Source: Bacteroidia bacterium (lineage in GTDB: Bacteria > Bacteroidota > Bacteroidia > Bacteroidales > UBA932). Taken from it: 64,000 bases of DNA. A program made the translations under genes and the position numbers. The notes under the pieces are model-generated. The model made no database searches and was not told the DNA's origin. It saw nothing but the letters and a program-made list of their open reading frames with translations. Shown here piece after piece: positions 1 through 64,000 of this stretch; position 1 is the first letter of the stretch, and each line of letters begins with the position of its first letter. The stretch covers positions 381 to 64,380 of the forward strand of contig JAUNNZ010000007.1 of the NCBI GenBank assembly GCA_030537315.1. The letters run 5' to 3'.

Positions 1-56
1 CGCAATCCCGTGAAGGATGCAAGGATGACAAACAGAGAAATCAATGCTTTTTTCAT
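1..56 (-). CDS. 5' end of an exported protein that continues beyond the window edge (MKKALISLFVILASFTGL...)
   Basis: ATG at 56-54, 2 nt after the stop of the 59..448 gene; reads as a Sec signal peptide. Confidence 0.65.
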   Translation of the reverse strand, partial: MKKALISLFVILASFTGL

Positions 57-58
57 AA

Positions 59-448
59 TCAATACTGATTGAAGTCAACACCCTTCTGAACCACGTTGAG
101 AGAAGACGTCACCGTGCCGCCGATACCATTTGTCGTGAACAGGACAAGCGCCTGCCTTTCCTGCGAATCAAGGGATTCATCGTTGGCCGATGCCGAAACC
201 CTTATTTCTCTCGAACTCTTCCAGGAATCTGCAGACAATGTAAGCCAGCCGGTCTGTCCTCCGGAATACCTGATCTCTGCAGTCCAGGCTGCAGTAGAGA
301 CAACCTTGACAATGGCATATGAATCACCGCAGTCAAGAACCACCGCATCCGGTTCAACCTTTACGGAAGCGGGATCCTCCTGTTCGCACGAACACAGCGA
401 CAAGGCGGCCGCCGCCATCATCGCCAATATCTTTGTAATTTTTCTCAT
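59..448 (-). CDS. BACON-domain lipoprotein
   Basis: Likely start MRKITK at 448; lipobox SLCSC; BACON-like pattern (V.STAAW.A, WLTLS, V.ASAN....R.A...F, L.VVQKG). Confidence 0.75.
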   Translation of the reverse strand: MRKITKILAMMAAAALSLCSCEQEDPASVKVEPDAVVLDCGDSYAIVKVVSTAAWTAEIRYSGGQTGWLTLSADSWKSSREIRVSASANDESLDSQERQALVLFTTNGIGGTVTSSLNVVQKGVDFNQY

Positions 449-475
449 TTCTCCATCATTAAGAAGCATCAGCTC

Positions 476-2821
476 CTATATGTCACGTTCCTGATATTCA
501 AACACGGTATTTCCAATGCGGAACTTGCGTCCGCGATAAAGCCTGATTTTCTTCCCGGCCGCCAATGCCCGATTATTGACCGTTATGCCGTCTTCAACGG
601 CGAACAGGTAAAGGGCGCCGTTGACCATCTTTATTTCAGCTTTCTTCGGGCCGATGCCCGGAGAGACATCCCAGGACATCTCAAGTGTGCAGTCAATGGA
701 CTTACCTATTGTGACAACTGTATTCGGATTCGATGCAAACCACTTGTAAAGAGCGATGTCCATTTCCTTTATCGCACCGCTAGCGTGAAGGAAGAACCGC
801 TCGGAACGTGGCTCTGCGTGTGCAAGGCCGATGGCAATACCGATTGCAAATATCTCAAAAGTATAAACCATATATGGCCTGTAATCCAATGAGAGCCGGA
901 ACGAGAAGAATGACCATAAGAACATGGTGCCCACGCAAATGGCAACAACCACGAAAAGTGAACGGGCATTTATCTTGAAATTCGTTCCATATGACGAACA
1001 GAGGGCTACCACTACGCCGGACAATGTCCATGGTATCCAGTCAATGATGATCGAATTGCTCTGAAGATTCAACAGGATATCCGCGACCGTAGCCAGAAAG
1101 AAGAGCAAAGAAGCACATATACCGGCAATACCCGACCTTGCCAGGATACCCAGCAGTCTTGCATGATGGCCACGACGCCGCACCGACACGAAGCAGAACG
1201 CCATCGTAAGTATGAATATCATTATGAATGCGAACGACGGCAGCAACAGCGGGATATGTTCGATGGACACGTTGAGTTTTTCGGATATTGAGTGAATCAC
1301 ACGGCTGTCGAAGCCTTTGTATGCCGTAAGATACAGTACCCATACAAGCAATCCCCCAAGGACAGCCACGACGACCCATTTAAGATAGTATGGGGCGTTG
1401 CGTATGTCGAACCTGTTCTCCTTGTTGTAATAATGCGCACCATGCCTGCAATTCCTGCCATACTCCGGACAGTGATAATCATTTTCCTCCCAACAGCTCA
1501 TATGCATCGTATGTTCGCATCTTGCGACGACTTCGTCACCGGCCGCATACGGAGCCTTGCAATAGTAACAGGTGTCGCCGACAAGTACTCCCGATATGCT
1601 CATATTGGCATCAGTATATCTTCCCGTATATTTCTTTTTGAATCGTTTATACTGGATCGCCGGAATCAGCAACTGGCACACCAGGTAAAAGAGGAAAAGA
1701 ATCGCCATTGTGAAGATAATGCCCCTGGCAAGCATCACATCGGTAGGAGATGGGTTGACCAATATCGGCTTGAAGAAACTTCCCATCACTATCCCCGTGG
1801 ATCCGGAAGCTACTTTTTCTCCATTGTGATAACAATCGATCACCAATGTTTTTCCGAATCCTGAATACATCTTGTGGTCAGGGTTCTCGAACACGAACCG
1901 ATAATCGGTGTAATCGATATGAAGCTTCTTGAAAATCTCATTTTCAATCTTCACCCAGTCGAACCCATCGAAGATGTTGCCTCCGGTGTTCCGGCAGATG
2001 GTACTCAGGAACGGATACGCATCGTGCTGTTCCTCCGCAGCGACAAGATCGCCGAAAATATCGACAAAATACATCAGATGATGCGCATCGGTGCGCATCG
2101 ACTTGTCCAGAAGTTCTGTTTTTATCTTGAAATAGTTGTCGTCAATCGCGAATCCGTCATCATAGAACACTTTGCCATCAGAAAGGACAAGTAAAACACG
2201 CTCCGAAACATCTGAGAAAGGACCGTTCTGATCGGAAAGGAGATTGAGACCGCGGGAAATCGAACTGTACAGGCGTTTTTCCTCCGTATCAACCGATTTG
2301 AAATAATTATCAAGGACGTATTCAGACGGAGCCATTATCCCACTTGTCTCATATTTCCTTGAAATGAAGGCGACATAAAGGTTGTTGTTAGTGAAAAGGG
2401 TGCTCATTTCCTCCACGGCTGCACGCTCCTTGTCAACCATATCCTGAGGCAGGGTGAGATCCACAAGCACAAGCATCTTCATGTTCAAGGCAACGACCTG
2501 AGCCGCGCCTGTACGCTGAACATCCACCAGATCCGGCTGGGCACCCTGGAACGAAGGACGCCCGAGATAATCAAGTTCCACAACGTCATAAACGACGTCC
2601 GGACTGACCAAAGAGACAGAGCCTATGCTCTGGGCAACCCTTGTATCAACCGTGAATGTCTTGTAATCATCCGAGAAAATAACATCGGTGACTTCAAGCG
2701 TTTTCTTTTCTTTCCCAGTGGAAGCCGGTAAAATATCCTCCAATGGGTTATTGACATTGGCGCATCCTGCCACTGTCAGAAGTGGCACGACGGACAGCAA
2801 TATGCGCCGTATGAATTTCAT
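476..2821 (-). CDS. Membrane protein: lipoprotein signal + vWA + TM + RING-like zinc finger + about 6 TM + degenerate FHA (putative E3 ligase)
   Basis: Lipobox TVAGC; vWA strands MLVLVDLT and LLVLSDG; CYYC-x13-CEHTMHMSC-x7-CPEYGRNC; seven hydrophobic segments; C-terminal VTIGK...IRLYRGRKFRIGNTVFEY FHA-like fold. Confidence 0.75.
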   Translation of the reverse strand: MKFIRRILLSVVPLLTVAGCANVNNPLEDILPASTGKEKKTLEVTDVIFSDDYKTFTVDTRVAQSIGSVSLVSPDVVYDVVELDYLGRPSFQGAQPDLVDVQRTGAAQVVALNMKMLVLVDLTLPQDMVDKERAAVEEMSTLFTNNNLYVAFISRKYETSGIMAPSEYVLDNYFKSVDTEEKRLYSSISRGLNLLSDQNGPFSDVSERVLLVLSDGKVFYDDGFAIDDNYFKIKTELLDKSMRTDAHHLMYFVDIFGDLVAAEEQHDAYPFLSTICRNTGGNIFDGFDWVKIENEIFKKLHIDYTDYRFVFENPDHKMYSGFGKTLVIDCYHNGEKVASGSTGIVMGSFFKPILVNPSPTDVMLARGIIFTMAILFLFYLVCQLLIPAIQYKRFKKKYTGRYTDANMSISGVLVGDTCYYCKAPYAAGDEVVARCEHTMHMSCWEENDYHCPEYGRNCRHGAHYYNKENRFDIRNAPYYLKWVVVAVLGGLLVWVLYLTAYKGFDSRVIHSISEKLNVSIEHIPLLLPSFAFIMIFILTMAFCFVSVRRRGHHARLLGILARSGIAGICASLLFFLATVADILLNLQSNSIIIDWIPWTLSGVVVALCSSYGTNFKINARSLFVVVAICVGTMFLWSFFSFRLSLDYRPYMVYTFEIFAIGIAIGLAHAEPRSERFFLHASGAIKEMDIALYKWFASNPNTVVTIGKSIDCTLEMSWDVSPGIGPKKAEIKMVNGALYLFAVEDGITVNNRALAAGKKIRLYRGRKFRIGNTVFEYQERDI

Positions 2822-2860
2822 ATGATATAAATAAAGTTACTCAATAATCCTGGCCACCTG

Positions 2861-3745
2861 TCAAATGCACGGGTAGTCATCATCTTTCTTGCCAAGACCT
2901 TCCATCATCTGCTTCGCATTCTCCTTCAGTTGCTTCGCTGCTTTCAGTTTCGACTGCATCATTGAAATGAACATCAGCACCACGGCAACAGCGGCAAGAC
3001 CAAGAAGATAATCCTTTATTCTCTGGATAAAAGGCTTGTAGGCAGCTTCCTGAATCTTAGCCGACGTATTCTTTATGACGATGAAGTGGTCTTCCAACTT
3101 ATCCATTTCAGGCTGAAGTGACGGTACAAGTTCAACCGCCGCCTTCGCCTTGTCGTATTTCTCTTGAATTTCAGCGAACAGCAACTGTTCCTTTCCTTTC
3201 AGCTTCTCAAGTTCGCTCTGGGTCCTTTGTGACATTGAAAGGGCATTGGCCTGCTTGAACATCCTGATGTACAGCGAATCCTGCGACTCTATATAACCGA
3301 CGGATTCCCTGAATTCCGTCTGCGCATCCATCTTTGATTTCAGTTCTGTCATCGCTGCGACCAGAGCCTCGTCGACCTGGCCATAATCGGCAACCTCCTG
3401 CATCAGTCTTTCGTGGTCGGCAATGAAACCCTGATAAGATTGATAATATGTATTCCAGCGGAGCTTCGCTGAATTGTAACGCCTGTTAATATCAGGGTAG
3501 ACATCACTCGGTGCTCCAGGAATTGCATCCGAGATCTCCTCCAGTTCAGAAATGAATGCCCGTATCTTTCTGCTTACCTGCAGCAGCATCTGCCTGTCTT
3601 CCATATCGATGGTTGCGGGAGAAGCCGCAGGGGCAGGGGCAGTAGCCGGTGCAGTGGAGGCGGAAGCATCCTGCGCAAAAGCCGAAGTCCCTGCCGTTGC
3701 AAGAAGCAACAGCACAGATAACAAATATTTCTTTAAAACTGTCAT
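2861..3745 (-). CDS. Exported helical protein with C-terminal TM anchor and Lys-rich tail, unknown function
   Basis: Signal peptide ending AFA-Q; Ala/Pro linker; coiled-coil-like body; TM YLLGLAAVAVVLMFISMM; ATGA overlap with the upstream gene. Confidence 0.8.
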   Translation of the reverse strand: MTVLKKYLLSVLLLLATAGTSAFAQDASASTAPATAPAPAASPATIDMEDRQMLLQVSRKIRAFISELEEISDAIPGAPSDVYPDINRRYNSAKLRWNTYYQSYQGFIADHERLMQEVADYGQVDEALVAAMTELKSKMDAQTEFRESVGYIESQDSLYIRMFKQANALSMSQRTQSELEKLKGKEQLLFAEIQEKYDKAKAAVELVPSLQPEMDKLEDHFIVIKNTSAKIQEAAYKPFIQRIKDYLLGLAAVAVVLMFISMMQSKLKAAKQLKENAKQMMEGLGKKDDDYPCI

Positions 3746-4842
3746 TTTATAATCTGCCTGCTATAATTTGCCGCCTTCTGGAAGATGGAATAAGCCCTTC
3801 TCTGCTCGGCATCAACAAGTCCGTTTGTCTTGACCATATTCTCGATGTCAGCAATCATATCTTCATTCTCCGACGCCATGTCGCGCCGCTCGACAGGATC
3901 ATCCGAAAGCAGCCATTTGGACACATTGCCGTCTATTACCCTCGCGGTCTTGAGCAGAAGCGAGGCATCCACGCCAAGTTTCTTCGGCGTATAGACACAT
4001 TTCATCACCGCCACCGAATCGACGAAATCATTGTAAACGTTCCATATATTCTGCAGGGCGGTGCAGGATGTTGTTATATCCTTGTGGACAAACTGGGACA
4101 TAACAGCCTGTTTCAACTGTGCAAAGACATCTGCTAATTCCTGAGAATCGGCAACGCCGCCTTTCGAGTTTTCCTTCAGGGCATTATAATTCTGGAACAG
4201 ATTTTCCAATGTGGTGTTGGCCGCGGATATCTCCTCATCCTTCCCGAAGCACGGGTTATGACCGATCGTTATATTGTACCGCGTCTGCAAGTCCTTCCCA
4301 GTCATGATCTCTTGTCCTTCAAGCAGATAAATATCCCGCAACGTCACACTGACATTGTTCCCGGGAAGGACATCGAACACCTGTTCGATATAGTCATTGA
4401 CCATCTGGAATTCCGTAGGCTGCGGCTGCAGGCCCTTGTATTCAACCCATTTGTTGAAAATATATTTGGAACGCGGAGACTTGATCGTCCTGATGAGCTC
4501 CTTGCTGAAACGGAACTTGGATTTCGGCTCTGCGTTTATCACATACGGGAACTTGTCCGGGATAATCCTGCCGAAGAAATTGATGATGGACTGATATCTC
4601 ACCGGCTCGCGGAATACGAACAGACTGCGATATGAAATCACGCTCAAGGTAAGAGTGTTCTTCTCTTCGCTGTACTGGAATTTCACCATCACATCGGTGT
4701 CTCTCGAGTCCTGCTTAAGCGCGATATGGTCGGTATATGATTCTTCATTGCTGACATATATATCCTTGACGCTCTGTCCCTTCACCATCGTGCCGGACAG
4801 CAGCATCAATCCAAGAATAACTGCTTTACTTGAAATTCTCAT
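3742..4842 (-). CDS. Exported hypothetical protein of the T6SS/Ubl operon
   Basis: Likely start MRISSK at 4842, 4 nt after the E2 stop; signal peptide; beta-rich N-half and helical C-half. Confidence 0.75.
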   Translation of the reverse strand: MRISSKAVILGLMLLSGTMVKGQSVKDIYVSNEESYTDHIALKQDSRDTDVMVKFQYSEEKNTLTLSVISYRSLFVFREPVRYQSIINFFGRIIPDKFPYVINAEPKSKFRFSKELIRTIKSPRSKYIFNKWVEYKGLQPQPTEFQMVNDYIEQVFDVLPGNNVSVTLRDIYLLEGQEIMTGKDLQTRYNITIGHNPCFGKDEEISAANTTLENLFQNYNALKENSKGGVADSQELADVFAQLKQAVMSQFVHKDITTSCTALQNIWNVYNDFVDSVAVMKCVYTPKKLGVDASLLLKTARVIDGNVSKWLLSDDPVERRDMASENEDMIADIENMVKTNGLVDAEQRRAYSIFQKAANYSRQIIK

Positions 4843-4846
4843 ACAG

Positions 4847-5401
4847 TTAAAAATAAATCCATTCATTCGGTTCACCCTGGCGGATGACCCAGGCCGCCAC
4901 CTGCTGGTCTTCAGGATATGGCGGCTCATTCACAGCGTGATAACGTTCGTACCGCAAATATTCTTCTATCCTTCCTATGCCCCAGGCCAGGCTCGTATAG
5001 CTGCTGAACCTGTTCAGGCAAACATGCCCTGCCATCTTGCCGAACCACCTTATGTTCGGATGCCAGGGATGGGCTATCGGTGTCCCATCGGCGGCAGAGG
5101 TCAGGAACCTGAATTCCGCTGGCGCATCAACACAAGGGAACTCTTCAGGCAAATCTATGCAAAGCAGGAAGCTGTCAGCGAACAGAGGTGGATTCTGAAC
5201 GCCGGGCATTCCAAGCGCCTCAACGTTCTCCACTCCGCAGATACTGCGTATGTGGTACTCCACTTCGTAGCGCGTGGGCATCCCGGCCGCGTTATGAAGC
5301 AGCGGCCGGCAGATGACATCACCACGACCGTCGAACTGTTTGCCGATCTCCTGCCATTCAATCAGCAGACGCCTGTCTCTCCCCTTCAGATCCATAGACA
5401 C
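4847..5401 (-). CDS. Ubiquitin-conjugating enzyme E2-like protein (UBC fold)
   Basis: N-terminal RRLLIEW helix, IDLPEEFP..DAPAEFRF, and HPWHPNI-x7-GHVCL matching the UBC HPN-I...G.ICL active-site signature (Cys codon 5020-5018). Confidence 0.88.
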   Translation of the reverse strand: MSMDLKGRDRRLLIEWQEIGKQFDGRGDVICRPLLHNAAGMPTRYEVEYHIRSICGVENVEALGMPGVQNPPLFADSFLLCIDLPEEFPCVDAPAEFRFLTSAADGTPIAHPWHPNIRWFGKMAGHVCLNRFSSYTSLAWGIGRIEEYLRYERYHAVNEPPYPEDQQVAAWVIRQGEPNEWIYF

Positions 5402-5718
5402 TAACCCGGGAACGGGTCGGGTATTATGAACACAGTATCGTCATTGTGGACGTTGTAGTCAACAAGCTTCTGGTCGGTCTTGCCGATTCGAGGGCGCATC
5501 ACCCGCACGCGGTGGTCGTCAGCGTCCTCCTTTGCAAAGAAATATTCAAGCGGAGCGCCCGTGTCGTCCAGCGACGGGAAATCGAAAATCAATTTTCCGT
5601 CGGAGCCCGTAGCGTGGCGCAAATTGTCCATCAGGGTGGAGAGCGGTGCGTCAGGGTTGGTAACGCGGAACTTCACCTTCCTGTTGAGATAGACAATGTT
5701 CAAAAAGTAATCTTCCAT
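5401..5718 (-). CDS. Ubiquitin-like (beta-grasp) protein ending in Gly
   Basis: C-terminal QKLVDYNVHNDDTVFIIPDPFPG aligns without gaps to the ubiquitin tail [23 protein letters not shown]; stop overlaps the E2 start. Confidence 0.78.
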   Translation of the reverse strand: MEDYFLNIVYLNRKVKFRVTNPDAPLSTLMDNLRHATGSDGKLIFDFPSLDDTGAPLEYFFAKEDADDHRVRVMRPRIGKTDQKLVDYNVHNDDTVFIIPDPFPG

Positions 5719-5731
5719 ATTCGTTTCAATG

Positions 5732-7414
5732 TTATGACTCTGAAAGGATGATCTTCAACCTTATCGGATATATGCCGGCACTGCGCACAAACAGGCCTTT
5801 CTCTATCCTGGAGGCCACTAAGACAGGGTCCTGGCCCAGGCTCCTGCGCACGAAAGTATTGTCTTTCAGGGTGATTGCAACATTTATCTGGTATCCGCAG
5901 TCACGCGTGTCCGTCTGTTCACGATGAATCCGGATTGATTTTATCATATTCTGACCCAAGCCGTAACGTACAGAAAGTTCCGTAACACAGAACAGCCTGA
6001 TGTCGGCGGGAGTCACGATGCGGCTGTTGGTCGCAAGATAGAGCGACGCCATTTCAGGATAGTCGGAGACATTTAGCTCATCCCTGCCCGGGACGGGTGG
6101 GGCGAGAAGATGCACGCTTCCCGGGTCTATACCCAGCGGCGCAGAGAAGGCAACATCACCTTCAAGTGACGGGTTGACCGCAGCGCCGTCCGTTATGAGA
6201 TACTGAACATCAATATTGACTTCGGTCTTATGTCCCACAGGGCCCTGTCGCAGAATAAGGTACGTACCGGATGCGCGCCCCTCCCCGTCACGGGCCGCAA
6301 CGTTGAGCATCTTGTCCACCAGTCCGTTCACAGCCTGGATTGTCTTGTCGCCATTCCTTGAATGGATATCCTGGAAGGCATAAAAATCAGACGAGAACTT
6401 GGCGGAAAGGCTTGTGAGCAATCGGACCAGGCTGCTCCGGTTGAAACGGTCCGCAGCAACTTTCCGCACCTGGACGATACAGTTATGGAAAACCAATTCC
6501 GTCGAAGGACGCATCATCTGCAGGAACTGGCAGGACTCCCCGCCGACACGTGAGAAAGGTGCGCTTGACGAAAGGCTCGTCTCCTGAATGGATGCATTCA
6601 CAAGAATGGCCGGATTGAGTACCAGATTATCCTTGTCCATAGGATAATCGACAGGTATGCCTTCGAATTCAAACTCCAGTTCTATAAGTCCTTTCTCAGC
6701 ATATCCGTATTCCTGAGGGTCGTGCTCCTCAACGGTAAAAAGGCATACATTGTGTGAATTGAACATATCCATCACACCGACGGAATTGTCATACGCCTGA
6801 CTTCTGTTGAAAAGCATCGTATCAAGGGAGAATGCGTCACTGAACGGGAGGTTGGCCGGTTCCCAAGGCTTTGAGATCAGGAGCTGCTTTCCTCCACAAT
6901 ATATCTTCAGATTCGAGAAACCGGAATCCTTCACCACGAAAGAGAATCCGCTCAGATCCTCCACGTTGTCCAGGAACTTCAAGGCCACCTTCCACCTTCT
7001 TCCATCCAGCCTGACAACGGATTGGACGTGAGAGTTGAACGCACGCGTCTTCAAAAGGGGAATGAACTTGAAATCGGTGCCCTCGATGGTAAAAACGGAG
7101 CCGGAATTCAATTCCACCTCATTGATGTTGTCGCTCAACTTCATCGAGACCAGAATGTTGGCCGGCTCGGCGTGCCCCGCCATATACGGCAGCACGGCCT
7201 GGGTATATTCATCTATGACATCACCCTTGAGCCGCTCTATCTCGGCATCTATCTCGTTGGCCTGATAGGCCATCGCTATCATAAGCAGATTGAAGACAGG
7301 GTCATTCTCCAGACCTTCAAGATAGTCGCTCTGGTCGCTCTGGCGCCAGATGTTCATCGCTTCCTTGAGAAGGTCCTCGGCTCGCTGCCTCGTTTCAAAC
7401 GTTGTTTTCTTCAT
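5732..7414 (-). CDS. tssF: T6SS baseplate subunit TssF (Bacteroidota type, divergent)
   Basis: N-terminal W....LE..ENDPVFNLL..AMAY and C-terminal TNSRIVTPADIRLFC motifs typical of T6SSiii TssF; 560 aa; context. Confidence 0.8.
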   Translation of the reverse strand: MKKTTFETRQRAEDLLKEAMNIWRQSDQSDYLEGLENDPVFNLLMIAMAYQANEIDAEIERLKGDVIDEYTQAVLPYMAGHAEPANILVSMKLSDNINEVELNSGSVFTIEGTDFKFIPLLKTRAFNSHVQSVVRLDGRRWKVALKFLDNVEDLSGFSFVVKDSGFSNLKIYCGGKQLLISKPWEPANLPFSDAFSLDTMLFNRSQAYDNSVGVMDMFNSHNVCLFTVEEHDPQEYGYAEKGLIELEFEFEGIPVDYPMDKDNLVLNPAILVNASIQETSLSSSAPFSRVGGESCQFLQMMRPSTELVFHNCIVQVRKVAADRFNRSSLVRLLTSLSAKFSSDFYAFQDIHSRNGDKTIQAVNGLVDKMLNVAARDGEGRASGTYLILRQGPVGHKTEVNIDVQYLITDGAAVNPSLEGDVAFSAPLGIDPGSVHLLAPPVPGRDELNVSDYPEMASLYLATNSRIVTPADIRLFCVTELSVRYGLGQNMIKSIRIHREQTDTRDCGYQINVAITLKDNTFVRRSLGQDPVLVASRIEKGLFVRSAGIYPIRLKIILSES

Positions 7415-7430
7415 CTGTTTCCCTGTTTTA

Positions 7431-7889
7431 TCAGTTCCATACCATTATTCGCTTGTGGAACTGGTAGTCCTCGCCTGTTTCAATTATGATACCTGTCACC
7501 ACTATGTGGATCGCACGCTCCTCCCTCATATATGTCATAGCCACCTTCAATTCGCCAAGACGTTTTTCAACCCTGGCTATCGCCGACTTCAATTCAGACG
7601 CGAAAGTGTTGAAATTCCTGGAGTTACCGGAAATTTTCTTTTCATATATGCTTGTGTCCAGAAGAGGAGTGATGTCCTCCTCCCCAACGTCAAGCACAAC
7701 ACCTTCCTTCTCGTCTATCTGCTCGAAACGCAGGTTCGAAAGGACAAAGCCGAACTTCGGATCTATAGGATTGCTGAACAGAGGCGTGGATATCACAAGC
7801 GATATCGATTCGTCAATCGCCTCCTTCAGGTTCTTGTGCCGGACGAACTTCCCGTCCTTTATGGTAAGTGGCAGAGACAGGTCTCCCAT
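7431..7889 (-). CDS. tssE: T6SS baseplate subunit TssE (gp25/GPW family)
   Basis: SISLVIST...DPKFG.....FE and SAIARVEKRL gp25-like motifs; 152 aa. Confidence 0.82.
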   Translation of the reverse strand: MGDLSLPLTIKDGKFVRHKNLKEAIDESISLVISTPLFSNPIDPKFGFVLSNLRFEQIDEKEGVVLDVGEEDITPLLDTSIYEKKISGNSRNFNTFASELKSAIARVEKRLGELKVAMTYMREERAIHIVVTGIIIETGEDYQFHKRIMVWN

Positions 7890-7892
7890 AAG

Positions 7893-9029
7893 CTAGATCA
7901 AAGGTGTATATACGTCCTCCTCAACCTTAGGCGGCACGAACAATGCATCATAGAGCGACTGGTAGAGTGAGGAGAACAATTTCTGCTCAAGTTCAGTGTT
8001 CAGCTCAACGCCAAGGTCGTCGTGCAGTTTCCTGCGGAACTCGCCGCTGATGAAATCCTGCAGCGCCTCGGAAATCTGAGCCTGCATCTCTTCACGGAGC
8101 GCTTCCATCTTTTCCTGGACGCTTTGTGTCAGCTCCGGTTGGAGAGTCTCATATAATTCCTTCCTCAACTGTTCGCGGAGGGCGTCCACGTCAATCGTGC
8201 TGTCCTTGACCTCCACTCCGTCCAGGACAACGGCCGCCCTGCCAAGATAATCGTCCAGCCACTTCAGCCACAGCTGGACATCATACAGTGAACTTTCAGG
8301 TATCTCCTCGTGCTCTTCTGTATTCGGGTCCAAGACATAATATTTGACTGAGTTTGCTATTTCAGCAGTAAGGAGGATGAACTCATCGACCCTTATCTCA
8401 GGCCTGAGGCTCTTCAACAGAAGCATATTCTGGAGCATTGCACGCTTCATATCTCCAGAAGAAAGATTTTTATGTCCGGATACGGCCTCCATCTTCCCTC
8501 TCAACGATTCGCAGGCCACTGCAAAGCGAGGGTCTGAAACCATCTGCATACACGGGACTATGTATTCCCTGTCAAGAGATATCTCTCCGTCTTTAACGGA
8601 AAAGCGCATCAACGGCAGTTCATCACACTTGCCCAGTTCAGAGAAGCTTCGAATTTGATATACATACTCCGGCCGTGACATAGGCACGGTATCGCGTTCG
8701 AATTCAACAACTTCCTGTCCTATTCCCACGGTGAGGTAATGAAGTCCGTCACTCAAGTCCCCTATCTGGATTGAAGACCGGTCCTCCACATCTATCATCC
8801 TGCCTGATGGAAGCAGCGCCGTGCAACCGTCAACCTCGAATTCAAAAGACTTCCTGACGAAAGCTCCCTCGCATTTGAAATGCTCATTGGGCAATATGCC
8901 CACGCGAGAGCCGAATGCGGAACGCAGCAATGCCAGATCCCTGGCATCAGACTCTTTTGACAACGCCTTGAGAGCCTCCGCAGTTATCTCCATTCCAGGT
9001 TTCCAATTGATTCGGGAATTAATATCCAT
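7893..9029 (-). CDS. tssK: TssK-like baseplate protein with a helical C-terminal region
   Basis: N-terminal INWKPGMEI and YIVPC motifs as in T6SSiii TssK; lies between tssG and tssE. Confidence 0.7.
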   Translation of the reverse strand: MDINSRINWKPGMEITAEALKALSKESDARDLALLRSAFGSRVGILPNEHFKCEGAFVRKSFEFEVDGCTALLPSGRMIDVEDRSSIQIGDLSDGLHYLTVGIGQEVVEFERDTVPMSRPEYVYQIRSFSELGKCDELPLMRFSVKDGEISLDREYIVPCMQMVSDPRFAVACESLRGKMEAVSGHKNLSSGDMKRAMLQNMLLLKSLRPEIRVDEFILLTAEIANSVKYYVLDPNTEEHEEIPESSLYDVQLWLKWLDDYLGRAAVVLDGVEVKDSTIDVDALREQLRKELYETLQPELTQSVQEKMEALREEMQAQISEALQDFISGEFRRKLHDDLGVELNTELEQKLFSSLYQSLYDALFVPPKVEEDVYTPLI

Positions 9030-9040
9030 AAAGTGAAAAA

Positions 9041-9826
9041 TTAATCAAGTTCAATGTTGTAATCAAGTATCATTTTCCCTCCTTCGACTCCGTCACCGGA
9101 CTTCTGCCTGATTGCAAAACGGCAGACAGTATCCACAGGGATGAACCATTCGAGGAGGAAGTTGCAGAACGGCTTTATTTCAGCTGCCATCCTGCCGTAT
9201 TCCTCCACATCAAGGCCATCGACAAGCAAGTCATACCTTACCATAGGGAGCCAGCTTACAGTTGTATCCGTGCCGCTGAAACGTCCTCGCGACATTTTTA
9301 CCGGACAGCCCAGCACTGATTTCATCAGTTCGCGGATGAACACGAAATCTCCCCTCTTCTTGCTGACATAAGGAAGAATATAGGCTGCCTCACGGATATA
9401 CGGGTCGGTATTCTCATCCACCTCCACTCCATAATATCTGCTGAGTATAAAGTCCATCTTGTCCTCCAGAAGTTCAGACACCGTCCTCTCAATCCGGAGT
9501 TTTTTCCGGAAGTTGAAGGAATCTATAGGCAGGAACGCTTCCATCAGCAGATGGTTGCGCTTCTTCATAGCTTCATACTTTCCTTTGACCTCCTTTCCCT
9601 TCAGTTCTTCCTCCCTCGTGATGACACCCTGTGGAAGGAGTTTCAGGAAACCGTCCCGCGCCAGGGTCACCTCTGCCGTCTCGGGATCGACAGCAAGCGT
9701 ATCGTCGTTGTAATTCCGATAGAACGTGCCCTCGTGTCTCGCCACCCACTTGTCTTCAAGCTCAGGGTAGAGATAGTTCAAGAGCATCTCAGCGCTTATT
9801 TCCTTCAGATCCGATCTTAATTCCAT
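9041..9826 (-). CDS. tssG: T6SS baseplate subunit TssG (Bacteroidota type)
   Basis: GTFYRNYNDD, LARDGFLKLLPQG, FLPID and WFIP motifs; context. Confidence 0.75.
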   Translation of the reverse strand: MELRSDLKEISAEMLLNYLYPELEDKWVARHEGTFYRNYNDDTLAVDPETAEVTLARDGFLKLLPQGVITREEELKGKEVKGKYEAMKKRNHLLMEAFLPIDSFNFRKKLRIERTVSELLEDKMDFILSRYYGVEVDENTDPYIREAAYILPYVSKKRGDFVFIRELMKSVLGCPVKMSRGRFSGTDTTVSWLPMVRYDLLVDGLDVEEYGRMAAEIKPFCNFLLEWFIPVDTVCRFAIRQKSGDGVEGGKMILDYNIELD

Positions 9827-10962
9827 CAGTCGATTTCAAAATACGACAGCCTTCCGCCAGCCCTTACCTTCAGCACATCCCTCGGCGGAATGCCGAGTTC
9901 GCCCAAAGTCAGGGACTTGTACGGGAATGTACCGTCAATCTGCCTGTATTCGTTCTGCCACAGCGCCGAAAATGGCACTTCACGCATCTGCGGATGCGCT
10001 TCGGCAAAAGCCGCAACCTTGCGCCCCGGCAGCATGACCCTCCAGGAGCGCCCGCCATCCTTCTCTTCAACCGTATCCACAAAGCAGTCGTCGTGCAGGA
10101 AGAATGTCACATCCTGTGCGCCGGTGACAGCGGCAAAACCACCCAGCACGGCATCAACCGTGCTTTCAACATTAATATCCATCTTTCCGACAGGCTCCCA
10201 GCGCCCGTGCACCGGACAGTCGTCGTCGTATGCTTCAAACTCAGCGGTCCTCGTGGTCAGATGCTGACCGTCATAATAAAAAATCTTCCCTCCCAGGGAT
10301 GTGAACTCCCCCCTCTCCATCTCTTCAGTGTGCAGGAGCTTGATTGCTTCCTGAACCTGCACAGCCCCTATCACTGATGCCGCGACCCCCGTTGTCGGGA
10401 TGTGGCCGACATCCTCGTTGCGCCTGATCGCACCCGCGCAGGATGCGCGGCGCTTCAGCTCATCCAGCCCGGCAGGGCCCAGATTGCAGGCGTAACAGTT
10501 CTTTCCGGGCACAAACACCCTTGCAGTCCCTTCCAGGCCGTCTATCCCCCCGTCAACCCAAGGCGTGCCGGCTCTCATACAGAGCCTGTTGATGCAGTAT
10601 CTCGCCCACCTGCTGTCCACGCAGCCGATCACAACGTCCGCTTTGCGGAATACACCCAACCCCACATCATAAGCGACGTCGCCGAAAATCGTTTCAATCC
10701 CAATGCCGGGATTAAGTTCTTTCAGTCTCTCTGCGGCGGCATCTACCTTGCGGCGACCTGCAGCCGCATCTTCGCGGCGGAACAGGACCGAACGGTTCAG
10801 ATTCGAAGCCTCAACCAGATCGAAGTCCACGATGGTGATATGTCCCGCTCCCGCGAGCGCCAGATTCTTCAGCACTTCATTCCCCAGCGCCCCGCATCCG
10901 GCAACTATTATACTCGCTTCCCGCAACCTTTCCTGAGAGAAGGCCAGCCCGTCAATATTCAT
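9826..10962 (-). CDS. ThiF/UBA-family E1-like activating enzyme with C-terminal extension
   Basis: GCGALG nucleotide loop, DFDLVEASNLNR, GCVDS, CYAC...CPVH zinc site, candidate catalytic Cys in KRRASC (C175); 1-nt overlaps with vgrG and tssG. Confidence 0.9.
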   Translation of the reverse strand: MNIDGLAFSQERLREASIIVAGCGALGNEVLKNLALAGAGHITIVDFDLVEASNLNRSVLFRREDAAAGRRKVDAAAERLKELNPGIGIETIFGDVAYDVGLGVFRKADVVIGCVDSRWARYCINRLCMRAGTPWVDGGIDGLEGTARVFVPGKNCYACNLGPAGLDELKRRASCAGAIRRNEDVGHIPTTGVAASVIGAVQVQEAIKLLHTEEMERGEFTSLGGKIFYYDGQHLTTRTAEFEAYDDDCPVHGRWEPVGKMDINVESTVDAVLGGFAAVTGAQDVTFFLHDDCFVDTVEEKDGGRSWRVMLPGRKVAAFAEAHPQMREVPFSALWQNEYRQIDGTFPYKSLTLGELGIPPRDVLKVRAGGRLSYFEID

Positions 10963-13900
10963 TACAGATACTTCTCACAGAACGTCTTGACAGCGTACAA
11001 GTCTGAATTACTGAAAGATTTAAGTGTACCATTGTTAAAATACATTGTAGTGCCCTCAGTATCAGATATCAGTATCTGTCCGCGGCTTTCAGCGCTCCAG
11101 TTCCTGAATCCCTGAATTGATTTGCCGGTGAGTTGCTGGACAGGATTCAACTTGTCGAGGATGGCCTTGCCTGCATCCAGGATAGACGCCTTCAATTGGC
11201 CTTTCAGGCCGACATATTGACCTTTAAACTTATACTTGATATACTTTCCCCACTCATCATCACTATTGTAAATATCATTTTTGGTAATTGCTGCACTGCT
11301 GAGGCCAGATATCTTTTCGGTGCCATAGGCTACGTCAAGGACGGCTGCCACAATTTGACGTTTAATCTTATTGGGATCCACAAGAAGATACCTGGGATCC
11401 TTTATTATATCATCAAATTCACGCTGAATAGCATCCGTATAAGGCCCCAGATCTGCAGTAGACATAATTTTGGTCAGGTTGTCACCTTTGCTGTTTTGCA
11501 CCTGCCAGACCGTGTTGACCTGTACCAGTTTAAAACCAGTGGTAAGGCATACATTCCGGAGCTTTTTTATCATTTCGTTGGCTGTTGATAGCAAATCTGA
11601 CACTGAAGGGCCGAACGACGGATCACTTTGCCATTTCAATTTGTCGATTTTGCCCAACACGTGGTTATGCATCACCTTGATTTTGCCGACGAATTTGGAG
11701 CGCATCCACGTTTTCCTATATTCCTCATAATCGTCAGTAAATTTGATGGCAGAGCTTTTACAGTCAAACAGTTTGGCATCCTTGTTAATAGCCTTCCTGA
11801 TCAAAGTGTCAAAGGTGATTGCGTTGGAGTCCAGTATAGGCTTATGTTCATCTCCTTGCTTAAAAGTAAATGTGTCTTTCCACGTCTTGACGGTTTCCGC
11901 CAAGACACTGTCTATTTCCCTTCTATTATATAAGAGTGTATTCACAGCCCCGTCTATGAAATTCAAGGCATTGAGGAGCTTGGCTATCTTATCTCTTTCG
12001 TCATTTGAAGACGTTCCCTTAGGAATAACGAAACCCGTCCTAGGCATTTTCGCCGCAGCTCCGCCCGCCTGCATCATAAGGAAACGACCGCTCTTAAGAC
12101 TCAATGTACCTTCGCAAGGCTTGATGAAAATCTCGATCACATTCCTGAGATAGCTCAGATCAATGAGCATAGGCATAGCAGTATCAGTGACGAAATCAGC
12201 CGCCGCACCCAGAATCATATCTGAATATGTGCGGAAAGATCCCTTCTTTGCGTTGAAACCGGATTCAATGGTGACATTGTTTCCCGCTGTCAAGGTAATG
12301 TTCTTTCCGGCAATGTTTATGTCTCCGTTCGGGGCATTGATTGAAATTCCGGTGAATGCATTGATTCCGACTGTTCCGAAAGGACTGTTTATTGTAATGG
12401 ATTTGTCGGTAGAGCTCATCTTCAATGAATACGTACCGTAGTAATCGGTGAATTCAGTGGAGCCCAGCAGACGTGGCTTGTACTCTGAGTAACTGCCACC
12501 GACCATATCCGGCAGGACCCAACTCATCGGAGCCATCATAATAGGCATTGCATCCGCACCCAAAACGCTGTTTCCGCTTTTCGGGTCACTCATAAGCATC
12601 ATCTGCCCGTGCTCGGAAGACAAGACCACCGTATTGCGACGCGAAAGGTACTGGCCTTTGTTCTTCTGCTGATCCATTGTCGGCAGGAAGCCCGTGACAT
12701 ACGGCATATCCACATTGCCGTTCTCAAACTCAATCAGCGCACTGTCTCCAACAGCAGCCTTGAAGAATGCGGCACCTCCATTTGAATTCGCCATCTGGGT
12801 GCAAACCCTGATCCAAGGACTGGAATCCGCGCCATCCTTCTGCCAGCAGAAACGCACACGCACACGGCCAAGGAAAGAAGGGTCATCCACATCGGTGACG
12901 TATGCTCTCTGGCTACCGGCCTTTCTTACCGGAATGACGGAACAAGGCGGGATAGGCGCCCCGTTCACCTGAACGGCGACAACGTCTATCGGCTGACAGG
13001 CAGCCGTGGACCCATCCGCATTAACAATGACATCAAATGAAGCATTGATGCCGGTCACCATATAGTTAATCCCATCGAAAACAATGATGTCTCCCAGCAT
13101 CACATCCTTCGATATATTGGAAGAAATCTGCAATGAGAGCTGCTTCCGGCCTGCTTCGGCCTCCTTCTCCCAAACCAAAGAATAGAAAACTGAATTGACA
13201 TTAAGGTTCTTGTCCTTATCAAGAGATGTTATTTTGCGGTCACTGATACCGAAAAGCAACTTCTTGTCAACCGTCTCCCCCGAGAAGAATTTTTCATTGA
13301 AATGCTTATTGACGGTCTCCGCAAGACTACTGGTGTCCGAGGCATTTTCCTTGACAATATTCACTGCCGCAAGGAAAAGTCCGGCACCCATCGTATGCGT
13401 AAACAACGTGCCGAATGTATGATAGAAGCCCATTGCAGTATAGGCACGCTCCTCTTTGCTACTGCTGAACTTGTCTTTCTCGACGGTTTCAAAATACTCA
13501 TTTCCCGAAAGCTCAGAATTCCTGACATAGTTTTTGCCGGAGTATTTGCTGCCGCCCTTCTCCATATAGTTGTTATGGAAGGACTCCGAATCAGCCCCGT
13601 GATTATGCGAGGTATTGAAATCGGTATACACTATCCTGTCAAAATCGCTGCTGGTGAAATTATTCCCGGTCTTTGCTCCGAGAGTCAGCTTATTATTCCT
13701 GTCATCATAATACAGGAACTCGCCGCATCGGTTCGCCACTCTGGAGAGGAAACTGTAGAATGTCTCGTTGTACTGGACAAGATACGGCTGCAGGAATTCA
13801 TCTCCGTTCTCGTCCGTATTCTTGGTCTGGTCTGTCCCTGTGAAAGGCAAGCGCAGAATCTGCATATTCTTGCATTCCGTGGAAAGGGATGGGGAAAGCG

Positions 13901-14534
13901 TCTTGGATTCTTTTTTGAAGATATCGATACCAAGGCGCTTGTTTGTATATGCCTTGCTGTATTCAAATGAATCCAGAACCTTATCGGGACTGTATATTAC
14001 AAGATCAAGGAACAACTTTTTCTGCGCTGTATCATATCTTGGTGAAGATTCATAGACTTCATATCCGTCAGCAATCAGCTTGGCAGTGACTGTAGTATCA
14101 ACTTCAATGCTTGTGTTACCGGTCCGGGCATCCACAACCTCCTTAAAACTGACAACCTCAAGTTTTGCCCGCGCCTCCTTGAACCAGTCTGCAATACCGG
14201 GCAATATGCCGGCATTGAATTCGGTAGAGCATTCCAGCGTGGCCCTGATACAACTTGGCTCGTACAACTGTTTTTGGTACTTCAATGAGAAAAGGTTGAG
14301 CTTCCCGAAATCAATGGAATCTTTGATGACTTTTGTCTGTTTTTCTTCTCCCTCTTTTTTCGGTGGCTCATCAGTGGTTATTATGACTCTGCCCGAAACA
14401 GGGGTATCATTACAATTTGTAAAAGACACAACGAAATCCTCATCATCAATGGTCCAAGAATTGTAATACCTTTTAACCACACTCCCATCTTTGTATAAAG
14501 TCAAAGTGAGACGGTATCCATAAAAATTACCCAT
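10962..14534 (-). CDS. vgrG: VgrG/TssI spike protein with long C-terminal extension
   Basis: gp27-like VQYNETFYSFLSRVANRCGEFLYYD; gp5 OB-fold DDPSFLGRVRVRFCWQ...SPWIRV...VGD..LIEFENGNVDMPYV; beta-repeats ISINAPNGDINIAGKNITL; 1190 aa. Confidence 0.9.
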   Translation of the reverse strand: MGNFYGYRLTLTLYKDGSVVKRYYNSWTIDDEDFVVSFTNCNDTPVSGRVIITTDEPPKKEGEEKQTKVIKDSIDFGKLNLFSLKYQKQLYEPSCIRATLECSTEFNAGILPGIADWFKEARAKLEVVSFKEVVDARTGNTSIEVDTTVTAKLIADGYEVYESSPRYDTAQKKLFLDLVIYSPDKVLDSFEYSKAYTNKRLGIDIFKKESKTLSPSLSTECKNMQILRLPFTGTDQTKNTDENGDEFLQPYLVQYNETFYSFLSRVANRCGEFLYYDDRNNKLTLGAKTGNNFTSSDFDRIVYTDFNTSHNHGADSESFHNNYMEKGGSKYSGKNYVRNSELSGNEYFETVEKDKFSSSKEERAYTAMGFYHTFGTLFTHTMGAGLFLAAVNIVKENASDTSSLAETVNKHFNEKFFSGETVDKKLLFGISDRKITSLDKDKNLNVNSVFYSLVWEKEAEAGRKQLSLQISSNISKDVMLGDIIVFDGINYMVTGINASFDVIVNADGSTAACQPIDVVAVQVNGAPIPPCSVIPVRKAGSQRAYVTDVDDPSFLGRVRVRFCWQKDGADSSPWIRVCTQMANSNGGAAFFKAAVGDSALIEFENGNVDMPYVTGFLPTMDQQKNKGQYLSRRNTVVLSSEHGQMMLMSDPKSGNSVLGADAMPIMMAPMSWVLPDMVGGSYSEYKPRLLGSTEFTDYYGTYSLKMSSTDKSITINSPFGTVGINAFTGISINAPNGDINIAGKNITLTAGNNVTIESGFNAKKGSFRTYSDMILGAAADFVTDTAMPMLIDLSYLRNVIEIFIKPCEGTLSLKSGRFLMMQAGGAAAKMPRTGFVIPKGTSSNDERDKIAKLLNALNFIDGAVNTLLYNRREIDSVLAETVKTWKDTFTFKQGDEHKPILDSNAITFDTLIRKAINKDAKLFDCKSSAIKFTDDYEEYRKTWMRSKFVGKIKVMHNHVLGKIDKLKWQSDPSFGPSVSDLLSTANEMIKKLRNVCLTTGFKLVQVNTVWQVQNSKGDNLTKIMSTADLGPYTDAIQREFDDIIKDPRYLLVDPNKIKRQIVAAVLDVAYGTEKISGLSSAAITKNDIYNSDDEWGKYIKYKFKGQYVGLKGQLKASILDAGKAILDKLNPVQQLTGKSIQGFRNWSAESRGQILISDTEGTTMYFNNGTLKSFSNSDLYAVKTFCEKYL

Positions 14535-14540
14535 ATCCTA

Positions 14541-15257
14541 TCAGTTTTCCAAGGTCATATCACCCAACTGCATCTTGAAGGCAGCATCTACGCCTTTTGC
14601 AGCCTTTTCCTCATTTATCTTGTTTTCATTGCTGTCGTCTGACTTGCACCAACGTTCGTAGGCGTCTTCAATCTCTTTCGTCTTGCTCTCCTTCTGGGCC
14701 TTCACCTTCTCGACGAATGAATTATAAGCGTCTTCAAATTCCTTCTTTGTCTCATCCTGTGTTTCCTTCGGAAGGGTGGCGGCGGCAACTCCCGCCTTTG
14801 TGGCGGCAACGTCGAAATCAAGCTTCATCCGCTTGTCGCAGTCTTCATACAAAGCATTAACCAGATCAAGCATAGTGTCCTTCCTGTCCTTGTCAACAGG
14901 CGGGACAGTCAGCACAATAATCTTCGGAGCAGGCTTGTCGTCAGACTCTTTCTTTGCGGACGGATCGTCCACAAGATCCAGTTTAAACTCAGGATGTTCA
15001 AGCAATATAGCCTTGCATATGTGCGGTATCAGATCCTGGTCAATAGGAATAAGATGGAGGCAGGTATCATCCGGCTTTGCCAGCTGCGCCACCTTTTCTA
15101 TCTCGTATTCGTTTTCGTCAATGACCACCTTCACGGATAGAAGGGAAACAGGATCAGGCTTGACGCAGATATTCATATACCTGTAAGCAAGCAAGGTACA
15201 ATATCCATACAGGCGGCCCTGCATATTGTTTAGAATGTCCAAAATCTGAAATGTCAT
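14541..15257 (-). CDS. Ribosome recycling factor (RRF)-like paralogue, degenerate
   Basis: Collinear RRF pattern: NICVKPDPVSLLSVKV (~IRTGRANPALLD.I.V), PDDTCLHLIPID (~PDARTLVIQPWD), IIVLTVPPVDKDRK (~IRL.IPPLTEERR), terminal KESKTKEI helix. Confidence 0.7.
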   Translation of the reverse strand: MTFQILDILNNMQGRLYGYCTLLAYRYMNICVKPDPVSLLSVKVVIDENEYEIEKVAQLAKPDDTCLHLIPIDQDLIPHICKAILLEHPEFKLDLVDDPSAKKESDDKPAPKIIVLTVPPVDKDRKDTMLDLVNALYEDCDKRMKLDFDVAATKAGVAAATLPKETQDETKKEFEDAYNSFVEKVKAQKESKTKEIEDAYERWCKSDDSNENKINEEKAAKGVDAAFKMQLGDMTLEN

Positions 15258-15269
15258 AGCTGCATTGAT

Positions 15270-15656
15270 TTACTTACCTGTTGCTTGTGATCCCTGGCCC
15301 GGGAACGTTACCGAAATCTGACCTCCCCACGCGCACATACATTTACCATTGTCAAGCAAAGCCGGCATCTGGCAGACCTTGACCTGTGCCCCCGGATTCC
15401 AGGGCGCCGAGATCACCGGGATGCAAGGCATAGGGGTGAGAACGCCCATTGCGGCAGCCGTTGCGGCAGCCACTTGCGGGTTGGACATCGACTGGCACAT
15501 TCCAAAAGGTTTGATGTTCACCATAGGGGCGAAATCCATAATGTTGGCCATCGGCATATTCTGGTTCATCGGACGCATACCGACTACGGTCAGAGGCGAT
15601 GGTGCCATTCCGAAGCTGCATTGGAGCATAGCTCCCATCGTAACGAATTTCCCCAT
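15270..15656 (-). CDS. PAAR-like spike tip protein (DUF4280)
   Basis: GAMLQCSFG, NIKPFGMC, PCIPVISAPW, KCMCAWGGQI are DUF4280 motifs. Confidence 0.92.
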   Translation of the reverse strand: MGKFVTMGAMLQCSFGMAPSPLTVVGMRPMNQNMPMANIMDFAPMVNIKPFGMCQSMSNPQVAAATAAAMGVLTPMPCIPVISAPWNPGAQVKVCQMPALLDNGKCMCAWGGQISVTFPGQGSQATGK

Positions 15657-15658
15657 AA

Positions 15659-17461
15659 TTACTCGTCCTTGAGGAGCACCTGTTTAGGTGCTGCTTCCTC
15701 AGTTATCTTCTGTGACAGTTTCGCTGATGAAGGGGCTCCAGGGACCGCGATACCGTCACTTATATTCGTTGACTTGAAGGACTTGGACGCCTCGAGGTTG
15801 TCCGCGGTCAGTTTAGGCGCTTTCACATCTGCCTTGAACTCGGTCTTGCCGTTGACAGTGGCATCGCCGAACACGGCGGTCTTGCCGCCGCCTATGGAAA
15901 GATTGCCGCCATCGAGCTGGACCGTAGCCTTGTCCTGCTGAATTTCCGCAGTTGTCTTTGCAATGACTCCTATCTTCTCGGACGCCATCTGAATCTGTTT
16001 GCTCTTGTTCTTGTCTTTCTCAAGAGATCCGACATACATCTTTTCGGAAAGCAGGACCATTGTACTGCCGGCAGAAAGTTCCTTCTCTTCCAGACTATCC
16101 TTGCCCACATCCATCGACTTGATTCCGATTGCCTTTGCATTTATGTTGACATTGCCGTCACATTTGCCTTCCGGAGTCGTTGCAAGAACAGATACATTCT
16201 CGGCACGAAGAAGCACGCTTCCATTCTTGGTAAGGGCTTTTTCTTTAATCTGATCCTCCTTTACCTCATAATCCACTGCGGCAATGGAGATGTCCTTGGA
16301 CAAAAGTCGCATAGTACCCTCGGCCTGGAAATCAGTATTGCCTTTATCCGGTTTCGAGTTGGCCGTCGAGAGCGTGATATTCTCGGAAGAGGCGGTAATG
16401 CCGCTGTCCTTGATCAGTGTTCCGTCAGACTTCAGTGATGCGAAATTGACGCGTTTTGCATTGACGCTGAAACCAGCGGCATCGCTCTCCCTGATATTAC
16501 CGTCTCCATCAACGGAATTGACAGATATAATCTCTGAATTCAGCAGAAGTTTCGAGCCGGTGCTTTCCTTTTCGAAATTGGTCTTTTCCGAATCAAGCAA
16601 TTTCTTGGTTTCTTCCAAAGAAGCCAATGCCCTGTTCTTTTCCGCAAGCGCCGACATCCCGTGAAGATATGAGGTCAACGCATCGAAAAGGGACATCGTC
16701 AGAGACTCATACGATTCTTGAATCTCCAAGAGGTCGTCCTTATTGGCAAAAACGTTCTCCATCGCATCATTCTTCCCCTCTGTAGAATCAAGAAGTTTCT
16801 GTATGTCGGAAATAATGGAGTTGACGGTTGACTTGCTCTTGCCTACAATACTCTTCAATTCCTTCTGTTCATCCTTGAGGCTTTTCTCCTCCTCGGCAAG
16901 CGCTTCCGAATGCCTGGCATTCGACCTGGTCGCATCCACTACGATTCCACTGTCGGCGTGTATCAGTACGCCTGTTCCACTTGCGGAGGACAATGGCTGG
17001 GAGAAATATCCGTTTTCGTCACTTGACTGGATAATGATGCTCCTGGCCTGGTTGACTATCTGGGAGTTCGGACTGACCACATTCTCAAAACCATCGATTC
17101 CCGAATCAACAGCAACATTTATTATATTGGTTGCCCTGTTGGTGATTGATCCGCCTGCAGTGTTTCCTGCTCTGCCCACGCCATTGGTTTCAACATCATT
17201 CGCCCTGATGGTGACCTTCGAGAACGGGCCGTCACTCCACAGGTCCCCGGACATATCGACGTTGCCGATGACGATTTCCGGAGCGGAGATGACAATACGG
17301 CGGTCATCACGGATATATTTGCCGGCGCTGATGTCGTTGAGGATCTCCTTCTTCATCCTCTGCACCTCTTCCTTCTGTTTGCGGACTTCCTCCACATCCT
17401 TTTCGAGGCTGTTCTGCAGCTTTTCAATCGCCTTGAGCCAATCTTTGAAAATGTAATCCAT
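15659..17461 (-). CDS. Hypothetical protein with coiled coils and spike-like beta-strand repeats
   Basis: Repeated h-x-h-x-A/S-x-x-I-x-h units (VTIRANDV, FSVNAKRV, VLLRAENV, VNINAKAI, IQMASEKI); stop is 2 nt from the PAAR start. Confidence 0.7.
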   Translation of the reverse strand: MDYIFKDWLKAIEKLQNSLEKDVEEVRKQKEEVQRMKKEILNDISAGKYIRDDRRIVISAPEIVIGNVDMSGDLWSDGPFSKVTIRANDVETNGVGRAGNTAGGSITNRATNIINVAVDSGIDGFENVVSPNSQIVNQARSIIIQSSDENGYFSQPLSSASGTGVLIHADSGIVVDATRSNARHSEALAEEEKSLKDEQKELKSIVGKSKSTVNSIISDIQKLLDSTEGKNDAMENVFANKDDLLEIQESYESLTMSLFDALTSYLHGMSALAEKNRALASLEETKKLLDSEKTNFEKESTGSKLLLNSEIISVNSVDGDGNIRESDAAGFSVNAKRVNFASLKSDGTLIKDSGITASSENITLSTANSKPDKGNTDFQAEGTMRLLSKDISIAAVDYEVKEDQIKEKALTKNGSVLLRAENVSVLATTPEGKCDGNVNINAKAIGIKSMDVGKDSLEEKELSAGSTMVLLSEKMYVGSLEKDKNKSKQIQMASEKIGVIAKTTAEIQQDKATVQLDGGNLSIGGGKTAVFGDATVNGKTEFKADVKAPKLTADNLEASKSFKSTNISDGIAVPGAPSSAKLSQKITEEAAPKQVLLKDE

Positions 17462-17477
17462 AAAACCTTAACCTTGG

Positions 17478-18812
17478 TTATCTGCCTTTCCTGGCCTTCA
17501 TCTGTATCTGAACATCCGTCAGATCGTTGCCATAAGGCTTTACATATATGGTTTCTTCCCTGTAACCTTCTTTTCTGAGTTTGATTTTGTAATTCTGCCG
17601 TCCAGGCAGGCCCTGGACTATGCAAGGCACCACGCCTTTCGGCTCGTCATTGACATACACTTCGGCACCGATGACATTCGAATGAATGCTGAGGGTCGCG
17701 AAGTCGGCCTCTGGCGGAGCCATACTCAGTGAAACGGGGCTGGAATCCTCTATCCTGAGGAACTGCACCCGTGATTCCACACCGGAACGCCTTGTGTTGA
17801 CTGCATAAAAACCTTCCGGAAGTTTTCCAGACCATTTGCCGAAACCGACAGATTCCCTGTTGATGAGAATCTCCATATCGGACTGCGGGGCGGTTATTTC
17901 CACGTCAGCGGAAATTTCAACCTTTACCGGCTGACTGCCGGATGCCGAGCGGGCTTCCTCTGAAAGCCCCCACCTGCTTTTCTGCCAGAAAAGGGAGGCA
18001 TCGTGCTCCTTGTCAAGTTGGACCGTTTTCTTCTCGGCCTCGCCGATTTCCACATCGGCATCATAATAGTATATGCCTTTCCACAAAACCGTCAGACGAT
18101 GACGGCCGGGGGTGATACGCCCCGTTGTGACCTCCCCCCTGCCAAGATATTCCCGGTCAAGATACACCTCTGAGTCCTGATCGTCCGGCCTGACAGTGAT
18201 ATAGCTGTAAAAAGGCTGAAGAGTTATATTCTGTTCTTCCTTCCCCGTGTCAGTCAGCGTAACGCTGTCGCACACCGACGAATGGAACGGGGCTTCCACC
18301 TTATATTTATGCGTGCCGATCGGCAAGTAGAACTGCGCCTTGCCGTCACGGACCAGGGTCGTGGTGGAATCGACCGATACAATGGCATCTTCGGGCCATA
18401 CGTTGAAGGTAAGCCATTGCCTGGACAGTTTGAACAGCTTGTCCGGGCTGTAAGTTGCAAGATATGCGGAATAGTGCTTGAAGCGCTTCAATTTGACAGG
18501 CGCTTTCCATATGCACTGTCCGAAGTCAGGATGTTTTATGACAAGATAGGAAGTCTTGTGAGGGGCGATGACCCTGACCACACCATCATCCTCCTGCGGT
18601 TCGATTGGATTTTTGCCGTCGGCAAGGAAAGTGAACCCGCTTTCCCCCGTTTTGAAATCTATGATTGCGCCTGATTTGTCAAGGTCGACCTTAAGGCCCG
18701 GCTGGGACGGCTTGTACTTGATAAAATCAAGAACCTCCATCTGCTGGGCGGCTGCGCCGGCGGCAGACAGAAGGCCCAGGGCAACGGCAATCCACAGCCT
18801 CAATCCGGACAT
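17478..18812 (-). CDS. Exported PEGA-domain protein
   Basis: Likely ATG at 18812 overlapping the upstream TGA; signal peptide ending AAA-QQ; several PEGA-like repeats (SNVIGAEVYVND...GVVP....L......IKLRKEGY). Confidence 0.8.
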   Translation of the reverse strand: MSGLRLWIAVALGLLSAAGAAAQQMEVLDFIKYKPSQPGLKVDLDKSGAIIDFKTGESGFTFLADGKNPIEPQEDDGVVRVIAPHKTSYLVIKHPDFGQCIWKAPVKLKRFKHYSAYLATYSPDKLFKLSRQWLTFNVWPEDAIVSVDSTTTLVRDGKAQFYLPIGTHKYKVEAPFHSSVCDSVTLTDTGKEEQNITLQPFYSYITVRPDDQDSEVYLDREYLGRGEVTTGRITPGRHRLTVLWKGIYYYDADVEIGEAEKKTVQLDKEHDASLFWQKSRWGLSEEARSASGSQPVKVEISADVEITAPQSDMEILINRESVGFGKWSGKLPEGFYAVNTRRSGVESRVQFLRIEDSSPVSLSMAPPEADFATLSIHSNVIGAEVYVNDEPKGVVPCIVQGLPGRQNYKIKLRKEGYREETIYVKPYGNDLTDVQIQMKARKGR

Positions 18813-19291
18813 CAGTCGCAATTGTGTATGATGTGCAATGACTTGTTGGAGTCAACTCCGAGGTATGTGATGGAGGACACCAGGATGCTGACGCATATGC
18901 TCTGCCTCAGCAGGCCGTCGTCAGGCGATGAACTTTTGTGGGTCTCATCGACATCAACCACATAGCCATAGACAACCATTCCGGCATCATATCCCTTCAG
19001 CTTCGAGTTCTCGTCGAAAGTCGCATCGAACAGAAATGAGAACGGGCAGCGTGAGTTCTGCTGAAGTCTTTCATAAAAGACCTTCCCACAGTCGGCGGAA
19101 GCCGATTTGACGGAAAGGTTCAATACGACTGAAAGTGTCGAGCCGAAAGGAACTCCCGTTTCATCACGGGAGCGTTCGCACTTGTAATCAAAATGCTGTA
19201 CGGTAAGGAAACTATCCCTGGTTATGGCGGCCGCACTCATCGTGACATCATCCGCCACAATCAACGCCTTGTAATGATTAGACAATAACAT
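18812..19291 (-). CDS. Divergent Hcp/TssD-like tube protein
   Basis: Likely start MLLSNH at 19291; FDYKCERSRDETGVP and GYVVDVDE resemble the TssD pattern; fourth gene of the tandem set. Confidence 0.55.
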   Translation of the reverse strand: MLLSNHYKALIVADDVTMSAAAITRDSFLTVQHFDYKCERSRDETGVPFGSTLSVVLNLSVKSASADCGKVFYERLQQNSRCPFSFLFDATFDENSKLKGYDAGMVVYGYVVDVDETHKSSSPDDGLLRQSICVSILVSSITYLGVDSNKSLHIIHNCD

Positions 19292-19298
19292 AGACTTC

Positions 19299-19715
19299 TC
19301 AATCCTTCCTGTTTCTGAACTCGACAGAGTCAACCGTAATCTTTTCCGACACTATTTCAAGAATCAGCATCCTCCTGTAATGAGCGTCTTTATCATATAC
19401 TTCCTCCAGCGAAAGACAATGGGCATCCTCGAAAAGAATCTCCTTTGGATTTTCATCAATCTCCCCTGTCGGAGCCAGATTGACAATCAGACGGCCGCTC
19501 TGGACATAGCCGTTGGCATACCACTCATACAGTCCCAGGTCATTTTTCCCGGGAGCGACTACCTTGACGGTGATCTTGTCGCACCGCGCAATGCCTTCCG
19601 GACGGAAATGGTTGTAGCGCCGCAGGAAATGACAATTGCATTCCGCGACAAGGTACTCACTCGAATAGAGATGAGCACCGTTGTCGCCGAATTGCAATGA
19701 AGCCAACATTGACAT
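19299..19715 (-). CDS. Divergent Hcp/TssD-like tube protein
   Basis: KITVKV, LYEWY, KEILFEDAHCLSLEE and terminal VEF match the TssD pattern. Confidence 0.65.
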   Translation of the reverse strand: MSMLASLQFGDNGAHLYSSEYLVAECNCHFLRRYNHFRPEGIARCDKITVKVVAPGKNDLGLYEWYANGYVQSGRLIVNLAPTGEIDENPKEILFEDAHCLSLEEVYDKDAHYRRMLILEIVSEKITVDSVEFRNRKD

Positions 19716-19738
19716 ATCAATAATTGGTTTTCAGAAGA

Positions 19739-20137
19739 TTATTTCCAAGGGTTGACGAACTCGATGGAGCCGTTCTTGAGAGACTTGCAAACGATTTTAA
19801 TCTCCTCATAGTGGCCAACGCCTTCCTCCCATTTCTCAATGTAGTGGGCGCAGTAGCAGTTCGTACCCTCGAGGGTTTTCATTGTGGAACCGTCGATGGT
19901 GTTGGCGAACACAATCTTGACGTCACGTGGATCTGTCGGGTTGAGCTTCCATCCAAGGAGCTGGTAGTTGCCGTCATTCAAAGCCTTGACGCGCACTGTG
20001 ATGAGTCCGCCGCGGGGATTGCCTGCGATCTGGCCTTCCACGTCAGTAGCCTGATTGAATCTGTAATCAACGAAGATTACCTCACGGTTGTCGAAGCCAT
20101 TGATCTGAAGCTCAACCGGAGTAATATTTTCTGCCAT
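19739..20137 (-). CDS. tssD: Hcp/TssD tube protein
   Basis: YRFNQATDVEGQ..G.PRGG.I.VRV, GW, YC..Y.E.W motifs; 132 aa. Confidence 0.88.
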   Translation of the reverse strand: MAENITPVELQINGFDNREVIFVDYRFNQATDVEGQIAGNPRGGLITVRVKALNDGNYQLLGWKLNPTDPRDVKIVFANTIDGSTMKTLEGTNCYCAHYIEKWEEGVGHYEEIKIVCKSLKNGSIEFVNPWK

Positions 20138-20165
20138 AATTGATTTTCTTTAAATGTTCAAAAAA

Positions 20166-20558
20166 TTAAGCCCATTCATTGACAAACTCGACGTCGCCGA
20201 ATTTGATTTGCTTGCAAGTGATGACAATCTCCTCAAAATGTCCGATCTTGTCCTCCCATCTTTCCTGGAAGTCTACACAATAGCCCTTTGTGAACTTGAT
20301 TTCCTTCATCTTCTTTCCTGAGACTGTCTCAAAGAATGTGATGGTTCCGTCCTTAGGGAGGTTGCGCTCAACCATCCAGCCAAGAAGCTCGGGAGTACCG
20401 TCATTGAGGGCTTTTACGCGAATTTTAATTTTACCACCGCGGGGGATGCCGGAAAGCTGTCCATCGACATCCATTGTCTGATCGAATTCGTAAGTGACCA
20501 TCTGGACCTCACGCTCTTTGTAACCGTCGATCTCGATTTTAACAGGTGTTTTTGCCAT
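20166..20558 (-). CDS. tssD: Hcp/TssD tube protein
   Basis: YEFDQTMDVDGQ.SG.PRGGKI, GWM, KEIKF.KGYCVDFQE; paralogue of the neighbouring gene. Confidence 0.9.
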   Translation of the reverse strand: MAKTPVKIEIDGYKEREVQMVTYEFDQTMDVDGQLSGIPRGGKIKIRVKALNDGTPELLGWMVERNLPKDGTITFFETVSGKKMKEIKFTKGYCVDFQERWEDKIGHFEEIVITCKQIKFGDVEFVNEWA

Positions 20559-20608
20559 AATATAATAGCTTTAAGTTGTTGTTTTATATAACCTGACTTT
20601 GTCAAACC

Positions 20609-21964
20609 CTAAGCCACATCCGCGCTCTTGTCCTTCTTGTCGGCAGAGACCTTGATGACGAAGTTCTTTGCTGAATAGAACGGAGTGAGACTGATGTCGC
20701 AGGTGATGCGTTTGGTGACAGGGTCCTGCTGAGGCTCCTTGATCTCGTAATCCTGGAAGAGATTGCCATAGCCCTTGTAGTCGTTGAGGAAGGCCTGCAG
20801 CTTCGCCTTGAGGTTCTTAGGAGAGTTGTACGGATCCCAGTTCTCGAGAGCCACTTCGTGCACGTAGTTCATAAGCACCTTCTTGACCCAGTCAAAAACG
20901 CGTACGATAGGATATTCCTTCATTGCCGTAAGATCGCCGTTGTAGAGGGTGGCGTTGTTGAAAGCCATCACCCTGCCTTCGGAATAGACCATAGGAATGA
21001 CCTGGTTGTCCATAAGGGAAGCAATCTCTGACTTGAGGAGATCGAGCTTCACGCCCTTCACGCCGTCAAGGGTACCATATTTCTTGCCACCTGCGCCCTG
21101 AGCCATATTCGCACTCTCGTCATAAAGCTTTCCGCAGAGCGCGCCTGAAGGATAAACGTAGAACGCATTGGCATCAGCTTCATCCTCTGACATCTTCTCT
21201 GACTCGCGGCCTACAATCCAGTTGGCTGTCATAACCACGTTCATAAGTTCTGCATCGCTGTCCTTGTAGCTCTCAGTGTTGGCCTGGAGGTCATCGAATG
21301 AATATTCGTCAGCGTGGTCGGTGATAAGGAGCACCTTGTACTTGTAGGCAATCTTGGCCCACTGAAGAAGGGTCGGCTTGTCCTGGAACACGTTGCCAGG
21401 GATACATACAAGACTGTATGCGTCCTTGAGGCTCAAACGGTCGAAACCGTCGCGGAGGAGACCCTCCACTTCGCCGGCGAAGCCTGAATCAGGGTCTGCG
21501 ATGTCCTCCTTGAAAACATTGATGACGCGGAGGTTCTTCACCTTCTCGGCATTGGCTGACTTGAAGAATGCATCGAGCGAACGGTATGAGCGCTCGAGGT
21601 CCTTGGTGGCGAAGAGAGCATCGGTGATACCCTGCTTGAGGACAGCGGTATATTTGTCTTCCTTAGCCTTGCAGGCGTCGGTGAATTCCGTTGCACTGCC
21701 ATAGCCTTCGCCAAGGATTTCAATCCAACCCTTGAGGTCTTCTGCAAGCGAATCTCTCTTGTCCTTGAATCGCTTGTCGGTGAGGAACACCGATTTCGCG
21801 GCCTTGCGCGCAGGGTTCATATTGTCGGCGTCCGGAAGGAATCCGCGGACGGCATTGAAACCGCCGAAAGATGAAAGAAGGTTCGAGGTGTCTTTCGCAG
21901 CAGCCTTCACTTCACCCGCAGCCTGTTCAACGGCTACGCTTTTTTTCATTTCTGTATCTGCCAT
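20609..21964 (-). CDS. tssC: T6SS large sheath subunit TssC (DUF5458 family)
   Basis: NPARKAAK..FL, LERSYRSL..FF, DRLSLKD.YSLV.IPG, AQG.GG.KYG, YPIVRVFDWV.K motifs. Confidence 0.92.
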   Translation of the reverse strand: MADTEMKKSVAVEQAAGEVKAAAKDTSNLLSSFGGFNAVRGFLPDADNMNPARKAAKSVFLTDKRFKDKRDSLAEDLKGWIEILGEGYGSATEFTDACKAKEDKYTAVLKQGITDALFATKDLERSYRSLDAFFKSANAEKVKNLRVINVFKEDIADPDSGFAGEVEGLLRDGFDRLSLKDAYSLVCIPGNVFQDKPTLLQWAKIAYKYKVLLITDHADEYSFDDLQANTESYKDSDAELMNVVMTANWIVGRESEKMSEDEADANAFYVYPSGALCGKLYDESANMAQGAGGKKYGTLDGVKGVKLDLLKSEIASLMDNQVIPMVYSEGRVMAFNNATLYNGDLTAMKEYPIVRVFDWVKKVLMNYVHEVALENWDPYNSPKNLKAKLQAFLNDYKGYGNLFQDYEIKEPQQDPVTKRITCDISLTPFYSAKNFVIKVSADKKDKSADVA

Positions 21965-21981
21965 AGTATCGTTGTTTTTAA

Positions 21982-22446
21982 TTATTTCGCTGATTCGATT
22001 TCGGCAAGCATAGCTTCAAGCATCTCCTTGAGCTCGGCCCTTGAGGACTCATCCTTCAGGATTTCGCGGAGCTTGCGGTTCTGCTCGATGCTCTTGCGGA
22101 TCTTCACGTTGGTGTCAATCTTCTGCTTGACACCTGACAGGAATTCGCTATTCTCGACGAGACGGCCCTTTCCGCCGTTCGCCTCGAAATCACGGAGTTC
22201 ACCGAATTTGAGAGTCTCGCTCACTGAGCCACCTTCCTCATCGGTGAAGTCAACATTTACCTTCGGCTTGAAATGCGCGAAAGCATCTCCGATACTCTGG
22301 ATATCCTCGACAAGTTCAGGGTTGCCAGGCTCTGCATCAGAGGTAAACTGATCGACCATCAATGTCTTATTGCTGTCGATGGGGGAAACTTTGGCGTTGG
22401 ACTGCTCATCCGGTGCCATTGAGATAAAGTTCTCTTTCATTGCCAT
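21982..22446 (-). CDS. tssB: T6SS small sheath subunit TssB (Bacteroidota type)
   Basis: NKTL..DQFT, PELVE, FAHFKP.V.VDF.DEEG..V.E.L.F..L.DF motifs; precedes tssC. Confidence 0.9.
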   Translation of the reverse strand: MAMKENFISMAPDEQSNAKVSPIDSNKTLMVDQFTSDAEPGNPELVEDIQSIGDAFAHFKPKVNVDFTDEEGGSVSETLKFGELRDFEANGGKGRLVENSEFLSGVKQKIDTNVKIRKSIEQNRKLREILKDESSRAELKEMLEAMLAEIESAK

Positions 22447-22460
22447 AGTAACTGTGGTAT

Positions 22461-24692
22461 TTATTGTTTAACGTTAAATTCTATTTCATCATTTCCGCCG
22501 ACGCTCACGACAATTGTGTCACCGGCTTTCGCTTTCCCGGCGATGATCATCTTGGACAGAGGGTTGCGGAGTTCCTTGCGTATGATTCCGATGATAGGAC
22601 GTGCGCCATACTGCGGATTGAAGCCGCGCATCGCAATGACCTTCTTGACGTCATCCGGCATCTCAAGCTTGATCTCCTGCTCGTCAAGCAGCTTGACAAG
22701 CCCTTTGAGATGGATGTCGAATATGCGGACAACCGTTTCTTCCGTAATTGGAGAGAACGGAACGATCTCGGTGAGTCGGCCGAGGAATTCCGGACGGAAG
22801 TAATCCTGCATTATCTCCATCAGGTCGTTGTTCTGAGGCACCACACCCTTGTTGAACTGCTCCACGACAAACTTACTGCCGATGTTGGAGGTGAACAGGA
22901 TGAGTGCATTCGAGAAATCGCCGACGCGGCCAAGGCGGTCATGAAGCTTGCCTTCGTCGAGAATCTGGAGGAACAGGTCGAAGACCGACTTGTGCGCTTT
23001 CTCGATTTCATCGAAAAGAACGACTGAGTAAGGGTTCTGGCGGATCTTGTTCACAAGAAGGCCGCCCTCTTCGTATCCGACGTATCCCGGAGGCGCACCG
23101 TAAAGGAGGGCGACGGAGTGCTCCTCCTTGAATTCGGACATATCGAAACGTATGAGTGCTGACTCGTCACCGAAAAGGAATTCGGCGAGAGCCTTTGAAA
23201 GTTCAGTCTTACCTGTACCGGTAGGTCCGAGGAAGAAGAACGAGCCCATAGGCTGACCCTTCTTGTTCAGGCCTGAACGGGCCTCGAACACAGCGTCGAG
23301 GACTTTCTTGACTGCGTGATCCTGGCCTACGACCCTGCGTTTGAGGGACTCCTCGCCGCCGAGTAGACGGTCACGTTCCTGGGTCTGGACCTTTCCGAGA
23401 GGCACTCCCGTCTTTTCCGCCACGACAGCGCAGAGATCGGAAGCATCCAGAGCGCAGCGCCTGTCGGCTTCAGCCTTCTTGTCATTGACGGTCTTGAGGT
23501 GAGCCATCGCGCGGTCGATGAGGTCGAACGCGGAATCCGGCAGGGAGCGCTCCGTAAGGTAGCGCTTTGCCAGGCGGACGGATTCGATCATTTCAGCTTC
23601 GCCCACCGTAAGTTTGTGGAACTGCTCGTAGGATGGTATCGCGCCCTTGAGGATTTCCAGCGTATGGTCCTTGTCCGGTTCCTCGACATTGAACTTCTCA
23701 ATCTTGTTGAGCATCTCCTTGTCGAGCTCTATGTTCTTGGTGTATCCTTCGATGGAAGACGTGGCAAGCAGTCTGAGCTCACCCTTCGTGAGTTCCTGCT
23801 TGAGGATGGTCGATGCGCCGAAAAGGTTGCTCTGTTTGTCGAAGAGTTTGTCGAGGGCCTCGATGACGAGGATTGCATTCTGACGCGACTCGATTTCCTT
23901 GACAAGGTTCTTGAAGCGGTCCTCCACCTCTCCGCGGTACTGGGCGTCAGCGCCAAGGGCGGTAATGTCGAGTTCGTATATCTGAGCCCCCTGGAGGAAG
24001 GCAGGGACTTTGCCCTGCGCCAGTTGTGCGATGAAAGCGTTGACGAGTGAGGTCTTTCCGACTCCGGCATCTCCGGTGATGAGGAGATTCGCCTTGGTCT
24101 TCCTGCCGAGGATTTCGTGGATGAGCGCCGTCTCATCCTCGAAACCAACGATGACGGGAGCTGTGCCGGAGTTATACTCGGCGATCTTGTCGATGCAGTA
24201 TTTCTTGATCATTCCCACCGCAGGCGAAGAGGCACCCGCTGCCGGAGTGTCGTAGGACGGTTCAGCCGCAGCAGCACCGACGCCCACGTTCTCGCAGATA
24301 TCAGCAGGGGAAAGCGGGAGTGTCTTCAGCTGGTCGAAAGTGAAACCCACCCCCGGAGTCACGAGAGAGGCAAGGATGCAGACGGCATCGCGCTGATCCC
24401 TGTCAAACTTGACACGGTAATTGTCAGCCTCTTCAAGAACGGCTTCCGACTCTTCGGAATATTCCAGGTCGCGCATCGGCCTGGCTGATTTCGGCGACAT
24501 CTGCATCTGGACGTCAGCCCAGTCCTGGAGGAAGTAGTAATCCTTGTCGAGGACTGTCTCGATGTAGTGCACCAGACCCAGTTCCTTGTGAAGGATTGCC
24601 TTGAAAAGATGTGATGGGTAAATGGCATCGCTGCAGCACTCTTCTGCAAAAGAGCCGGCGATTTTCTTGAGAAGTTCGTTGATGTTTTCCAC
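22461..24692 (-). CDS. tssH: ClpV/TssH AAA+ ATPase (ClpA/B family)
   Basis: Two NBDs (GDAGVGKT; GPTGTGKT and LFDEIEKAH), RFDMSEFKEEH, GAPPGYVGY; no ClpB middle domain; first gene of the T6SS operon; GTG start. Confidence 0.9.
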   Translation of the reverse strand: MENINELLKKIAGSFAEECCSDAIYPSHLFKAILHKELGLVHYIETVLDKDYYFLQDWADVQMQMSPKSARPMRDLEYSEESEAVLEEADNYRVKFDRDQRDAVCILASLVTPGVGFTFDQLKTLPLSPADICENVGVGAAAAEPSYDTPAAGASSPAVGMIKKYCIDKIAEYNSGTAPVIVGFEDETALIHEILGRKTKANLLITGDAGVGKTSLVNAFIAQLAQGKVPAFLQGAQIYELDITALGADAQYRGEVEDRFKNLVKEIESRQNAILVIEALDKLFDKQSNLFGASTILKQELTKGELRLLATSSIEGYTKNIELDKEMLNKIEKFNVEEPDKDHTLEILKGAIPSYEQFHKLTVGEAEMIESVRLAKRYLTERSLPDSAFDLIDRAMAHLKTVNDKKAEADRRCALDASDLCAVVAEKTGVPLGKVQTQERDRLLGGEESLKRRVVGQDHAVKKVLDAVFEARSGLNKKGQPMGSFFFLGPTGTGKTELSKALAEFLFGDESALIRFDMSEFKEEHSVALLYGAPPGYVGYEEGGLLVNKIRQNPYSVVLFDEIEKAHKSVFDLFLQILDEGKLHDRLGRVGDFSNALILFTSNIGSKFVVEQFNKGVVPQNNDLMEIMQDYFRPEFLGRLTEIVPFSPITEETVVRIFDIHLKGLVKLLDEQEIKLEMPDDVKKVIAMRGFNPQYGARPIIGIIRKELRNPLSKMIIAGKAKAGDTIVVSVGGNDEIEFNVKQ

Positions 24693-24709
24693 GATTTTTG
24701 GCTATTAAT

Positions 24710-24747
24710 CCACGGCTTCGCCGCGGCCTGTCACACGCGCGCAGGCC
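24710..24747 (-). promoter_or_regulatory. Structured 5' leader of the T6SS operon (two adjacent hairpins, the second with a GCGAAGC core)
   Basis: Minus strand reads GGCCTG-N11-CAGGCC then CCGCGGC-GAA-GCCGTGG, between the promoter and the clpV start. Confidence 0.45.
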
Positions 24748-24770
24748 CGAGCACGGGTAATGTTATTACG

Positions 24771-24778
24771 CAAATTTA
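24771..24778 (-). promoter_or_regulatory. Bacteroidota sigma-A -7 element (TAAATTTG) for the T6SS operon
   Basis: Matches TAnnTTTG about 80 nt upstream of the clpV start. Confidence 0.6.
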
Positions 24779-24821
24779 CCGATTTTCAGGCAAATATGCA
24801 ATAGAGTGCAGTAAAAAGGCA

Positions 24822-26129
24822 TTATGGACAAACAGGACGGACAAATAAAGTGGCCGTCTTATCCAATACCTGATACTCCCTGCTTGAGCTGCTGACAAAG
24901 TGGAGATCATACGCACTGGTTGCGTCAGAAGCCGTTGCAGACCAGTAATTACCTTGCTTATAGTCACCGCTTGTAGCCGGCAGGAATATGTGTGTGTCTG
25001 ATTCTTCGCTATAGGTTACACCGCTCGCCGGCGAGCCGATCCTACCCTTGTCCGAATCCGCCTTCGTCTTGAACACTATGAAACCAGCCACTCCGGAAGA
25101 CATGTACGAAGAAGTCCATCGCCAGAATGTTCCAGTGGCAAGCTCAACGAAATCATCTTTCGTCGGCACACGCCACCGCCCACCCCACGAAGACGCCGAC
25201 GCGTCAGCCCACGTGCTATTAGTTCCAATACCCGACACCGAAGTGGCGCCGACATTCATGGTGGCCCACTTCAAGCCCGAGGTCAGACCCAGATTCACAT
25301 AGTCGTGGTTGTTATATTTCGGGTCAAGAGACAAGGATATCCCCGTAACCCTGCTCCTATAGATGCGAACGTCTACACCTGTTTTGGCAGCCCTGTGAAA
25401 ACTGCCGCAATCAGTATTGACAGTAATATCAAATCCTTCGTAGTCGCATTGCGGGAGATATATGTAAAAATCCTCACCTGAAGTACTTACCGTCCGATTA
25501 CAGGTATATGTTACCCCGGCAGGGTTCAGCGGGCTTCCGGCCGGGACCGCCTTCCAGGCGTCGGAAGAACCGTCCTGCTGGATTTCACATTCACCGGACA
25601 AGCTGAGGTTGTCCGATTCCAGCTTGATCGAAGTAACCTTGAACGGGTCGTTTGCCGATTTCAGATTCAGTTTGAGCAGGCCGCAGAGATTCTTGAAACT
25701 CAGGCTGCCCGAGGACGACTCGGCATACATCGGGAAACCGGAAACCACACCGGAAGCAGGCTCTTGCTGAACAGACGGAAGGTTAACGGACATCTTCCCT
25801 CCGGACCATCCGGTTATCTCGTATGGATAGCAAGCCTTGAAAGTCGGCGATGGGGCATCCAATGCCTCCGAGACAAATGATGCAGTACCACCCGAAGAGT
25901 TCTCGGCAGTATAACAGAAATCATTTATCCGTATCCTGTCCCCATCAGACCACGAAATGCAGAAGCCTGACGCTCCGTCGTCACTGAGGGCAGTCTTCGT
26001 AGAACCGTCTATCGGCTCGAATGCTTCGACGGTGGCATTGAAAACCCGCTTTGCAGGTCGCAGCTCCTTGCTGCAGCCTGCAAGAACGGCAAGCAATGCC
26101 AGAAACGGTATGACGGTCCGCAATTTCAT
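24822..26129 (-). CDS. Fimbrillin-like (type V pilin) lipoprotein with C-terminal lectin-like domain
   Basis: Lipobox LAGC; TKT...W..GD.I.IN, YPY, PMYA.S....L.FKNL.G.L; C-terminal YVNLGL.SGLKWA.MNVGA...WRVPT...IFLPA...YWS...VRPV. Confidence 0.8.
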   Translation of the reverse strand: MKLRTVIPFLALLAVLAGCSKELRPAKRVFNATVEAFEPIDGSTKTALSDDGASGFCISWSDGDRIRINDFCYTAENSSGGTASFVSEALDAPSPTFKACYPYEITGWSGGKMSVNLPSVQQEPASGVVSGFPMYAESSSGSLSFKNLCGLLKLNLKSANDPFKVTSIKLESDNLSLSGECEIQQDGSSDAWKAVPAGSPLNPAGVTYTCNRTVSTSGEDFYIYLPQCDYEGFDITVNTDCGSFHRAAKTGVDVRIYRSRVTGISLSLDPKYNNHDYVNLGLTSGLKWATMNVGATSVSGIGTNSTWADASASSWGGRWRVPTKDDFVELATGTFWRWTSSYMSSGVAGFIVFKTKADSDKGRIGSPASGVTYSEESDTHIFLPATSGDYKQGNYWSATASDATSAYDLHFVSSSSREYQVLDKTATLFVRPVCP

Positions 26130-26137
26130 CCCCGGTA

Positions 26138-27016
26138 CTAATCAGTAAAGTCGGAATCCGAGTAAGACTCACCCCATCCTATGTCCTCGTTCGCAACCGA
26201 ACCCGGAGAATACAGGTTCAATGCGATGGATGTCACCTTGCTCCTTCCCACGACAATAGAATGGCCCGACTTTACTATTTTCACAGTCGTACTATTATCT
26301 TCATATGTGATCGTTATCGTGAAGTTCTCACCATAGTCCTTCGGCGGCACAGGTATGAATGCATAGTTCCAACTTGTGACATCAAGCGGCGCTGACTCAC
26401 AATTCAGCGTTATTGTATCAGAACCCGACGAAAGGACAGCTTTCCAGGCAGACTCGTCGGCGGCAATGCTTGCCGTACCGCTCAAATAATTGCCACTCGA
26501 GGTGATTCCTATGCTTTTCACCTTTTGCGTAGCATCTGTCTTGAGGATCGATATTGCGACAAGACCCGAAAGATTCTTGAACGCCAGCTCGGTCGAGGTT
26601 GACTCGGCATACATAGGCCAGAAGGAAATGTCTTGAGGGACGTTAGTAATACTTGATGGGAAAGGCACCGTCATCTCCTCGGTGATGGTATCATAAGAGG
26701 CTGCGTCATAAGGGACACAGGCCTTGAAAGTGCCTGTCGGCGTTTCGCCCTCCACCTTTGTGAATACAGCCGTTTTCTCAGGAGACCCCGGGGCCACGGA
26801 GTATTTGGCCCCGTTGATTCCGACAACGTCGGTCGACTGCCACTTGACCAGATATTTCATAATGGCAGGATCATATGACACCGTCGACTTCGTCGCTATC
26901 CCCTGCTCGGTCACGCCCGTGAACACAGGTGACGGATCGGGATCCTGTGGCTTATCCTTCGTACAGCCCTGGAACGCCAGCAGAGCGGGCAGGAAAACAA
27001 GCAATAACTTTCTCAT
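26138..27016 (-). CDS. Fimbrillin-like (type V pilin) lipoprotein
   Basis: Likely start MRKLLL at 27016; lipobox FQGC; TKS...W...D..GING, PMYAES....L.FKNL.G; paralogous to the neighbouring gene. Confidence 0.8.
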   Translation of the reverse strand: MRKLLLVFLPALLAFQGCTKDKPQDPDPSPVFTGVTEQGIATKSTVSYDPAIMKYLVKWQSTDVVGINGAKYSVAPGSPEKTAVFTKVEGETPTGTFKACVPYDAASYDTITEEMTVPFPSSITNVPQDISFWPMYAESTSTELAFKNLSGLVAISILKTDATQKVKSIGITSSGNYLSGTASIAADESAWKAVLSSGSDTITLNCESAPLDVTSWNYAFIPVPPKDYGENFTITITYEDNSTTVKIVKSGHSIVVGRSKVTSIALNLYSPGSVANEDIGWGESYSDSDFTD

Positions 27017-27026
27017 ATTGAAGTTG

Positions 27027-27170
27027 TTAATCGTAATCATAATCGTCGTAGCTGTTACCACGGCCCATACCTTCGTTGCTCGAACTGCCGAAGCTCGAGC
27101 AAAGCACGCGTACGCCCTGCATCTCCACGAGCAGAGCACAAGGTGAAACATATGGAAGTTTCTCAGGCAT
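27027..27170 (-). CDS. 47-aa peptide with YxxP...LCxS motif preceding the fimbrillin genes
   Basis: MPEKLPYVSPCALLVEMQGVRVLCSSFGSSSNEGMGRGNSYDDYDYD; lies between a TATATTTG promoter and the first fimbrillin. Confidence 0.6.
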   Translation of the reverse strand: MPEKLPYVSPCALLVEMQGVRVLCSSFGSSSNEGMGRGNSYDDYDYD

Positions 27171-27193
27171 CGGGCCTATTTGTTTGTGCGTCA

Positions 27194-27201
27194 CAAATAT
27201 A
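27194..27201 (-). promoter_or_regulatory. -7 element (TATATTTG) for the peptide/fimbrillin operon
   Basis: TAnnTTTG match 23 nt upstream of the peptide ATG. Confidence 0.6.
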
Positions 27202-27210
27202 AGAAACAAT

Positions 27211-27246
27211 GTGTAAAAAAATGTAACCTAATGTAAGAAAATGTAA
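27211..27246 (+). repeat. Four RTGTAA direct repeats at exact 10-bp period (putative MraZ operator)
   Basis: gtgtaa at 27211; atgtaa at 27221, 27231 and 27241; directly upstream of the mraZ promoter. Confidence 0.65.
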
Positions 27247-27256
27247 AATTATTTGC

Positions 27257-27264
27257 TAACTTTG
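27257..27264 (+). promoter_or_regulatory. -7 element (TAACTTTG) of the dcw operon
   Basis: TAnnTTTG match 19 nt upstream of the mraZ ATG. Confidence 0.65.
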
Positions 27265-27283
27265 TCGATGCGTATAAGAATTT

Positions 27284-27733
27284 ATGGTCACGTTCATCGG
27301 AAAATACACATCCAAGGTCGACGACAGGGGCAGATTGGTGTTCCCGGCGCCGTTCAAGGGTGCCGTACCTCCGGGGAGCGACCTGAGGTTTGTCATTAAA
27401 AAAAGTCTCTACGACAATTGTCTTGAAATGTGGTCCTACGCCGAGTGGGAGCGCGAATCGGACAAAATTCGCGAGAGCCTGGATTTCTTCAACCCGGAGC
27501 ACGTGAAATTCTGGAGGGAATACATGCGTGACTGCGACGTTGTGGAGCCTGACGCCAAACTCGGGCGTATCTCTATATCCCGATATCTTCTTGACGCAAT
27601 CGGTGTTGACAGGGAAGTGGTTTTCTTTGGCATCAACTTCAAGATAGAAATCTGGGCGAAGGAGAAATTCGAGAGTTCACAAGTTTCTAAAGAAGATTAT
27701 GTTGCCATTGCGAAAAGCCTCTCCCGCAAATAG
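27284..27733 (+). CDS. mraZ: Transcriptional regulator MraZ
   Basis: F.G.Y..KVDDRGRL..P and DAKLGRI motifs; first gene of the dcw cluster. Confidence 0.95.
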   Translation: MVTFIGKYTSKVDDRGRLVFPAPFKGAVPPGSDLRFVIKKSLYDNCLEMWSYAEWERESDKIRESLDFFNPEHVKFWREYMRDCDVVEPDAKLGRISISRYLLDAIGVDREVVFFGINFKIEIWAKEKFESSQVSKEDYVAIAKSLSRK

Positions 27734-27742
27734 AGGGCAGCA

Positions 27743-28645
27743 ATGAGCGAATATCACAATCCCGTCCTTCTCAAGCAAAGCGTTGACGCCCTGGTCCTGA
27801 ACCCGGACGGCTTCTATGCCGACGCCACATTCGGTGGCGGCGGGCACAGCCGTGAGATCATTTCCCGCTTGAGCGGGGACGGCCGTCTGATGAGCTTCGA
27901 CCGCGACGAAGACGCATTGAAGAACGCCATCGACGACCCGCGCTTCACCCTCGTCCACAACAACTTTAGATTCATACACAACTACACCCTGCTCAACTTC
28001 CCGCAGGGTCTTGACGGAATCCTCGCCGACCTCGGCGTAAGTTCCCACCAGTTTGATACCGCGGAGCGCGGTTTCTCCTTCAGGTACAGCGCTCCTCTTG
28101 ATATGCGAATGAACGTGCAGGGCAAAAAAACCGCTGCCGACATTGTCAATTCTTATACGCAAGAAGAATTGGAAAAAGTTCTCCGGCTCTACGGAGAGGT
28201 TGACAATTCCCGCCGCGTTGCGCAACTCATCGTTGCCGCACGCGCGGGCAGTCCCATCCTGACAACCGATGACCTGGACAATGCCATAGCGGCTGCCCTG
28301 CCAACATTCGCTGAACACAAGTACCTCGCGAAGGTCTATCAGGCCCTCCGCATAGAGGTCAATGAAGAAATGCGCTCGCTTGAGAAATTCCTCGCCGGCG
28401 CAGCTGAATCCCTCAGGCCGGGAGGCCGGCTCGTGGTCATCACCTACCATTCCCTCGAGGACCGTATGGTGAAGAACTTCATCAAGACGGGCAACGTCGA
28501 AGGTGATGAGGTCAAGGACGTCTTCGGGCGCAGCAGCGCTCCGCTGAAAGCGGTCAACCGCAAGCCCGTTCTGCCGGAGGAGGATGAAATAGAAACGAAC
28601 ACGCGCGCACGCAGCGCGAAACTGAGAATCGCGGAGAAAGTATGA
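27743..28645 (+). CDS. rsmH: 16S rRNA m4C1402 methyltransferase RsmH
   Basis: YHNPVLL, DATFGGGGHS, DLGVSSHQFD, YHSLEDR, RARSAKLR. Confidence 0.97.
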   Translation: MSEYHNPVLLKQSVDALVLNPDGFYADATFGGGGHSREIISRLSGDGRLMSFDRDEDALKNAIDDPRFTLVHNNFRFIHNYTLLNFPQGLDGILADLGVSSHQFDTAERGFSFRYSAPLDMRMNVQGKKTAADIVNSYTQEELEKVLRLYGEVDNSRRVAQLIVAARAGSPILTTDDLDNAIAAALPTFAEHKYLAKVYQALRIEVNEEMRSLEKFLAGAAESLRPGGRLVVITYHSLEDRMVKNFIKTGNVEGDEVKDVFGRSSAPLKAVNRKPVLPEEDEIETNTRARSAKLRIAEKV

Positions 28646-28986
28646 AGACCTGGAAGATTGCAGACATATGGACCTTCATAACGAATAGCTTCAAGGCTAT
28701 CCTGAAGGGAGAGTTTCTGCTCCGACTGAACATCGGCAGGTATTTCGCGCATATAGTATATACATTCTTCCTTTTCGCCATGGTGATCTGGCTCAGCCTG
28801 ATGATTGAGACCAGTATGGCGAAAGTTGAAAAGAACAAGGCCGTCCTGAGGGAGCTGGAGATCCAGCACTCCCAGAAGACCTTCGAAGTGGTGAAGCTCA
28901 GCCGCCGCTCCCAGGTGGAGAGCGAGCTGAAGCGTATGGGATCAAACATCGGCGAGCCGCAGAGGCCCGCCATAGAGCTGAAGTAG
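28642..28986 (+). CDS. ftsL: FtsL-like cell division protein
   Basis: Single TM then coiled coil; lies between rsmH and ftsI. Confidence 0.75.
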   Translation: MKTWKIADIWTFITNSFKAILKGEFLLRLNIGRYFAHIVYTFFLFAMVIWLSLMIETSMAKVEKNKAVLRELEIQHSQKTFEVVKLSRRSQVESELKRMGSNIGEPQRPAIELK

Positions 28987-28989
28987 AAT

Positions 28990-30864
28990 ATGGCAGAACA
29001 GAGAACAAAAAAGAAGCTGGACAGGATAGGGGTCGTACTCTACCTTGTCTACATCCTTCTGCTCATAGCTTCAGTGCTGCTCATAGCCAGGATCGTCCAC
29101 ATCCAGCTGTTCTTCGATCCCGGCCAGAAGATGACGGACGCCCTCACCCCGGCAAATGTCGTCAACACGGTCGATCCGGCCCGAGGCAACATCATCGACT
29201 GCAACGGACGCCTGCTCGCAATGTCCTGCCCTATATATCAGATATGCATGGACTGCACCGTCCGCCGCGACACCAATTCCCCGAAAGAGGAGGAGGAATG
29301 GCTCGACAAGGCCCGCCAGTTGAGCGAAGGCCTCTCCGAGATTTATGGCGACAAGACAGCGCAGCAATACTACGACCTCATCCGCGGCGCGCGCCTCTCA
29401 GGCAAGAAATATCTGAAGATAGGCAAGCCTGTCGACCGCAACGCGTACAACAGGATCATAGAACTTCCGCTCTTCCGCGAAGGACGCTACAAGAGCGGCC
29501 TCATCGTCGAGCAGGAATCAATCCGCCAGTATCCATACGGCAAGCTCGCCCGCCGCACCATCGGATTCGTCCGCAACAACAAGTCGAACGTAGGCAACAC
29601 CCACATCGGACTTGAAGGCAAGTTCGACCACATACTCCACGGCACCGATGGCATCGAATGGCTGCGCGTATCCGATTTCGGCCGCGTGCGCAACAGTGAC
29701 AGCGTCTACACGCGAGCCGTCGACGGCCAGGACCTCCGCACCACAATCAATATCGACTACCAGGAAATCGCCGACAAGGCCCTGCGCGAGCAGATCCAGA
29801 ACGAGGCGGACCTCGAAGGCGCCTGCTTCGTGCTGATGGAGGTCAGCACCGGCGCCATCCGCGCGATGGTCAACCTGTCACGAGACAGGGACACGCACAC
29901 TTTCGAGGAGATCCAGAACATGGCGATCGGCCGCAAGGGCGAACCCGGGTCGGTCTTCAAGACCGTCACCCTCATGTCCGTCCTCAATGACGGATATATC
30001 CACAGTCTCGAAGAGACTCTGCCGGCCACAACGGGCAATGTGGCAGGGACCACCATCAAGGACCCGCACATCCCGGAATTCGTCCATTCACACCACACCA
30101 ACAGGATTTCCGTCATCGACGGCTTCAAGATATCCTCCAACTATGTCTTCGCGACCCTCGCCGTACAGAACTACGGCGTCATCCGCAAGGGCAAGAAAGT
30201 GGATTATGAAAGAACCGAGAAATTCCTCGGCAACATCTACGCCTACAAGCTGGGCGACGCCTTCGACTTCGACCTGGACGGCCTCCAGACCCCTACCATA
30301 CCGAATCCGAAGACCCGCTACTGGACCGACACCGACCTGGGTTCCATCGGCTTCGGATACAGTACCGAGGAGACTCCCCTCCACATCCTGACCTTCTACA
30401 ACGCCATCGCCAACAAGGGGAAGATGATGAAGCCGTATCTGGTGGAGGACTTCGAGGTTGAAGGCAAGGTTACCACGAAACGCGGCCCGAGCATCCTCAC
30501 CGCCGCCGTGTGCACGAAGGCGGTGGCCGACACCATCACACGCGCCCTCAAGGCCGTGACGGAGGAAGGCACGGCGAGGCGTCTCAAAGACGCGAAGTGC
30601 ACCGTTGCCGGCAAGACCGGAACCTCGTTCGGCACCTACGAAAACGGCCAGTACGTCAACGCGGCCGGCCAGCGCAAATACCAGGGAACCTTCGTCGGGT
30701 TCTTCCCCGCCGAAGCCCCCCAATACAGTGTAATCTGCATGGTTTATTCGAAACCGACGAACCAGCAGTTCCAGGGAGGCGGAATCCCTGCCCGCGCCAT
30801 AAAGACAGTGATAGACAAATTATATAACATAGACCCATGCTTCCGAGAGAGTATCCAGCAATAA
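28990..30864 (+). CDS. ftsI: Class B penicillin-binding protein (FtsI/PBP3)
   Basis: N-terminal TM, RGNI.D.NG, EPGSVFK (SxxK), SSN, KTGT. Confidence 0.92.
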   Translation: MAEQRTKKKLDRIGVVLYLVYILLLIASVLLIARIVHIQLFFDPGQKMTDALTPANVVNTVDPARGNIIDCNGRLLAMSCPIYQICMDCTVRRDTNSPKEEEEWLDKARQLSEGLSEIYGDKTAQQYYDLIRGARLSGKKYLKIGKPVDRNAYNRIIELPLFREGRYKSGLIVEQESIRQYPYGKLARRTIGFVRNNKSNVGNTHIGLEGKFDHILHGTDGIEWLRVSDFGRVRNSDSVYTRAVDGQDLRTTINIDYQEIADKALREQIQNEADLEGACFVLMEVSTGAIRAMVNLSRDRDTHTFEEIQNMAIGRKGEPGSVFKTVTLMSVLNDGYIHSLEETLPATTGNVAGTTIKDPHIPEFVHSHHTNRISVIDGFKISSNYVFATLAVQNYGVIRKGKKVDYERTEKFLGNIYAYKLGDAFDFDLDGLQTPTIPNPKTRYWTDTDLGSIGFGYSTEETPLHILTFYNAIANKGKMMKPYLVEDFEVEGKVTTKRGPSILTAAVCTKAVADTITRALKAVTEEGTARRLKDAKCTVAGKTGTSFGTYENGQYVNAAGQRKYQGTFVGFFPAEAPQYSVICMVYSKPTNQQFQGGGIPARAIKTVIDKLYNIDPCFRESIQQ

Positions 30865-32186
30865 CCTGCGACTCACGCAAAGTCACCCCGGGCTGCCTTT
30901 TCATAGCGGTCAAGGGGGCCAATGACGACGGCAACAAATACGTCGACGCGGCAATGAAGGCCGGCGCGGCCGCCTATGTCTCAACAGACAGGCTCGGCCT
31001 CGCCCGCATCGCCGACGAGTTCTACGGACACCCGAGCGGAAAGCTGAAACTCGTGGGCATCACAGGAACCAACGGCAAGACGACCACCGTCACCCTGCTG
31101 TACAATATGATGCGCAGTCTCGGCTACGAATGCGGTCTGCTGTCCACCATAGCCAACTACGTCGGTTCAAGACGCACCGAAACCACCAACACCACATCCG
31201 ACCCTATCACCATCAACCGTCTGCTGGCGGAGATGGTTGACGCGGGATGCGAATACTGCTTTATGGAAGTCAGCTCGATCGGAGTCGAACAGGAGCGCGT
31301 CGCATATCTGGAATTCGCAGTCGGCATATTCTCCAACCTGACCCACGACCATCTGGATTATCACGGAACATTCGCCGAATATCTACGCTGCAAGAAGCTG
31401 TTCTTCGACAATCTTCCGGCAAGCGCAACCGCCATCACGAACATTGACGACCGCAACGGCTCCGTAATGGTTCAGAACACCAGGGCCAATGTCATGACAT
31501 ATTCCTGCCACAGTGCAGCTGACCATACCTGCCGCATAATAGAAGAAAGTTTCGACGGAATGCTCCTGAAGATAGACGGCATCGAGGTCTGGACAAAGCT
31601 CATCGGCGCGCACAACGCATACAACCTGCTCGCCATCTACAGCGCGGCCGTCGCTCTGGGCACACCGGTCGAGGAGGCGCTGATAGCGCTCTCAAAGCTC
31701 GAGTCGGCTCCGGGCCGCCTCGAGAATCACCGCGGCCCGCGCGACCTCAGCGTCATCATCGACTACGCTCACACGCCTGACGCTATGGAGAACGTGCTCA
31801 AGACGCTCCGCGACGTCGCGCCGGAGCGCGAACTCATCTGCCTTTTCGGCTGCGGAGGCGACCGTGACAGGACAAAGCGTCCGGAGATGGCCGCCGTAGC
31901 GGAGAAGTTCGCTGACAGGATATTCGTCACCTCGGACAACTCGCGCACTGAGCGCACTGAAGATATCATCGAAGACATCAAGAAGGGTTTCACGCCATCG
32001 GGCCTTGCGAAGGCGATATGCATTTCCGACCGCAGGGAGGCGATACGCACAGCCATTATGCTGGCGCCGGAAGGCGCAACCATCCTTCTGGCCGGAAAGG
32101 GCCACGAGGACTACCAGATTCTCGGCACCGAGAAGCTGCATTTCGATGAGAGGGAAATTGTTGATGAAGTGTTTAAAACCTTATAA
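30837..32186 (+). CDS. murE: UDP-MurNAc-dipeptide--diaminopimelate ligase MurE
   Basis: DSRKV, GITGTNGKTT, MEVSS, DHLDYH, DYAHTPD, GCGGDRD, AGKGHE. Confidence 0.96.
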   Translation: MLPREYPAITCDSRKVTPGCLFIAVKGANDDGNKYVDAAMKAGAAAYVSTDRLGLARIADEFYGHPSGKLKLVGITGTNGKTTTVTLLYNMMRSLGYECGLLSTIANYVGSRRTETTNTTSDPITINRLLAEMVDAGCEYCFMEVSSIGVEQERVAYLEFAVGIFSNLTHDHLDYHGTFAEYLRCKKLFFDNLPASATAITNIDDRNGSVMVQNTRANVMTYSCHSAADHTCRIIEESFDGMLLKIDGIEVWTKLIGAHNAYNLLAIYSAAVALGTPVEEALIALSKLESAPGRLENHRGPRDLSVIIDYAHTPDAMENVLKTLRDVAPERELICLFGCGGDRDRTKRPEMAAVAEKFADRIFVTSDNSRTERTEDIIEDIKKGFTPSGLAKAICISDRREAIRTAIMLAPEGATILLAGKGHEDYQILGTEKLHFDEREIVDEVFKTL

Positions 32187-32189
32187 GCT

Positions 32190-33347
32190 ATGTTATATCA
32201 TTTAGTCGAATGGCTCAAGGAACTTGGGGTCGATCTGCCGGGATCGGGCTTGATGGGGTATCTGTCCTTCAGGGCGATGCTCGCGGCCGTATTCAGTATG
32301 ATCATTTCATTTTTCGCCGGCGGGAAAATCATCAGCCTGCTCCAGAAGAAGCAGATCGGTGAAACCATCCGTGACCTCGGGCTTGAGGGGCAGATGCAGA
32401 AGAAGGGCACCCCTACGATGGGCGGTGTCATCATCATCCTCTCGGTCATAGGCTCTGCGCTGCTGGTGTGCAGACTTGATAGCATCTATACCATACTTCT
32501 CATTGTCACGACATTGTGGTGCGGGGCAATCGGCTTCGCCGACGACTATATCAAGGTTTTCAAGCACAACAAGGAGGGAATGAGTGAAAAAGGCAAGCTT
32601 GTGCTCCAATTCGGCCTGGGTCTTTTCATCGCCCTGATGTGCTGTATCAGCCCCGAGATCCACTCTGACAACCTCATAACCACCATTCCTTTCGTAAAGG
32701 CGAACGAGTTCGACTACTCCTGGCTGTCTCCTTTCAAGGGCCAGCTTGGCGTATATTGCTCCTGGGGCATATACATGCTGATGATCATCTTCGTCATCCT
32801 CGCCTGCTCGAACGGTACCAACCTTACTGACGGTATGGACGGCCTTGCGGCCGGAACGTCAGCTATCGTCGGAGTCGTGATCGGCGTCATGGCGTGGCTC
32901 AGCGGTGACGTACTTGACGCGAGCTACCTCAACATAATGCATATACCGGGCGCCGGTGAAGTTGCGATATTCATGTCCGCCTTCGTCGGATCCCTCATAG
33001 GATTCCTTTGGTACAACACATTCCCCGCACAGGTATTCATGGGTGACACCGGCAGCCTCACCATAGGTGGGGTCATCGGTGTAAGCGCAGTGCTCATCCG
33101 CAAGGAGCTGCTCCTTCCTCTGCTCTGCGGCATCTTCCTTATGGAGAGCCTGTCCGTAATCATCCAGAGGACTCATTTCAAACGCACGAAGAAAAAATAT
33201 GGCGAAGGACGCCGCGTGTTCCTTATGGCACCGCTCCATCACCATTACCAGAAAAAGAACATCCCGGAGCCTCGTATCGTCACTCGCTTCTGGATTGTAG
33301 GAATATTGCTCGGAGTGGCCTCACTTGCTATTTTGAAGATCAGATAA
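32190..33347 (+). CDS. mraY: Phospho-MurNAc-pentapeptide transferase MraY
   Basis: KKGTPTMGG, DDYIK, NLTDGMDGL, FMGDTGSL, MAPLHHH. Confidence 0.97.
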   Translation: MLYHLVEWLKELGVDLPGSGLMGYLSFRAMLAAVFSMIISFFAGGKIISLLQKKQIGETIRDLGLEGQMQKKGTPTMGGVIIILSVIGSALLVCRLDSIYTILLIVTTLWCGAIGFADDYIKVFKHNKEGMSEKGKLVLQFGLGLFIALMCCISPEIHSDNLITTIPFVKANEFDYSWLSPFKGQLGVYCSWGIYMLMIIFVILACSNGTNLTDGMDGLAAGTSAIVGVVIGVMAWLSGDVLDASYLNIMHIPGAGEVAIFMSAFVGSLIGFLWYNTFPAQVFMGDTGSLTIGGVIGVSAVLIRKELLLPLLCGIFLMESLSVIIQRTHFKRTKKKYGEGRRVFLMAPLHHHYQKKNIPEPRIVTRFWIVGILLGVASLAILKIR

Positions 33348-33348
33348 T

Positions 33349-34680
33349 ATGAGAGTTGTTGTATTGGGCGGCGGCGAGAGCGGAGTAGGTTCCGCCGTAC
33401 TGGCGAAAGTCAAGGGATTCGATGTCTTCCTGTCAGATATGGGAGCCATCAAGCCCGAATATGTCAAGACCCTGCAGGAATGGGAGATTCCATTCGAGCA
33501 GGGCCGGCATTCCGAGGACCTGATTCTCAACGCCGACGAGGTGGTGAAGAGTCCGGGCATCCCGTCGACTGCGCCGATGGTTCGCGCGATAGCCGCGCAG
33601 GGCATCCACATCGTGTCAGAGATAGAGTTCGCGTCCCGCTTCGACAGCGCGAAGAAGATTTGCATAACCGGTTCGAACGGCAAGACTACCACAACGTCAC
33701 TGATTTATTACCTTCTGAAGGAGGCCGGCCTGAACGTGGGCCTCGGGGGCAACATCGGCAAGAGCTACGCGATGCAGGTGGCCACCGAGAAACACGACTA
33801 CTATGTCCTGGAAATCAGCAGTTTCCAGCTTGACGACACATACGAGTTCCGTCCCGACATCGCAATCCTGATGAATATCACGCCCGACCATCTGGACAGG
33901 TATGACCACAAGATGGAGAACTACACCCTCGCCAAGTTCAAGATAACCCAGAACCTCCGTCCGGAGGACTGCTTCATCTTCGACTCCGACGACAAGATCA
34001 CCATCGGGCACCTCAGCAAGATTGTCCTCAAGGCGAAGATGCTCCCGTTCACACAGGAGAAGGAGGTGGAGCAGGGCGCATTCATCCGCGACGGGAAGAT
34101 TGTCGTACGCTATGGCGAGGACGAAACCGACATCTATCTCAACCAGCTCGCGCTCGGCGGACGCCACAACATCTACAATTCCATGGCGGCGGCCCTGGCC
34201 GCAAAGGCATCGGGCATCGATGACGATGTCATCCGCAATTCGCTCAAGACATTCTCCCCTATCGAACACAGGCTCGAACCCGTGCTGAGCGTCAGGAACG
34301 TTCTCTATATCAATGACTCCAAGGCGACCAACATCGATTCCGCATGGTATGCGCTGGAATGCCAGACCAGCCCGGTCATATGGATTGTCGGAGGCAAGGA
34401 CAAGGGTAACGACTACAGCATTCTGGACGACCTCGTCAAGAAGAAGGTGAAAGCCATCGTCTGCATGGGAGTAGACAACAGCAAGATACATGCGGCATAC
34501 GAGAAATTCGGCCTGCCTATGGTGGACACCGGATCCGCGGACGAGGCGGTCCGCGAGTCCGCGAAACTGGCCAGCCCGGGCGACGTCGTGCTGCTCAGCC
34601 CTTGCTGCGCAAGCTTCGACCTCTTCGACAACTACGAAGACAGGGGACGCAAATTCAAGGAAGCAGTCAGAAAACTTTAG
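33349..34680 (+). CDS. murD: UDP-MurNAc-L-Ala--D-Glu ligase MurD
   Basis: KSPGIP, ITGSNGKTTT, EISSFQL, DHLDRY, NDSKATN, SP.CASFD. Confidence 0.97.
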   Translation: MRVVVLGGGESGVGSAVLAKVKGFDVFLSDMGAIKPEYVKTLQEWEIPFEQGRHSEDLILNADEVVKSPGIPSTAPMVRAIAAQGIHIVSEIEFASRFDSAKKICITGSNGKTTTTSLIYYLLKEAGLNVGLGGNIGKSYAMQVATEKHDYYVLEISSFQLDDTYEFRPDIAILMNITPDHLDRYDHKMENYTLAKFKITQNLRPEDCFIFDSDDKITIGHLSKIVLKAKMLPFTQEKEVEQGAFIRDGKIVVRYGEDETDIYLNQLALGGRHNIYNSMAAALAAKASGIDDDVIRNSLKTFSPIEHRLEPVLSVRNVLYINDSKATNIDSAWYALECQTSPVIWIVGGKDKGNDYSILDDLVKKKVKAIVCMGVDNSKIHAAYEKFGLPMVDTGSADEAVRESAKLASPGDVVLLSPCCASFDLFDNYEDRGRKFKEAVRKL

Positions 34681-34683
34681 AAT

Positions 34684-36036
34684 ATGGCAGAGACAAAGAA
34701 GACAGGCCGTTCACTGGCCGAAAGACTTGAAGGCGACAAGGTGGTATGGATCATCGTCATGATGCTCCTCCTCATCTCCATCGTCTGCATGTTCTCATCC
34801 ACCTCCAGGCTTCTGCGCGGTGACATGACGAGAATCGACCTCGTCAAGAACCAGCTGATCATGGTGGGTGCGGGTCTTCTTGTCATCATCGGCTGCTACA
34901 ACATCAAGAACATAGGGGTTTTCCGCTGGTGCGCGAAATTCGGGTTCCTGCTGTCGTTCATCCTGCTGCTTATTCTTGACCTGCATATCAAGACACCGTT
35001 CATCAAGGCCATCAACATCAACAACGCCTGGCGAATCCTTTCTGTCGCCGGCGTGCAGATACACGTGTTCGAAGTGGTCAAGGTCGCGATGGTGCTCTAC
35101 TTCGCGTGGGCTATCGATGCCCTGAAAGAGGGCAGCCTGAGATGGCCGAAGGATCCTCTCTGGCAGAAAGCGGTATATCTCTACGCACCTTTCCTCATAA
35201 CCTTCGTGATGATTATCCCGGGCAGCAACTCCAGCGCCCTTTTCATAGGCGGTATAATGTTCATCGTGATTCTGCTCGGCGGCGGAAACGCCCGCGAGCT
35301 GTTCCTGCTCGCGGCGGCGGGAGCGCTCATCATCGCGATCTGCGTAGGCATCTACAAGATTTCAGACGGAAAATATATGAGCCGCATCGGTACAGGTATC
35401 GAACGAATCTTTGAAGATGACGACTGGGAAGGACAGTTCGAGGCCGCCCCGAGGGGTAGCGTGGAATATCAGAAAGCACTTGATGCGCTGCGGCAGCCTA
35501 TCAGCGCCAAGATTGCCATAAAGGAAGGCGGATTCTTCGGGAAGGGCCCGGGGCAGAGCACGCAGAGATACGTCGTGCCTGATATGTCCGAGGACTATAT
35601 GTACAGTTTTATCGTTGAAGAATACGGAATCTGGGGCGCGGCCCTGGTGATCTTCCTATATGTATCGCTCCTGGCAAGAGCATCGCTCATAGCCCGCAAC
35701 TGCGGCAGCGACGATTTTGCCAAACTCACGGTAGCCGGCCTCTGCCTGCTGATCACAGGACAGGCCTTCCTCCATATGTTCGTGAACGCCGACATAGGCC
35801 CGATGACGGGACAGACTCTTCCGCTCATCAGCCACGGCAACTCCGCCTTCCTCTGTTTCTGCCTCGCATTCGGCATAATCCTGAGCATCAGCCGTATTGC
35901 CGCGAGGAAGATCGAGAAGGAAACCCTTATGGCCGAACCTCTTGTGGAAATGCACGAGAGCGAGGATATGCGTGAAGGTCTGAATGACCTGGACTCATTT
36001 GAATCTGGTGAAAATCTATCGAACGATGAACTATAA
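34684..36036 (+). CDS. ftsW: SEDS family peptidoglycan polymerase FtsW
   Basis: Multi-TM; GG.FGKGPGQS, D...S.IVEEYG, P.TGQTLPLIS.G. Confidence 0.93.
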   Translation: MAETKKTGRSLAERLEGDKVVWIIVMMLLLISIVCMFSSTSRLLRGDMTRIDLVKNQLIMVGAGLLVIIGCYNIKNIGVFRWCAKFGFLLSFILLLILDLHIKTPFIKAININNAWRILSVAGVQIHVFEVVKVAMVLYFAWAIDALKEGSLRWPKDPLWQKAVYLYAPFLITFVMIIPGSNSSALFIGGIMFIVILLGGGNARELFLLAAAGALIIAICVGIYKISDGKYMSRIGTGIERIFEDDDWEGQFEAAPRGSVEYQKALDALRQPISAKIAIKEGGFFGKGPGQSTQRYVVPDMSEDYMYSFIVEEYGIWGAALVIFLYVSLLARASLIARNCGSDDFAKLTVAGLCLLITGQAFLHMFVNADIGPMTGQTLPLISHGNSAFLCFCLAFGIILSISRIAARKIEKETLMAEPLVEMHESEDMREGLNDLDSFESGENLSNDEL

Positions 36037-37150
36037 GAAATTGCGTGTCATTATCAGCGGCGGCGGCACCGGCGGTCATATTTTCCCTGCTGTATCCATC
36101 GCCGGCAAACTTACGGAAGTCAATCCGGAAACCGAAATACTCTTCGTAGGCGCGGAGGGCAAGATGGAGATGGAGAAAGTGCCGCAGGCCGGTTACAAGA
36201 TCGTCGGTCTGCCTATTGTCGGACTCCAGAGAAAACTGACGCTGAAGAATATCATCAACGACATAAAGGTTCCGTTCAAGGTGATCGGGAGCTATACTAT
36301 GGCAAAGAAGATCATCAAGGACTTCAAGCCTGACGTAGTTGTAGGCGTGGGCGGCTATGCCAGCGCCCCGCTTCTTTTCGCCGCCACATCGATGAAGGTC
36401 CCTTCCCTCATTCAGGAACAGAACGGATTTGCCGGCCTGACCAACAAGATGCTCGGCTCAAAGGTCGGCAGCATCTGCGTCGCGTATGACGGGATGGAGA
36501 AATTCTTCCCGAAGGAGAAGATCGTCTTCAGCGGCAACCCTATCCGTCCGGAGATGCACCAATATACCGGAGAGGACAAGATGCGCGGCATCAGATACTA
36601 TGGCCTTGACGAGAACAAGAAGCACCTGCTCATCGTAGGCGGCAGCCTTGGAGCCGGCACGCTCAACCGCGCCATGAAGGCGTGGATCGAGGCGGGATGT
36701 CCTGGCGGAGATGACGTCGAAGTACTCTGGCAGTGCGGCAAGTATTACAAGTCCGGAGTGGATGAATTCATGTCAGGACGCACACTTCCGCAAATACAGG
36801 CCACCGATTTCATCGGACGTATGGACCTCGCGTATGCGATGGCCGACGTAGTCATCAGCCGCAGCGGCGCATCTTCCGTTTCGGAACTCTGCGCCACAGG
36901 CAAGGCATCCATCTTCGTCCCGTCTCCGAATGTGGCCGAAGACCACCAGACTCACAACGCGATGGCTCTTGTCAGCAAAGACGCCGCCGTGCTTGTCAAG
37001 GACGCAGAAGCCGCTCAGAAGCTTCTGCCGACCGCAATGGAACTCATCCACGATTCAGACAGAATCGCCAGAATAGAACAGAACGCTCTCAAGCTTGCCA
37101 AGCTTGACGCGGCGCAGACAATTGTTGACGAAGTATATAAGCTCGTATGA
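36026..37150 (+). CDS. murG: Glycosyltransferase MurG
   Basis: Likely start MNYKK at 36026; GGGTGGHIFPA, GGYAS, GNPIR, GGSLGA, DHQT.NA. Confidence 0.96.
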   Translation: MNYKKLRVIISGGGTGGHIFPAVSIAGKLTEVNPETEILFVGAEGKMEMEKVPQAGYKIVGLPIVGLQRKLTLKNIINDIKVPFKVIGSYTMAKKIIKDFKPDVVVGVGGYASAPLLFAATSMKVPSLIQEQNGFAGLTNKMLGSKVGSICVAYDGMEKFFPKEKIVFSGNPIRPEMHQYTGEDKMRGIRYYGLDENKKHLLIVGGSLGAGTLNRAMKAWIEAGCPGGDDVEVLWQCGKYYKSGVDEFMSGRTLPQIQATDFIGRMDLAYAMADVVISRSGASSVSELCATGKASIFVPSPNVAEDHQTHNAMALVSKDAAVLVKDAEAAQKLLPTAMELIHDSDRIARIEQNALKLAKLDAAQTIVDEVYKLV

Positions 37151-38508
37151 AAAAGTCTTATTCCAACATCTATTTCATAGGCATAGGCGGCATAGGTATG
37201 AGCGCCATAGCCAGGTATTTCAAGTTCAAGGGATACGAGGTCTCCGGATATGACAAGACCCCGTCGGAACTGACCGCCGCCCTCGAGGCCGAAGGAATTC
37301 CGGTCCACTATGACGATGACATCAGCCGCATCCCGAAGAAAGTGAAAAGCACGCTGGTCGTATATACCCCGGCCATCCCAGCCACGCTCGGCGAACTTCA
37401 GTACGTGCTTGACAAAGGCTACCGCGTCATCAAGCGTTCGCAGATGCTCGGTGAGATAACCGCAGGCCAGACCTGCCTCGCCGTCGCCGGCACACACGGA
37501 AAGACCACGACATCCACTCTCGTAGCCCACATCATCACCGAGAGCGGCGAGGGCTGCTCCGCATTCCTCGGCGGCATCTCGAAAAACTACGAGACAAATA
37601 TGCTGATGAGCCATACACCTACCGTAGTCGTAGAGGCAGACGAGTTCGACCGTTCGTTCCACCAGCTTCATCCGGCAATCACCGCAATCACTGCGATGGA
37701 CGCCGATCATCTGGATATCTACGGTGACCTGGAGCACGTGCACGAAGCGTTCCGCAAATACGCTTCACAGGTTAGCGAAACCATCATTCTGAAACTTGGT
37801 CTGCCCATCACCTCCGATGACACCCAGGCAAAGATCTTCACATACCACTTCGACAATCCCGAGGCCGACTTCCACAGCACCAACCTGCGTCTCGACGCGA
37901 TGGGATACTACACTTATGACCTCGTATATCCTGGCGGAGTGCTCACCGACATCAAGGTCGGCGCGCTCGGCTGGGTCAATGTCGAGAACAGTATCGCCGC
38001 TGCGGCAGTATGCCTCTGCCACGGCGCGGACGGGCAGAAGGTGCGTCATGCCATAGGTACCTTCGAGGGCGCCAAGCGCCGCCTCGACGTCCACCTCAAC
38101 TCGCCGCATCTCACTTACATCGACGACTATGCGCACCACCCGGCAGAGCTGGCCAGCGCAATCTCATCGATACGCAGGATCTTCCCGGAGCGCAAGATAA
38201 CCGGCATATTCCAGCCGCATCTGTACACCAGGACACGCGACTTCGCCGACGAGTTCGCCGCCGCCCTCAGCCGCGTGGACAAACTCATCCTACTGGACAT
38301 CTATCCGGCCCGCGAGGAGCCTATCCCGGGTGTCACCTCCCAGATAATCTTCGACAAGGTCACCGCTCCCGAGAAGGTCCTGATGCGCAAGGAAGAGCTT
38401 ATGCCTTATCTTGAGAAAGAAGAACTCGACGTGCTCGCAACCTTCGGTGCGGGCAACATCGACAGATATATCGAGCCGATAACCCAGCTGCTTTCACACA
38501 GGATTTAG
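37147..38508 (+). CDS. murC: UDP-MurNAc--L-Ala ligase MurC
   Basis: GIGGIGMS, AGTHGKTTT, EADEFDRSF, DDYAHHP, FQPHLYTRT. Confidence 0.97.
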   Translation: MKKSYSNIYFIGIGGIGMSAIARYFKFKGYEVSGYDKTPSELTAALEAEGIPVHYDDDISRIPKKVKSTLVVYTPAIPATLGELQYVLDKGYRVIKRSQMLGEITAGQTCLAVAGTHGKTTTSTLVAHIITESGEGCSAFLGGISKNYETNMLMSHTPTVVVEADEFDRSFHQLHPAITAITAMDADHLDIYGDLEHVHEAFRKYASQVSETIILKLGLPITSDDTQAKIFTYHFDNPEADFHSTNLRLDAMGYYTYDLVYPGGVLTDIKVGALGWVNVENSIAAAAVCLCHGADGQKVRHAIGTFEGAKRRLDVHLNSPHLTYIDDYAHHPAELASAISSIRRIFPERKITGIFQPHLYTRTRDFADEFAAALSRVDKLILLDIYPAREEPIPGVTSQIIFDKVTAPEKVLMRKEELMPYLEKEELDVLATFGAGNIDRYIEPITQLLSHRI

Positions 38509-38513
38509 TTAGA

Positions 38514-39296
38514 ATGAACAAGGTCCTCAAATATTCTGTATTCGGAGTTCTCGTCGCAGGTTTCTGCGTCGGGATGTGGTTCCTCGCAAGGGAGACCAGG
38601 AACGGACGCGTGTCCCTGGCCTGCCGAAGCCTCGAAATCACATTCTGCGATTCGCTCGAGTTCGTTTCGAAAGAGGATATCAGAGGATTCATCAGCAGCG
38701 GATACGGGGCATATCTCGGCCAGCAGCTTGACAGCGTCAATCTCGGAAAGATCGAGAGGATCCTGGAATCCCAGAGCGCCGTGCAGAACAGCGAGGCGTG
38801 GGTGACCGATGACGGTGTCCTGCACGTGAGCATCACACAGAGAGCTCCAGTTGTACGTTTCCAGAATGGCGAGGTCGGCTATTATTCAGACGATCTGGGA
38901 TTCATTTTCCCGCTCCACCCGAGGTATACTGCAGATGTACCTCTGGTGGAGGGAGCCATTCCAATCGACATTGACGGGACATACAAGGGCATGGCCCCGA
39001 CCGGCAGGGAGAGGCAGTGGCTGGAGAGTATGATCGCGCTCACGCATTATGCCTATGACAGTCCGGAATGGAGAGGCCGTTTCAGCGGCTGCAAGGTGGA
39101 AAGCAACGGAGATGTCATACTGCTCCCGAGCAGCGGCGGAGAGAGATTCATCATTGGCCCGCTTACGGGCATCGAAGACAAGTTTGACAGGATAGACAAG
39201 TACTATTCATACATTTATGCCCGCAAGGGAGACTTCTACAGCATAGTAAATTTAAAATATAAAGGTCAAATCATATGCAGGACGAAAGATATGTAG
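38514..39296 (+). CDS. ftsQ: Cell division protein FtsQ
   Basis: N-terminal TM, POTRA-like region, ITQR.PV.R, NLKYKGQIIC; position in the cluster. Confidence 0.85.
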   Translation: MNKVLKYSVFGVLVAGFCVGMWFLARETRNGRVSLACRSLEITFCDSLEFVSKEDIRGFISSGYGAYLGQQLDSVNLGKIERILESQSAVQNSEAWVTDDGVLHVSITQRAPVVRFQNGEVGYYSDDLGFIFPLHPRYTADVPLVEGAIPIDIDGTYKGMAPTGRERQWLESMIALTHYAYDSPEWRGRFSGCKVESNGDVILLPSSGGERFIIGPLTGIEDKFDRIDKYYSYIYARKGDFYSIVNLKYKGQIICRTKDM

Positions 39297-40699
39297 CCTC
39301 AGCGGACCTGGGCTCAGGCAAGATTGCCATCAGCGTCGCCAAGATCGTCGGCGACGACATCCAGATCATTTACTACAAGGAGACGCCGTCCGACGGCATC
39401 CGGCACAGTCTCGTGTTCAACCCTAAAAAAGCATCAGACGCACTCAGGCTTGCCGTCAAGGAAGCCGAAAACGAGCTGAACATCAAGATCAGACAGATTG
39501 TCGTGGGTCTGCCGCGCTGCGACATCCACCAGGAAGTGGCGCCGGCACGGCTTGAGCGCAGCGAGCCCGACACCTGCATCACGCTCGAGGAAATCGTCGC
39601 GCTCAAGAATATGGCTCTCGACGACTACCCTCTGCAGGACGCCTCCAAGGAGGAGATCTATGGCGCCGTTGCCCAATCATTCTCAGCAGAAGACCTGATC
39701 AACCAGACTGAAGATGACATCACCGGAACCATCAGCGACATCCTTGAAGGAAACTTCAAGATCTTCGTCGGTTCAAAGTCTGCGATCAAGAATATAAATA
39801 TGATGTCCACCCTGGCCGAGATTGCACTCGGACGTCAGTATTTCGTCCCTGACGCCGTAGCGAAAGCAGTACTCACCAGTGGGGAGATGGACAATGGTGT
39901 CGCGCTTGTCGAGATCGGTTCCGGAGTCACCTCCCTCACCATCTACCACGGCGGCATCCTCAGATACTACTATGCCATCCCGTTCGGCGGCAACACAATT
40001 ACCACCGACATCAAATTCGAATGCGGCTTCAAGGAAGTCCTTGCGGAAAACATCAAGCTCGCATTCGGTTCCTGCCAGCCTGACAAGCTGCAGACGATGA
40101 GCGACAAGATCCTTCAGATCAACGACGAGGAAAGCGGCGGTTACGAACATCTTTCCGTCAGCTATCTGTCTCAGATAATCAACGCCCGCGCACAGGAAAT
40201 CATAGAAGCCATACTGTTCCTGATCCAGGAGAGCGGATACGCCGACAAGCTCCGCGACGGCGTGGTCCTGACAGGTGGCGGCGCGAACCTTGTCGGCCTG
40301 AGCAGCCTCTTCAAGGAGATGTCCGGATACTGCGTCCGTATGGGATTCCCGCGCATCAGCAAGTTCTGCTCCGCCGCCTGCCCGGGCGTCGGCGAGACCA
40401 GCGCTGCCGCGTCCATCGGTCTCATCCTCAAGGCAAAGGAAGATAAGTACATCAACTGCATAGAAGACCGTCCTGTCATCATCAAGGATGAGGAAGCGGA
40501 AACAGAAGATGATTTGAAGGGCACCGTATTCGAAAACAGCGACGTAATCGAGCCGAGCCGCAAAGGCGAAAGCAACGTCAGAAGATCCAAGAAGCCTAAG
40601 GGAAAGATCACCTGGGGCAACAAGCTTGCGAGCAAGCTCAGCAGCGCGTTCGAGAGCAGCACACTTGGCAATCTTTATGAAGAAATGGGTAAAGAGTAA
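39275..40699 (+). CDS. ftsA: Cell division protein FtsA
   Basis: DLGSGKI, EIGSGVT, IPFGG..IT.DI, GVVLTGGGA actin-fold motifs. Confidence 0.93.
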   Translation: MQDERYVASADLGSGKIAISVAKIVGDDIQIIYYKETPSDGIRHSLVFNPKKASDALRLAVKEAENELNIKIRQIVVGLPRCDIHQEVAPARLERSEPDTCITLEEIVALKNMALDDYPLQDASKEEIYGAVAQSFSAEDLINQTEDDITGTISDILEGNFKIFVGSKSAIKNINMMSTLAEIALGRQYFVPDAVAKAVLTSGEMDNGVALVEIGSGVTSLTIYHGGILRYYYAIPFGGNTITTDIKFECGFKEVLAENIKLAFGSCQPDKLQTMSDKILQINDEESGGYEHLSVSYLSQIINARAQEIIEAILFLIQESGYADKLRDGVVLTGGGANLVGLSSLFKEMSGYCVRMGFPRISKFCSAACPGVGETSAAASIGLILKAKEDKYINCIEDRPVIIKDEEAETEDDLKGTVFENSDVIEPSRKGESNVRRSKKPKGKITWGNKLASKLSSAFESSTLGNLYEEMGKE

Positions 40700-40711
40700 A
40701 AATTAAACGTT

Positions 40712-41947
40712 ATGATAGACGACACCTTAGAAGTAATCGCCCCTAGTGATTGGGTGATATCAGACGAGATCATCAAGGTCATCGGCGTAGGCGGCGGCGG
40801 TTGCAACGCTGTAAACTATATGTTCCGCCAGGGCATCAAAGGCTGCAGTTTCGTAGTCTGCAACACTGACTCTCAGGCTCTCACCGGCAGCCCTGTTCCG
40901 GTCAAAATCCAGCTCGGAGCGGGCCTCGGAGCGGGCACCGACCCTATCAAGGGCCGCAACGCCGCTCTCGAAAGCCAGGACGAGATTGAAAAAGTTGTCA
41001 TTGACAGCAACACGCGAATGCTCTTCATCACCGCAGGTATGGGCGGCGGTACCGGTACCGGCGCGGCCCCTGTCATCGCCAAGATGGCGAAGGAGAAGGG
41101 TATCCTTACGGTTGCGGTAGTGACCCTTCCGTTCCAGAACGAGGGCAACGAGGCGCTCACCCGCGCCATCGACGGTGTCCACGAACTGGAGAAGAACGTG
41201 GATTCACTGCTGCTCATCAACAATGAGAAACTGCACGAATACTTCGGCAACCAGCTCATACAGGATGCTTTCCCGCAGGCAGATGAAGTCCTCTCCACCG
41301 CGGTTAGAGGCATCATAGAAATCATCAAGAAGCCGGGCTACATCAACGTGGACTTCAAGGATGTCGAGACTATGATGAAGAACTCCGGAATGGCATTGAT
41401 GGGAGCCGGCGTAGGAGCCGGCGAGAACCGCATCGAAGATGCCGTGAAAGCGGCTTTCGAGTCACCACTCCTCAACGACTTCGACCTCAAGACAGCCAAG
41501 AAGGTGCTCATCAACATCACCTGCGGCCACAACGAACACGGCCTCACGATGGACGACCTCAACGAGATCAACAACAAGATTGACGAATACACCGGCCGCG
41601 CCAACAACTTCAAGCGCGGTCTCATCTGGGACGACGACCCTAACATCGGAGACACCGTCCGCATCACGTCGATCGTCACCGGCCTCAAGTTCTCCGATAT
41701 CCTCGGCCCGAACAAGGAAATCGGCAACTACATCAACATCACAAAGAGTTTCGTCTATGACAGGAAGGCCGCTGCAAGCGAGGGCATCTCGCTCGAGGAC
41801 GGCGGCATCCGCAAGATAGGGTTCAACTCCAAGGACAATGTGCGCACGTTCAACTTCGACCTTGACGAGAAGCCGCTGCTTCTCGTGAACAAGGGAGACA
41901 ACCGTGCTGACATAGAAAACACACCTGCAATCAGAAGAAAGCATTAG
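40712..41947 (+). CDS. ftsZ: Cell division protein FtsZ
   Basis: GVGGGGCNA, GMGGGTGTG, INVDFKDV, C-terminal PAIRR. Confidence 0.98.
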   Translation: MIDDTLEVIAPSDWVISDEIIKVIGVGGGGCNAVNYMFRQGIKGCSFVVCNTDSQALTGSPVPVKIQLGAGLGAGTDPIKGRNAALESQDEIEKVVIDSNTRMLFITAGMGGGTGTGAAPVIAKMAKEKGILTVAVVTLPFQNEGNEALTRAIDGVHELEKNVDSLLLINNEKLHEYFGNQLIQDAFPQADEVLSTAVRGIIEIIKKPGYINVDFKDVETMMKNSGMALMGAGVGAGENRIEDAVKAAFESPLLNDFDLKTAKKVLINITCGHNEHGLTMDDLNEINNKIDEYTGRANNFKRGLIWDDDPNIGDTVRITSIVTGLKFSDILGPNKEIGNYINITKSFVYDRKAAASEGISLEDGGIRKIGFNSKDNVRTFNFDLDEKPLLLVNKGDNRADIENTPAIRRKH

Positions 41948-41948
41948 T

Positions 41949-43475
41949 ATGAGACGCACAAGAGTAAGATTCGCACCGTCACCAACCGGCCCGCTGCATA
42001 TGGGCGGCGTCCGCACGGCGCTGTACAACTACCTTTTTGCAAAAAAGAACGGAGGTGACTTCATCCTCCGCATCGAGGATACCGACTCGCACCGTTTCGT
42101 GCCGGGAGCCGAAGAATATATCATCGAGGCGCTCCGCTGGTGCGGCATCGTGCCTGACGAGGGTGTCGATGAGAACGGCAAGGTCGTTGAGGCCGCTTCT
42201 GAAAAGCACCCGCACGCACCTTACCGCCAGAGCCAGAGGCGCGGCATCTACCGCCAGTATGCCGACCAGCTGGTCGAAGGCGGCTTCGCATATTACGCCT
42301 TCGACACTTCCGAAGAGCTTGAGAAAGCCCGCGCAGAGGCCGAGGGCAAGGGCGAGACTTTCATCTACAACTACACCACCCGCAAGACTCTCCGCAATTC
42401 CCTCACCCTTCCGGCTGAGGAGGTTGCAAAGCTACTTGAGGAACGCACCGACTGGACGGTGCGCTTCAAGATGCCGGAGGACACAGTCGTTGCTATGGAC
42501 GATATGATCCGCGGCCACATCGAGGTGAATACCTCCACCCTCGACGACAAGGTACTGTGGAAACGCGCAGACGAACTTCCGACCTACCATCTCGCCAACA
42601 TCGTCGATGACCATCTTATGGAAATCACCGAAGTTATCCGCGGCGAGGAATGGCTCCCTTCCCTGCCTCTTCACTACCTTCTCTACCAGTCTTTCGGCTG
42701 GACTGACACGATGCCGCGCTTCGCGCATCTGCCGCTTCTTCTGAAACCTGTAGGCAACGGCAAGCTCAGCAAGCGTGACGGCGACAAGATGGGATTCCCC
42801 GTTTTCCCTCTCAACTGGAAGAACTCCGAGGGCGAGACCTACCACGGCTACCGCGAGGACGGATATTTCCCTGAGGCATTCGTGAACCTCCTCGCAATGC
42901 TCGGCTGGAATCCGGGTACCGAGCAGGAACTGTTCAGCCTTGACGAACTCGTGGAGGCATTCTCCATCGACAAGGTCAGCAAGAGCGGAGCGAAGTTCAA
43001 CCCCGACAAGGCCAAATGGTACAACAAGGAATACCTCAGGATGAAGGATGACACCGACCTCGCGATGGCGTTCATCCCTGTTCTCGCAGAAAACGGAATA
43101 AAGGAATCTTCATTCGAAATGGTGAAGAATGTTGTTGCACTTATCAAGGAACGCGCTACCTTTGTAAATGATTTCTGGGGCATCTGCTGGTATCTGTTCA
43201 AGGCACCTGAGGAATTCGCGGAGAAAGATGCCGCGAAGTTCTGGAAGGAGGAGAACGTCACTATGGCGGAAGAGGCTTTGACCGCCACCGGCACTGCCGA
43301 AGAGATGGAGGAATACATCCGCGCGAAAGAGTGGCCTATGGGCAAGGTGATGAACTGCATAAGGCTTTCACTCACAGGCGCCTCCAGCGGACTTGGTATT
43401 GCTGACATTATGAAATTCATCGGCCACGACGAAGCCGTGCGCCGTTTCAAATATGCAAAGGAGACTTTAAAATGA
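41949..43475 (+). CDS. gltX: Glutamate--tRNA ligase
   Basis: RFAPSPTG.LHMG, RIEDTD, VIRGEEW, KLSKR. Confidence 0.97.
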   Translation: MRRTRVRFAPSPTGPLHMGGVRTALYNYLFAKKNGGDFILRIEDTDSHRFVPGAEEYIIEALRWCGIVPDEGVDENGKVVEAASEKHPHAPYRQSQRRGIYRQYADQLVEGGFAYYAFDTSEELEKARAEAEGKGETFIYNYTTRKTLRNSLTLPAEEVAKLLEERTDWTVRFKMPEDTVVAMDDMIRGHIEVNTSTLDDKVLWKRADELPTYHLANIVDDHLMEITEVIRGEEWLPSLPLHYLLYQSFGWTDTMPRFAHLPLLLKPVGNGKLSKRDGDKMGFPVFPLNWKNSEGETYHGYREDGYFPEAFVNLLAMLGWNPGTEQELFSLDELVEAFSIDKVSKSGAKFNPDKAKWYNKEYLRMKDDTDLAMAFIPVLAENGIKESSFEMVKNVVALIKERATFVNDFWGICWYLFKAPEEFAEKDAAKFWKEENVTMAEEALTATGTAEEMEEYIRAKEWPMGKVMNCIRLSLTGASSGLGIADIMKFIGHDEAVRRFKYAKETLK

Positions 43476-43903
43476 GAATAGGAATCTGCAGCGATCATGC
43501 CGGTGTTGACTACAAGACAAGGCTGATCAGTTATCTTCTGGGCAAAGGTTATGATGTCGTGAACTTCGGCACCGATTCTGCCGACAGCTGTGATTATGCC
43601 GACTTCGCCCATCCGATGGCCTATGCCATCGAGGAAGGTGAAGTGGACTGCGGCATCGCGATCTGCGGCACCGGCAACGGTATGGCCCTCGCCTTGAACC
43701 ACCATCAGGGAATACGCGCAGGACTCGCCTGGAACAAGGATGTCGCCCACCTCGTGAAGGAGCACAACAACGCCAATGTCCTTGTGATGCCTGCAAGATT
43801 TGCCAGCTATCAGATGTGCAACCTTATGGTCCGCGAGTGGCTTTCAACCGAATTCGCAGGCGGACGTCATCAGAGACGCATTGATAAAATACCTGTCAAA
43901 TAA
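43472..43903 (+). CDS. rpiB: Ribose-5-phosphate isomerase B
   Basis: SDHAG, CGTGNG, HNNANV, F.GGRH.RR. Confidence 0.95.
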   Translation: MRIGICSDHAGVDYKTRLISYLLGKGYDVVNFGTDSADSCDYADFAHPMAYAIEEGEVDCGIAICGTGNGMALALNHHQGIRAGLAWNKDVAHLVKEHNNANVLVMPARFASYQMCNLMVREWLSTEFAGGRHQRRIDKIPVK

Positions 43904-44690
43904 TATCGAGGACTACCCGGAAGGGATAGTGCTGCCGATTGACAAGCCTTACAGATGGACATCGGCTGATGTTATCCGCAAGGTAAAGTTTGCGGCGATC
44001 CGTCATTTCGGCAAGAAGAATCTGAAGGTCGGTCACGCGGGGACGCTGGATCCCCTCGCGACCGGCATTCTGCTTGTGTGCCTCGGCCCCGCCACGAAGC
44101 GCGCCGAAGAGCTTCAGCGCTCCGCCAAGCAGTACGTCGCCGGAGTCACATTCGGCGCGACCACGCCGTCCTATGACCTTGAGAAGGATATAGACAGGGA
44201 GTATCCTCTTGACGGCGTGTCGGAAGAATCGGTGCGCGGCCTGCTGCCGCGTTTCATCGGCGAGCAGGACCAGGTAGCCCCGCTTTTCAGCGCGAAGTCC
44301 GTTGACGGCGTGCGCGCCTACGAAACAGCGCGCAAGCTCTACAAGGCCGGGCAGCTCACCGAAGAGAACAACATCCTCCAGGCCAACCGCATCAACATTT
44401 ACGACCTTGAATTACTGTCGTTCGATACCCCATCATTTGTGAATTCTCCTGCGGTGGAGGAATCGAAGAAGAACAGGATAAACGTCGCCGACATATCGGA
44501 ATATGCGTTGCCGACGGCGATGATCAAAGTTGACTGTTCAAAGGGAACGTATATCAGAGCGCTCGCGCGCGACCTGGGCGAAGCGCTCGGCAGCGGAGCC
44601 TTCCTGAGCTCGCTGCGGCGCACAGCCAACGGAGGCTTCAGTATCTCTGAAGCCCTCACTCTGGACGAAGTCCTCGCCCTCCTTAACTAA
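43881..44690 (+). CDS. truB: tRNA pseudouridine(55) synthase TruB
   Basis: DKP..WTS, KVGHAGTLDPLATG, CSKGTYIRALARDLG; start uncertain (in-frame TTG at 43881). Confidence 0.93.
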   Translation: MIKYLSNNIEDYPEGIVLPIDKPYRWTSADVIRKVKFAAIRHFGKKNLKVGHAGTLDPLATGILLVCLGPATKRAEELQRSAKQYVAGVTFGATTPSYDLEKDIDREYPLDGVSEESVRGLLPRFIGEQDQVAPLFSAKSVDGVRAYETARKLYKAGQLTEENNILQANRINIYDLELLSFDTPSFVNSPAVEESKKNRINVADISEYALPTAMIKVDCSKGTYIRALARDLGEALGSGAFLSSLRRTANGGFSISEALTLDEVLALLN

Positions 44691-46102
44691 AAATTGAAGT
44701 AATTCTTCGCGTTGTTGTAGGACACGTCCTCAACCATCTTGCCGATGAAATCAAGCTCGGATGAAGGCAGCCTACCACTCTCGACGTCTGCGCCTATCAT
44801 ATCGCACATGATGCGGCGGAAGTACTCGTGACGAGGATATGAGATGAAGCTGCGGGAGTCGGTGAGCATTCCGACGAAACGGCTGAAAAGGCCAAGGTTT
44901 GAAACGGCGGTCATCTGTCTGCGCATACCGTCCTCCTGGTCGAGGAACCACCAGCCGGCACCGAGCTGAAGCTTTCCGGGACAGGTTCCGTCATTGAAGG
45001 TTGCAGCCATTGATGCCATCACCTCGAAGTCCTTAGGATTCAGGCAATAGAGGATAGTCTTGGTAAGACTGCCCGCAAGATAAAGCCTGTCGAAGAACTT
45101 ATGTCCGTCAACGGAAATCTGATGGTCAAGTATCGAATCGAAGCCTGCATCAGGACCAAAGTCACGGAACATCTTCGTATTGTTGTTGCGGCTAGGCCCT
45201 ACGTGATACTGCTGGACCCAACCGGCATTGTCATCCATAACGGCCTGGTCATACAGGAATGCGCTGCGGAATTTCTCGATTTCGCGTGGCCCCGGTTCAA
45301 AGCCTAGGAGGACCTTCTTGAAGATCGCCTCGATCTCAAGGGTCGTATAGTCTTCTGCATAGAACTTGTCCATACCGTGGTCGGACAGGCAGCATCCCAT
45401 CGAAGCGAAGAAATCGTGACGGACCTGGAGCGCATCCATAAGGTCGGAGTAGGATTTGATCTCAATTCCGGAAGCTTCCTCCAGGGCAGAGAGATATGCC
45501 TTGTAAGCCTTGGGGTTCTCTATTGCCATAGCCTTGTCAGGGCGCCAGGCCGGAAGGACCTTCGTCCCGAAAGGATGTTCAAGAATCATCTTGTGCCAGC
45601 GGAGGTCGTCCACAGGATCATCTGTGGTGCAGAGCGTATCAACGTTGAATTTGCGGATCAGGGCCTGGCCACGGAATTCAGGGGTGGCCAGCTTGGCATT
45701 GCACTCTTCGAATATTTCGCGGGCCGTCTCGGGCTTGAGTATCTTGTCGATACCGAAGGCACGGCTGAGCTCGAGGTGTGTCCAATGATAGAGCGGGTTG
45801 CGCATCGCGTGCTGGATGGTGTCAGCCCATTTCTCGAATTTCTCCCAGGAGGAAGTTTCGCTGCCGGTGATATAGTCTTCAGTGACTCCGTTCGCCCTCA
45901 TTGCGCGCCATTTGTAATGGTCGCCCGCCTTGCCGTCCACCAGCCAAAGCTGCGTAATGTCACGGAACTGAATGTTCTCAGCAATCTGCTGCGGAGAAAG
46001 ATGACAATGATAATCAATAATCGGCATCTTCGCCGCGTGACCGTGGTACAGCTTTTCCGCCGTACCGTTGGTAAGCATAAAATCTTTGTTGATGAATGAC
46101 AT
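44687..46102 (-). CDS. uxaC: Glucuronate isomerase UxaC
   Basis: Likely start MSFINK at 46102; IIDYHCHL, DHYKWRAMR, NPLYHWTHLEL, WWFLD, GMLTDSRSF.SY.RHEYFRR. Confidence 0.96.
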   Translation of the reverse strand: MSFINKDFMLTNGTAEKLYHGHAAKMPIIDYHCHLSPQQIAENIQFRDITQLWLVDGKAGDHYKWRAMRANGVTEDYITGSETSSWEKFEKWADTIQHAMRNPLYHWTHLELSRAFGIDKILKPETAREIFEECNAKLATPEFRGQALIRKFNVDTLCTTDDPVDDLRWHKMILEHPFGTKVLPAWRPDKAMAIENPKAYKAYLSALEEASGIEIKSYSDLMDALQVRHDFFASMGCCLSDHGMDKFYAEDYTTLEIEAIFKKVLLGFEPGPREIEKFRSAFLYDQAVMDDNAGWVQQYHVGPSRNNNTKMFRDFGPDAGFDSILDHQISVDGHKFFDRLYLAGSLTKTILYCLNPKDFEVMASMAATFNDGTCPGKLQLGAGWWFLDQEDGMRRQMTAVSNLGLFSRFVGMLTDSRSFISYPRHEYFRRIMCDMIGADVESGRLPSSELDFIGKMVEDVSYNNAKNYFNF

Positions 46103-46126
46103 TTCGTATCTGTTTTCTTGTAAAAA

Positions 46127-46134
46127 CAAATATA
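46127..46134 (-). promoter_or_regulatory. -7 element (TATATTTG) for uxaC
   Basis: TAnnTTTG match 24 nt upstream of the uxaC ATG. Confidence 0.6.
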
Positions 46135-46136
46135 CG

Positions 46137-46178
46137 AAAAAAGTTGAACACCCGCGAGTGACCCGCGGGTGTTCAGCT
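46137..46178 (-). terminator. Intrinsic terminator after the DUF4252 gene
   Basis: AGCTGAACACCCGCG...CGCGGGTGTTCAACT stem followed by a T run on the minus strand. Confidence 0.85.
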
Positions 46179-46668
46179 ATCTGTTTTTCATTGCTGATGC
46201 AACAGCCTTTTCGACTTCGGTGCGGTCCATTTTGCCGTCGAAACAGATGAAGGTGCATTCACCGGCTTCCTTGACGAGAAAGACAAAACTATCGATGACC
46301 TTGTCGGTGCCGGAGGTGTACATCCTAACATTCTGGCCGTTTTCCTTGACTTCCATCAGCATCTCATACCTGCCCCTTGAAATCATACGCTCAGCCTCAC
46401 TGCTGAGGGCGGAATTGATGTTCTTGTTTTCGCTGCTGATGATATACATTCCAGTAAGGGAACGAACGAAGGCGCCGAGGTTAAAGGATGAGCCGTCTGA
46501 TACTTCGATATCCGGGAGACGTCCCATAAGTCGGAACATTGCAGGAGAGATATAGACGGCGCTTACGTCCGCCTCATCTGAATACCTGTTGTAGATGCTT
46601 TTGCCGTCCTGGGCGAAAGCGCTTACGGTCATAAGGACTGCCGCAGCTATGATGATGATCTTTTTCAT
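46177..46668 (-). CDS. DUF4252 family exported protein
   Basis: Signal peptide AFA-Q; Y....VSAVYISPAMF, YEMLMEVKE.G..V. Confidence 0.8.
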   Translation of the reverse strand: MKKIIIIAAAVLMTVSAFAQDGKSIYNRYSDEADVSAVYISPAMFRLMGRLPDIEVSDGSSFNLGAFVRSLTGMYIISSENKNINSALSSEAERMISRGRYEMLMEVKENGQNVRMYTSGTDKVIDSFVFLVKEAGECTFICFDGKMDRTEVEKAVASAMKNR

Positions 46669-46669
46669 T

Positions 46670-47074
46670 CTAATAAGTCTTGTTTATTGTGTTTGACATT
46701 ATTTCCAGAGGCTCCTGAGATACAGTCTCGGCAATCTGGATTCCCTTGTCCATTTTCTGGGCTATATAGTTGAAAGTCTTTTCCAATTCTGCATATGCGG
46801 CGGCAGGGTCTTCGAAAGTGTCTTTCGGAGTATTCCGCACAGGGGCGATGAAGACGATGGCAGCGCATACGGCCACTGCCGCGAAGGCAGATGCGTATGG
46901 GATCCATGCGAAGCGGCGCTGCGCCTTCCGCTTCGTGTCTTCAGCCGCAGCTGCGGCCTCAACCGCGGCCTTTACGGTTGCCTGAAGCCCTTCCGGAACA
47001 CGGATGCTCCCGTCGGATGCTATCCGTTCCAATTCTTCGAAACTGATGTTTTCGATGTCTTCCAGATTTTTCAT
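46670..47074 (-). CDS. Putative single-TM anti-sigma factor
   Basis: VPEGL motif, one TM, DTFEDP..AY; follows the ECF sigma gene. Confidence 0.65.
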   Translation of the reverse strand: MKNLEDIENISFEELERIASDGSIRVPEGLQATVKAAVEAAAAAEDTKRKAQRRFAWIPYASAFAAVAVCAAIVFIAPVRNTPKDTFEDPAAAYAELEKTFNYIAQKMDKGIQIAETVSQEPLEIMSNTINKTY

Positions 47075-47550
47075 AACTGTCGCTTTATTGCCTTTCTTGC
47101 ATTGCTCAGGAGGACTCTGAGAGAAGTGTAGCCCAATCCTGTCTTCTCCTGGATCTCCTCGTATGACAAGCCCTGCATCGTTTTCATTTCAAGAACGGTC
47201 CGCTGGCTTCTCGGAAGCCTTTCCATCGCCTTCCTGACCCTTTCGAGCTGTTCCTTGTAAATTACAGTGTCGTCTGCACTTCCATCCGCACTGACATCAT
47301 CCTTCAACTCGGCGGTCACACGCCGGGAGGTCTTGCGTATGCGGTCGATGCAGAGATTTTTCATTAGAGTGATACAGTATGCCCCGGGGTTGCGCACCGC
47401 ATCCAGAGTGTCCCTTGAGTTCCACAGCTTGATATACAGGTCCTGCACGGCGTCCTCAGCATCGGCCTGCGACTCCAGAAGATAATACGCGACCCTGTAA
47501 AGGTTATCGCTCAGCGGAGTGTATATGTCGGAGAACTGCCGGGCGGTCAT
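47071..47550 (-). CDS. ECF RNA polymerase sigma factor
   Basis: LYRVAY.LL....AEDAVQD..IKLW, KNLCID.IR, region 4 GLSYEEI. Confidence 0.92.
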   Translation of the reverse strand: MTARQFSDIYTPLSDNLYRVAYYLLESQADAEDAVQDLYIKLWNSRDTLDAVRNPGAYCITLMKNLCIDRIRKTSRRVTAELKDDVSADGSADDTVIYKEQLERVRKAMERLPRSQRTVLEMKTMQGLSYEEIQEKTGLGYTSLRVLLSNARKAIKRQL

Positions 47551-47553
47551 CTG

Positions 47554-48081
47554 CTAATAATTGGCCTCGATGAGCTTGCCTACGGCATCCATACTTACTG
47601 AGCCGAACATACAGACCACAGCATCCTCGGAAGGGACATAGAAAATGAAATCCCTTATAATGGATGCATCATCGGAAGCCACTCCGTAGATGGAAACCTT
47701 GTCTCCACCATCCTTCGCCTCCAGAAGAAGTTCAGAGCTGCGCAGGCAATCCTGAAGGCGGACTCTGAAACTCTCCTTATCAGAGGCGGACGCGTCTCCG
47801 AATTCAATCACCACGAGTTTGTCAATGCCCTCGGCGATGTTGGAGACAAGCTGCACGTCATTATCCTCCTTCGCAGCCCTCCTCATAATGGATTTGGCGA
47901 TAGAAGTACCCAGGCTTCCGATCCTGACGACGTGGAAGCCGTCCTTCTGATCGAAATCGCTTACGAGGGACGCCATCTGTCCGTTGTCGGCAGAAGCCTT
48001 TTTCTTTTCATTGTTCGCCCCGTTGGCGCAGCTTGTGAAGGCCACGAGGCAGAGAAATGCAAATAGGAAAAACTTTTTCAT
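47554..48081 (-). CDS. DUF4252 family lipoprotein
   Basis: Likely start MKKFF at 48081; lipobox FTSC; ELLLEAKDGGDKVSIY. Confidence 0.7.
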   Translation of the reverse strand: MKKFFLFAFLCLVAFTSCANGANNEKKKASADNGQMASLVSDFDQKDGFHVVRIGSLGTSIAKSIMRRAAKEDNDVQLVSNIAEGIDKLVVIEFGDASASDKESFRVRLQDCLRSSELLLEAKDGGDKVSIYGVASDDASIIRDFIFYVPSEDAVVCMFGSVSMDAVGKLIEANY

Positions 48082-48106
48082 GATTTTTAACATTATCTGC
48101 ATTATT

Positions 48107-48130
48107 GACGCAGTCGCCGGCTATTTGTTA
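48107..48130 (-). promoter_or_regulatory. Putative ECF-dependent promoter (TAAC-N16-CGTC)
   Basis: AAC/CGT boxes with a 16-nt spacer directly upstream of the DUF4252-sigma-antisigma operon. Confidence 0.55.
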
Positions 48131-49797
48131 ACGGAAAATTCTTTTTTAGCGTAAATCGGAGTCCCGTCAGAGGCAAGGCCCTCGACGGTGACCACGAAAC
48201 GGCCCTCATATGCGGGCAGCACGACATTGACATTCAGCGTTTCTCCTGCGGCGATGTCCAGCATTGGATGCCAGTAGGCGGTCTGGCGGTAATCCGGATA
48301 ACGGCCGTCGTGAGACAGGCCGCTGCAAGTGTATGCGGCAGGATATGCCGGTCCCTGGTAATCCACAATCCTGACGTTTGCGTCAAAATTCATAGCCGGA
48401 AGATTTCCCTTGTATGTGGTAAAGTTGACCATGCCTTCAAACATACGCACACCGACACATACATTGTAAGGATATATGTCTATGACCTTGATGAGAGCCG
48501 GATCGTACGAGAGGATCTTCTGATGATTGAACACTGGCACTCCGTCAAGAAGCACAAGAGTCGATCCTTCGGCGATCCGCGCGCCATTGTGGACGTCCGA
48601 CAGCATCATCTGCAGTTCATCATGCCCGCTCCGTCTGCGCGTCCTGAGTTCGGTCACTATCTCTACGATCACCTCGTCCATTGTAGGGAATCTGGTATAG
48701 TCATCAAGGATGTATGATTTCACCGGAGCTTTCGGAAGCAGGTTCTCCCTGACCGGCAGTGCCGCAAACAGCGTGTCGGCATCAAACATTTTCTCTATCT
48801 GGCTTGCCGCGCCACGCGTCTGAATGCGGTCGGAATAACCGGAATACAATTTGAGCCGTTCAATGTCGCCTGCCGGGGCATTGACGAAAGGCGAGTCCAG
48901 TTCAAAATGGCCGGAAGTTTCCGCGCCGATATTCTCAATCTCACACACAAGGTCTCTTGAACCGTAAATGTTGCAGGTATAGAACGATACTGCCCCGTCT
49001 TTTGTTATTTCTGAGGAATAGACATTCTCGAAGCTGCCGGGAGTGGAGATGAATGCATAGAAACCAGCCAGAGAATCGATCTGGGCCGGGCTCAGTCCAA
49101 CCACCCTGCCCGTAATGATTTCGCCTTCATATTCAGGAATGACATTGCCGGCAAACCCGGTATCCGGCCTGATGCCTGATTTGAAATCAGCTATGGAAAT
49201 CTGTTGAGGGGCACCGATTCCGTCGTCGTGCCATACTGACAAGCTGACCGTCGCATCCTTGTCGCTGCTGAGCTGGAGGGTGGCGGAGCCGGCCGGCTTT
49301 GCCGCATCGGGCGCGGCGATATCGAACGCGCCCGTCTCCGCAGGCGAGGCAGCGCCTGCGGGCGCTTCCGCAACCACATCCACCCCACCCTCGACACGGT
49401 CAGATGAAAGAGTGTTGTACACGCTGATGGTTTTCGCAAAAGCGGAATAGTCAAAACCCTCCTCGTTCCTGTTCAGGGCAGTATATGCAAACAGTTTGTA
49501 ATTGCCTGTCGGCAAATTCGCCGGAAGTTGCATCACGGTCGCTCCACGGCCGCCGACAAGGGCCGCCTTTGCCGTGCAGACCATTTCAGAGGCTGAATGC
49601 AGCTCAATATACGCCACACTGCTGAAATCGGCGAAAACTCCGGTTGCGGCATCGACACAGAAAGCCGAGCACCACACCCTGTCCCCAGCCACATAAACCT
49701 GACGGTCAGTAGTGATATATGTCCTTTCGGACAGCCCTTGCGCCCACAATACGGCAGTTGCAAGCAATAACAATGATATCGTGAATATTCGCTTCAT
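48121..49797 (-). CDS. Exported protein of the TonB-receptor/DUF4249 module (MG2-like N-terminus, plug-like region)
   Basis: ERTYITTDRQVY.AGD.VW, LPTGNYKL.AYT, LDDYTRF, LLDGVPV, PDYRQT.YW.P. Confidence 0.75.
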   Translation of the reverse strand: MKRIFTISLLLLATAVLWAQGLSERTYITTDRQVYVAGDRVWCSAFCVDAATGVFADFSSVAYIELHSASEMVCTAKAALVGGRGATVMQLPANLPTGNYKLFAYTALNRNEEGFDYSAFAKTISVYNTLSSDRVEGGVDVVAEAPAGAASPAETGAFDIAAPDAAKPAGSATLQLSSDKDATVSLSVWHDDGIGAPQQISIADFKSGIRPDTGFAGNVIPEYEGEIITGRVVGLSPAQIDSLAGFYAFISTPGSFENVYSSEITKDGAVSFYTCNIYGSRDLVCEIENIGAETSGHFELDSPFVNAPAGDIERLKLYSGYSDRIQTRGAASQIEKMFDADTLFAALPVRENLLPKAPVKSYILDDYTRFPTMDEVIVEIVTELRTRRRSGHDELQMMLSDVHNGARIAEGSTLVLLDGVPVFNHQKILSYDPALIKVIDIYPYNVCVGVRMFEGMVNFTTYKGNLPAMNFDANVRIVDYQGPAYPAAYTCSGLSHDGRYPDYRQTAYWHPMLDIAAGETLNVNVVLPAYEGRFVVTVEGLASDGTPIYAKKEFSVNK

Positions 49798-49800
49798 ATC

Positions 49801-51006
49801 CTATTTGTCTGTTGTCGGCCAGTCGTCCGGTTTGTTCTTCGTACCGCCAAGTTTCGTACAGTCGAGGCACTCTACAGGATATCCCCAGACCTGGCCTTGC
49901 AAAAAGTCATGATAAAAAGGACGCCAGCCCTGAAGATACCTTCTCAAGTACTCGCCCTCACTGAGCACTTCTTCCTGGAATTCATATGGCATCTTGCCCA
50001 TCTTATAGAAATCAGCATCCTCATCCGAGACATACAGGCGGGCCTTCTTCGGGAAAACGACCGCGATATAACCATATACCATTTCATCGGGATCCGTGGT
50101 GCAGGAAAGATTGCCTTTCATTGCGCTCGGGATAGGAGAGAACAGGTCACCTGTGTAGGAGGAAATACTCTTCAGGTTCTCGTAATACTTGTAGCTGCCC
50201 GCGGACACAGGATAGACGGTCAGGTCAATACGATACATTATCGACATCTTCTGGTCATTGGGCGAGAAGAATTTGAAAGGATAATCAACAAGCCTGTCTT
50301 CCGACATATCCTCGGTCGTGGCCAGATTTATGCCGCGCGACACTGTGTGGTTCCAGCAGTAATAAGTGTTGGAGGATGCTCCGAAATCAAGGACCTGACC
50401 GTTCGGATGCGACGCGTCGGGCATTTCGTAGTAAGTGGAAGCACGGTTATATGTGGTATACTCCCAATCCTCTTCATAACTGTACCGGAAGTGCTTGCTG
50501 GCGCCGTTGGAGTGCAGGCTCATCCTGATCGCCAGTTCCTCCTTGTCCCTGTCCACGACATAGGAGAGGTTATCCAGGACAAGGTCGCCTTCCGGGTGTA
50601 TCCATTCGGAGACATACTCTCTCTTTACCGAACCGGAAGCCGGGTTCATCCCGGTATTGTCAAGAGAGACCCTGAGCCTGTACGAAGCTGACGGTTGGCC
50701 CGGCTCATATTTAATGTCGGTCAAGTCGACAACGCTTTCATATTCATTGCCCGTCTTCTGATTCACGCCTTCCCTGGAATAGCCGTTGTCACCTTCGACA
50801 AAGACCCTGGCAGCGATTGTCCGCCGCTGGCTGTAAGGGGAATCCAGCGACTGAACCCTTGAGACCTGGAAATAGGACATCTCCCCGAGAAGTATATCTC
50901 CCTCGATCACGATGTCATCCACGGTCTTTTCAGGCACGAAATCGTACGGATAGACGCAGGACACCGCAAGAAGCGCAAGCGCAAACGCATATATGTATTT
51001 CTTCAT
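49801..51006 (-). CDS. DUF4249 family lipoprotein
   Basis: Lipobox AVSC; VIEG.I, Y.YEEDWEY, F.P.P....GN, GY, C.DCT..GG..KP.DW. Confidence 0.85.
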   Translation of the reverse strand: MKKYIYAFALALLAVSCVYPYDFVPEKTVDDIVIEGDILLGEMSYFQVSRVQSLDSPYSQRRTIAARVFVEGDNGYSREGVNQKTGNEYESVVDLTDIKYEPGQPSASYRLRVSLDNTGMNPASGSVKREYVSEWIHPEGDLVLDNLSYVVDRDKEELAIRMSLHSNGASKHFRYSYEEDWEYTTYNRASTYYEMPDASHPNGQVLDFGASSNTYYCWNHTVSRGINLATTEDMSEDRLVDYPFKFFSPNDQKMSIMYRIDLTVYPVSAGSYKYYENLKSISSYTGDLFSPIPSAMKGNLSCTTDPDEMVYGYIAVVFPKKARLYVSDEDADFYKMGKMPYEFQEEVLSEGEYLRRYLQGWRPFYHDFLQGQVWGYPVECLDCTKLGGTKNKPDDWPTTDK

Positions 51007-53666
51007 TAGAATTTCAGGTTAATGTTGATGTAAGGGATAGGACAGGCGAAAACGGAAAGCATATATCCGTTGACGTTGGACGTATTGTTTGACGTGAAAT
51101 ACACCGAATAGGCATTCTTCCGGCCTGTGATATTGTATACTCCAAGGGTGATCGAGAAATGTGTCAGCTGCTTCAGATAGTGGCTCGGTTCTATAATGAG
51201 TGCCGCATCCATTCTGAAATAATCCGGGATTCTATATGAATTCCTTTCTGAATACGCGAGGACATATGTCTCGGCGAACCAGTATTTGCCTACAGGTACC
51301 GTGATAGGACGGCCTGTGGCATAATCCGCGTTCAGCGAAACGCTGAAGCGGTGCGTGAATTTGTAGTTCAGCACCATCTTGAAATCGTGCGGCTTGTCGT
51401 GGGTGGTGCTGTACCACTGACCGCCGTTGATGGTCTGCCCCCCGCGGTCACTGAGATCGCGCAATTGAGAACGGGAGTAAGTGTAGGACAGCCAGCCGTT
51501 GAGCTTGCCGAGATTTTTCCTTGCCATGAACTCAACGCCATAAGCGCGGCCTTCGGTCTCAATGAGATAATCAGGAAGGTCCGGATTCATCACAAGCTTC
51601 GCCCCCGGCAGATAGTCAAGGTAATGAGCCATCTTCTTGTAGTATCCTTCCAGTGAAAGTTCAACCTGGCCGACGGTCCAATATAAACCGGCGGCACCCT
51701 GCCATCCCGTCTGAGGCCGTATCCTCTCGTCGCTCAACTGCCAGGTGTCCATAGGAGAGATCGAGGTGTTGTTGGATATGAGGTGGATGTTCTGGCTCAT
51801 GGTGTTGAAGCCGGCCTTGACGGAGAGGTTGTCAAGGAACGAATATTTTCCCGACAGCCTGACTTCAGGATAGAAATAGAATTTCTTTGACTTCAAGGAC
51901 ATATATCCGTCAAGTCGTACACCATACTCCAGGGCGAGTTTGTCCGTAGCGTGCCAAGAGTCACTCATATAGACCGCGAGGTCAAGTGCCTTCTGTCTGT
52001 CAAGATAGTCGGGAGTAATGAGGGAACCGACGAGAAGCGGGGTGTAAGATCCCGGATTGAGATTGTAATAGATTCCGTTGACGCCATATGAAAGCGTGTG
52101 GCTTCCGAGAATCGACTTGAATCCCAGCTTTGCGTATCCCTGATTGATTCTCGTCGCCATCTCGTATGACTGAGGCTCATAATGGGTTTCCTGCAGGGAG
52201 CTTGAGAAGCTGTCGTAGCCGCCCACAAGGGTCATCGTATTGCGTTCATTGATATGGCTGATCCACTTCACGGAAACGTTCAGGTTGGAATAACGGAATG
52301 TGGTGTCCGATGAGAAGCCGAAGCGGTCACGGGACCAGTAGCCGTTCACGTGAAGGGAATTGTTGTCATCGAACTTGTGGGTGAGTCCGACGTTCACGTC
52401 GCTGAATGAGGCAGAGCCTCCAGAATAGGCGCTCTCTTCCTTCGGAAGCATGCGGAGCATCCAGTCGGAGTAGGTCGTGCGGCCGCCGACGATGAAGGTG
52501 GTCTTCCCCTTTTTGATCGGGCCTTCTATCATGAAGTTACTGGTAAGAAGGCCGACACCGACCGATCCTGTGATCTTGTTGGCGTTGCCTTCCTTGCCCC
52601 GGATGTCGAGGACGGATGAGATTCTGCCGCCGAACTCCGCAGGGATGGAACTCTTGTACAGTTCGACGTCATTGATGACGTCCGCATTGAAGGACGACAG
52701 GACACCGAACATATGGCTCGGATTATAAATGGTTCCTTCGTTGAAGAGGATAAGGTTCTGGTCAACGGCGCCGCCGCGCACGTTGAATCCCGTCGCGGCC
52801 TCGCCTGCCGTCTTGACGCCCGGCAGGGTCAGTACCACCTTGAGGACATCCGGCTCGCCGAATACTGCCGGCACTTTCTTGATCGTTGTCAAGCGGATGC
52901 GCTCGATGCCCATCTTGGCGTCGCGGTGCGCCGACTGGTTCTCGGCGGAGATGACCGCTCCCTTGAGGGATATGACCTTCTCCTTCATCTGCACGTCCAG
53001 TCCGCCGTCGTTGTACACGACAAGGTTGAGCTTCAGGTCCTCCATGGAGTAGCCGCTGAAGCAGAGCACATTCTCGCCGACGGGAAGTTCCACGCGGTAG
53101 AGACCATTGACGTCTGTAAGGGAATATGCACCCGTCTTTTCATCATAAACGGAAACACCCACAAGCGGCTCACCGCTTGAGATGTCGCGTACGCTGCCGC
53201 GCACGTACGCCTTCTTCTTGCCGGCCACGGCGTGGTCACCGATTTCATATATCTTGTTGCGGAAAGTCGCAAGCAGATTCTCCTCCTCGTGCAGGACTGT
53301 CATCCCGTCTTTCTTCGCTTCCCTGACTCCATCCGAGAAATAATCGGACGGCAATGATGCGACATTGAGAGACTTTCCCGACGAAACGAAATATGCGCCG
53401 TCATAGCTGACAACGGAATATCCTTTCTCCTTAAGGGCCTTGAACGCGGCCGCGGCAAAGTCACCGCGGAGAGTTTCGATGGTATAGGACGCGACATCCT
53501 CGGCATCCTTGAGGAAATAGACGGTCTGGCCCAGTTCCTTGCGGAGGCAGTCAACCACCACGTCGGAAGAGACACGCTTGACTATGAGTGAGTCAACGGC
53601 CAGAAGTCTTTGCGGCAGGATCAGCGCTGCGCCGAACAGTGCCGCCAGAATGAGTTTGCCTTTCAT
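51006..53666 (-). CDS. TonB-dependent receptor
   Basis: Carboxypeptidase-reg-like domain; plug GEPDVLK...LPGV, NVRGG..DQNL, GGRISSV; C-terminal Phe. Confidence 0.93.
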   Translation of the reverse strand: MKGKLILAALFGAALILPQRLLAVDSLIVKRVSSDVVVDCLRKELGQTVYFLKDAEDVASYTIETLRGDFAAAAFKALKEKGYSVVSYDGAYFVSSGKSLNVASLPSDYFSDGVREAKKDGMTVLHEEENLLATFRNKIYEIGDHAVAGKKKAYVRGSVRDISSGEPLVGVSVYDEKTGAYSLTDVNGLYRVELPVGENVLCFSGYSMEDLKLNLVVYNDGGLDVQMKEKVISLKGAVISAENQSAHRDAKMGIERIRLTTIKKVPAVFGEPDVLKVVLTLPGVKTAGEAATGFNVRGGAVDQNLILFNEGTIYNPSHMFGVLSSFNADVINDVELYKSSIPAEFGGRISSVLDIRGKEGNANKITGSVGVGLLTSNFMIEGPIKKGKTTFIVGGRTTYSDWMLRMLPKEESAYSGGSASFSDVNVGLTHKFDDNNSLHVNGYWSRDRFGFSSDTTFRYSNLNVSVKWISHINERNTMTLVGGYDSFSSSLQETHYEPQSYEMATRINQGYAKLGFKSILGSHTLSYGVNGIYYNLNPGSYTPLLVGSLITPDYLDRQKALDLAVYMSDSWHATDKLALEYGVRLDGYMSLKSKKFYFYPEVRLSGKYSFLDNLSVKAGFNTMSQNIHLISNNTSISPMDTWQLSDERIRPQTGWQGAAGLYWTVGQVELSLEGYYKKMAHYLDYLPGAKLVMNPDLPDYLIETEGRAYGVEFMARKNLGKLNGWLSYTYSRSQLRDLSDRGGQTINGGQWYSTTHDKPHDFKMVLNYKFTHRFSVSLNADYATGRPITVPVGKYWFAETYVLAYSERNSYRIPDYFRMDAALIIEPSHYLKQLTHFSITLGVYNITGRKNAYSVYFTSNNTSNVNGYMLSVFACPIPYININLKF

Positions 53667-54286
53667 TTCAACAGCTGTTCGGCCTTACGGCGGCCAATCT
53701 TCTTGAGTTTGTCGTTCTTGATGGTGTAGTAATAGCGCTTGATGATAAAACAGTCAATGACATCAGGCCTGTAATATTCGTCATCGTAGCCGATTCCAGA
53801 ATAACCGTTGTTGTTGCTGACGTTTGACGTAATATATTTGATGACCCTGTAGTACACCGGGATATCACCTGTCCGTTTCTCAATATAGAATCCAGGCTCG
53901 GCGTTTGCCAATACGTTTTCGCGCTCGAGGTTCACGAACCTCTCGCCGTCAATCTCGAACCACTCGACATAATCGCGTATAAGCGTGACCTCGGCGGAGC
54001 CGGCAGATGCCCGGGTAAGCAGTTCCTGTTCATAAGCATCCACGTTAAGAAGGACGTCAGTATAGATCCTGCCGTTATAGCAAAGACTGCCGGTCTTATA
54101 TTCGCGGCTGTCCCAGAAATAGTGTCCGTTATATCTGAAGTTGTATTTTTTAGCTCCCCGCCCCCGATAAAGGACGGATTTTGTTCCCGCCGACGCTGCA
54201 AAGGAGTCATACTCGGGACCGCCTTGCGCACAGACTGACAGCGACAGAAGCATCAGGAAGACAATCAATATCCCAATCTTTCGCAT
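53663..54286 (-). CDS. Exported hypothetical protein heading the TonB-receptor operon
   Basis: Likely start MRKIG at 54286; signal peptide; LYRG, G.L.YNG..Y.DV.L..D.Y..EL. Confidence 0.75.
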   Translation of the reverse strand: MRKIGILIVFLMLLSLSVCAQGGPEYDSFAASAGTKSVLYRGRGAKKYNFRYNGHYFWDSREYKTGSLCYNGRIYTDVLLNVDAYEQELLTRASAGSAEVTLIRDYVEWFEIDGERFVNLERENVLANAEPGFYIEKRTGDIPVYYRVIKYITSNVSNNNGYSGIGYDDEYYRPDVIDCFIIKRYYYTIKNDKLKKIGRRKAEQLLK

Positions 54287-54303
54287 TTGACTGTAAATTT
54301 TGT

Positions 54304-54311
54304 CAAATTTA
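54304..54311 (-). promoter_or_regulatory. -7 element (TAAATTTG) for the TonB-receptor operon
   Basis: TAnnTTTG match 17 nt upstream of the ATG at 54286. Confidence 0.55.
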
Positions 54312-54360
54312 ATAAAATATATACGTAAATTTATGGGCTGAAAACGCATTTATATAGGTT

Positions 54361-55401
54361 ATGGCAAAAGTTATCACGTTCGGGGAGATAATGCTCAGAT
54401 TATCCACCCCGGGTTACTTGAGATTTGCGCAGGCAAAGCAGTTTGACGCCACCTTCGGCGGCGGGGAAGCCAACGTCGCGGTCTCCCTCGCAAACTACGG
54501 CATCGACACCGATTTCATCACCAGACTTCCGGACAACGACATAGCGCGCTCCTGCGTGCGCGACCTCCGTTCTTACGGAGTAGGCACCTCCAACATCATT
54601 TACGGAGGTGACCGCGTGGGCATCTATTTCCTCGAGACCGGCGCGGTCGCCCGTCCAAGCAAGGTCGTCTATGACCGCGCCGGATCTTCCATCGCAACCA
54701 TCCAGAAGGGTATGATAGACTGGCCGGCCGTGTTCGCCGGCGCGGACTGGTTCCATTGGACCGGCATCACCCCTGCCCTCAGCCAGGGCGCTGCGGATGT
54801 CTGCCTGGAAGCCATCCAGGCCGCGGGCAGGCTCGGCATCACAGTCAGCTGCGACCTCAACTACCGCAAGAATCTCTGGAAATACGGCAAGCAGGCCTCT
54901 GAAATAATGCCCGCCCTCGTGGAAGGCTGCGACATCATCCTCGGCAACGAGGAGGATGCCGACAAGGTCTTCGGCATCAAGCCGGAAGGCTTCGACGTCA
55001 CCGCCACCGGCGGCGCCATCGACCAGAAGCGCTTCCAGAGCGTCGGCGAGCAGCTTATGGCCCGCTTCCCTCGCGCAAAGAAGGTCATCATCACCCTCCG
55101 CGGCTCCATCAACGCCAACCACAACACCTGGGGCGGCGTCCTTTGGGATGGAAAGACACTCTACCAGTCACCGCGCTACGACATCACCCACATCGTCGAC
55201 CGCGTCGGCGGCGGCGACTCCTTTATGGGCGGCCTGATCTACGGCCTCCTCACATACAAGGGAGATGACCAGAAGGCCCTCAACTTCGCCGTTGCCGCCT
55301 CCTGCCTCAAGCACACCATCTTCGGCGACTTCAACCAGGTCACCGTCAAGGAAGTCGAGAACCTGATGGCCGGCGACGCCTCCGGCCGCGTCGCGAGATA
55401 A
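54361..55401 (+). CDS. kdgK: 2-keto-3-deoxygluconate kinase (PfkB family)
   Basis: FGEIMLRL, GGGEANVA, DLNYR..LW, DRVGGGDSF. Confidence 0.92.
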   Translation: MAKVITFGEIMLRLSTPGYLRFAQAKQFDATFGGGEANVAVSLANYGIDTDFITRLPDNDIARSCVRDLRSYGVGTSNIIYGGDRVGIYFLETGAVARPSKVVYDRAGSSIATIQKGMIDWPAVFAGADWFHWTGITPALSQGAADVCLEAIQAAGRLGITVSCDLNYRKNLWKYGKQASEIMPALVEGCDIILGNEEDADKVFGIKPEGFDVTATGGAIDQKRFQSVGEQLMARFPRAKKVIITLRGSINANHNTWGGVLWDGKTLYQSPRYDITHIVDRVGGGDSFMGGLIYGLLTYKGDDQKALNFAVAASCLKHTIFGDFNQVTVKEVENLMAGDASGRVAR

Positions 55402-55407
55402 ACGATT

Positions 55408-56061
55408 ATGGACAAGAAGATAATTTATGATACCATCGGGCAGACCGGAATGGTTCCGGTGTTCTACAATCCCGACATCGAGGTCAGCAAGAAGGTGCTC
55501 AAGGCCTGCTATGACGGCGGCGTGAGGGCTTTCGAGTTCACGAACCGCGGCGACAAGGCGGCGGAAGTGTTCGCGGAGCTGGCTAAATACGTAAAGGAAC
55601 TGCCGGGTATGATACTCGGAGTCGGCTCCATCTCATTCGGCAGGGATGCCCGCAAGTTCATTAAGCTTGGCGCGCAGTTCGTGGTGAGCCCGCAGTTCGT
55701 GCCCGACGTGGTCACGGTCTGCCGCTGGCGCCGCGTTCCGTATATGCCCGGTTGCGGCACCGTGTCCGAAGTCGGACGTGCCCAGCGCGCGGGCTGCGAA
55801 GTCTGCAAGGTGTTCCCCGGTGACGTGCTGGGTCCCGCCTTCGTAAAGGCTCTCCGCGCCCCTATGCCTTGGAGCAAGCTGATGGTCACCGGCGGCGTCA
55901 AGCCGGAAAAGGCCAACCTCGAAGCCTGGTTCAAGGCCGGCGTCACCTGCGTCGGGATGGGCTCGAACCTCTTCCCGAAAGACGTAATCGCCGCAGGCGA
56001 ATGGGACAAGATCACAGAACTATGTAAAAACGCACTTGAAATAATCAAAGAAGTTAAATAA
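55408..56061 (+). CDS. eda: KHG/KDPG aldolase
   Basis: FEFTNRG, F.VSP, PGC.T.SE, KVFPG, TGGV, GMGS. Confidence 0.92.
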
Positions 56062-57488
56062 TGTCTGGCACACAACAAAAACTGATGACCAACTGGCGCT
56101 GGTGGCTTTGCTCGCTGCTTTTCGTGGCGACCACCGTCAACTACCTCGACCGCCAGGTACTTTCACTCACATACGAAGAATTCATCAAACCGGAGTTCCA
56201 CTGGACCGACGCCAACTACGGCACCATTACCAGTTTCTTCTCCATCTTCTACGCCATCGCCGTCCTCTTCGCCGGCAAGTTCGTTGATTGGATGGGGACG
56301 AAGAAAGGCTACCTCATCGCCATAGGCGTGTGGTCCGCGGGCGCCTGCCTGCACGCGCTCTGCGGCGAGGCGACCAGCCTCATCATCGCCAAGAACGCGA
56401 TGCTGGCCATCTCCACCGTATCAGTTTACCTCTTCCTTCTCTGCCGCGGCATCCTCGCCCTCGGCGAATCGGGCAACTTCCCTGCCGCCATCAAGGTGAC
56501 CGCGGAATACTTCCCGAAGAAGGACCGCGCGTTCGCGACGTCCATCTTCAACGCCGGCGCATCCGTCGGCGCCCTCGCCGCCCCGCTCTGCATCCCGCCT
56601 CTTGCAGTGAAGTTCGGCTGGGAGATGGCATTCATCATCATCGGCGCCCTCGGCTTCGTATGGATGTTCTTCTGGGCGTTTATGTACGAAAAGCCGGAAA
56701 AGAGCAGCCACGTGAATGCCGCCGAGCTCGAATACATCCATCAGGACGACGCTGAAGAAGCCGCAGCCAAGGCAGCCGAAGCCGCACAGGCTGCCGAAGA
56801 AAAGACAATCCCGTTCTTCAAGTGCTTCACCTTCAAGCAGACCTGGCAGTTCATCGTCGGCAAATTCTTCACCGACGGCGTCTGGTGGTTCTTCCTCTTC
56901 TGGGCACCTTCCTACTTCAGCAACCAGTTCAACGCCCCGGCCACATCATCACAGGGACAGTGGCTGATCTTCACGCTCTACGCCATCGTGACCGTCGTCT
57001 CCATTTTCGGCGGCTACCTGCCGAAGATTTTCGTTGAAAAGAAAGGAATGCAGCCATACAGCGGCCGAATGCTAGCGATGCTGATGTTCGCCTTCCTGCC
57101 TATCGCCGCGCTCTTCGCGCAGCCTCTCGGCATCAACCTGAACACTCCGTGGTGGCCGGCCGTCCTTATCGGACTCGCCGGTGCAGGCCATCAGGCCTGG
57201 AGCGCCAACCTCTACTCCACCATCGGTGATATGTTCCCGAAGAGCACCATCGCCACCATCACCGGCATAGGAACTATGGCCGGAGGACTCGGCTCAATGT
57301 TCGTCCAGAAGATTGCCGGCAACCTCTTCACCTACGCCGAGAAGGCGGGCGAAGCCTTCAGCTTCCTCGGCTTCACCGGCAAGCCTGCCGGCTACTTCGT
57401 GATGTTCTGCTACTGCGGTGTCGCCTACCTCATCGCCTGGTTCATAATGAAGGCCCTCGTGCCGAAATACAAGCCGATAGAGGTTTAG
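56061..57488 (+). CDS. exuT: MFS hexuronate transporter (ExuT-like)
   Basis: NYLDRQ, GESGNFPAAIK, FNAGA, FTDGVWWF, HQAWSAN. Confidence 0.82.
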   Translation: MSGTQQKLMTNWRWWLCSLLFVATTVNYLDRQVLSLTYEEFIKPEFHWTDANYGTITSFFSIFYAIAVLFAGKFVDWMGTKKGYLIAIGVWSAGACLHALCGEATSLIIAKNAMLAISTVSVYLFLLCRGILALGESGNFPAAIKVTAEYFPKKDRAFATSIFNAGASVGALAAPLCIPPLAVKFGWEMAFIIIGALGFVWMFFWAFMYEKPEKSSHVNAAELEYIHQDDAEEAAAKAAEAAQAAEEKTIPFFKCFTFKQTWQFIVGKFFTDGVWWFFLFWAPSYFSNQFNAPATSSQGQWLIFTLYAIVTVVSIFGGYLPKIFVEKKGMQPYSGRMLAMLMFAFLPIAALFAQPLGINLNTPWWPAVLIGLAGAGHQAWSANLYSTIGDMFPKSTIATITGIGTMAGGLGSMFVQKIAGNLFTYAEKAGEAFSFLGFTGKPAGYFVMFCYCGVAYLIAWFIMKALVPKYKPIEV

Positions 57489-57537
57489 TACAATCCCTGA
57501 CGACGACAAGGAGTATAACGCAAAAAACGTAATGTAA

Positions 57538-57569
57538 TTTGCGTAATTAAAGATCGTGCCTTATATTTG
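57538..57569 (+). promoter_or_regulatory. Bacteroidota sigma-A promoter (TTTG-N20-TATATTTG)
   Basis: Both -33 and -7 elements at canonical spacing, upstream of the ATG at 57585. Confidence 0.7.
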
Positions 57570-57584
57570 CAAAAACCTCAACGT

Positions 57585-58706
57585 ATGAACAGGAATCCAT
57601 TCATCACATTCGGGTATGAAGGGCCGGAATACTTCTGTGACAGGCAGCATGAGACTACAGAACTGACAAGCCTTCTGATGAACGGCAACAATGTCGTCCT
57701 CATATCACCGCGCCGTATGGGAAAAACAGGTCTTCTCTACCATTGCTTCGGACAGGAGGAAGTTCGAAAGCGATACACGACATTCATCATCGACATACTC
57801 TCGACATCGAACCTCTCCGACCTTGTAGTTACGATGGGGAAGGCAATCCTGACGCAGCTGATGCCATCAGGCCAGCGGGCCATAGCGAAGTTCACGAGAG
57901 CCGTGTCGTCCCTGCGTCCCACGATCACGATGGACCCTATGGGGAATGCAAATTTCAGCATTGAGGTGACTCAGCTTGGTGCTCCTGAGTATTCTCTGGA
58001 ACAGATATTCAAGTACATCGAGGAAGCGGACAGACCGGTACTGGTCGCTATGGACGAGTTCCAGCAAATAACCTGCTATCCGGAAAAGAATGTGGAGGCA
58101 GTGCTCCGCACGTACATCCAGCGTTCAAGGAACTCGACTTGGGTGTTCTCCGGATCATCGCGTCACCTGCTCTCGGAGATGTTTCTCGCCCCGTCAAGGC
58201 CGTTCTATGCGTCGACCTCGATGCTTTCGCTGGAATGTATCCCCGTTGGGACGTATTCGGAATTCGCCGTAAGCCTTTTCAGAAGGAACGGCAAAGACCT
58301 CGACATTGAGGTCCCGCAAATGGTGTACAAGAAGTTCGACGGAGTGACCTGGTTCATGCAGAAGGTGATGAACAGGCTGTATTCCGAAACGGGCAACGGC
58401 CAAATATGTGATGTATCAATGGTTGAGGACACGATAAAGGAGATGGTGGAAGGCAATGGAGCCATCTACACCGATCTTCTGTATCAGCTGGCGCCAAGGC
58501 AGAAGGAGCTTCTTATAGCGATCAACAAGGAAGGTAAGGCCGAGTCGATAACTGGCGGCAAGTTCATCAAGAAGCACTCCCTCCAAAGCCCGAGCACGGT
58601 GCAGACTGCGGCCAGGGCTCTGGTGGACAGGCAGATTGTAACCTTTAATCAGGGCACATACGAGGTGTACGACAAGTTCTTTTCGATGTGGCTGGCATCC
58701 AGATAG
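57585..58706 (+). CDS. AAA-family ATP-binding protein with probable C-terminal winged helix
   Basis: NPF...G, FCDR..E, Walker A SPRRMGKT, Walker B MDEFQ, D.FF..WL end. Confidence 0.85.
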   Translation: MNRNPFITFGYEGPEYFCDRQHETTELTSLLMNGNNVVLISPRRMGKTGLLYHCFGQEEVRKRYTTFIIDILSTSNLSDLVVTMGKAILTQLMPSGQRAIAKFTRAVSSLRPTITMDPMGNANFSIEVTQLGAPEYSLEQIFKYIEEADRPVLVAMDEFQQITCYPEKNVEAVLRTYIQRSRNSTWVFSGSSRHLLSEMFLAPSRPFYASTSMLSLECIPVGTYSEFAVSLFRRNGKDLDIEVPQMVYKKFDGVTWFMQKVMNRLYSETGNGQICDVSMVEDTIKEMVEGNGAIYTDLLYQLAPRQKELLIAINKEGKAESITGGKFIKKHSLQSPSTVQTAARALVDRQIVTFNQGTYEVYDKFFSMWLASR

Positions 58707-58749
58707 GCAAGTAAGAGTTGCTGTCTTACCGCTTCATTGCTTATTCTGA

Positions 58750-59085
58750 TCAGAAAGCCAACCTATAACTGAAGTTCGGCATAATAGGCAGGATAGCTAT
58801 CTCATTCCAGGTTTCCGTTGTCCCGTCGAAGTAAAGCATAAACGGGTTGAAGTGATTCGTGACGTTGCACACGCCAAGGTTCACCTTGTGCCCGACTTTG
58901 CCAGTCACGAACTCGAACTGATAACCCAGATCCAAACGCAGGACCGTCGGCATACGGTAATTGTTTATGCTTGAGAAATACTTGGCTGTCCAGTCTTTAC
59001 CGGGAAGGTGAAGTACGTATGTTTCTGCGGCTCCGTTCTCCCAGTTGCCGCTCTGAAGGATTAACGTGACACAGATACCCTTCCA
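58750..59085 (-). pseudogene. Orphan 3' fragment (about 111 aa) of the TonB-dependent receptor at 60698..62947
   Basis: Open frame WKGICVTLILQSGNWENGAAET...PNFSYRLAF preceded by TAG; 59030-59079 is identical to 60978-61027 and the remainder has diverged. Confidence 0.85.
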
Positions 59086-59094
59086 CTATTAAAC

Positions 59095-60696
59095 TTAGTT
59101 ATTCCTTTTTTTAGGATATACGACCCCCATCTCTGGCAGGACCGTGTCTAAAATATATGTCGGGGCTTCGTCCAAAACAATCCAGTCCCTCTCAACAGTC
59201 AACTTAACTTCCTTGTAGGCGTTTTCATCAATCTTATCCACGACCAATGCAACACGGCTTGATGTGAACGGGTCGACATATTCGCTGACAGCGTTTCCTT
59301 TATTTATCATCTGGCTAATATGAACGGTTTGATAACAGATTCCTCTCCCTTTATCCTCTGTAAGGAAATAGTCAAACAGGAAAGGAAGATTGAACGCGAG
59401 CTCTGTATAATACACGACCAGGACAGTCTTATTTGAGAAGTCCACCGGTCCGTATCCATCCAAGCCGTGGGCTCGGAGTTCTTCATCGGAATTAACGCTG
59501 AATATAGGGCACAGTATTCCTTGGCTGTTAATGTCTTTTGATGTATCATATTTCGGCCCATATTTCCACTCCTCAGGATGTCCTGCCTTGACCTCGTAGT
59601 CAAGGATGGTAAACGGGTGATGAGCCACCCAGTTAATTAATAATGAAATGTCTGTAAAATCCACTTTCTTTTTAAGGTCAGTGAGCAAGAATGGGCCTTC
59701 CCCCCAGTATCGGTCGTCATCCCAGAGAAGAGTTTTCTCCACCTTTGCGCCGAATATGCCCGTTGCACCATTGATATTGGAATAGATATTGTCACGGAGA
59801 AACATATCTGACAGGTTCGACGATGTGCTTATCTGCTCCATCTTGTAACAGTCGGAGAGGAACTTGTCATAATCCTCAGAAGAAGCAATGTAGTGTAGCT
59901 CAGAGAATCTCTTTTCGCTATGGACGAAGTCTGTCGGATCAACCAGACAATTCCGGAAGTCGCCCGACACCAGGAACTCTGTTCTCTCTCCCTCCCTCTT
60001 CGGGAATCGCAGATATTGGTGATGCCCCACGGCGCCGTCCAAGTCCGGATAAGTCGATGTTCCAAAGTAGCACCCCCAGAGGCTCCTTTCACTGCGGGAA
60101 TCATACACAGATGATCCGAGTTCATTAAAACCGTCCACTTCCGGAAAATCCGTATATAGAATCTCTGTCATTTCCTCAGTTGAAGCCACATCTTCTGGGT
60201 GGTTTATGCCGTAGAACCAAACCGGTGTATTTAACGTGTCAACGGAAAAAATATACCCGTGGACATGCCGATAATTGGTGTCTTCTGGAAGGTTTTCCCT
60301 CCACCAGTTCCACTTCGCTTCTACTGACGGCTCCTGCGGCATAGTCTGCTCTGCCCATATAGGCTCGTGACCGGGAACAGAAATGTCCAGACGATAATGG
60401 TGTGAAGGGATGGCGGCATACGGCATTTGCCAAGAGCCGTCCGATACACGTTCGAAGCGGCCGACCTCGTTCCCTTCCGTCAAGTCCGTCAAAACAGCAG
60501 ATGCCTTTGGCAGATCTGGAGCCTTTTCACGTGATGCCCCTTTTGTATATGTCAGATACAGTGTCTGCATCGGTTTATCACTCAGCACACACTCTACCAC
60601 AACTTCAGGATCTTCCATCGCGTCCATAGTAATGTCTCTGACGCAGGACGGCACAAGCAACAAAACGAGAAGGAAAGTCAATATTATCTTATTCAT
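59095..60696 (-). CDS. DUF4249-like lipoprotein with extended C-terminus
   Basis: Likely start MNKIIL at 60696; lipobox VPSC; VVVECVL, YRLDI.VPG, YSNINGATGIFG. Confidence 0.75.
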   Translation of the reverse strand: MNKIILTFLLVLLLVPSCVRDITMDAMEDPEVVVECVLSDKPMQTLYLTYTKGASREKAPDLPKASAVLTDLTEGNEVGRFERVSDGSWQMPYAAIPSHHYRLDISVPGHEPIWAEQTMPQEPSVEAKWNWWRENLPEDTNYRHVHGYIFSVDTLNTPVWFYGINHPEDVASTEEMTEILYTDFPEVDGFNELGSSVYDSRSERSLWGCYFGTSTYPDLDGAVGHHQYLRFPKREGERTEFLVSGDFRNCLVDPTDFVHSEKRFSELHYIASSEDYDKFLSDCYKMEQISTSSNLSDMFLRDNIYSNINGATGIFGAKVEKTLLWDDDRYWGEGPFLLTDLKKKVDFTDISLLINWVAHHPFTILDYEVKAGHPEEWKYGPKYDTSKDINSQGILCPIFSVNSDEELRAHGLDGYGPVDFSNKTVLVVYYTELAFNLPFLFDYFLTEDKGRGICYQTVHISQMINKGNAVSEYVDPFTSSRVALVVDKIDENAYKEVKLTVERDWIVLDEAPTYILDTVLPEMGVVYPKKRNN

Positions 60697-60697
60697 A

Positions 60698-62947
60698 TCA
60701 GAATTCAATTCTATAGCTGAAGTTCGGCAGAAACGGAAGAAGGGCGAGTTCTTTCCAGGATTCTGATCCAGTGTCGAAATATAACATAAACGGGTTGAAG
60801 TGGTTGGTGACATTGCACACGCCAATGTTGACCTTGTGTTCCACAGATCCAGTCATAAAGCCGAACTGGTAGCCGAGATCAAGACGGATTACGGTCGGCA
60901 TATGGTAGTTGTTCACTCCCGAGTAATACTTTGCGGTCCACTCTTTGCCAGGGAGGTGCAGTTGAAAGGTCTCGGCTGCTCCGTTCTCCCAGTTGCCGCT
61001 CTGAAGGATTAACGTGACACAGATACCTTTCCATTGAGCCATAGCATTCAGCACGTGGCTACGGTCGAAACGTGCGTGGAAAGGAAGTCCGTTGTTGGTC
61101 TCCTTGAAGTTGTGACGGTCGGTCTTCGACAGAGTGTATGCCAGGCGTGAATAGAAGTCTTTCCCCTGATACTCAAAGAGGAACTCCGCTCCGTAAGCAG
61201 TGCCTTTGCCGAAATCGACATTGTCCTCCCAGGTGGCCAACGCTCCGCTGAAAAGTGATGGGGCATATTTATAGAAAATGAGGCCGTCCATTGCCTTGTA
61301 GAACCCTCCAAACGACACGGAGACATTGTCAAACTTGGCAGTAAGGCCGACATTGCCCTGCAGGGCTGTCTCGGGGACTACCTTCGGCCCGGTCGGCACA
61401 ATCATATCCAGGGACCAGCCTACCGGCATTCCCTCCAAGGAATGGTAGTACTGGACCATCCTGTCGGCCGTCAGTTCCAGCGACAGCCATTCCGTAAAGT
61501 TGACTTTAGCTGAAATATTCCCTTCAATGTCGAAACGTCCACCGTTGTCACTCGCAAGATTGTTGAAGTAATGGCAACGTACAACGGCTTTCGCCGCGAA
61601 CTTGTTTTTAGAAGTGTATTCACCCTGAACCCAAACAGTGGAGAGTAAAGTGTTTGTGTGAGGGTCTTCTCCTGATACTTGTCCCGGTGCGAACTGAGCC
61701 CACCGCAAGTTGAATCCCTCGTTCAGAGAGAAGCCTCGCGGCAAGGTGTGCCGGATATTGCCGGCAAGGGCATACTCATTTAGGCGCGACTGCAAAGACA
61801 GATTGTTCTTAGTATAACGGTACCATTTCTCCTGTTCCTGTCTACTCCCGAAGCCGTTGGCAGAAGCGGTCAACTCCATCCTAATATTCTCACTATAGTG
61901 ACGGAACCTGAGCAAACCGATAATGTTATTCCACGCCATCAACTCATACGAAGCGTCGGGAGTGTTGAATCCATAGCTGTCAAGACTACCGAGGAACGAT
62001 GCGTCTAATGAACTATGTGCTCCGGTCTGCATTCTTATCTTGGCATAGACATCTCCGACATTGGCACTGAAGTTACTCAGACCACTCACCAGCTCAGGAA
62101 GAGAGCTTTGGACAGCACGGTACTCCCAAGTCAGTGGAGAATATCGGATAGAAAGCAAATAGGACAGTTTCTGCCCGAGCGGGCCCTCGGTGCTGGCGCT
62201 TGCAAGAAAATTGTTCAGTGCCACACTTGTCCTTTGGACATCGGAAGGCTCCTTTGTGACCATTCGCAAGTGAGCCGCGGTGAAGTTGCTGTCTCCACCG
62301 TCAAATCCACCCTTAGCCAGCGACGCGCTCTCAACTATGTCTGACGGGACGATTGTAGTAAGGCCGAGTATGTGGGAATAGCCATAGACCGGCACACCGT
62401 CCAGTGAGAAAAGATTATTGCCGGCATTGCCGCCACGAACATACATCGAAGTGGTGCCGTCTGCACCGGTAGTTACTCCAGGAAGGCTCTGAGCCCAGCG
62501 GACGGCATCGCCTTCTCCCAATGGAGACGACAATACGCGAATGGCGTTCAGGCTGGTTTGCAAACGCCCCAGGCCCATCTCTATGCGGCGGAAATCTGTC
62601 ATTACCGCCGCCTGCAGAGTGTCCATTCGGACATTCGGCTCATCGAAAATGGCTGGCTGTTCAATCTTGACGGGAGCATCCGGCTTCGCGGCCGTCAGAA
62701 CAATGAACTGCTTCCTTCTTTCCCATCTGATGCCGCTGTCCTTGAACAAGGCATCGAGGTTTTCTTCAAGTTTGCCCTTTGCCAAACTCTTTCCTTTGTA
62801 TGGCGAGCCGACCGGCAGCGCAGGGTCATACACGAAATTGACCCCGTGCCTGTCGGCTATCTGCACCATCCCGTCCTTTATGGTCATCTGAGCCAGAACC
62901 GGGATGGAGAGAGCCAAAGCCATTATGACTGTCAGCAGCTTTCTCAT
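60698..62947 (-). CDS. TonB-dependent receptor with N-terminal STN-like signalling domain
   Basis: VNFVYD...L..LF..SGI.W; plug GEGD....QSLPGV, VRGG....NL..LDGVPVY; C-terminal Phe. Confidence 0.9.
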   Translation of the reverse strand: MRKLLTVIMALALSIPVLAQMTIKDGMVQIADRHGVNFVYDPALPVGSPYKGKSLAKGKLEENLDALFKDSGIRWERRKQFIVLTAAKPDAPVKIEQPAIFDEPNVRMDTLQAAVMTDFRRIEMGLGRLQTSLNAIRVLSSPLGEGDAVRWAQSLPGVTTGADGTTSMYVRGGNAGNNLFSLDGVPVYGYSHILGLTTIVPSDIVESASLAKGGFDGGDSNFTAAHLRMVTKEPSDVQRTSVALNNFLASASTEGPLGQKLSYLLSIRYSPLTWEYRAVQSSLPELVSGLSNFSANVGDVYAKIRMQTGAHSSLDASFLGSLDSYGFNTPDASYELMAWNNIIGLLRFRHYSENIRMELTASANGFGSRQEQEKWYRYTKNNLSLQSRLNEYALAGNIRHTLPRGFSLNEGFNLRWAQFAPGQVSGEDPHTNTLLSTVWVQGEYTSKNKFAAKAVVRCHYFNNLASDNGGRFDIEGNISAKVNFTEWLSLELTADRMVQYYHSLEGMPVGWSLDMIVPTGPKVVPETALQGNVGLTAKFDNVSVSFGGFYKAMDGLIFYKYAPSLFSGALATWEDNVDFGKGTAYGAEFLFEYQGKDFYSRLAYTLSKTDRHNFKETNNGLPFHARFDRSHVLNAMAQWKGICVTLILQSGNWENGAAETFQLHLPGKEWTAKYYSGVNNYHMPTVIRLDLGYQFGFMTGSVEHKVNIGVCNVTNHFNPFMLYFDTGSESWKELALLPFLPNFSYRIEF

Positions 62948-63408
62948 CTCTCTACCGTAATATCAATGGACAGCGCCTTTTCGATAAGCGACACGATGAA
63001 GTCAATGTCATCATCCGGGAAAGTCGCGGTCAGACGCCTGTCGGTCTGTCCTGTGGTGAGGGTGCAATGGTAGTATGCTGAAAGCTCATTGAGGACATCC
63101 GATATCGGGGCATCCTCGTATACGAATTCGTGGGTGACGGCAACGTCAGGATTGAGAACGACAATCTCCTGCTGCAGTGGCTCCGCCTGCCGCGCATTCT
63201 TTATAGTGGACACGATACCAACGCCTGCAGCGAATGCTATCGCCACAGAAGCTGCCGCCGCAGCTGCCGTGGTCCACCAACGGCGTCTGTGGCAGCCCTC
63301 CGCCGCCGTTGCTTCGTTGAATCTGGATATCGCCTTTCGGGTGTTAAACCTTTCCTTGTCATACCTGGAGGCCACAAAGCGCAGGTCATCTTCGTTGAAT
63401 TCTGTCAT
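62944..63408 (-). CDS. Short FecR-like anti-sigma (TM + C-terminal DUF4974-like domain)
   Basis: WW.AAAAA TM; F.YED.PI.DVL.EL..YY, LTATF; lies between the ECF sigma and the receptor. Confidence 0.7.
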   Translation of the reverse strand: MTEFNEDDLRFVASRYDKERFNTRKAISRFNEATAAEGCHRRRWWTTAAAAAASVAIAFAAGVGIVSTIKNARQAEPLQQEIVVLNPDVAVTHEFVYEDAPISDVLNELSAYYHCTLTTGQTDRRLTATFPDDDIDFIVSLIEKALSIDITVER

Positions 63409-63463
63409 AGCAAAATGTTCTTCTCATTGCTATGACGTTGAAAAATCAAAAAGTGGCTACTCG

Positions 63464-63964
63464 CTATGCGAAAATAAACAGAAAAATTTTCTTCGCTCCT
63501 TCGCGGAGGGTCTTGAGGGCCTTGGTAATATGGGCGTGCACTGTGTTCTCAGAGATGCCGAGCTGCGATGCAATCTCGGAATACGTCATCCCGTCACGCT
63601 TGTTCATTAGAAATATCTCCCTTCTCTTTTCAGGAAGCCGGTCTATGGCTGTCCATAGCCGGGCCCAGATGAAGGAACGTTCCTCTACATCTTCATCTAC
63701 AACATCGTAATCAATGCATTCTGTTCCTGCCGCGTCCGCCCTTCTCAGCACATCGAGGCACTTGTTATGCACCGCCTTGTAAAGATAGGATTTCGGGGAA
63801 GACGGAACCGACATTCCATCCTGCAGCCTGTTCCAATAAGAAATGAACGCCTCCTGCACCAGATCCTCCACTGCTTCCGGATCGGTCAGAAACTTTGAGG
63901 CATAAAGACACAGCGGCCGGTAATACAACCGGAACAGAGAGTCTATGTCTTCATATTTGCCCAT
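63464..63964 (-). CDS. ECF RNA polymerase sigma-70 factor (FecI-like)
   Basis: LF..YYRPLC.YA, EDLVQE.F, YLY.AVHN.CLD, LPEKRREIF, TY.EIA..LGIS.NTV. Confidence 0.93.
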   Translation of the reverse strand: MGKYEDIDSLFRLYYRPLCLYASKFLTDPEAVEDLVQEAFISYWNRLQDGMSVPSSPKSYLYKAVHNKCLDVLRRADAAGTECIDYDVVDEDVEERSFIWARLWTAIDRLPEKRREIFLMNKRDGMTYSEIASQLGISENTVHAHITKALKTLREGAKKIFLFIFA

Positions 63965-63969
63965 CCCGC

Positions 63970-63977
63970 CAAAAGTA
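63970..63977 (-). promoter_or_regulatory. Possible -7 element (TACTTTTG) just upstream of the sigma gene
   Basis: TAnnTTTG match 5 nt from the ATG, which would imply a nearly leaderless transcript. Confidence 0.4.
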
Positions 63978-64000
63978 CGAAATTTTGCATAACAAAAAAA

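Follow-up and report, generated by a model that had tools for sequence, protein, structure and literature searches.

Does a type VI secretion system (T6SS) that encodes a ubiquitin-like protein (Ubl), an E1, an E2 and a RING protein among its baseplate genes use conjugation as a working part of the machine? For the locus at 476..24692 of the window (a 64,000-nt stretch of Bacteroidia bacterium contig JAUNNZ010000007.1), the first-pass annotation had proposed one minus-strand operon running from clpV to the RING gene. ORF mapping of the window bore this out, with 22/22 ORFs on the minus strand and in the order proposed (Table 1). The spacing was remeasured with the same result: gaps stay within about 50 nt (the widest, tssC-hcp, is 50 nt), the E1 gene overlaps vgrG and tssG by 1 nt each, and the Ubl gene starts 13 nt after tssF. 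The clpV-tssB and tssB-tssC gaps are 14 and 17 nt, the gene for the 294-aa protein lies 39 nt from the RING gene, and the Ubl and E2 genes overlap by 1 nt. Two longer apparent overlaps, E2/395-aa ORF (83 nt) and hcp138/173-aa ORF (35 nt), disappear when downstream Met starts are used (4842 and 19291, respectively); Met30 of the 395-aa ORF is kept in 76/78 aligned rows. A BACON lipoprotein gene (59-469), located 6 nt downstream of the operon, is not conserved.

Table 1. Features of the operon in order of transcription, with window positions and basis of assignment.
Feature	Position	Strand	Basis
ClpV/TssH AAA+ ATPase, 743 aa	22461..24692	-	TIGR03345 and AAA families; family HMM matches canonical ClpV in 9 loci
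TssB sheath small subunit	21982..22446	-	Family HMM vs. canonical TssB, E 4e-28
TssC sheath large subunit, divergent clade	20609..21964	-	PF17541, 341 bits
Hcp/TssD 1	20166..20558	-	PF17642, E 6e-29
Hcp/TssD 2	19739..20137	-	PF17642, E 3e-20
Hcp/TssD 3	19299..19715	-	PF17642, E 2e-11
Possible fourth, divergent Hcp-like protein	18812..19333 (likely start 19291)	-	hhalign to canonical Hcp 20%, E 0.001
PEGA-repeat envelope protein, signal peptide	17478..18821	-	PF08308
600-aa protein, possibly gp5/VgrG-spike-like, coiled-coil insert	15659..17461	-	Atlas structure lead, TM 0.32/0.57 to gp5-C clusters
PAAR-like (DUF4280) spike tip	15270..15656	-	PF14107, E 2e-31; IglG model
RRF-like protein	14541..15257	-	PF01765, E 1.5e-10
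VgrG/TssI with about 350-aa variable C-terminal extension	10962..14534	-	PF04717, TIGR01646
E1, ThiF-fold adenylation domain, Zn ligands C156/C159/C249/H252, predicted catalytic C175	9826..10962	-	PF00899
TssG baseplate	9041..9826	-	hhalign 99.2%
TssK, new C-terminal helical extension ending in P-x-I tail	7893..9029	-	Match to canonical TssK
TssE (gp25-like)	7431..7889	-	PF04965; match to canonical T6SSiii
TssF baseplate	5732..7414	-	hhalign 99.8%
Ubl, 105 aa, ends DPFPG with free Gly	5401..5718	-	AF2 pLDDT 88.9; beta-grasp Z about 10
E2, UBC fold, HPN 114-116, C128	4847..5401	-	AF2 pLDDT 88.5
Envelope protein (395-aa ORF), signal peptide, no known family	3742..4842	-	Adjoins E2
294-aa protein: signal peptide, predicted periplasmic coiled coil, C-terminal TM (247-265), Lys-rich cytoplasmic tail ending P-x-I	2861..3745	-	
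Lipoprotein/vWA-like periplasmic domain/TM/RING-H2-like finger/six TMs/FHA	476..2821	-	Family, conservation and TM prediction

At the gene level the locus holds the general T6SS set: sheath TssB/TssC, Hcp, VgrG, PAAR, TssE/F/G/K and ClpV. Seven genes (tssF, tssG, tssK, tssE, tssB, vgrG and clpV) were confirmed against 16 canonical T6SSiii regions (hhalign 99.8, 99.2, 98.9%), and by these comparisons the core genes are homologous to those of Bacteroidota T6SSiii. The Bacteroidota-type families PF17541 (TssC) and PF17642 (TssD) were over cut-off, yet TssC formed its own clade in the tree, with 33-40% identity to canonical TssC and a PF17541 score of 341 bits vs. 729-770 in canonical proteins. 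Three of the four hcp genes annotated earlier were recovered as TssD; the fourth had no Pfam match. Family matches agreed with the PAAR, RRF-like, PEGA, ThiF and gp25 labels, and the spike-like label of the 600-aa protein is weaker, resting on the Atlas lead. The RRF-like protein is the least conserved product of the locus (31% mean identity). Similarity to canonical TssK is confined to residues 4-235, after which the tail differs. The VgrG extension is a candidate payload: residues 861-1110 share 6-13% identity among 14 rows, and no Pfam family matched in the 9 extensions tested.

The residues previously named as catalytic (E1 C175, E2 C128 and the Ubl terminal Gly) were all found and are invariant in the aligned rows. 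The Ubl is a beta-grasp protein whose DP[FI]PG C-terminus, with a single Gly and not di-Gly, occurs in 80/80 rows; its mean identity is 70% and its dN/dS 0.035, compared with 39-45% identity for the baseplate proteins. The E1, a 378-aa protein with a single ThiF domain, has the nucleotide motif, the Zn site and the predicted catalytic C175 (75/75 rows). Its best PDB sequence matches were UBA7/UBA6/UBA1 and its best NCBIfam scores ThiF/MoeB, all below cut-off; a ubiquitin-fold domain was looked for at the C-terminus, with no significant PDB or Pfam match. In the E2, H114-P115-N116 and C128 are invariant in 63/63 rows. Its model gave 337 Foldseek matches at E<=0.001, and all 46 among the matches listed were E2 entries. 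A single-sequence PDB search with the E2 found nothing, the E2 profile reached UBE2K at E 0.03, and the loop-4 Phe position is an atypical Cys/Ser. Judged from sequence conservation, the E1/E2/Ubl/RING set is real and under purifying selection. In an RNA-library contig set, short near-identical pieces covered the Ubl, E2 and 395-aa genes and a neighbouring cell-division region; the organism was absent from three raw-read RNA runs.

The protein at 476..2821 is predicted to be a membrane E3. Its C20 is kept in 73/74 rows, and the RING ligands C418, C421, C435, H437, H440, C443, C451 and C458 are invariant (74/74), the last pair (C451-x6-C458) being atypical. Of the vWA/RING/FHA label given to it earlier, the RING and FHA parts had the wider family matches: Prok-RING_1 matched 37/39 family members (below cut-off) and FHA 23/39. 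The vWA part is weak, with a Pfam match in only 1/39 members, the distant T6SS-free one, and no DxSxS motif found in the vWA-like region. The phospho-binding Arg of the FHA domain is missing in most rows (K in 56/74). In the RING protein, the cytoplasmic K422, K685 and K693 are conserved in 74/74 rows; in the tail of the 294-aa protein, K271 is conserved in 60/67. Three loci encode the 294-aa and RING proteins as one fused chain, with consistent topology. The PEGA protein is present in 57/83 loci, and an Atlas search with the 395-aa protein returned nothing. These four envelope proteins, the RING protein among them, are core genes of the lineage and candidates for a trans-envelope membrane complex.

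We estimated the linkage between cascade and T6SS in both directions. Among GTDB species genomes there were 182 E2 relatives, and tss genes were found in 79 of the 80 best-scoring loci. In the loci surveyed, tssF adjoined the Ubl gene in 79/79 and Ubl adjoined E2 in 80/80; E2 adjoined the 395-aa envelope gene in 79/79 loci, tssG adjoined tssK in 76/76, and E1 adjoined tssG in 72/74, the other two being rearranged with E1 still within the cluster. Starting from TssK, loci with enough flank carried Ubl in 59/59, E2 in 57/57, E1 in 63/63 and RING in 48/48 cases. The neighbourhood survey called for by the first-pass annotation thus found linkage conserved both ways within the lineage, which spans several families. 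The possibility that homologous T6SS loci usually lack E1/E2/Ubl genes does not apply here and does apply to canonical T6SSiii, where E1/E2/Ubl/RING genes gave 0 matches in 16 regions. In one draw of 401 genomes, the E2 matched 0/7 genomes with canonical TssC and 2/2 with divergent TssC. We conclude that the ubiquitin-like set is a fixed, interleaved part of a distinct T6SS lineage, as defined by its sequences. Carriers among the best 80 of 182 are mostly rumen and gut Bacteroidales, and the genomes are mostly incomplete MAGs. No E2 relative was found in viral contigs, and no title or abstract in the literature searched described a T6SS encoding its own E1-E2-E3-Ubl cascade or their co-occurrence.

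A related module without a T6SS (G050) comprises a complete set with JAB (Rpn11-type peptidase) beside SrfB/SrfC-family genes, and therefore serves a purpose of its own in that setting. JAB is also present in the divergent locus G233; none was found in the operon or in the clade (0/160 loci). The sole weak JAB match of the source genome reads as a RadC-like ORF, and Prok-JAB was over cut-off somewhere in 12/53 genomes. Variable toxin-immunity cassettes were seen inside none of 160 clusters scanned with 7-10 kb flanks, except for G233, where effector-like genes follow PAAR.

Canonical T6SSiii has tssN between tssK and tssG, plus TssO/P/Q/R, and this arrangement was not found here. A profile search with positive controls gave 0 TssN matches in the source genome (82% complete), and HMMs from canonical TssN, TssP, TssR and four TssO/Q-like clusters matched nothing in it or in 83 loci. 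TssN was over cut-off in only 1/50 genomes of the lineage, and that genome has two tssC genes and a second, canonical T6SS with a tssK-tssN-tssG locus. The cascade and the canonical membrane complex thus appear to be mutually exclusive. Canonical TssN recruits TssK through a ubiquitin-like cytoplasmic domain similar to EccD (PDB 7B9F), according to the part of the source covered (PMC10781749). The top Foldseek match of our Ubl model was the same entry, 7b9f_X (second by VIA: Z 10.1, rmsd 2.6, 87 aligned). This match tells only of the fold, because talin F0 scores as well (Z 10.2) and ubiquitin follows at a distance of about 1 Z (Z 9.0-9.3). The new element is that an entry already linked to TssN comes up for the Ubl model. 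Profile comparison gave no significant support for the Ubl as a detached TssN domain: one comparison reached Prob 0.6%, another aligned 79 columns in register at Prob 0.45% and E 0.13, and controls did equally well. Since this match was not significant and no TM-Ubl fusion was seen among 79 profile matches screened by length, 32 of which were also read, the Ubl probably descends from stand-alone conjugation operons. Other equivalences tried were rejected: RING-protein and TssN TM bundles (hhalign 33-35%, read as generic hydrophobicity given a reversed control of 16%), the vWA-like region and TssR (0.4%), and the 294- and 395-aa proteins and TssO/P/Q-like clusters (all under 1.2%). A complex prediction of TssK with the Ubl scored 0.06 (mark 0.32) and gave no answer either way.

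In ubiquitin-type cascades, the E1 adenylates the Ubl Gly, forms a thioester and hands it to the E2 Cys, and a RING scaffolds transfer to lysine. In this distinct T6SS lineage of gut and rumen Bacteroidales, which carries a Ubl, E1, E2 and predicted membrane-embedded RING ligase in place of the usual membrane-anchor genes, the cascade likely attaches the Ubl so that the machine docks or becomes active at the membrane. Our main reading, with a probability of roughly 0.45, is that Ubl conjugation sets up the site where the T6SS docks on the membrane, or licenses it. The E1 would adenylate Gly105, form the thioester at C175 and pass the Ubl to E2 C128. Periplasmic parts of a predicted membrane E3 complex, composed of the RING/FHA protein and three other envelope proteins, may sense a cue, and the cytoplasmic RING would discharge the Ubl beside the inner membrane. 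The likely target is a membrane-side or baseplate protein, creating a docking site for the baseplate; candidate acceptors are K422, K685 and K693 of the RING protein and K271 of the 294-aa tail. The attached beta-grasp might then recruit TssK in place of the fused one of TssN. We give even odds to the broader proposal of an architecture with a eukaryote-like E1-E2-RING cascade as a machine part, where the membrane E3 turns an envelope signal into Ubl attachment and so builds on demand the docking site that the TssN beta-grasp hard-wires in the canonical system.

Of the roles suggested for the Ubl at the outset, licensing at the membrane fits best, since TssN/O/P/Q/R are missing from the lineage and it has acquired four envelope proteins, one of them the RING protein. 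The docking model is further favoured by the two-way linkage, the interleaving with baseplate genes, the mutual exclusion, the core status of the envelope genes and a Ubl far more conserved than the baseplate proteins. The altered TssK C-terminus is as expected if its membrane partner changed, and conjugation is probably one-way, given the clade without JAB. The atypical RING ligand pair, the E2 loop-4 Cys/Ser, the FHA Arg loss and the existence of the module without a T6SS in G050 weigh against the model.

An unlikely alternative places the Ubl on the spike, the tube or their cargo (VgrG, the 600-aa protein or Hcp), where it would chaperone assembly, label components for loading or act as a cap; Bil, which modifies a phage tail protein, and the Ubl of lambdoid tails would be parallels. 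The 600-aa protein is rich in conserved lysines (K389, K433 and K563 in 31/31), and E1 directly follows vgrG here; however, the fixed neighbour of E1 is tssG, the predicted E3 is membrane-bound, and the TssNOPQR loss would be left unexplained. A reversible cap, another option offered earlier, is disfavoured for the clade because no JAB that could remove it was found in 160 loci. Rather improbable is an envelope surveillance or defence module that recruited a contractile tail as output, acting on its own envelope or an invader with no toxin export to neighbours. The T6SS-free relative beside SrfB/SrfC-family genes and the lack of variable cassettes agree with this, as do the characterized bacterial E1-E2 systems in the literature covered, which are anti-phage or presumed so. 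Yet the full core including ClpV, TssK and PAAR, the variable VgrG extension and the effector-like genes of G233 speak against it, and remote effectors could lie beyond the flanks viewed.

We see poor odds for a quality-control role, in which the Ubl would flag sheaths after contraction, baseplates that have stalled or membrane components, to be taken apart by ClpV or proteolysed. Eukaryotic membrane RING proteins and ubiquitin-type tagging serve membrane-protein quality control, which the present set resembles; a one-way tag suits degradation, and ClpV is encoded in the operon. Canonical T6SSiii nevertheless recycles with ClpV and without a Ubl, the missing membrane complex is not accounted for, and no ClpV-Ubl link was seen. 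The earlier suggestion of marking sheath for ClpV found no specific support. Almost no credence is given to ubiquitin genes that travel with the T6SS and act independently, or to a ThiF/Ubl sulfur carrier. The sub-cut-off ThiF/MoeB scores and the lone module of G050 would allow it, but the overlaps, the complete linkage across families and the cognate E2 and RING stand against it, and the examined loci hold no sulfur-pathway genes.

How far does this locus resemble known systems? Bacterial operons combining Ubl, E1, E2, JAB and RING genes (Prok-RING_1) were reportedly predicted by Burroughs, Iyer and Aravind in 2011, whose lists may include members of this family; we know of no T6SS link for them. 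The part of a later paper covered cites such operons as rare RING-type E3 examples (PMC10557695); compared with them, Prok-RING_1 matches nearly all of the present family and G050 has the complete set. In the covered parts of the T6SSiii papers (PMC10781749, PMC4714493), the sheath, Hcp, VgrG, TssE/F/G/K and ClpV are homologous to those here, the baseplate is thought to dock on a beta-grasp, and the envelope set has a vWA-type lipoprotein and helical periplasmic proteins. The present system differs in its separate TssC clade, rebuilt TssK C-terminus and no detectable TssN/O/P/Q/R, in its free Ubl, E1, E2, membrane RING/FHA, PEGA, RRF-like and 600-aa genes, and in that no Rhs/immunity cassettes were seen inside the cluster. 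As far as the source parts go, the Ca. Caldiarchaeum subterraneum Ub/E1/E2/small RING/Rpn11 operon (PMC5654768) shares a stand-alone E1, a UBC E2 with HPN and Cys, a RING-H2-type E3 and a Ubl with C-terminal Gly. Here the RING lies within a polytopic membrane lipoprotein with FHA, inside a T6SS, and a single Gly (PG) is already exposed, with no Rpn11/JAB in the clade. Bil modifies a phage tail protein, and the T6SS is tail-derived; in the sections covered, the Bil E1 is of the IAD-AAD-CYS type and works without an E3, Bub chemistry relies on Tyr/Ser oxyesters and BubE, Cap2 joins E2 and E1 in one chain and acts on a cyclase, and none has a membrane RING or its own contractile machine (PMC10557695, PMC11601596). 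The single-ThiF E1, the RING and the absence of a JAB BilC separate our locus from Bil, and its separate E1 and Cys-type E2 from the E2-E1 or JAB-E1 fusions, Ser/Tyr chemistry with BubE, or CD-NTase of Bub and CBASS Cap2; PADLOC matched only the E1 adenylation stretch. The P. aeruginosa H1-T6SS PpkA-PppA-Fha1 pathway offers a precedent for a membrane enzyme with external vWA controlling a T6SS post-translationally: the membrane kinase PpkA triggers assembly through Fha1 (PMC3224232, in part). Phosphorylation operates there, whereas here a RING replaces the kinase and FHA is in the same chain, its Arg mostly lost. Lambdoid TAPI (Ubl) and TAPK (JAB) also place a Ubl with a conserved Gly inside a tail-assembly cluster, but the portion covered describes a ThiS/MoaD-type Ubl in a non-contractile phage tail without E1, E2 or E3 (PMC1779556).

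If the docking model is true, bacterial ubiquitin-type conjugation gains a role outside anti-phage defence, and bacteria would have their first ubiquitination pathway in which a RING E3 assembles the cell's own nanomachine, with substrates that can be named and with sheath foci and Hcp release as readout. It would also be a fourth T6SS architecture and would add a third way, unrelated to the other two, of anchoring such a machine in the envelope. Direct tests are within reach, since the E2 relatives include the cultured strains Xylanibacter ruminicola D31d, Prevotella sp. ne3005 and Bacteroides mediterraneensis An793, the last of which carries both T6SS types.

The 24-kb operon on the minus strand agrees with its description in the first-pass annotation, including its gaps and overlaps. 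Searches against Pfam and NCBIfam named ClpV, TssC, three Hcp proteins, PEGA, PAAR-like, RRF-like, VgrG, the ThiF-fold E1 and TssE; TssK gave a weak match only, and TssF, TssG and TssB had no match in these libraries. Family profiles from related loci were compared with the surroundings of canonical tssN or tssC genes (Bacteroidota T6SSiii, 16 regions), which gave E values of 1e-22 for TssF, 1e-21 for TssG, 2e-11 for TssK, 1e-11 for TssE and 4e-28 for TssB. The hhalign values of the family against canonical counterparts were 99.8 (TssF), 99.2 (TssG) and 98.9%. The core T6SS labels assigned earlier were borne out, while those of the fourth Hcp and the spike-like protein stay weak. Judging by the titles of its homologs, the family belongs to Bacteroidales.

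A search of GTDB species genomes with an E2 profile yielded 182 relatives, and the best 80 of these were examined. A tss gene is present in 79 of these 80 loci, the exception being a 2.7-kb contig. Where both genes are present in the same best 80 of 182, adjacency is kept for E1-tssG (72/74), tssG-tssK (76/76), tssK-tssE (77/77), tssE-tssF (78/78), tssF-Ubl (79/79), Ubl-E2 (80/80), E2 and the 395-aa protein gene (79/79), the 395-aa and 294-aa genes (72/72), and 294-aa-RING (71/71); the vgrG, PAAR, PEGA and RRF-like genes shift position among loci. A reverse survey of TssK-found metagenome loci (80 of 219, 71 distinct) showed, where the flank was long enough, Ubl in 59/59, E2 in 57/57, E1 in 63/63 and RING in 48/48; its TssK profile was derived from E2-found loci, so it covers the window's clade only. 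The neighborhood survey that the annotation had proposed thus shows E2, Ubl and RING linked to tss genes in both directions within the clade. Ubl, E1 and E2 gave 0 matches in the 16 canonical regions. The loci are kin and non-independent, and the counts describe one lineage, probably of single origin. One typical locus lies on a contig labelled Oscillospiraceae (L065), which probably reflects either mis-binning of a Bacteroidales contig or a transfer.

Foldseek relates the predicted structure of the 184-aa E2 (pLDDT 88.5) to known E2 structures, with 337 matches at E<=0.001, and its HPN motif and C128 are invariant in 63/63 rows. The E1 keeps GxGxxG, K72, D116, four Zn ligands and C175 in 74-75 of 75 rows, and its best PDB sequence matches are UBA7, UBA6 and UBA1. 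The 105-aa Ubl was modeled as a beta-grasp (pLDDT 88.9). Its top VIA matches, tied within about 1 Z, are talin F0 (10.2), the EccD5 ubiquitin-like domain (10.1 and 9.8) and ubiquitin variants (9.0-9.3); EccD5 (7b9f) ranks first in Foldseek (E 0.003). Ubl family members weakly match the SUMO-like (49/58), ubiquitin (43/58) and YukD (33/58) families. The C-terminus is DP[FI]PG in 80/80 loci; many distant relatives end in IAG and some have a tail past the Gly. Five of the distant relatives (P0276, P0278, P0284, P0294, P0303) are tandem repeats or are fused to E2 or to what we read as a TIR-like domain, which suggests use in other conflict systems. Median dN/dS, computed from close pairs chosen by hand (of 13, 6-12 were usable), was 0.035 for Ubl, 0.13 for E2, 0.14 for E1 and 0.13 for RING.

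Four signal-peptide proteins are core in the lineage: PEGA, the 395-aa and 294-aa proteins and the 781-aa RING protein. In the last, a lipobox Cys is followed by a periplasmic vWA-like region whose MIDAS is incomplete, a single TM, a RING-H2-like finger, six further TMs and FHA; the predicted topology places RING and FHA in the cytoplasm. All eight ligands of the finger are invariant (74/74 rows) and the last ligand pair is atypical. In three loci the 294-aa and RING proteins are fused, the lipoprotein signal having turned into an internal TM with the YPTI motif retained. A 320-330-aa signal-peptide protein recurs near PAAR in Prevotella-type loci, and in nine metagenome loci tssB and tssC are separated by a 184-aa AraC-like gene.

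Coordinates of features in the window and in related loci
Feature	Location	Strand	Remark
294-aa protein	window 2861-3745
TssK	window 7893-9029
VgrG C-terminal extension	window 10962-12400	-	residues about 830-1190; variable, end motif conserved
RRF-like protein	window 14541-15257	-	core gene of lineage, 54/83 loci, least conserved
Flanking lipoprotein gene	window 59-469	same as operon	BACON
Flanking lipoprotein genes	window 24822-27151	same as operon	two, fimbrillin-like in our reading
294-aa/RING fusions	L007:11788-15057; L010:5666-8977; L011:11719-14919
320-330-aa signal-peptide protein	L078:1889-2875		and about 20 others; no Pfam family
T6SS-free operon E1-Ubl-E2-TM-JAB(membrane)-vWA/RING-orf-SrfB-orf-SrfC	L127/L128, G050:C685:1548-18543 and 23000-27000		more Ubl-/JAB-containing genes downstream

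Searches of the window's own genome (82% complete) gave neither TssN nor TssR, the TssN search including positive controls. Profiles of canonical TssN, TssP and TssR and of four TssO/Q-like clusters gave 0 matches in this genome and 83 loci. TssN exceeded the cut-off in one of 50 carrier genomes (50 of the 80 loci); in that genome tssC occurs twice and a canonical tssK-tssN-tssG locus is present. An order-wide draw of 401 genomes, run twice with the same settings, contained TssC in nine: seven score 729-770 bits with no E2 match, and two score 341-352, both with E2. In a TssC tree of 35 rows (quick IQ-TREE search, midpoint root), 22 Ubl-type rows split from 13 canonical rows with SH-aLRT 100. 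One cultured strain (G273) carries both the canonical T6SSiii and the ubiquitin-type T6SS (L052/L137 and L090/L136).

TssNQOPR is essential in T6SSiii, and the cytoplasmic domain of TssN, which is ubiquitin-like and resembles EccD (7B9F), recruits TssK, according to the part of Bongiovanni et al. consulted (PMC10781749). Without TssN, a lineage needs an alternative docking site. We infer the function of the conjugation set, and favor, at roughly 45%, a step in which Ubl conjugation would build or license the membrane docking site of the machine, because TssN appears to be missing, the lineage's own genes encode a free beta-grasp, attachment enzymes and a membrane RING, and TssK resembles canonical TssK only up to residue 235. 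A hydrophobic-P-x-[ILM] C-tail ends TssK in 47/48 and the 294-aa protein in 66/67 cases, against a P-x-[ILM] background of 17/2019 genome ORFs (0.8%); canonical TssK tails are mostly W-x-[IL]-L-D. Judged from these tails, the two unrelated proteins may share a binding partner, e.g., the FHA domain. The layout is analogous to PpkA(vWA)-Fha1 in the part of PMC3224232 consulted. The non-specific Ubl fold match and the lack of detectable Ubl-TssN sequence homology count against the docking model.

Of the alternatives, tagging of spike or cargo by the Ubl is unlikely in our view. That the set is a defence or envelope system with contractile output appears rather doubtful. A role of the Ubl in turnover is improbable, and independence of the ubiquitin genes and T6SS, set beside the adjacency counts, is very improbable.

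The VgrG extension is the single hypervariable part of the cluster, with no Pfam family and no obvious adjoining immunity gene. Intra-cluster gaps contain recurrent envelope or regulatory genes and no variable toxin-immunity pairs, the divergent sister locus of G233 excepted. Two JAB queries gave 0 matches in 160 loci.

In the TssC tree, G233 branches as sister to the rest. Its locus (L149, G233:C65) carries T6SS with Ubl, E2, 395- and 294-like genes, membrane JAB, RING, E1 and effector-like genes, and a HExxH-containing 795-aa ORF and small ORFs lie between PAAR and Ubl. The relative G050 (96% complete) has no TssC. It encodes E1, a Ubl with residues past Gly, E2 and membrane JAB, together with a vWA/Prok-RING_1 protein that shares 23% identity with its counterpart in the window; SrfB- and SrfC-family genes adjoin. 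This operon is possibly an undescribed membrane ubiquitin system tied to SrfABC-family genes. On the simplest reading, a stand-alone membrane ubiquitin system joined T6SS and the window's clade later lost JAB, which would be dispensable for maturation because the Ubl Gly is already exposed.

The Ubl-type T6SS is real and conserved, and apparently new to print; these loci make up a new subtype of T6SS in which the E1-E2-RING-Ubl set is integral. In the freely accessible main text of papers we found no combination of T6SS or contractile injection with a ubiquitin system; Burroughs' 2011 work on prokaryotic RING fingers, or its supplement, could list these proteins. The part of Coyne 2016 consulted (PMC4714493) never uses the word 'ubiquitin'; it mentions that Prevotella stercorea has a T6SS that is left unclassified; PMC10942478, in the part consulted, lists three T6SS architectures. 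No mobile-element genes were noticed in window 1-32000, and the operon lies just upstream of mraZ and the cell-division cluster.

Follow-up and report, generated by a model that had tools for sequence, protein, structure and literature searches.

Type VI secretion systems of the Bacteroidota (T6SSiii) combine TssB/C, TssD, TssE/F/G/K, VgrG, PAAR and ClpV with TssNQOPR, according to the accessible text of PMC10781749, which places tssN systematically between tssK and tssG, regards it as nearly ubiquitous, proposes that the ubiquitin-like domain of TssN docks the baseplate and describes TssR as a vWA lipoprotein. Tri-ligase operons containing Ubl, E1, E2, RING and JAB genes were predicted by Burroughs, Iyer & Aravind in 2011 (as cited in the available parts of PMC7159879 and PMC3417536). 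Bil, Bub and CBASS Cap2 carry out bacterial E1/E2/Ubl conjugation that has been demonstrated experimentally (PMC11601603, PMC11601596, accessible text); in the accessible literature, those bacterial conjugation systems that have been tested either defend against phages or are without a known role, and the accessible portions of PMC11601603 describe no RING E3 for these three. Caldiarchaeum subterraneum has a Ub/E1/E2/RING/DUB operon, a prokaryotic eukaryote-like cascade with a RING-H2 E3 (PMC11354881, PMC3082918), for which the accessible text of PMC11354881 describes neither a secretion system nor a membrane RING. In the literature as far as it is accessible, a bacterial RING E3 working with its own bacterial E2 and Ubl has not been shown.

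In the 64,000-nucleotide stretch of Bacteroidia DNA analysed here (the window), we found a gene for a membrane RING protein at the end of a Bacteroidales T6SSiii-type operon that also carries an E1, an E2 and a Gly-ended Ubl (Table 1). The cascade genes are interleaved with tssG, tssK, tssE and tssF, and gaps remain at or below 50 nt through 23 genes. TssC, TssD, TssE, TssK, TssG, VgrG and ClpV were recognised by profile, while TssB and TssF were assigned by position alone. As in tri-ligase operons, a separate E1, UBC-like E2 and Ubl share one operon, with a JAB in outgroups; unlike in those operons, the RING lies within a lipoprotein-vWA-7TM-FHA protein, the genes alternate with those of a T6SS baseplate and the clade of the window is JAB-less. 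The operon differs from canonical T6SSiii in that TssN, TssO and TssR are undetected, tssG abuts tssK, the TssC lineage is distinct and the Ubl is a free gene accompanied by E1 and E2. Like TssNQOPR, it has in some form a ubiquitin-like domain, a lipoprotein part with a vWA and an inner-membrane protein that crosses the membrane several times. We give a probability of roughly 55% to the reading that the RING protein is both membrane anchor and predicted E3 of a Bacteroidales T6SS lineage lacking detected TssN, TssO and TssR.

Table 1. Features of the operon and of the RING protein, in window coordinates.
Feature	Position	Strand	Basis or remark
Membrane RING protein, lipobox-vWA-TM-RING-6TM-FHA	476..2821	-	781 aa
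FHA-fold domain, residues 674-781, without pThr residues	479..802	-	VIA
Six-helix membrane bundle TM2-TM7, residues 481-668	818..1381	-	hydropathy, AlphaFold model
RING-H2-like finger C418..C458, insertion between final two ligands	1448..1570	-	alignment, fold comparison
TM1, residues 364-388, then K/R-rich segment, predicted cytoplasmic	1658..1732	-	hydropathy, AlphaFold model
vWA domain, residues ~111-304, inserted in beta-rich region, predicted periplasmic	1910..2491	-	VIA
Signal peptide with lipobox, Cys20	2762..2821	-	homolog conservation
ccTM: signal peptide, helical ectodomain, one C-terminal TM, Lys-rich tail ending P-x-I	2861..3745	-	
U395, signal-peptide-like N-terminus, no family	3742..4929	-	41/44 loci
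E2, UBC fold, likely start ATG 5395	4847..5401	-	HPN + catalytic Cys128
Ubiquitin-like protein, free terminal Gly	5401..5718	-	Gly 38/38
TssF-like baseplate protein	5732..7414	-	size and position, no family match; 37/44 loci
TssE (gp25)	7431..7889	-	PF04965 E 1.7e-7
TssK, helical C-terminal extension ending acidic-[FY]-x-P-x-I	7893..9029	-	TIGR03353; hhalign 98.3% to canonical TssK
TssG	9041..9826	-	hhalign 95.8%
E1, ThiF family	9826..10962	-	Cys175 33/33
VgrG, long C-terminal extension	10962..14534	-	
PAAR-like DUF4280	15270..15656	-	
Four tandem Hcp-like genes	18812..20558	-	three match TssD PF17642, fourth without match
TssC (PF17541), TssB-like gene (by position), ClpV-like AAA+ ATPase; operon head	20609..24692	-	

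The preliminary description of this reading frame had proposed a lipobox, a vWA domain, one TM, a RING-H2-like finger, six further TMs and an FHA-like C-terminus, and alignment, hydropathy and an AlphaFold model (pLDDT 83.7, metal-free) bear out this architecture. Hydropathy and the model place seven hydrophobic helices in the protein, one N-terminal and six C-terminal of the finger. The lipobox Cys20 is kept in 120/120 close homologs and in 82 of 111 wider representatives; all conservation and locus counts given here include non-independent kin. Fold comparison by VIA recovered the vWA fold (Z 14.9, rmsd 3.4, 178 aligned) and matched the C-terminal domain to the FHA domain of DgcB (Z 12.6, rmsd 2.5, 98 aligned). 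Homologs match PF00092 (vWA) and PF00498 (FHA); since the window protein itself stays under the Pfam thresholds (zf-RING_2 E 0.021; neither FHA nor VWA matched), the domains are called from its homologs and from the model. Across 121 sequences, the K/R content per residue is 0.28, 0.35 and 0.32 for loops predicted to be inside and 0.06, 0.04 and 0.13 for those predicted to be outside, and fusions of the upstream membrane protein ccTM to the RING protein, found in 6 loci, agree with the topology derived from this positive-inside bias. The data support, by prediction, a cytoplasmic RING and FHA and a periplasmic vWA domain, as the preliminary description had it from counting TMs. The predicted compartment of the RING is the one in which E1 and E2 reside.

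The finger reads C418-x2-C421-x13-C435-x-H437-x2-H440-x2-C443-x7-C451-x6-C458, exactly the spacing claimed earlier, and this spacing recurs in 42/42 full-length loci. Its eight Cys/His ligands keep the order C-C-C-H-H-C-C-C in 120/120 close homologs and in 107-111 of 111 wider representatives, and 0/20000 shuffles produced even a loose RING pattern. H463, a ninth residue, is kept by 120/120 close homologs but by just 79/111 of the wider family. The last ligand pair is C-x6-C rather than C-x2-C, with Y, H or F at the x2 position; Prok-RING_1 (PF14446) likewise carries an insertion between its final two ligands, and a longer insertion is reported for prokaryotic RINGs in the accessible text of PMC11354881. 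At E<=0.01, zf-RING_2 matches the finger of 40/42 members and Prok-RING_1 that of 39/42, the latter weakly (best E 5e-6). All single-protein Pfam RING matches shown lie under curated cut-offs: PF14446 (29.1 bits) has no match in the window protein and gives 16.8-19.6 bits for full-length homologs, which makes the family a relative of Prok-RING_1 and not a member by threshold. The top seven VIA rows and the top Foldseek rows for the isolated finger are all RING domains, the best being the E3s RNF38, RMR1, RNF13 and ZNRF1, at modest scores (Foldseek E 0.028; VIA Z 5.9, rmsd 3.9, 67 aligned). Thus, a RING-like fold, as first suggested from the Cys/His residues, is supported by the model comparison, although the scores are modest.

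The nearest solved finger folds belong to eukaryotic transmembrane RING-H2 E3s, and the PA-TM-RING proteins RNF13 and RMR1 have the same order of outside domain, TM and cytoplasmic RING, a likeness that we regard as an analogous layout. Unlike these proteins, the family has a vWA in place of PA, six extra TMs, an FHA domain, the C-x6-C pair and a shorter helix, whose Trp stands three residues earlier than in RING-H2. In E2s of the UbcH5 type, a loop Phe contacts RINGs; the corresponding position following Y-P in the E2 here is C, S or Q, never Phe. Such non-canonical ligand spacing and E2 loop, together with the loss of several zinc ligands in the outgroup homologs L055 and L057, which keep the cassette, would suit a structural anchor only, with the finger as a zinc scaffold and the Ubl conjugated by E1 and E2 without an E3; Bil operons are described with just E1, E2, Ubl and DUB in the accessible text of PMC11601603 and PMC11354881. 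We consider this quite unlikely, given that a finger or U-box-like remnant is kept beside E1/E2/Ubl in three different genomic settings and that W444 (111/111) and P452 (94/111) are conserved among wider representatives.

The preliminary description had also called the vWA MIDAS degenerate and the FHA domain devoid of phosphothreonine-binding residues, and both observations hold. The MIDAS reads DLTLP in place of DxSxS. In the FHA domain, the GR arginine is replaced by K707 (K in 112/120 homologs, R in 4/120), the serine of SxxH is A or G, and the NG pair is unconserved, while K685, K693, W694, G706, S708 and W717 are invariant. Both losses are traits of the clade, as the FHA Arg persists in 38/111 wider representatives and DxSxS in just 19/111. 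An FHA domain tied to T6SS assembly at the membrane recalls TagH/Fha1, which, in the accessible text of PMC13584744, recognises phospho-Thr and has PpkA as its partner in Pseudomonadota. Unlike TagH, the FHA here lacks pThr residues and is membrane-tethered, and no Ser/Thr kinase was found in the source genome (82% complete), an absence that fits a phospho-independent FHA. The earlier suggestion that the protein might replace a kinase/Fha trigger compares it with the wrong system: PMC13584744 (accessible text) lists the TagE/TagH pathway for genera of Pseudomonadota, and the system here is of T6SSiii type, in which the TssN/O/R membrane complex is what conspicuously went undetected.

We asked whether the protein might instead be a receptor-type regulator, whose vWA senses a periplasmic cue and whose RING-dependent Ubl transfer licenses either assembly or firing, the anchor proper being formed by U395, ccTM and a PEGA protein. 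The ectodomain-TM-RING layout, the receptor-type RNF13 and RMR1 among the top fold matches and the failure to find a kinase in the genome favour such a role, and the MIDAS kept in outgroups together with their membrane JAB would suit reversible signalling. In the clade of the window, however, the MIDAS is degenerate, no ligand or cue was identified, and no JAB was found in operon or genome, leaving no obvious reset; the RING protein is, moreover, the only multi-pass membrane protein identified in an operon where TssN went undetected. A receptor role is therefore unlikely, and the envelope-signal input of the preliminary description found no support. Regarding the JAB, PF01398 finds none in genome G000 (82% complete) and PF14464 gives a single below-cut-off match there, on another contig, whereas L048, L050, L055 and L057 carry one. 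Strong Prok-JAB matches in other carrier genomes were left unassigned, their contigs differing from that of the RING gene in the four checked.

A Ubl terminal Gly, an E1 catalytic Cys, an E2 with HPN and Cys (39/39) and a RING all occur in one operon. The E2 is encoded in 39/42 full-length loci, the three lacking it having less than 2 kb of upstream DNA, and the E1 in 33/44 loci, with two long-flank loci carrying their E1 on another contig. One genome, G133 (92% complete, 670 contigs), yielded a RING homolog with no cognate E1 or E2 found. In L048, which has a JAB, the Ubl extends beyond its Gly. Distant homologs form an E1-Ubl-E2-JAB-RING cassette without a T6SS, beside SrfB/SrfC or nSTAND1 and eCIS genes, and since the E1/E2/Ubl/RING cassette is intact in the outgroups without TssC (L048, L055, L057), our data indicate that the RING protein travels with E1/E2/Ubl and not with the T6SS.

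The occurrence of the cassette without TssC, together with the anti-phage function of other bacterial E1/E2 systems (PMC11601603, accessible text) and the finding of no recognisable toxin-immunity pairs in the window operon or in two other end-to-end operons, raises the question whether it serves envelope surveillance or defence, tagging membrane proteins that are damaged or foreign or parts of phages, and rides in the operon without acting on the T6SS, or whether the apparatus is not a cell-puncturing weapon. We judge this very unlikely: tssG-K-E-F separates E1 from Ubl/E2 in 33 loci, pairwise identities of the RING protein co-vary with those of TssK and TssF (rho 0.86 and 0.81; TssK-TssF 0.89), TssK has gained a tail in common with ccTM, and PADLOC returned no match for the RING protein, E2 or Ubl.

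We next consider the anchor. The membrane-complex search covered TssN, TssO and TssR; scores over the cut-off were obtained in 0/39, 0/40 and 0/39 carrier genomes (mostly incomplete), respectively, and in 6/6, 6/6 and 3/6 control genomes. TssC is present in 35/37 T6SS-context genomes at approximately 330-357 bits for full-length matches, compared to 729-770 for canonical TssC. With divergence great enough to halve the TssC score, U395, ccTM or the PEGA protein could conceal a diverged TssO, TssP or TssQ. Profile comparison found no similarity between the Ubl and the C-terminal domain of TssN, and the RING protein, ccTM and U395 showed no sequence similarity to TssN. Because the usual membrane-anchor genes were not detected, it is likely that the RING protein anchors the machine and also likely that it directs tagging at that site; the evidence favours an anchor or assembly role over a sensor role. 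Loci of this kind may be listed as incomplete T6SSiii in the supplements of PMC10781749.

U395 could not be placed in any family of Pfam, NCBIfam or PHROG; a single Atlas cluster, at 0.80, serves as a lead only, and neither ccTM nor U395 matched the ectodomain of the outgroup JAB protein, of which they might have been remnants. A C-terminal P-x-[IL] is found in 36/36 TssK and 35/35 ccTM proteins. The tail pattern occurs in 2/1538 genome ORFs, TssK and ccTM, a count that is partly circular because the pattern was derived from these two proteins, and in 0/3 canonical TssK. From sequence, this common tail is a candidate FHA ligand.

For the anchor and E3 reading, we suggest the following course. 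The E1 would adenylate the free terminal Gly of the Ubl and hand the Ubl through Cys175 to Cys128 of the E2, while the RING protein, ccTM and U395 would form an envelope complex. The non-phospho FHA or an adjacent cytoplasmic surface would bind the acidic P-x-I/L tail of TssK and ccTM, docking the baseplate, and the RING would recruit E2~Ubl so that the tag is ligated on-site, with the Lys-rich tail of ccTM, a baseplate subunit or the RING protein itself as acceptor. Conjugation might thereby build the hub of membrane protein plus ubiquitin-like domain that is one polypeptide in TssN. Since the clade of the window has no operon JAB gene, tagging would be one-way, an assembly step and not a reversible switch. 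A more specific version, which we put forward tentatively and consider rather doubtful as a whole, is that this T6SS lineage replaced its membrane complex by a co-opted eukaryote-like ubiquitin cascade, in which a receptor-like transmembrane RING E3 uses its phospho-independent FHA to read the C-terminal P-x-I tail of TssK, thereby capturing the baseplate, and attaches Ubl covalently as a TssN-like docking hub, the same module having been recruited separately beside eCIS and SrfB/SrfC genes.

Matches of the full RING-protein profile to PAC1/LIS1 (E 0.018) were judged to be chance, and phylum-wide matches at E 1e-9 to 1e-12 that covered the vWA or FHA alone (8/11 genomes) were not counted as homologs. 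No relative was found on viral contigs, and a metagenome scan found no outgroup-type loci. From a quick, midpoint-rooted tree of 38 hand-picked rows, we drew no donor or order of events. One raw-read run had zero reads; three RNA-library runs contain related-strain contigs over the operon, and contigs cannot show transcription.

We found no description of the RING-protein family in the literature searched, which did not include Burroughs 2011, where the architecture may be listed. The carriers represent a T6SS lineage of gut and rumen that falls outside GA1-3 and in which TssN, supposedly close to universal, went undetected; such a lineage is relevant to the anchoring of contractile machines and to the origin of receptor-type E3 ligases. 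If the more specific version, with a replaced membrane complex, is true, this would be a bacterial machine assembled through RING-dependent ubiquitin-like conjugation. The locus offers a complete cascade open to testing, with candidate substrates adjacent, and it is present in the cultured isolates Xylanibacter ruminicola D31d and Parabacteroides distasonis An897.

The RING gene is the penultimate of 23 co-directional genes with intergenic gaps of at most 50 nt, an operon that encodes type VI secretion system (T6SS) proteins together with a ThiF-family E1, a UBC-fold E2 and a ubiquitin-like protein (Ubl). In the reading we consider most likely, at a probability of roughly 0.55, the RING protein anchors the baseplate jointly with ccTM, which has an ectodomain, one transmembrane (TM) region and a Lys-rich tail, and U395, a protein without a family; its FHA domain would bind the tail of TssK or ccTM, and its RING would deliver E2~Ubl so that a protein at the docking site becomes tagged. 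Conjugation would in this way assemble the hub of membrane protein and Ubl that TssN supplies as a single chain. The analysis shows the order of the domains, their conservation and the linkage of the genes; we infer every binding and transfer step.

Coordinates of features in the window and at related loci
Feature	Position	Strand	Content
Operon head		-	ClpV-like ATPase, TssB-like, TssC, four Hcp-like, PEGA protein, 600-aa protein, PAAR-like DUF4280
Operon, continued		-	RRF-like, VgrG, E1, TssG, TssK, TssE, TssF-like
Operon end		-	Ubl, E2, U395, ccTM, RING protein, BACON-like lipoprotein
BACON-like gene	59-469	-	lipoprotein-like downstream flank
RING gene	476-2821	-	781 aa
Finger	1570-1448	-	eight ligands
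ccTM	2861-3745	-	
U395	3742-4929	-	
VgrG	10962-14534	-	long C-terminal extension, no family
RRF-like gene	14541-15257	-	PF01765, E 1.5e-10; in 20/44 loci, usually directly ahead of E1
600-aa conserved protein	15659-17461	-	precedes PAAR gene; no family
Four tandem Hcp-like genes	18812-20558	-	similarity to TssD declines; fourth without Pfam match
Two upstream flank genes	24822-27151	-	lipoprotein-like; unassigned, fimbrillin-like in appearance
Cell-wall/division cluster	27284 onward	+	ordinary; mraW, penicillin-binding protein, Mur ligase, mraY
Fragment, L042	10160-10576		isolated RING-gene C-terminus
Fragment, L043	10049-10672		isolated RING-gene C-terminus
Cassette, L055	8837-17728		nSTAND1-E1-Ubl-E2-JAB-RING-like
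Cassette, L057	8726-17673		nSTAND1-E1-Ubl-E2-JAB-RING-like
Cassette, L048	1548-20000		continues into SrfB and SrfC-like genes

By hydropathy, the signal segment of the RING protein closes in a lipobox (Cys20), and the single TM region followed by six more in the preliminary description is recovered as a strong hydrophobic segment at 364-388 and six others within 481-668. The finger ligands C418, C421, C435, H437, H440, C443, C451 and C458 lie where that description had placed them and, with Cys20, W444, P452 and H463, are invariant in the best 120 of 216 proteins from a homologue search. A profile search of 50%-identity representatives gave 444 matches at E<=0.001; from the 146 new proteins taken forward, 111 of at least 700 aa were retained and 35 shorter ones left out; each ligand is conserved in 107-111 of the 111, and since H463 is conserved in only 79, C458 is the likelier eighth ligand. 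The RING protein is real and conserved.

We found a loose RING pattern in 0 of 20,000 shuffles of the protein. Modelled alone (pLDDT 77.4), the finger best matched the RING E3s RNF38, RMR1 and RNF13 in Foldseek (best E 0.028) and RNF38, ZNRF1, RNF13, Ark2C and RNF12 in VIA-align (Z 5.9-5.0); these scores are modest, yet every top rank is a RING, which suggests a RING fold. At E<=0.01, zf-RING_2 matched 40 and Prok-RING_1 39 of 42 finger segments, the window's own protein falling under all profile cut-offs. The finger departs from RING-H2 in its final ligand pair, spaced C-x6-C, and in a helix that is shorter by three residues. This non-canonical spacing, and the loss of ligands in two outgroups, count against an anchor with E3 activity, as does the E2 loop, which holds C, S or Q at the position of the Phe through which UbcH5-type E2s contact the RING. 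A scaffold that works independently of any E3 function would accommodate these features; we regard it as quite unlikely.

An AlphaFold model built from 94 sequences (mean pLDDT 83.7, pTM 0.69) has a vWA fold at residues ~111-304 (Z 14.9, rmsd 3.4, 178 aligned) and an FHA fold at 674-781 (Z 12.6, rmsd 2.5, 98 aligned). As previously described, the FHA lacks phosphothreonine-binding residues: in the best 120 of 216 homologues, Lys replaces the GR Arg in 112, the SxxH Ser is Ala or Gly, and NG is unconserved. Since the FHA Arg occurs in 38 and DxSxS in 19 of the 111 wider representatives, the lost phosphothreonine and MIDAS residues are traits of the window's clade; the invariant K685, K693, W694, G706, S708 and W717 indicate that some conserved surface is retained. 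Across 121 aligned sequences, K/R content per residue is 0.05 ahead of TM1, 0.28 behind it, 0.06, 0.35, 0.04, 0.32 and 0.13 in successive later loops, and 0.15 behind TM7. Under the positive-inside rule, the established basis for assigning loop sides, this alternation predicts a periplasmic vWA and a cytoplasmic RING and FHA, in agreement with the earlier TM count. The same topology would suit the receptor-like transmembrane RING E3 proposed there, which would act as a trigger; with the MIDAS lost in this clade, we consider it unlikely. G000, the window's genome (82% complete), contained no Ser/Thr kinase and no match to the JAB peptidase family above cut-off.

Among species-representative genomes, our scan identified 44 loci, chiefly in Prevotellaceae, Parabacteroides, Bacteroides and Alistipes. 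Over all 44, U395 was found in 41, E2 in 39, Ubl in 38, TssF in 37, TssK, TssG and TssE in 36, ccTM in 35 (plus 6 as a fusion to the RING protein) and E1 in 33, with absent partners mostly due to contig ends; L037 and L044 have no E1 nearby, although each has one elsewhere, on a different contig (identities of 56% and 47%). Two of the 44, L042 and L043, are C-terminal fragments without the E1/Ubl/E2 cassette, have no cognate E2 in their genomes and are probably remnants of lost loci. Pairwise identities of the RING protein correlate with those of TssK (rho 0.86) and TssF (0.81) to much the same degree as the TssK and TssF identities do with each other (0.89), which shows co-inheritance only, since kin are not independent. 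E2 retains HPN and Cys128 in 39/39, E1 Cys175 in 33/33 and Ubl the same closing motif with a free Gly in 38/38, and judged by these residues the enzymes appear active. UQ_con matches 30/38 E2s, and among solved structures UBE2K and Ubc13 are the E2's best relatives; the Ubl profile weakly matches ubiquitin-fold entries.

The in-frame fusion of ccTM to the RING protein is compatible with the predicted topology and suggests that the two act together. TssK and ccTM tails, both predicted to be cytoplasmic, share acidic residues, an aromatic and P-x-I/L (36/36 and 35/35; strict pattern, 36 and 27). The pattern occurs in 2/1538 genome ORFs, solely TssK and ccTM, a count that is partly circular because it was derived from them, and in 0/3 canonical TssK. 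The FHA is a candidate reader of these tails. Conserved Lys in the ccTM tail (K266 32/35, K271 33/35, K278 29/35) are possible Ubl acceptors; positive-inside bias accounts for them as well.

One study reports that T6SSiii requires TssNQOPR, that TssR is a vWA lipoprotein, and that tssN is nearly ubiquitous and located between tssK and tssG; its product has five TMs, and its ubiquitin-like domain is proposed as a baseplate dock (PMC10781749). In the window's operon, by contrast, tssG abuts tssK. The Ubl has no similarity to the TssN ubiquitin-like domain, a point that also counts against the anchor reading. The search for these proteins covered 39 carrier genomes, 36 taken from the set of 44 loci once two fragment loci and six bins unlabelled or labelled as non-Bacteroidota were set aside, and three from order-level matches. 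TssN (one weak match, E 9e-4) and TssR were above cut-off in 0/39 and TssO in 0/40 with G000 counted, in mostly incomplete genomes, and their genes are also absent from end-to-end operons of two isolates. As a control, TssN was above cut-off in 6/351 order genomes, with TssO in 6/6 and TssR in 3/6 of those. TssC was present in 35/37 T6SS-context genomes at ~330-357 bits for full-length matches, far below the 729-770 of controls, indicating a separate T6SS lineage. Diverged anchor proteins could be hidden within U395, ccTM or the PEGA protein.

The RING protein is rare (4/351 order genomes; 11 matches, 3 full-length, in a 401-genome phylum sample). In outgroup genome G193, a T6SS has a membrane JAB ahead of the RING gene. 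G013 carries E1-Ubl-E2-X-membrane JAB-RING, then SrfB and SrfC-like genes, without TssC, and its Ubl continues beyond the Gly. In G524 and G705, genomes without TssC, nSTAND1-E1-Ubl-E2-membrane JAB-RING-like genes lie in a back-to-back arrangement with genes for PAAR and eCIS-core, which in G524 lead on to those for tube, sheath, Pvc16 and gp25; the finger in both genomes, which we take to resemble a U-box, has lost several ligands. G133 has a RING homologue and SrfB, and its cognate E1 and E2 were not found. A quick tree groups the 14 rows of T6SS proteins lacking a JAB in a single clade (SH-aLRT 100) and the five non-T6SS-type rows in another. The T6SS is one setting among several, and the constancy of E1, E2 and Ubl across them is the strongest argument for the finger as an E3. 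An unrelated surveillance passenger would also fit varied settings; it seems very unlikely.

Prokaryotic RING/E1/E2/Ubl/JAB operons were already predicted, as four papers describe (PMC7159879, PMC3417536, PMC11354881, PMC11601603). The primary paper on them, Burroughs 2011, may list the architecture described here. Full-text literature searches returned no Ubl cascade inside a T6SS; the available portion of a review from 2026 on accessory factors of the T6SS lacks the word 'ubiquitin' (PMC13584744), and that of a Bacteroidales survey names only types GA1-3 (PMC10942478). The locus is a variant of these predicted systems within a T6SS lineage for which we found no description.

L055, L057 and L059 carry the nSTAND1-containing cassette with zinc ligands lost from the finger; it is oriented divergently to genes of an eCIS (PAAR, eCIS-core, tubes, sheath, Pvc16). 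In L048 and L054, SrfB and SrfC-like genes are followed by a subtilase and a second JAB protein and, further on, a protein with a Ubl-like N-terminus and transglutaminase- and papain-like proteins. The whole locus of L014, L018, L020, L026 and L040 lies in records labelled Firmicutes or Sphaerochaetaceae, probably mis-binned Bacteroidales contigs. No toxin-immunity pair was recognisable among the window operon's genes. In Prevotellaceae, the RING gene is followed by a gene for a large protein with BACON repeats (PF13004 in L004; one cluster, six loci). GC content is ~0.51-0.57 in the cell-wall/division cluster compared to ~0.48-0.52 over the T6SS region.

Follow-up and report, generated by a model that had tools for sequence, protein, structure and literature searches.

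Why would a type VI secretion system (T6SS) locus of a Bacteroidales genome carry a gene for a ubiquitin-conjugating enzyme (E2) of eukaryotic appearance, and what would such an enzyme modify? The question is raised by a minus-strand gene at positions 4847..5401 of the window, i.e., the whole 64,000-nucleotide stretch of a gut Bacteroidia genome that was analysed. We found that this gene encodes a real E2, eukaryote-like in fold and motif, and that what makes it noteworthy is where it is found, among the genes of a ubiquitin-type cascade conserved inside a T6SS variant without the TssNQOPR membrane complex.

The open reading frame comprises 184 aa when read from GTG, and this numbering is used throughout. 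It should be noted that the ATG at 5395 (Met3) is the more likely start: the closest relatives have 182-184 aa, and position 1 is backed by the top residue of only 1 of 120 homologues. With ATG 5395 as the start, the catalytic cysteine becomes Cys126. The GTG overlaps the stop codon of the preceding gene, which encodes a ubiquitin-like protein (Ubl), by one base, and the ATG lies 5 nt past that stop. Translational coupling to the Ubl, suggested in the initial annotation, fits the window genome but is not conserved: across 80 related loci, the gap has a median of 18.5 nt and is <=10 nt in only 30 of the 76 measurable cases (the four loci without an in-frame ATG were excluded).

The motifs RRL..EW (residues 10-16) and HPWHPNIRWFGKMAGHVCLN (residues 111-130, with HPN at 114-116 and Cys128 included) are present as first described; a third, LPEEFP..AP.F.F, stands for its first half (LPEEFP, 84-89), but CVDAPAEFRF comes next, and the dot spacing of the pattern is off by 1-2 residues. 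A homologue search returned 447 sequences at E<=0.001, of which 120 were retrieved for alignment, and P112, W113, H114, P115, N116, R118, G125, V127, C128, and N130 were invariant in 120/120, whereas the other cysteines (31, 55, 81, and 90) were not. Given these homologues and the invariance of the motif residues, the motif is not a chance occurrence. As a single sequence, the protein had no match in Pfam, NCBIfam, PADLOC, or PDB sequences; 62 of 72 family members matched UQ_con at E<=0.1 (best 2.9e-6), and the alignment of the family profile with UBE2K (E 0.02) placed HPN and the catalytic Cys in register with eukaryotic E2s. Comparison of the predicted structure with known folds bore out the UBC fold as well.

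The window E2 is 17-22% identical to eukaryotic UBC-family E2s (UBE2K, UBE2D2, Rad6/UBE2B), from which it differs by ~30 additional residues in three insertions (the beta-sheet region and a site before HPN among them), by an HPN-to-Cys spacing three residues longer than that of UBE2K, and by a shorter loop past the Cys, and the alignment reaches only about residue 136-146 of the eukaryotic enzymes. In eukaryotic E2s, an acidic or Ser residue (UBE2D D117), in UBE2K the second Asp of a loop, helps to position the acceptor lysine. In the profile alignment, Pro-Tyr/Phe replaces the acidic pair (Asp-Asp) that follows the EP motif in UBE2K; therefore, the lysine-directed activity proposed at the outset is presumptive. 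The sequence alignment places Tyr/Phe at the lysine-positioning site, with invariant E159, E164, and D165 nearby. The HPN asparagine stabilises the oxyanion in E2s, according to the accessible text of PMC11354881.

A promoter and terminator scan yielded nothing specific to the E2. In one RNA-library run, contigs matched the E2 (268 nt with 3 differences) and the Ubl (305 nt with 2 differences) but show neither strand nor level; a second comparison had no silent control, and three raw-read RNA runs held 0-2 reads. The 22 pattern matches in viral contigs included no relative.

The gene belongs to an operon that runs from 24692 down to 59 and comprises 23 genes, all in the same orientation and separated by -35 to 50 nt:

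22461..24692, minus: TssH/ClpV-type AAA+ ATPase, at the head of the operon (TIGR03345 E 1e-141, a sub-cut-off match)
21982..22446, minus: TssB-like sheath protein (position; 32-35% identical to the neighbour of tssC in ordinary loci)
20609..21964, minus: TssC of a divergent clade (TssC E 1.8e-101; tree)
20166-20558, 19739-20137, 19299-19715, minus: three TssD/Hcp genes (Pfam)
18812-19333, minus: fourth Hcp-sized ORF, no Pfam match
17478..18821, minus: exported PEGA-domain protein (PEGA E 4.7e-19)
15659..17461, minus: 600-aa conserved protein, no known family
15270..15656, minus: PAAR-like DUF4280 tip protein (family match)
14541..15257, minus: ribosome-recycling-factor-like protein (RRF E 1.5e-10)
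10962..14534, minus: VgrG; its C-terminal extension is divergent and matches no known family (Phage_base_V E 1.7e-15)
9826..10962, minus: E1, ThiF-family adenylation domain with a C-terminal extension of ~125 aa (ThiF E 2.5e-55)
9041..9826, minus: TssG-like protein (position and size; no family match)
7893..9029, minus: TssK, coiled-coil C-terminal part ending acidic-P-x-I (TIGR03353 E 8.5e-7)
7431..7889, minus: TssE, gp25-like (GPW_gp25 E 1.7e-7)
5732..7414, minus: TssF-like baseplate protein (size, position, weak similarity; no Pfam match)
5401..5718, minus: Ubl, 105 aa, single beta-grasp with a C-terminal Gly and no propeptide (model, fold match, profiles)
4847..5401, minus: E2, UBC fold, HPN114-116 and Cys128 (homologue alignment, profile alignment, fold)
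3742..4860, minus: 372-aa protein, probably exported, no known family, likely start ATG 4842
2861..3745, minus: 294-aa envelope protein with a signal peptide, a helical periplasmic part, one C-terminal TM, and a Lys-rich cytoplasmic tail ending P-x-I
476..2821, minus: candidate E3, 781-aa RING membrane protein (profiles, conservation, hydropathy)
59..469, minus: BACON-domain lipoprotein, the last gene of the operon (family match)

The tail/baseplate core is complete: C, D, E, H, I, and K were recognised by family, B and F by blastp and position, and G by position alone; the TssF-like protein matches a 616-aa gene adjoining tssN in genome G146 (blastp E 4e-5). The BACON-domain lipoprotein gene was not found in the 80 related loci. 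The RRF-like gene is present in 54/80 loci; vgrG and the 600-aa gene move together with it, and genome G442 has a second copy of this block upstream of clpV. Two genomes have a related 180-aa ORF inserted between tssB and tssC (L161:11632-12174 and L162:11781-12323). Between clpV and the next cluster of the window, at 24822-27151, there are two paralogous lipoproteins (35% identical, no family match) that look fimbrillin-like by eye, and similar genes flank the G448 locus. The plus-strand cluster at 27284-41947 we take to be an ordinary division/cell-wall cluster, from mraZ to ftsZ.

The partners of a conjugation cascade are encoded in the same operon. The Ubl model is a beta-grasp (pLDDT 88.8) whose matches in a structure search are talin F0, the EccD5 Ubl, and ubiquitin; Rad60-SLD was matched by 55/69 members and YukD by 28/69 members at E<=0.1, and the C-terminal residue is Gly in 80/80 loci. 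The E1 has 378 aa, with ThiF at 9-251; C156, C159, C249, H252, and C175 are invariant in 73/73 full-length copies, and knowledge of the E1 family makes C175 the candidate catalytic Cys and the other four residues a candidate Zn site. The candidate E3 comprises, in order, a lipoprotein signal (C20), a presumably periplasmic vWA-like domain, a TM, a RING-H2-like finger, six more TM, and an FHA-like domain. The ligands of the finger (C418, C421, C435, H437, H440, C443, C451, and C458) are kept in 72-73 of 73 copies, and among 28 members, zf-RING_2 was matched by 26, Prok-RING_1 by 25, FHA by 17, and VWA by only 1. Hydropathy reveals the signal and seven segments, and so the RING and FHA domains are probably cytoplasmic.

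The arrangement is conserved. A GTDB scan found 180 relatives, and the best 80 loci were used; these come from Bacteroidales or close relatives, except one labelled Oscillospiraceae (L062, probably a mis-binned contig), and two are from one assembly. Named records with the locus include Xylanibacter ruminicola D31d, Prevotella sp. ne3005, Millionella massiliensis, and Bacteroides mediterraneensis An793. The Ubl gene lies directly upstream of the E2 gene in 80/80 loci, tssF-ubl-E2 are consecutive in 79/79, the gene for the 372-aa protein comes after the E2 in 78/78, and the order E1-tssG-tssK-tssE-tssF-ubl-E2 is found in 72/74; where the E1 (six loci) or the RING gene (six loci) is missing, the locus runs into a contig edge. 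Mean identity to the window is 81% for TssC, 71% for the Ubl, 58% for the E2 (above the 39-45% of baseplate genes), 56% for the E1, and 35% for the RING protein. The initial annotation had called the E2 stand-alone, which is true of its domain structure (ORFs of 172-244 aa in 80/80 loci; fused forms were judged from these loci and an all-length representative search) but not of the gene, which is a constant component of a type VI secretion locus. Among distant E2 relatives, fusions to YukD-like Ubl, EAD11, or RING domains are frequent; those designated P0130-P0270 often terminate in low-complexity tails with a short K/I-rich or D/I-rich strand.

What sets this T6SS apart is the component that it lacks. 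In searches with G146 and G449 as positive controls, TssNQOPR was not found at the E2 loci covered. The usual slot of tssN, between tssK and tssG, is only an 11-nt gap in the window, and tssK and tssG are adjacent in 72/74 loci. Among 401 genomes of the order, the E2 was found in 4, TssC in 10, and TssN over the cut-off in 6 (eight weak TssN matches in genomes without TssC were excluded). The genomes with divergent TssC (G000, G193, and G394) have the E2 in 3/3 cases and TssN in 0/3; conversely, those with ordinary TssC have TssN in 6/7 and the E2 in 0/7. TssN and TssC were also searched in the genomes of the first 50 of the 80 E2 loci: there were 47 genomes with TssC and one with TssN, sited on a second, ordinary T6SS, as well as one further sub-cut-off TssN match on another contig. 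Neither TssR nor TssO turned up in four E2 genomes searched for them, whereas the control had both. In a quick, unrooted tree of 40 TssC rows, one branch (support 100) parts E2-linked from ordinary TssC, with G394 on a long branch. Section 11 of PMC10781749 states that TssNQOPR, or part of it, is present in all Bacteroidota T6SS; the TssN-less E2 locus contradicts that statement.

The UBC-fold protein is likely to act as the E2 of the Ubl-E1-E2-RING cascade encoded in this TssN-less locus; that it is active with the Ubl of the same locus we regard as very probable, and that its product serves the T6SS as probable. Tagging of proteins likely serves to build the anchor of the TssN-less T6SS or to switch it on. 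Our main reading, to which we assign a probability of roughly 0.45, is that the cascade attaches the Ubl to the membrane proteins of the locus, on their cytoplasmic face, or to TssK, and thereby enables docking of the baseplate. By the chemistry of the family, the E1, with its invariant residues, would adenylate the ready Gly105 of the Ubl and take the Ubl on Cys175, from which it would pass to Cys128 of the E2, where fold and motif are observed; the inner-membrane vWA-RING-FHA protein, judging by its RING pattern and TM layout, would then position E2~Ubl at the membrane. The acceptor lysine could lie on the Lys-rich tail of the 294-aa envelope protein, a candidate Ubl acceptor, on the RING protein (K685 and K693 are invariant), or on TssK. 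The 294-aa protein ends P-x-[ILMV] in 71/71 cases and TssK in 77/77, whereas the ending is missing from the ordinary TssK of G146 and G253; this common end may be a recognition signal. By analogy, the membrane-bound beta-grasp would recruit the baseplate, a role played in ordinary T6SSiii by the ubiquitin-like domain that TssN has in the cytoplasm, and no descent of the Ubl from that domain was detected by sequence. Since no JAB peptidase occurs in the clade of the window, the tagging would be one-way. More tentatively still, the locus may represent a T6SS subtype with a covalently made docking hub, in which the ubiquitin-like domain, elsewhere fused within TssN, is provided as a free tag that E1, E2, and membrane RING ligate to the envelope complex or TssK via the P-x-I signal.

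The 294-aa and 372-aa proteins belong to no named family by profile search, and the ESM Atlas gave only unnamed clusters; the RING protein is fused to the 294-aa protein in 3 loci. A complex prediction for the RING protein (380-781) and the Ubl with the last 45 residues of TssK scored 0.01 in two runs, folded without controls, and speaks neither for binding nor against it. A charge swap between the Ubl and the tails was dropped, as it rested on one genome (G394).

It is rather unlikely that the Ubl is a cargo or recycling tag, placed on effectors, VgrG, or contracted sheath and routed to the tube or to the unfoldase TssH/ClpV, as ubiquitin routes proteins to p97, with the membrane anchor built non-covalently by the RING, 294-aa, 372-aa, and PEGA proteins. 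In its favour, there are no effector-immunity cassettes inside the locus, and cargo may be chosen in trans; the E1 gene directly follows vgrG in the window, ClpV is the first gene of the operon, and a JAB-less clade suits a tag that leaves with its cargo. However, ubl-E2 always lies between tssF and the envelope genes and the E1 beside tssG, whereas vgrG moves; the ligase candidate is an integral membrane protein; and the loss of TssN is left without explanation. The VgrG extension is ~350 aa long and divergent between genomes, with a common end motif W-x(4-6)-G-x-I-L/I-x-S; nine extensions, related but divergent, matched no Pfam family and no toxin family, and no immunity gene follows VgrG.

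A regulatory switch is unlikely: here the vWA-RING-FHA protein would be an envelope sensor, and a tag on a cytoplasmic regulator or TssK would license firing, standing in for the PpkA/Fha phosphorylation switch of proteobacterial T6SS, and the tag would not be a structural part. The layout of a periplasmic vWA-like and a cytoplasmic RING/FHA part suits a sensor, and a membrane JAB, kept in two deeper lineages (G193 and G394), would reset the tag; yet no JAB/Rpn11 peptidase occurs in G000, the 80 loci, or 12 flank stretches. Its case is strengthened by a kinase-like ORF that adjoins the G394 locus (by eye) and by a module without T6SS in G013, the fourth E2 genome, which has E1, Ubl, E2, RING protein, and JAB proteins and no TssC, suggesting that the Ubl module is older than, or independent of, the T6SS graft. 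Against it, the FHA-like consensus has G-K and no S-x-x-H, which is the FHA motif, and the conservation of the Ubl equals that of structural tube proteins. The G013 module (L113, L117, and L118 on G013:C685) encodes an E1, a Ubl with three residues past the Gly, an E2, two JAB proteins, and a RING membrane protein, in a long co-oriented cluster with further Ubl-like ORFs, a PF10139 protein, and an S8 peptidase. The deep-branching T6SS-Ubl locus of G394 (L109 and L110 on G394:C19) has a very acidic Ubl, a TssK with a small beta-domain at its end, a JAB-motif protein of 700 aa, and a DUF4280 fusion.

Anti-phage conjugation as in Bil, with phage tail proteins tagged and an island merely shared with the T6SS, is very unlikely. 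The bacterial Ubl cascades characterised so far act against viruses, and one of them tags a phage tail fibre (PMC11601603 and 10.1101/2023.09.26.559546, in the portions available); T6SS parts are tail homologues, and the distribution is patchy (2/61 genomes of the genus of the window). The cascade genes, however, are interleaved with baseplate genes in a fixed order, PADLOC has no match for the E2, Ubl, or RING protein, and the E2 lacks the CEHH motif of BilB. In 12 flank stretches from 9 genomes, the neighbours are housekeeping genes and the recurrent ones are not defence genes; one stretch contains, outside the locus, a region that looks phage- or element-like. Toxin-immunity pairs did not recur in these stretches.

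Slimmer still is the chance of non-lysine or non-transferring chemistry, in which the E2~Ubl thioester is itself functional or an N-terminus, Ser/Thr, or a lipid receives the Ubl: the insertions before and after HPN, Tyr/Phe in place of the second Asp, and invariant R118, N130, and H155 speak for it, whereas the HPN Asn is invariant, a RING partner is present, and lysines are modified even by BilB, the site of which has diverged further (10.1101/2023.09.26.559546, available portion).

Those ubiquitin-like cascades that have been characterised in bacteria function against viruses or are linked to stress, and they operate without an E3; RING-type operons of bacteria are, within the literature searched, predicted only. 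With a complete E1-E2-RING set, built-in candidate substrates, and cultured hosts, the locus makes bacterial RING-dependent conjugation directly testable. It also points to another way of anchoring a contractile tail, and if the covalent docking hub is real, ubiquitin-type conjugation would be an assembly step of a bacterial nanomachine and not an antiviral response. Our literature search, which covered mainly journals outside subscription, found no paper on a Ubl-E1-E2-RING cascade within a T6SS locus.

The T6SSiii of Bacteroidota (GA1-GA3) shares with the window locus TssB-like, TssC, several TssD, TssE, TssF-like, TssG-like, TssH, VgrG, PAAR-like, and TssK components; in both, envelope proteins have vWA-like and helical periplasmic parts, and a beta-grasp occurs near the baseplate. 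Unlike T6SSiii, the window locus has no TssN, O, or R that could be found, its TssC, ~35-40% identical to that of ordinary T6SSiii, forms a separate branch, and its beta-grasp is a protein of its own that ends in Gly and is accompanied by E1, E2, and RING genes; the flanks examined also showed neither effector-immunity cassettes nor conjugation genes. The membrane complex of GA1-GA3 is TssNQOPR in the available text of PMC10781749, and the gut Bacteroidales classes are given as GA1-GA3 only in those of PMC10942478 and PMC11901371.

Prokaryotic Ub-E1-E2-RING-JAB operons, such as that of Ca. Caldiarchaeum subterraneum (PMC11354881), resemble the window in having a Ubl, an E1 with a separate catalytic Cys, a canonical E2, and a RING; in the window, however, the RING is in an 800-aa polytopic lipoprotein, there is no JAB, and the set is embedded in a contractile-tail locus. 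Burroughs, Iyer and Aravind reportedly described bacterial RING operons in 2011, and that account may already include these E2 and RING families. The window RING has a long spacer between its last two ligands, as do prokaryotic RINGs (PMC11354881, accessible text).

Type I/II BilABCD and Bub likewise have separate E1, E2, and Ubl genes, with the Ubl directly upstream of the E2. In the accessible descriptions of Bil, BilB has the CEHH motif and no E3, BilD combines an inactive and an active adenylation domain, and a DUB is present in the order Ubl-E2-DUB-E1; the window has an HPN-type E2, a 378-aa E1, a RING protein, no DUB, and another gene order. Bub (DUF6527 / 6E), as far as its available descriptions go, has a JAB BubC or DUF6527 BubE gene, and neither family is among the products of the window operon. 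CBASS Cap2 is an E2-E1 fusion next to a CD-NTase, whereas the window genes are separate and only the E1 domain matches Cap2 models. The Bil, Bub, and CBASS cascades are described in 10.1101/2023.09.26.559546, PMC11601603, and PMC11601596, and prokaryotic Ubl systems appear without a T6SS link in PMC7159879, in the portions of these sources available to us. In T7SS EccD / YukD, which are among the top fold matches of the window Ubl, a beta-grasp serves a secretion system, too; the EccD domain is part of a protein with membrane helices and does not undergo conjugation, whereas the window Ubl is free, Gly-ended, and accompanied by E1 and E2.
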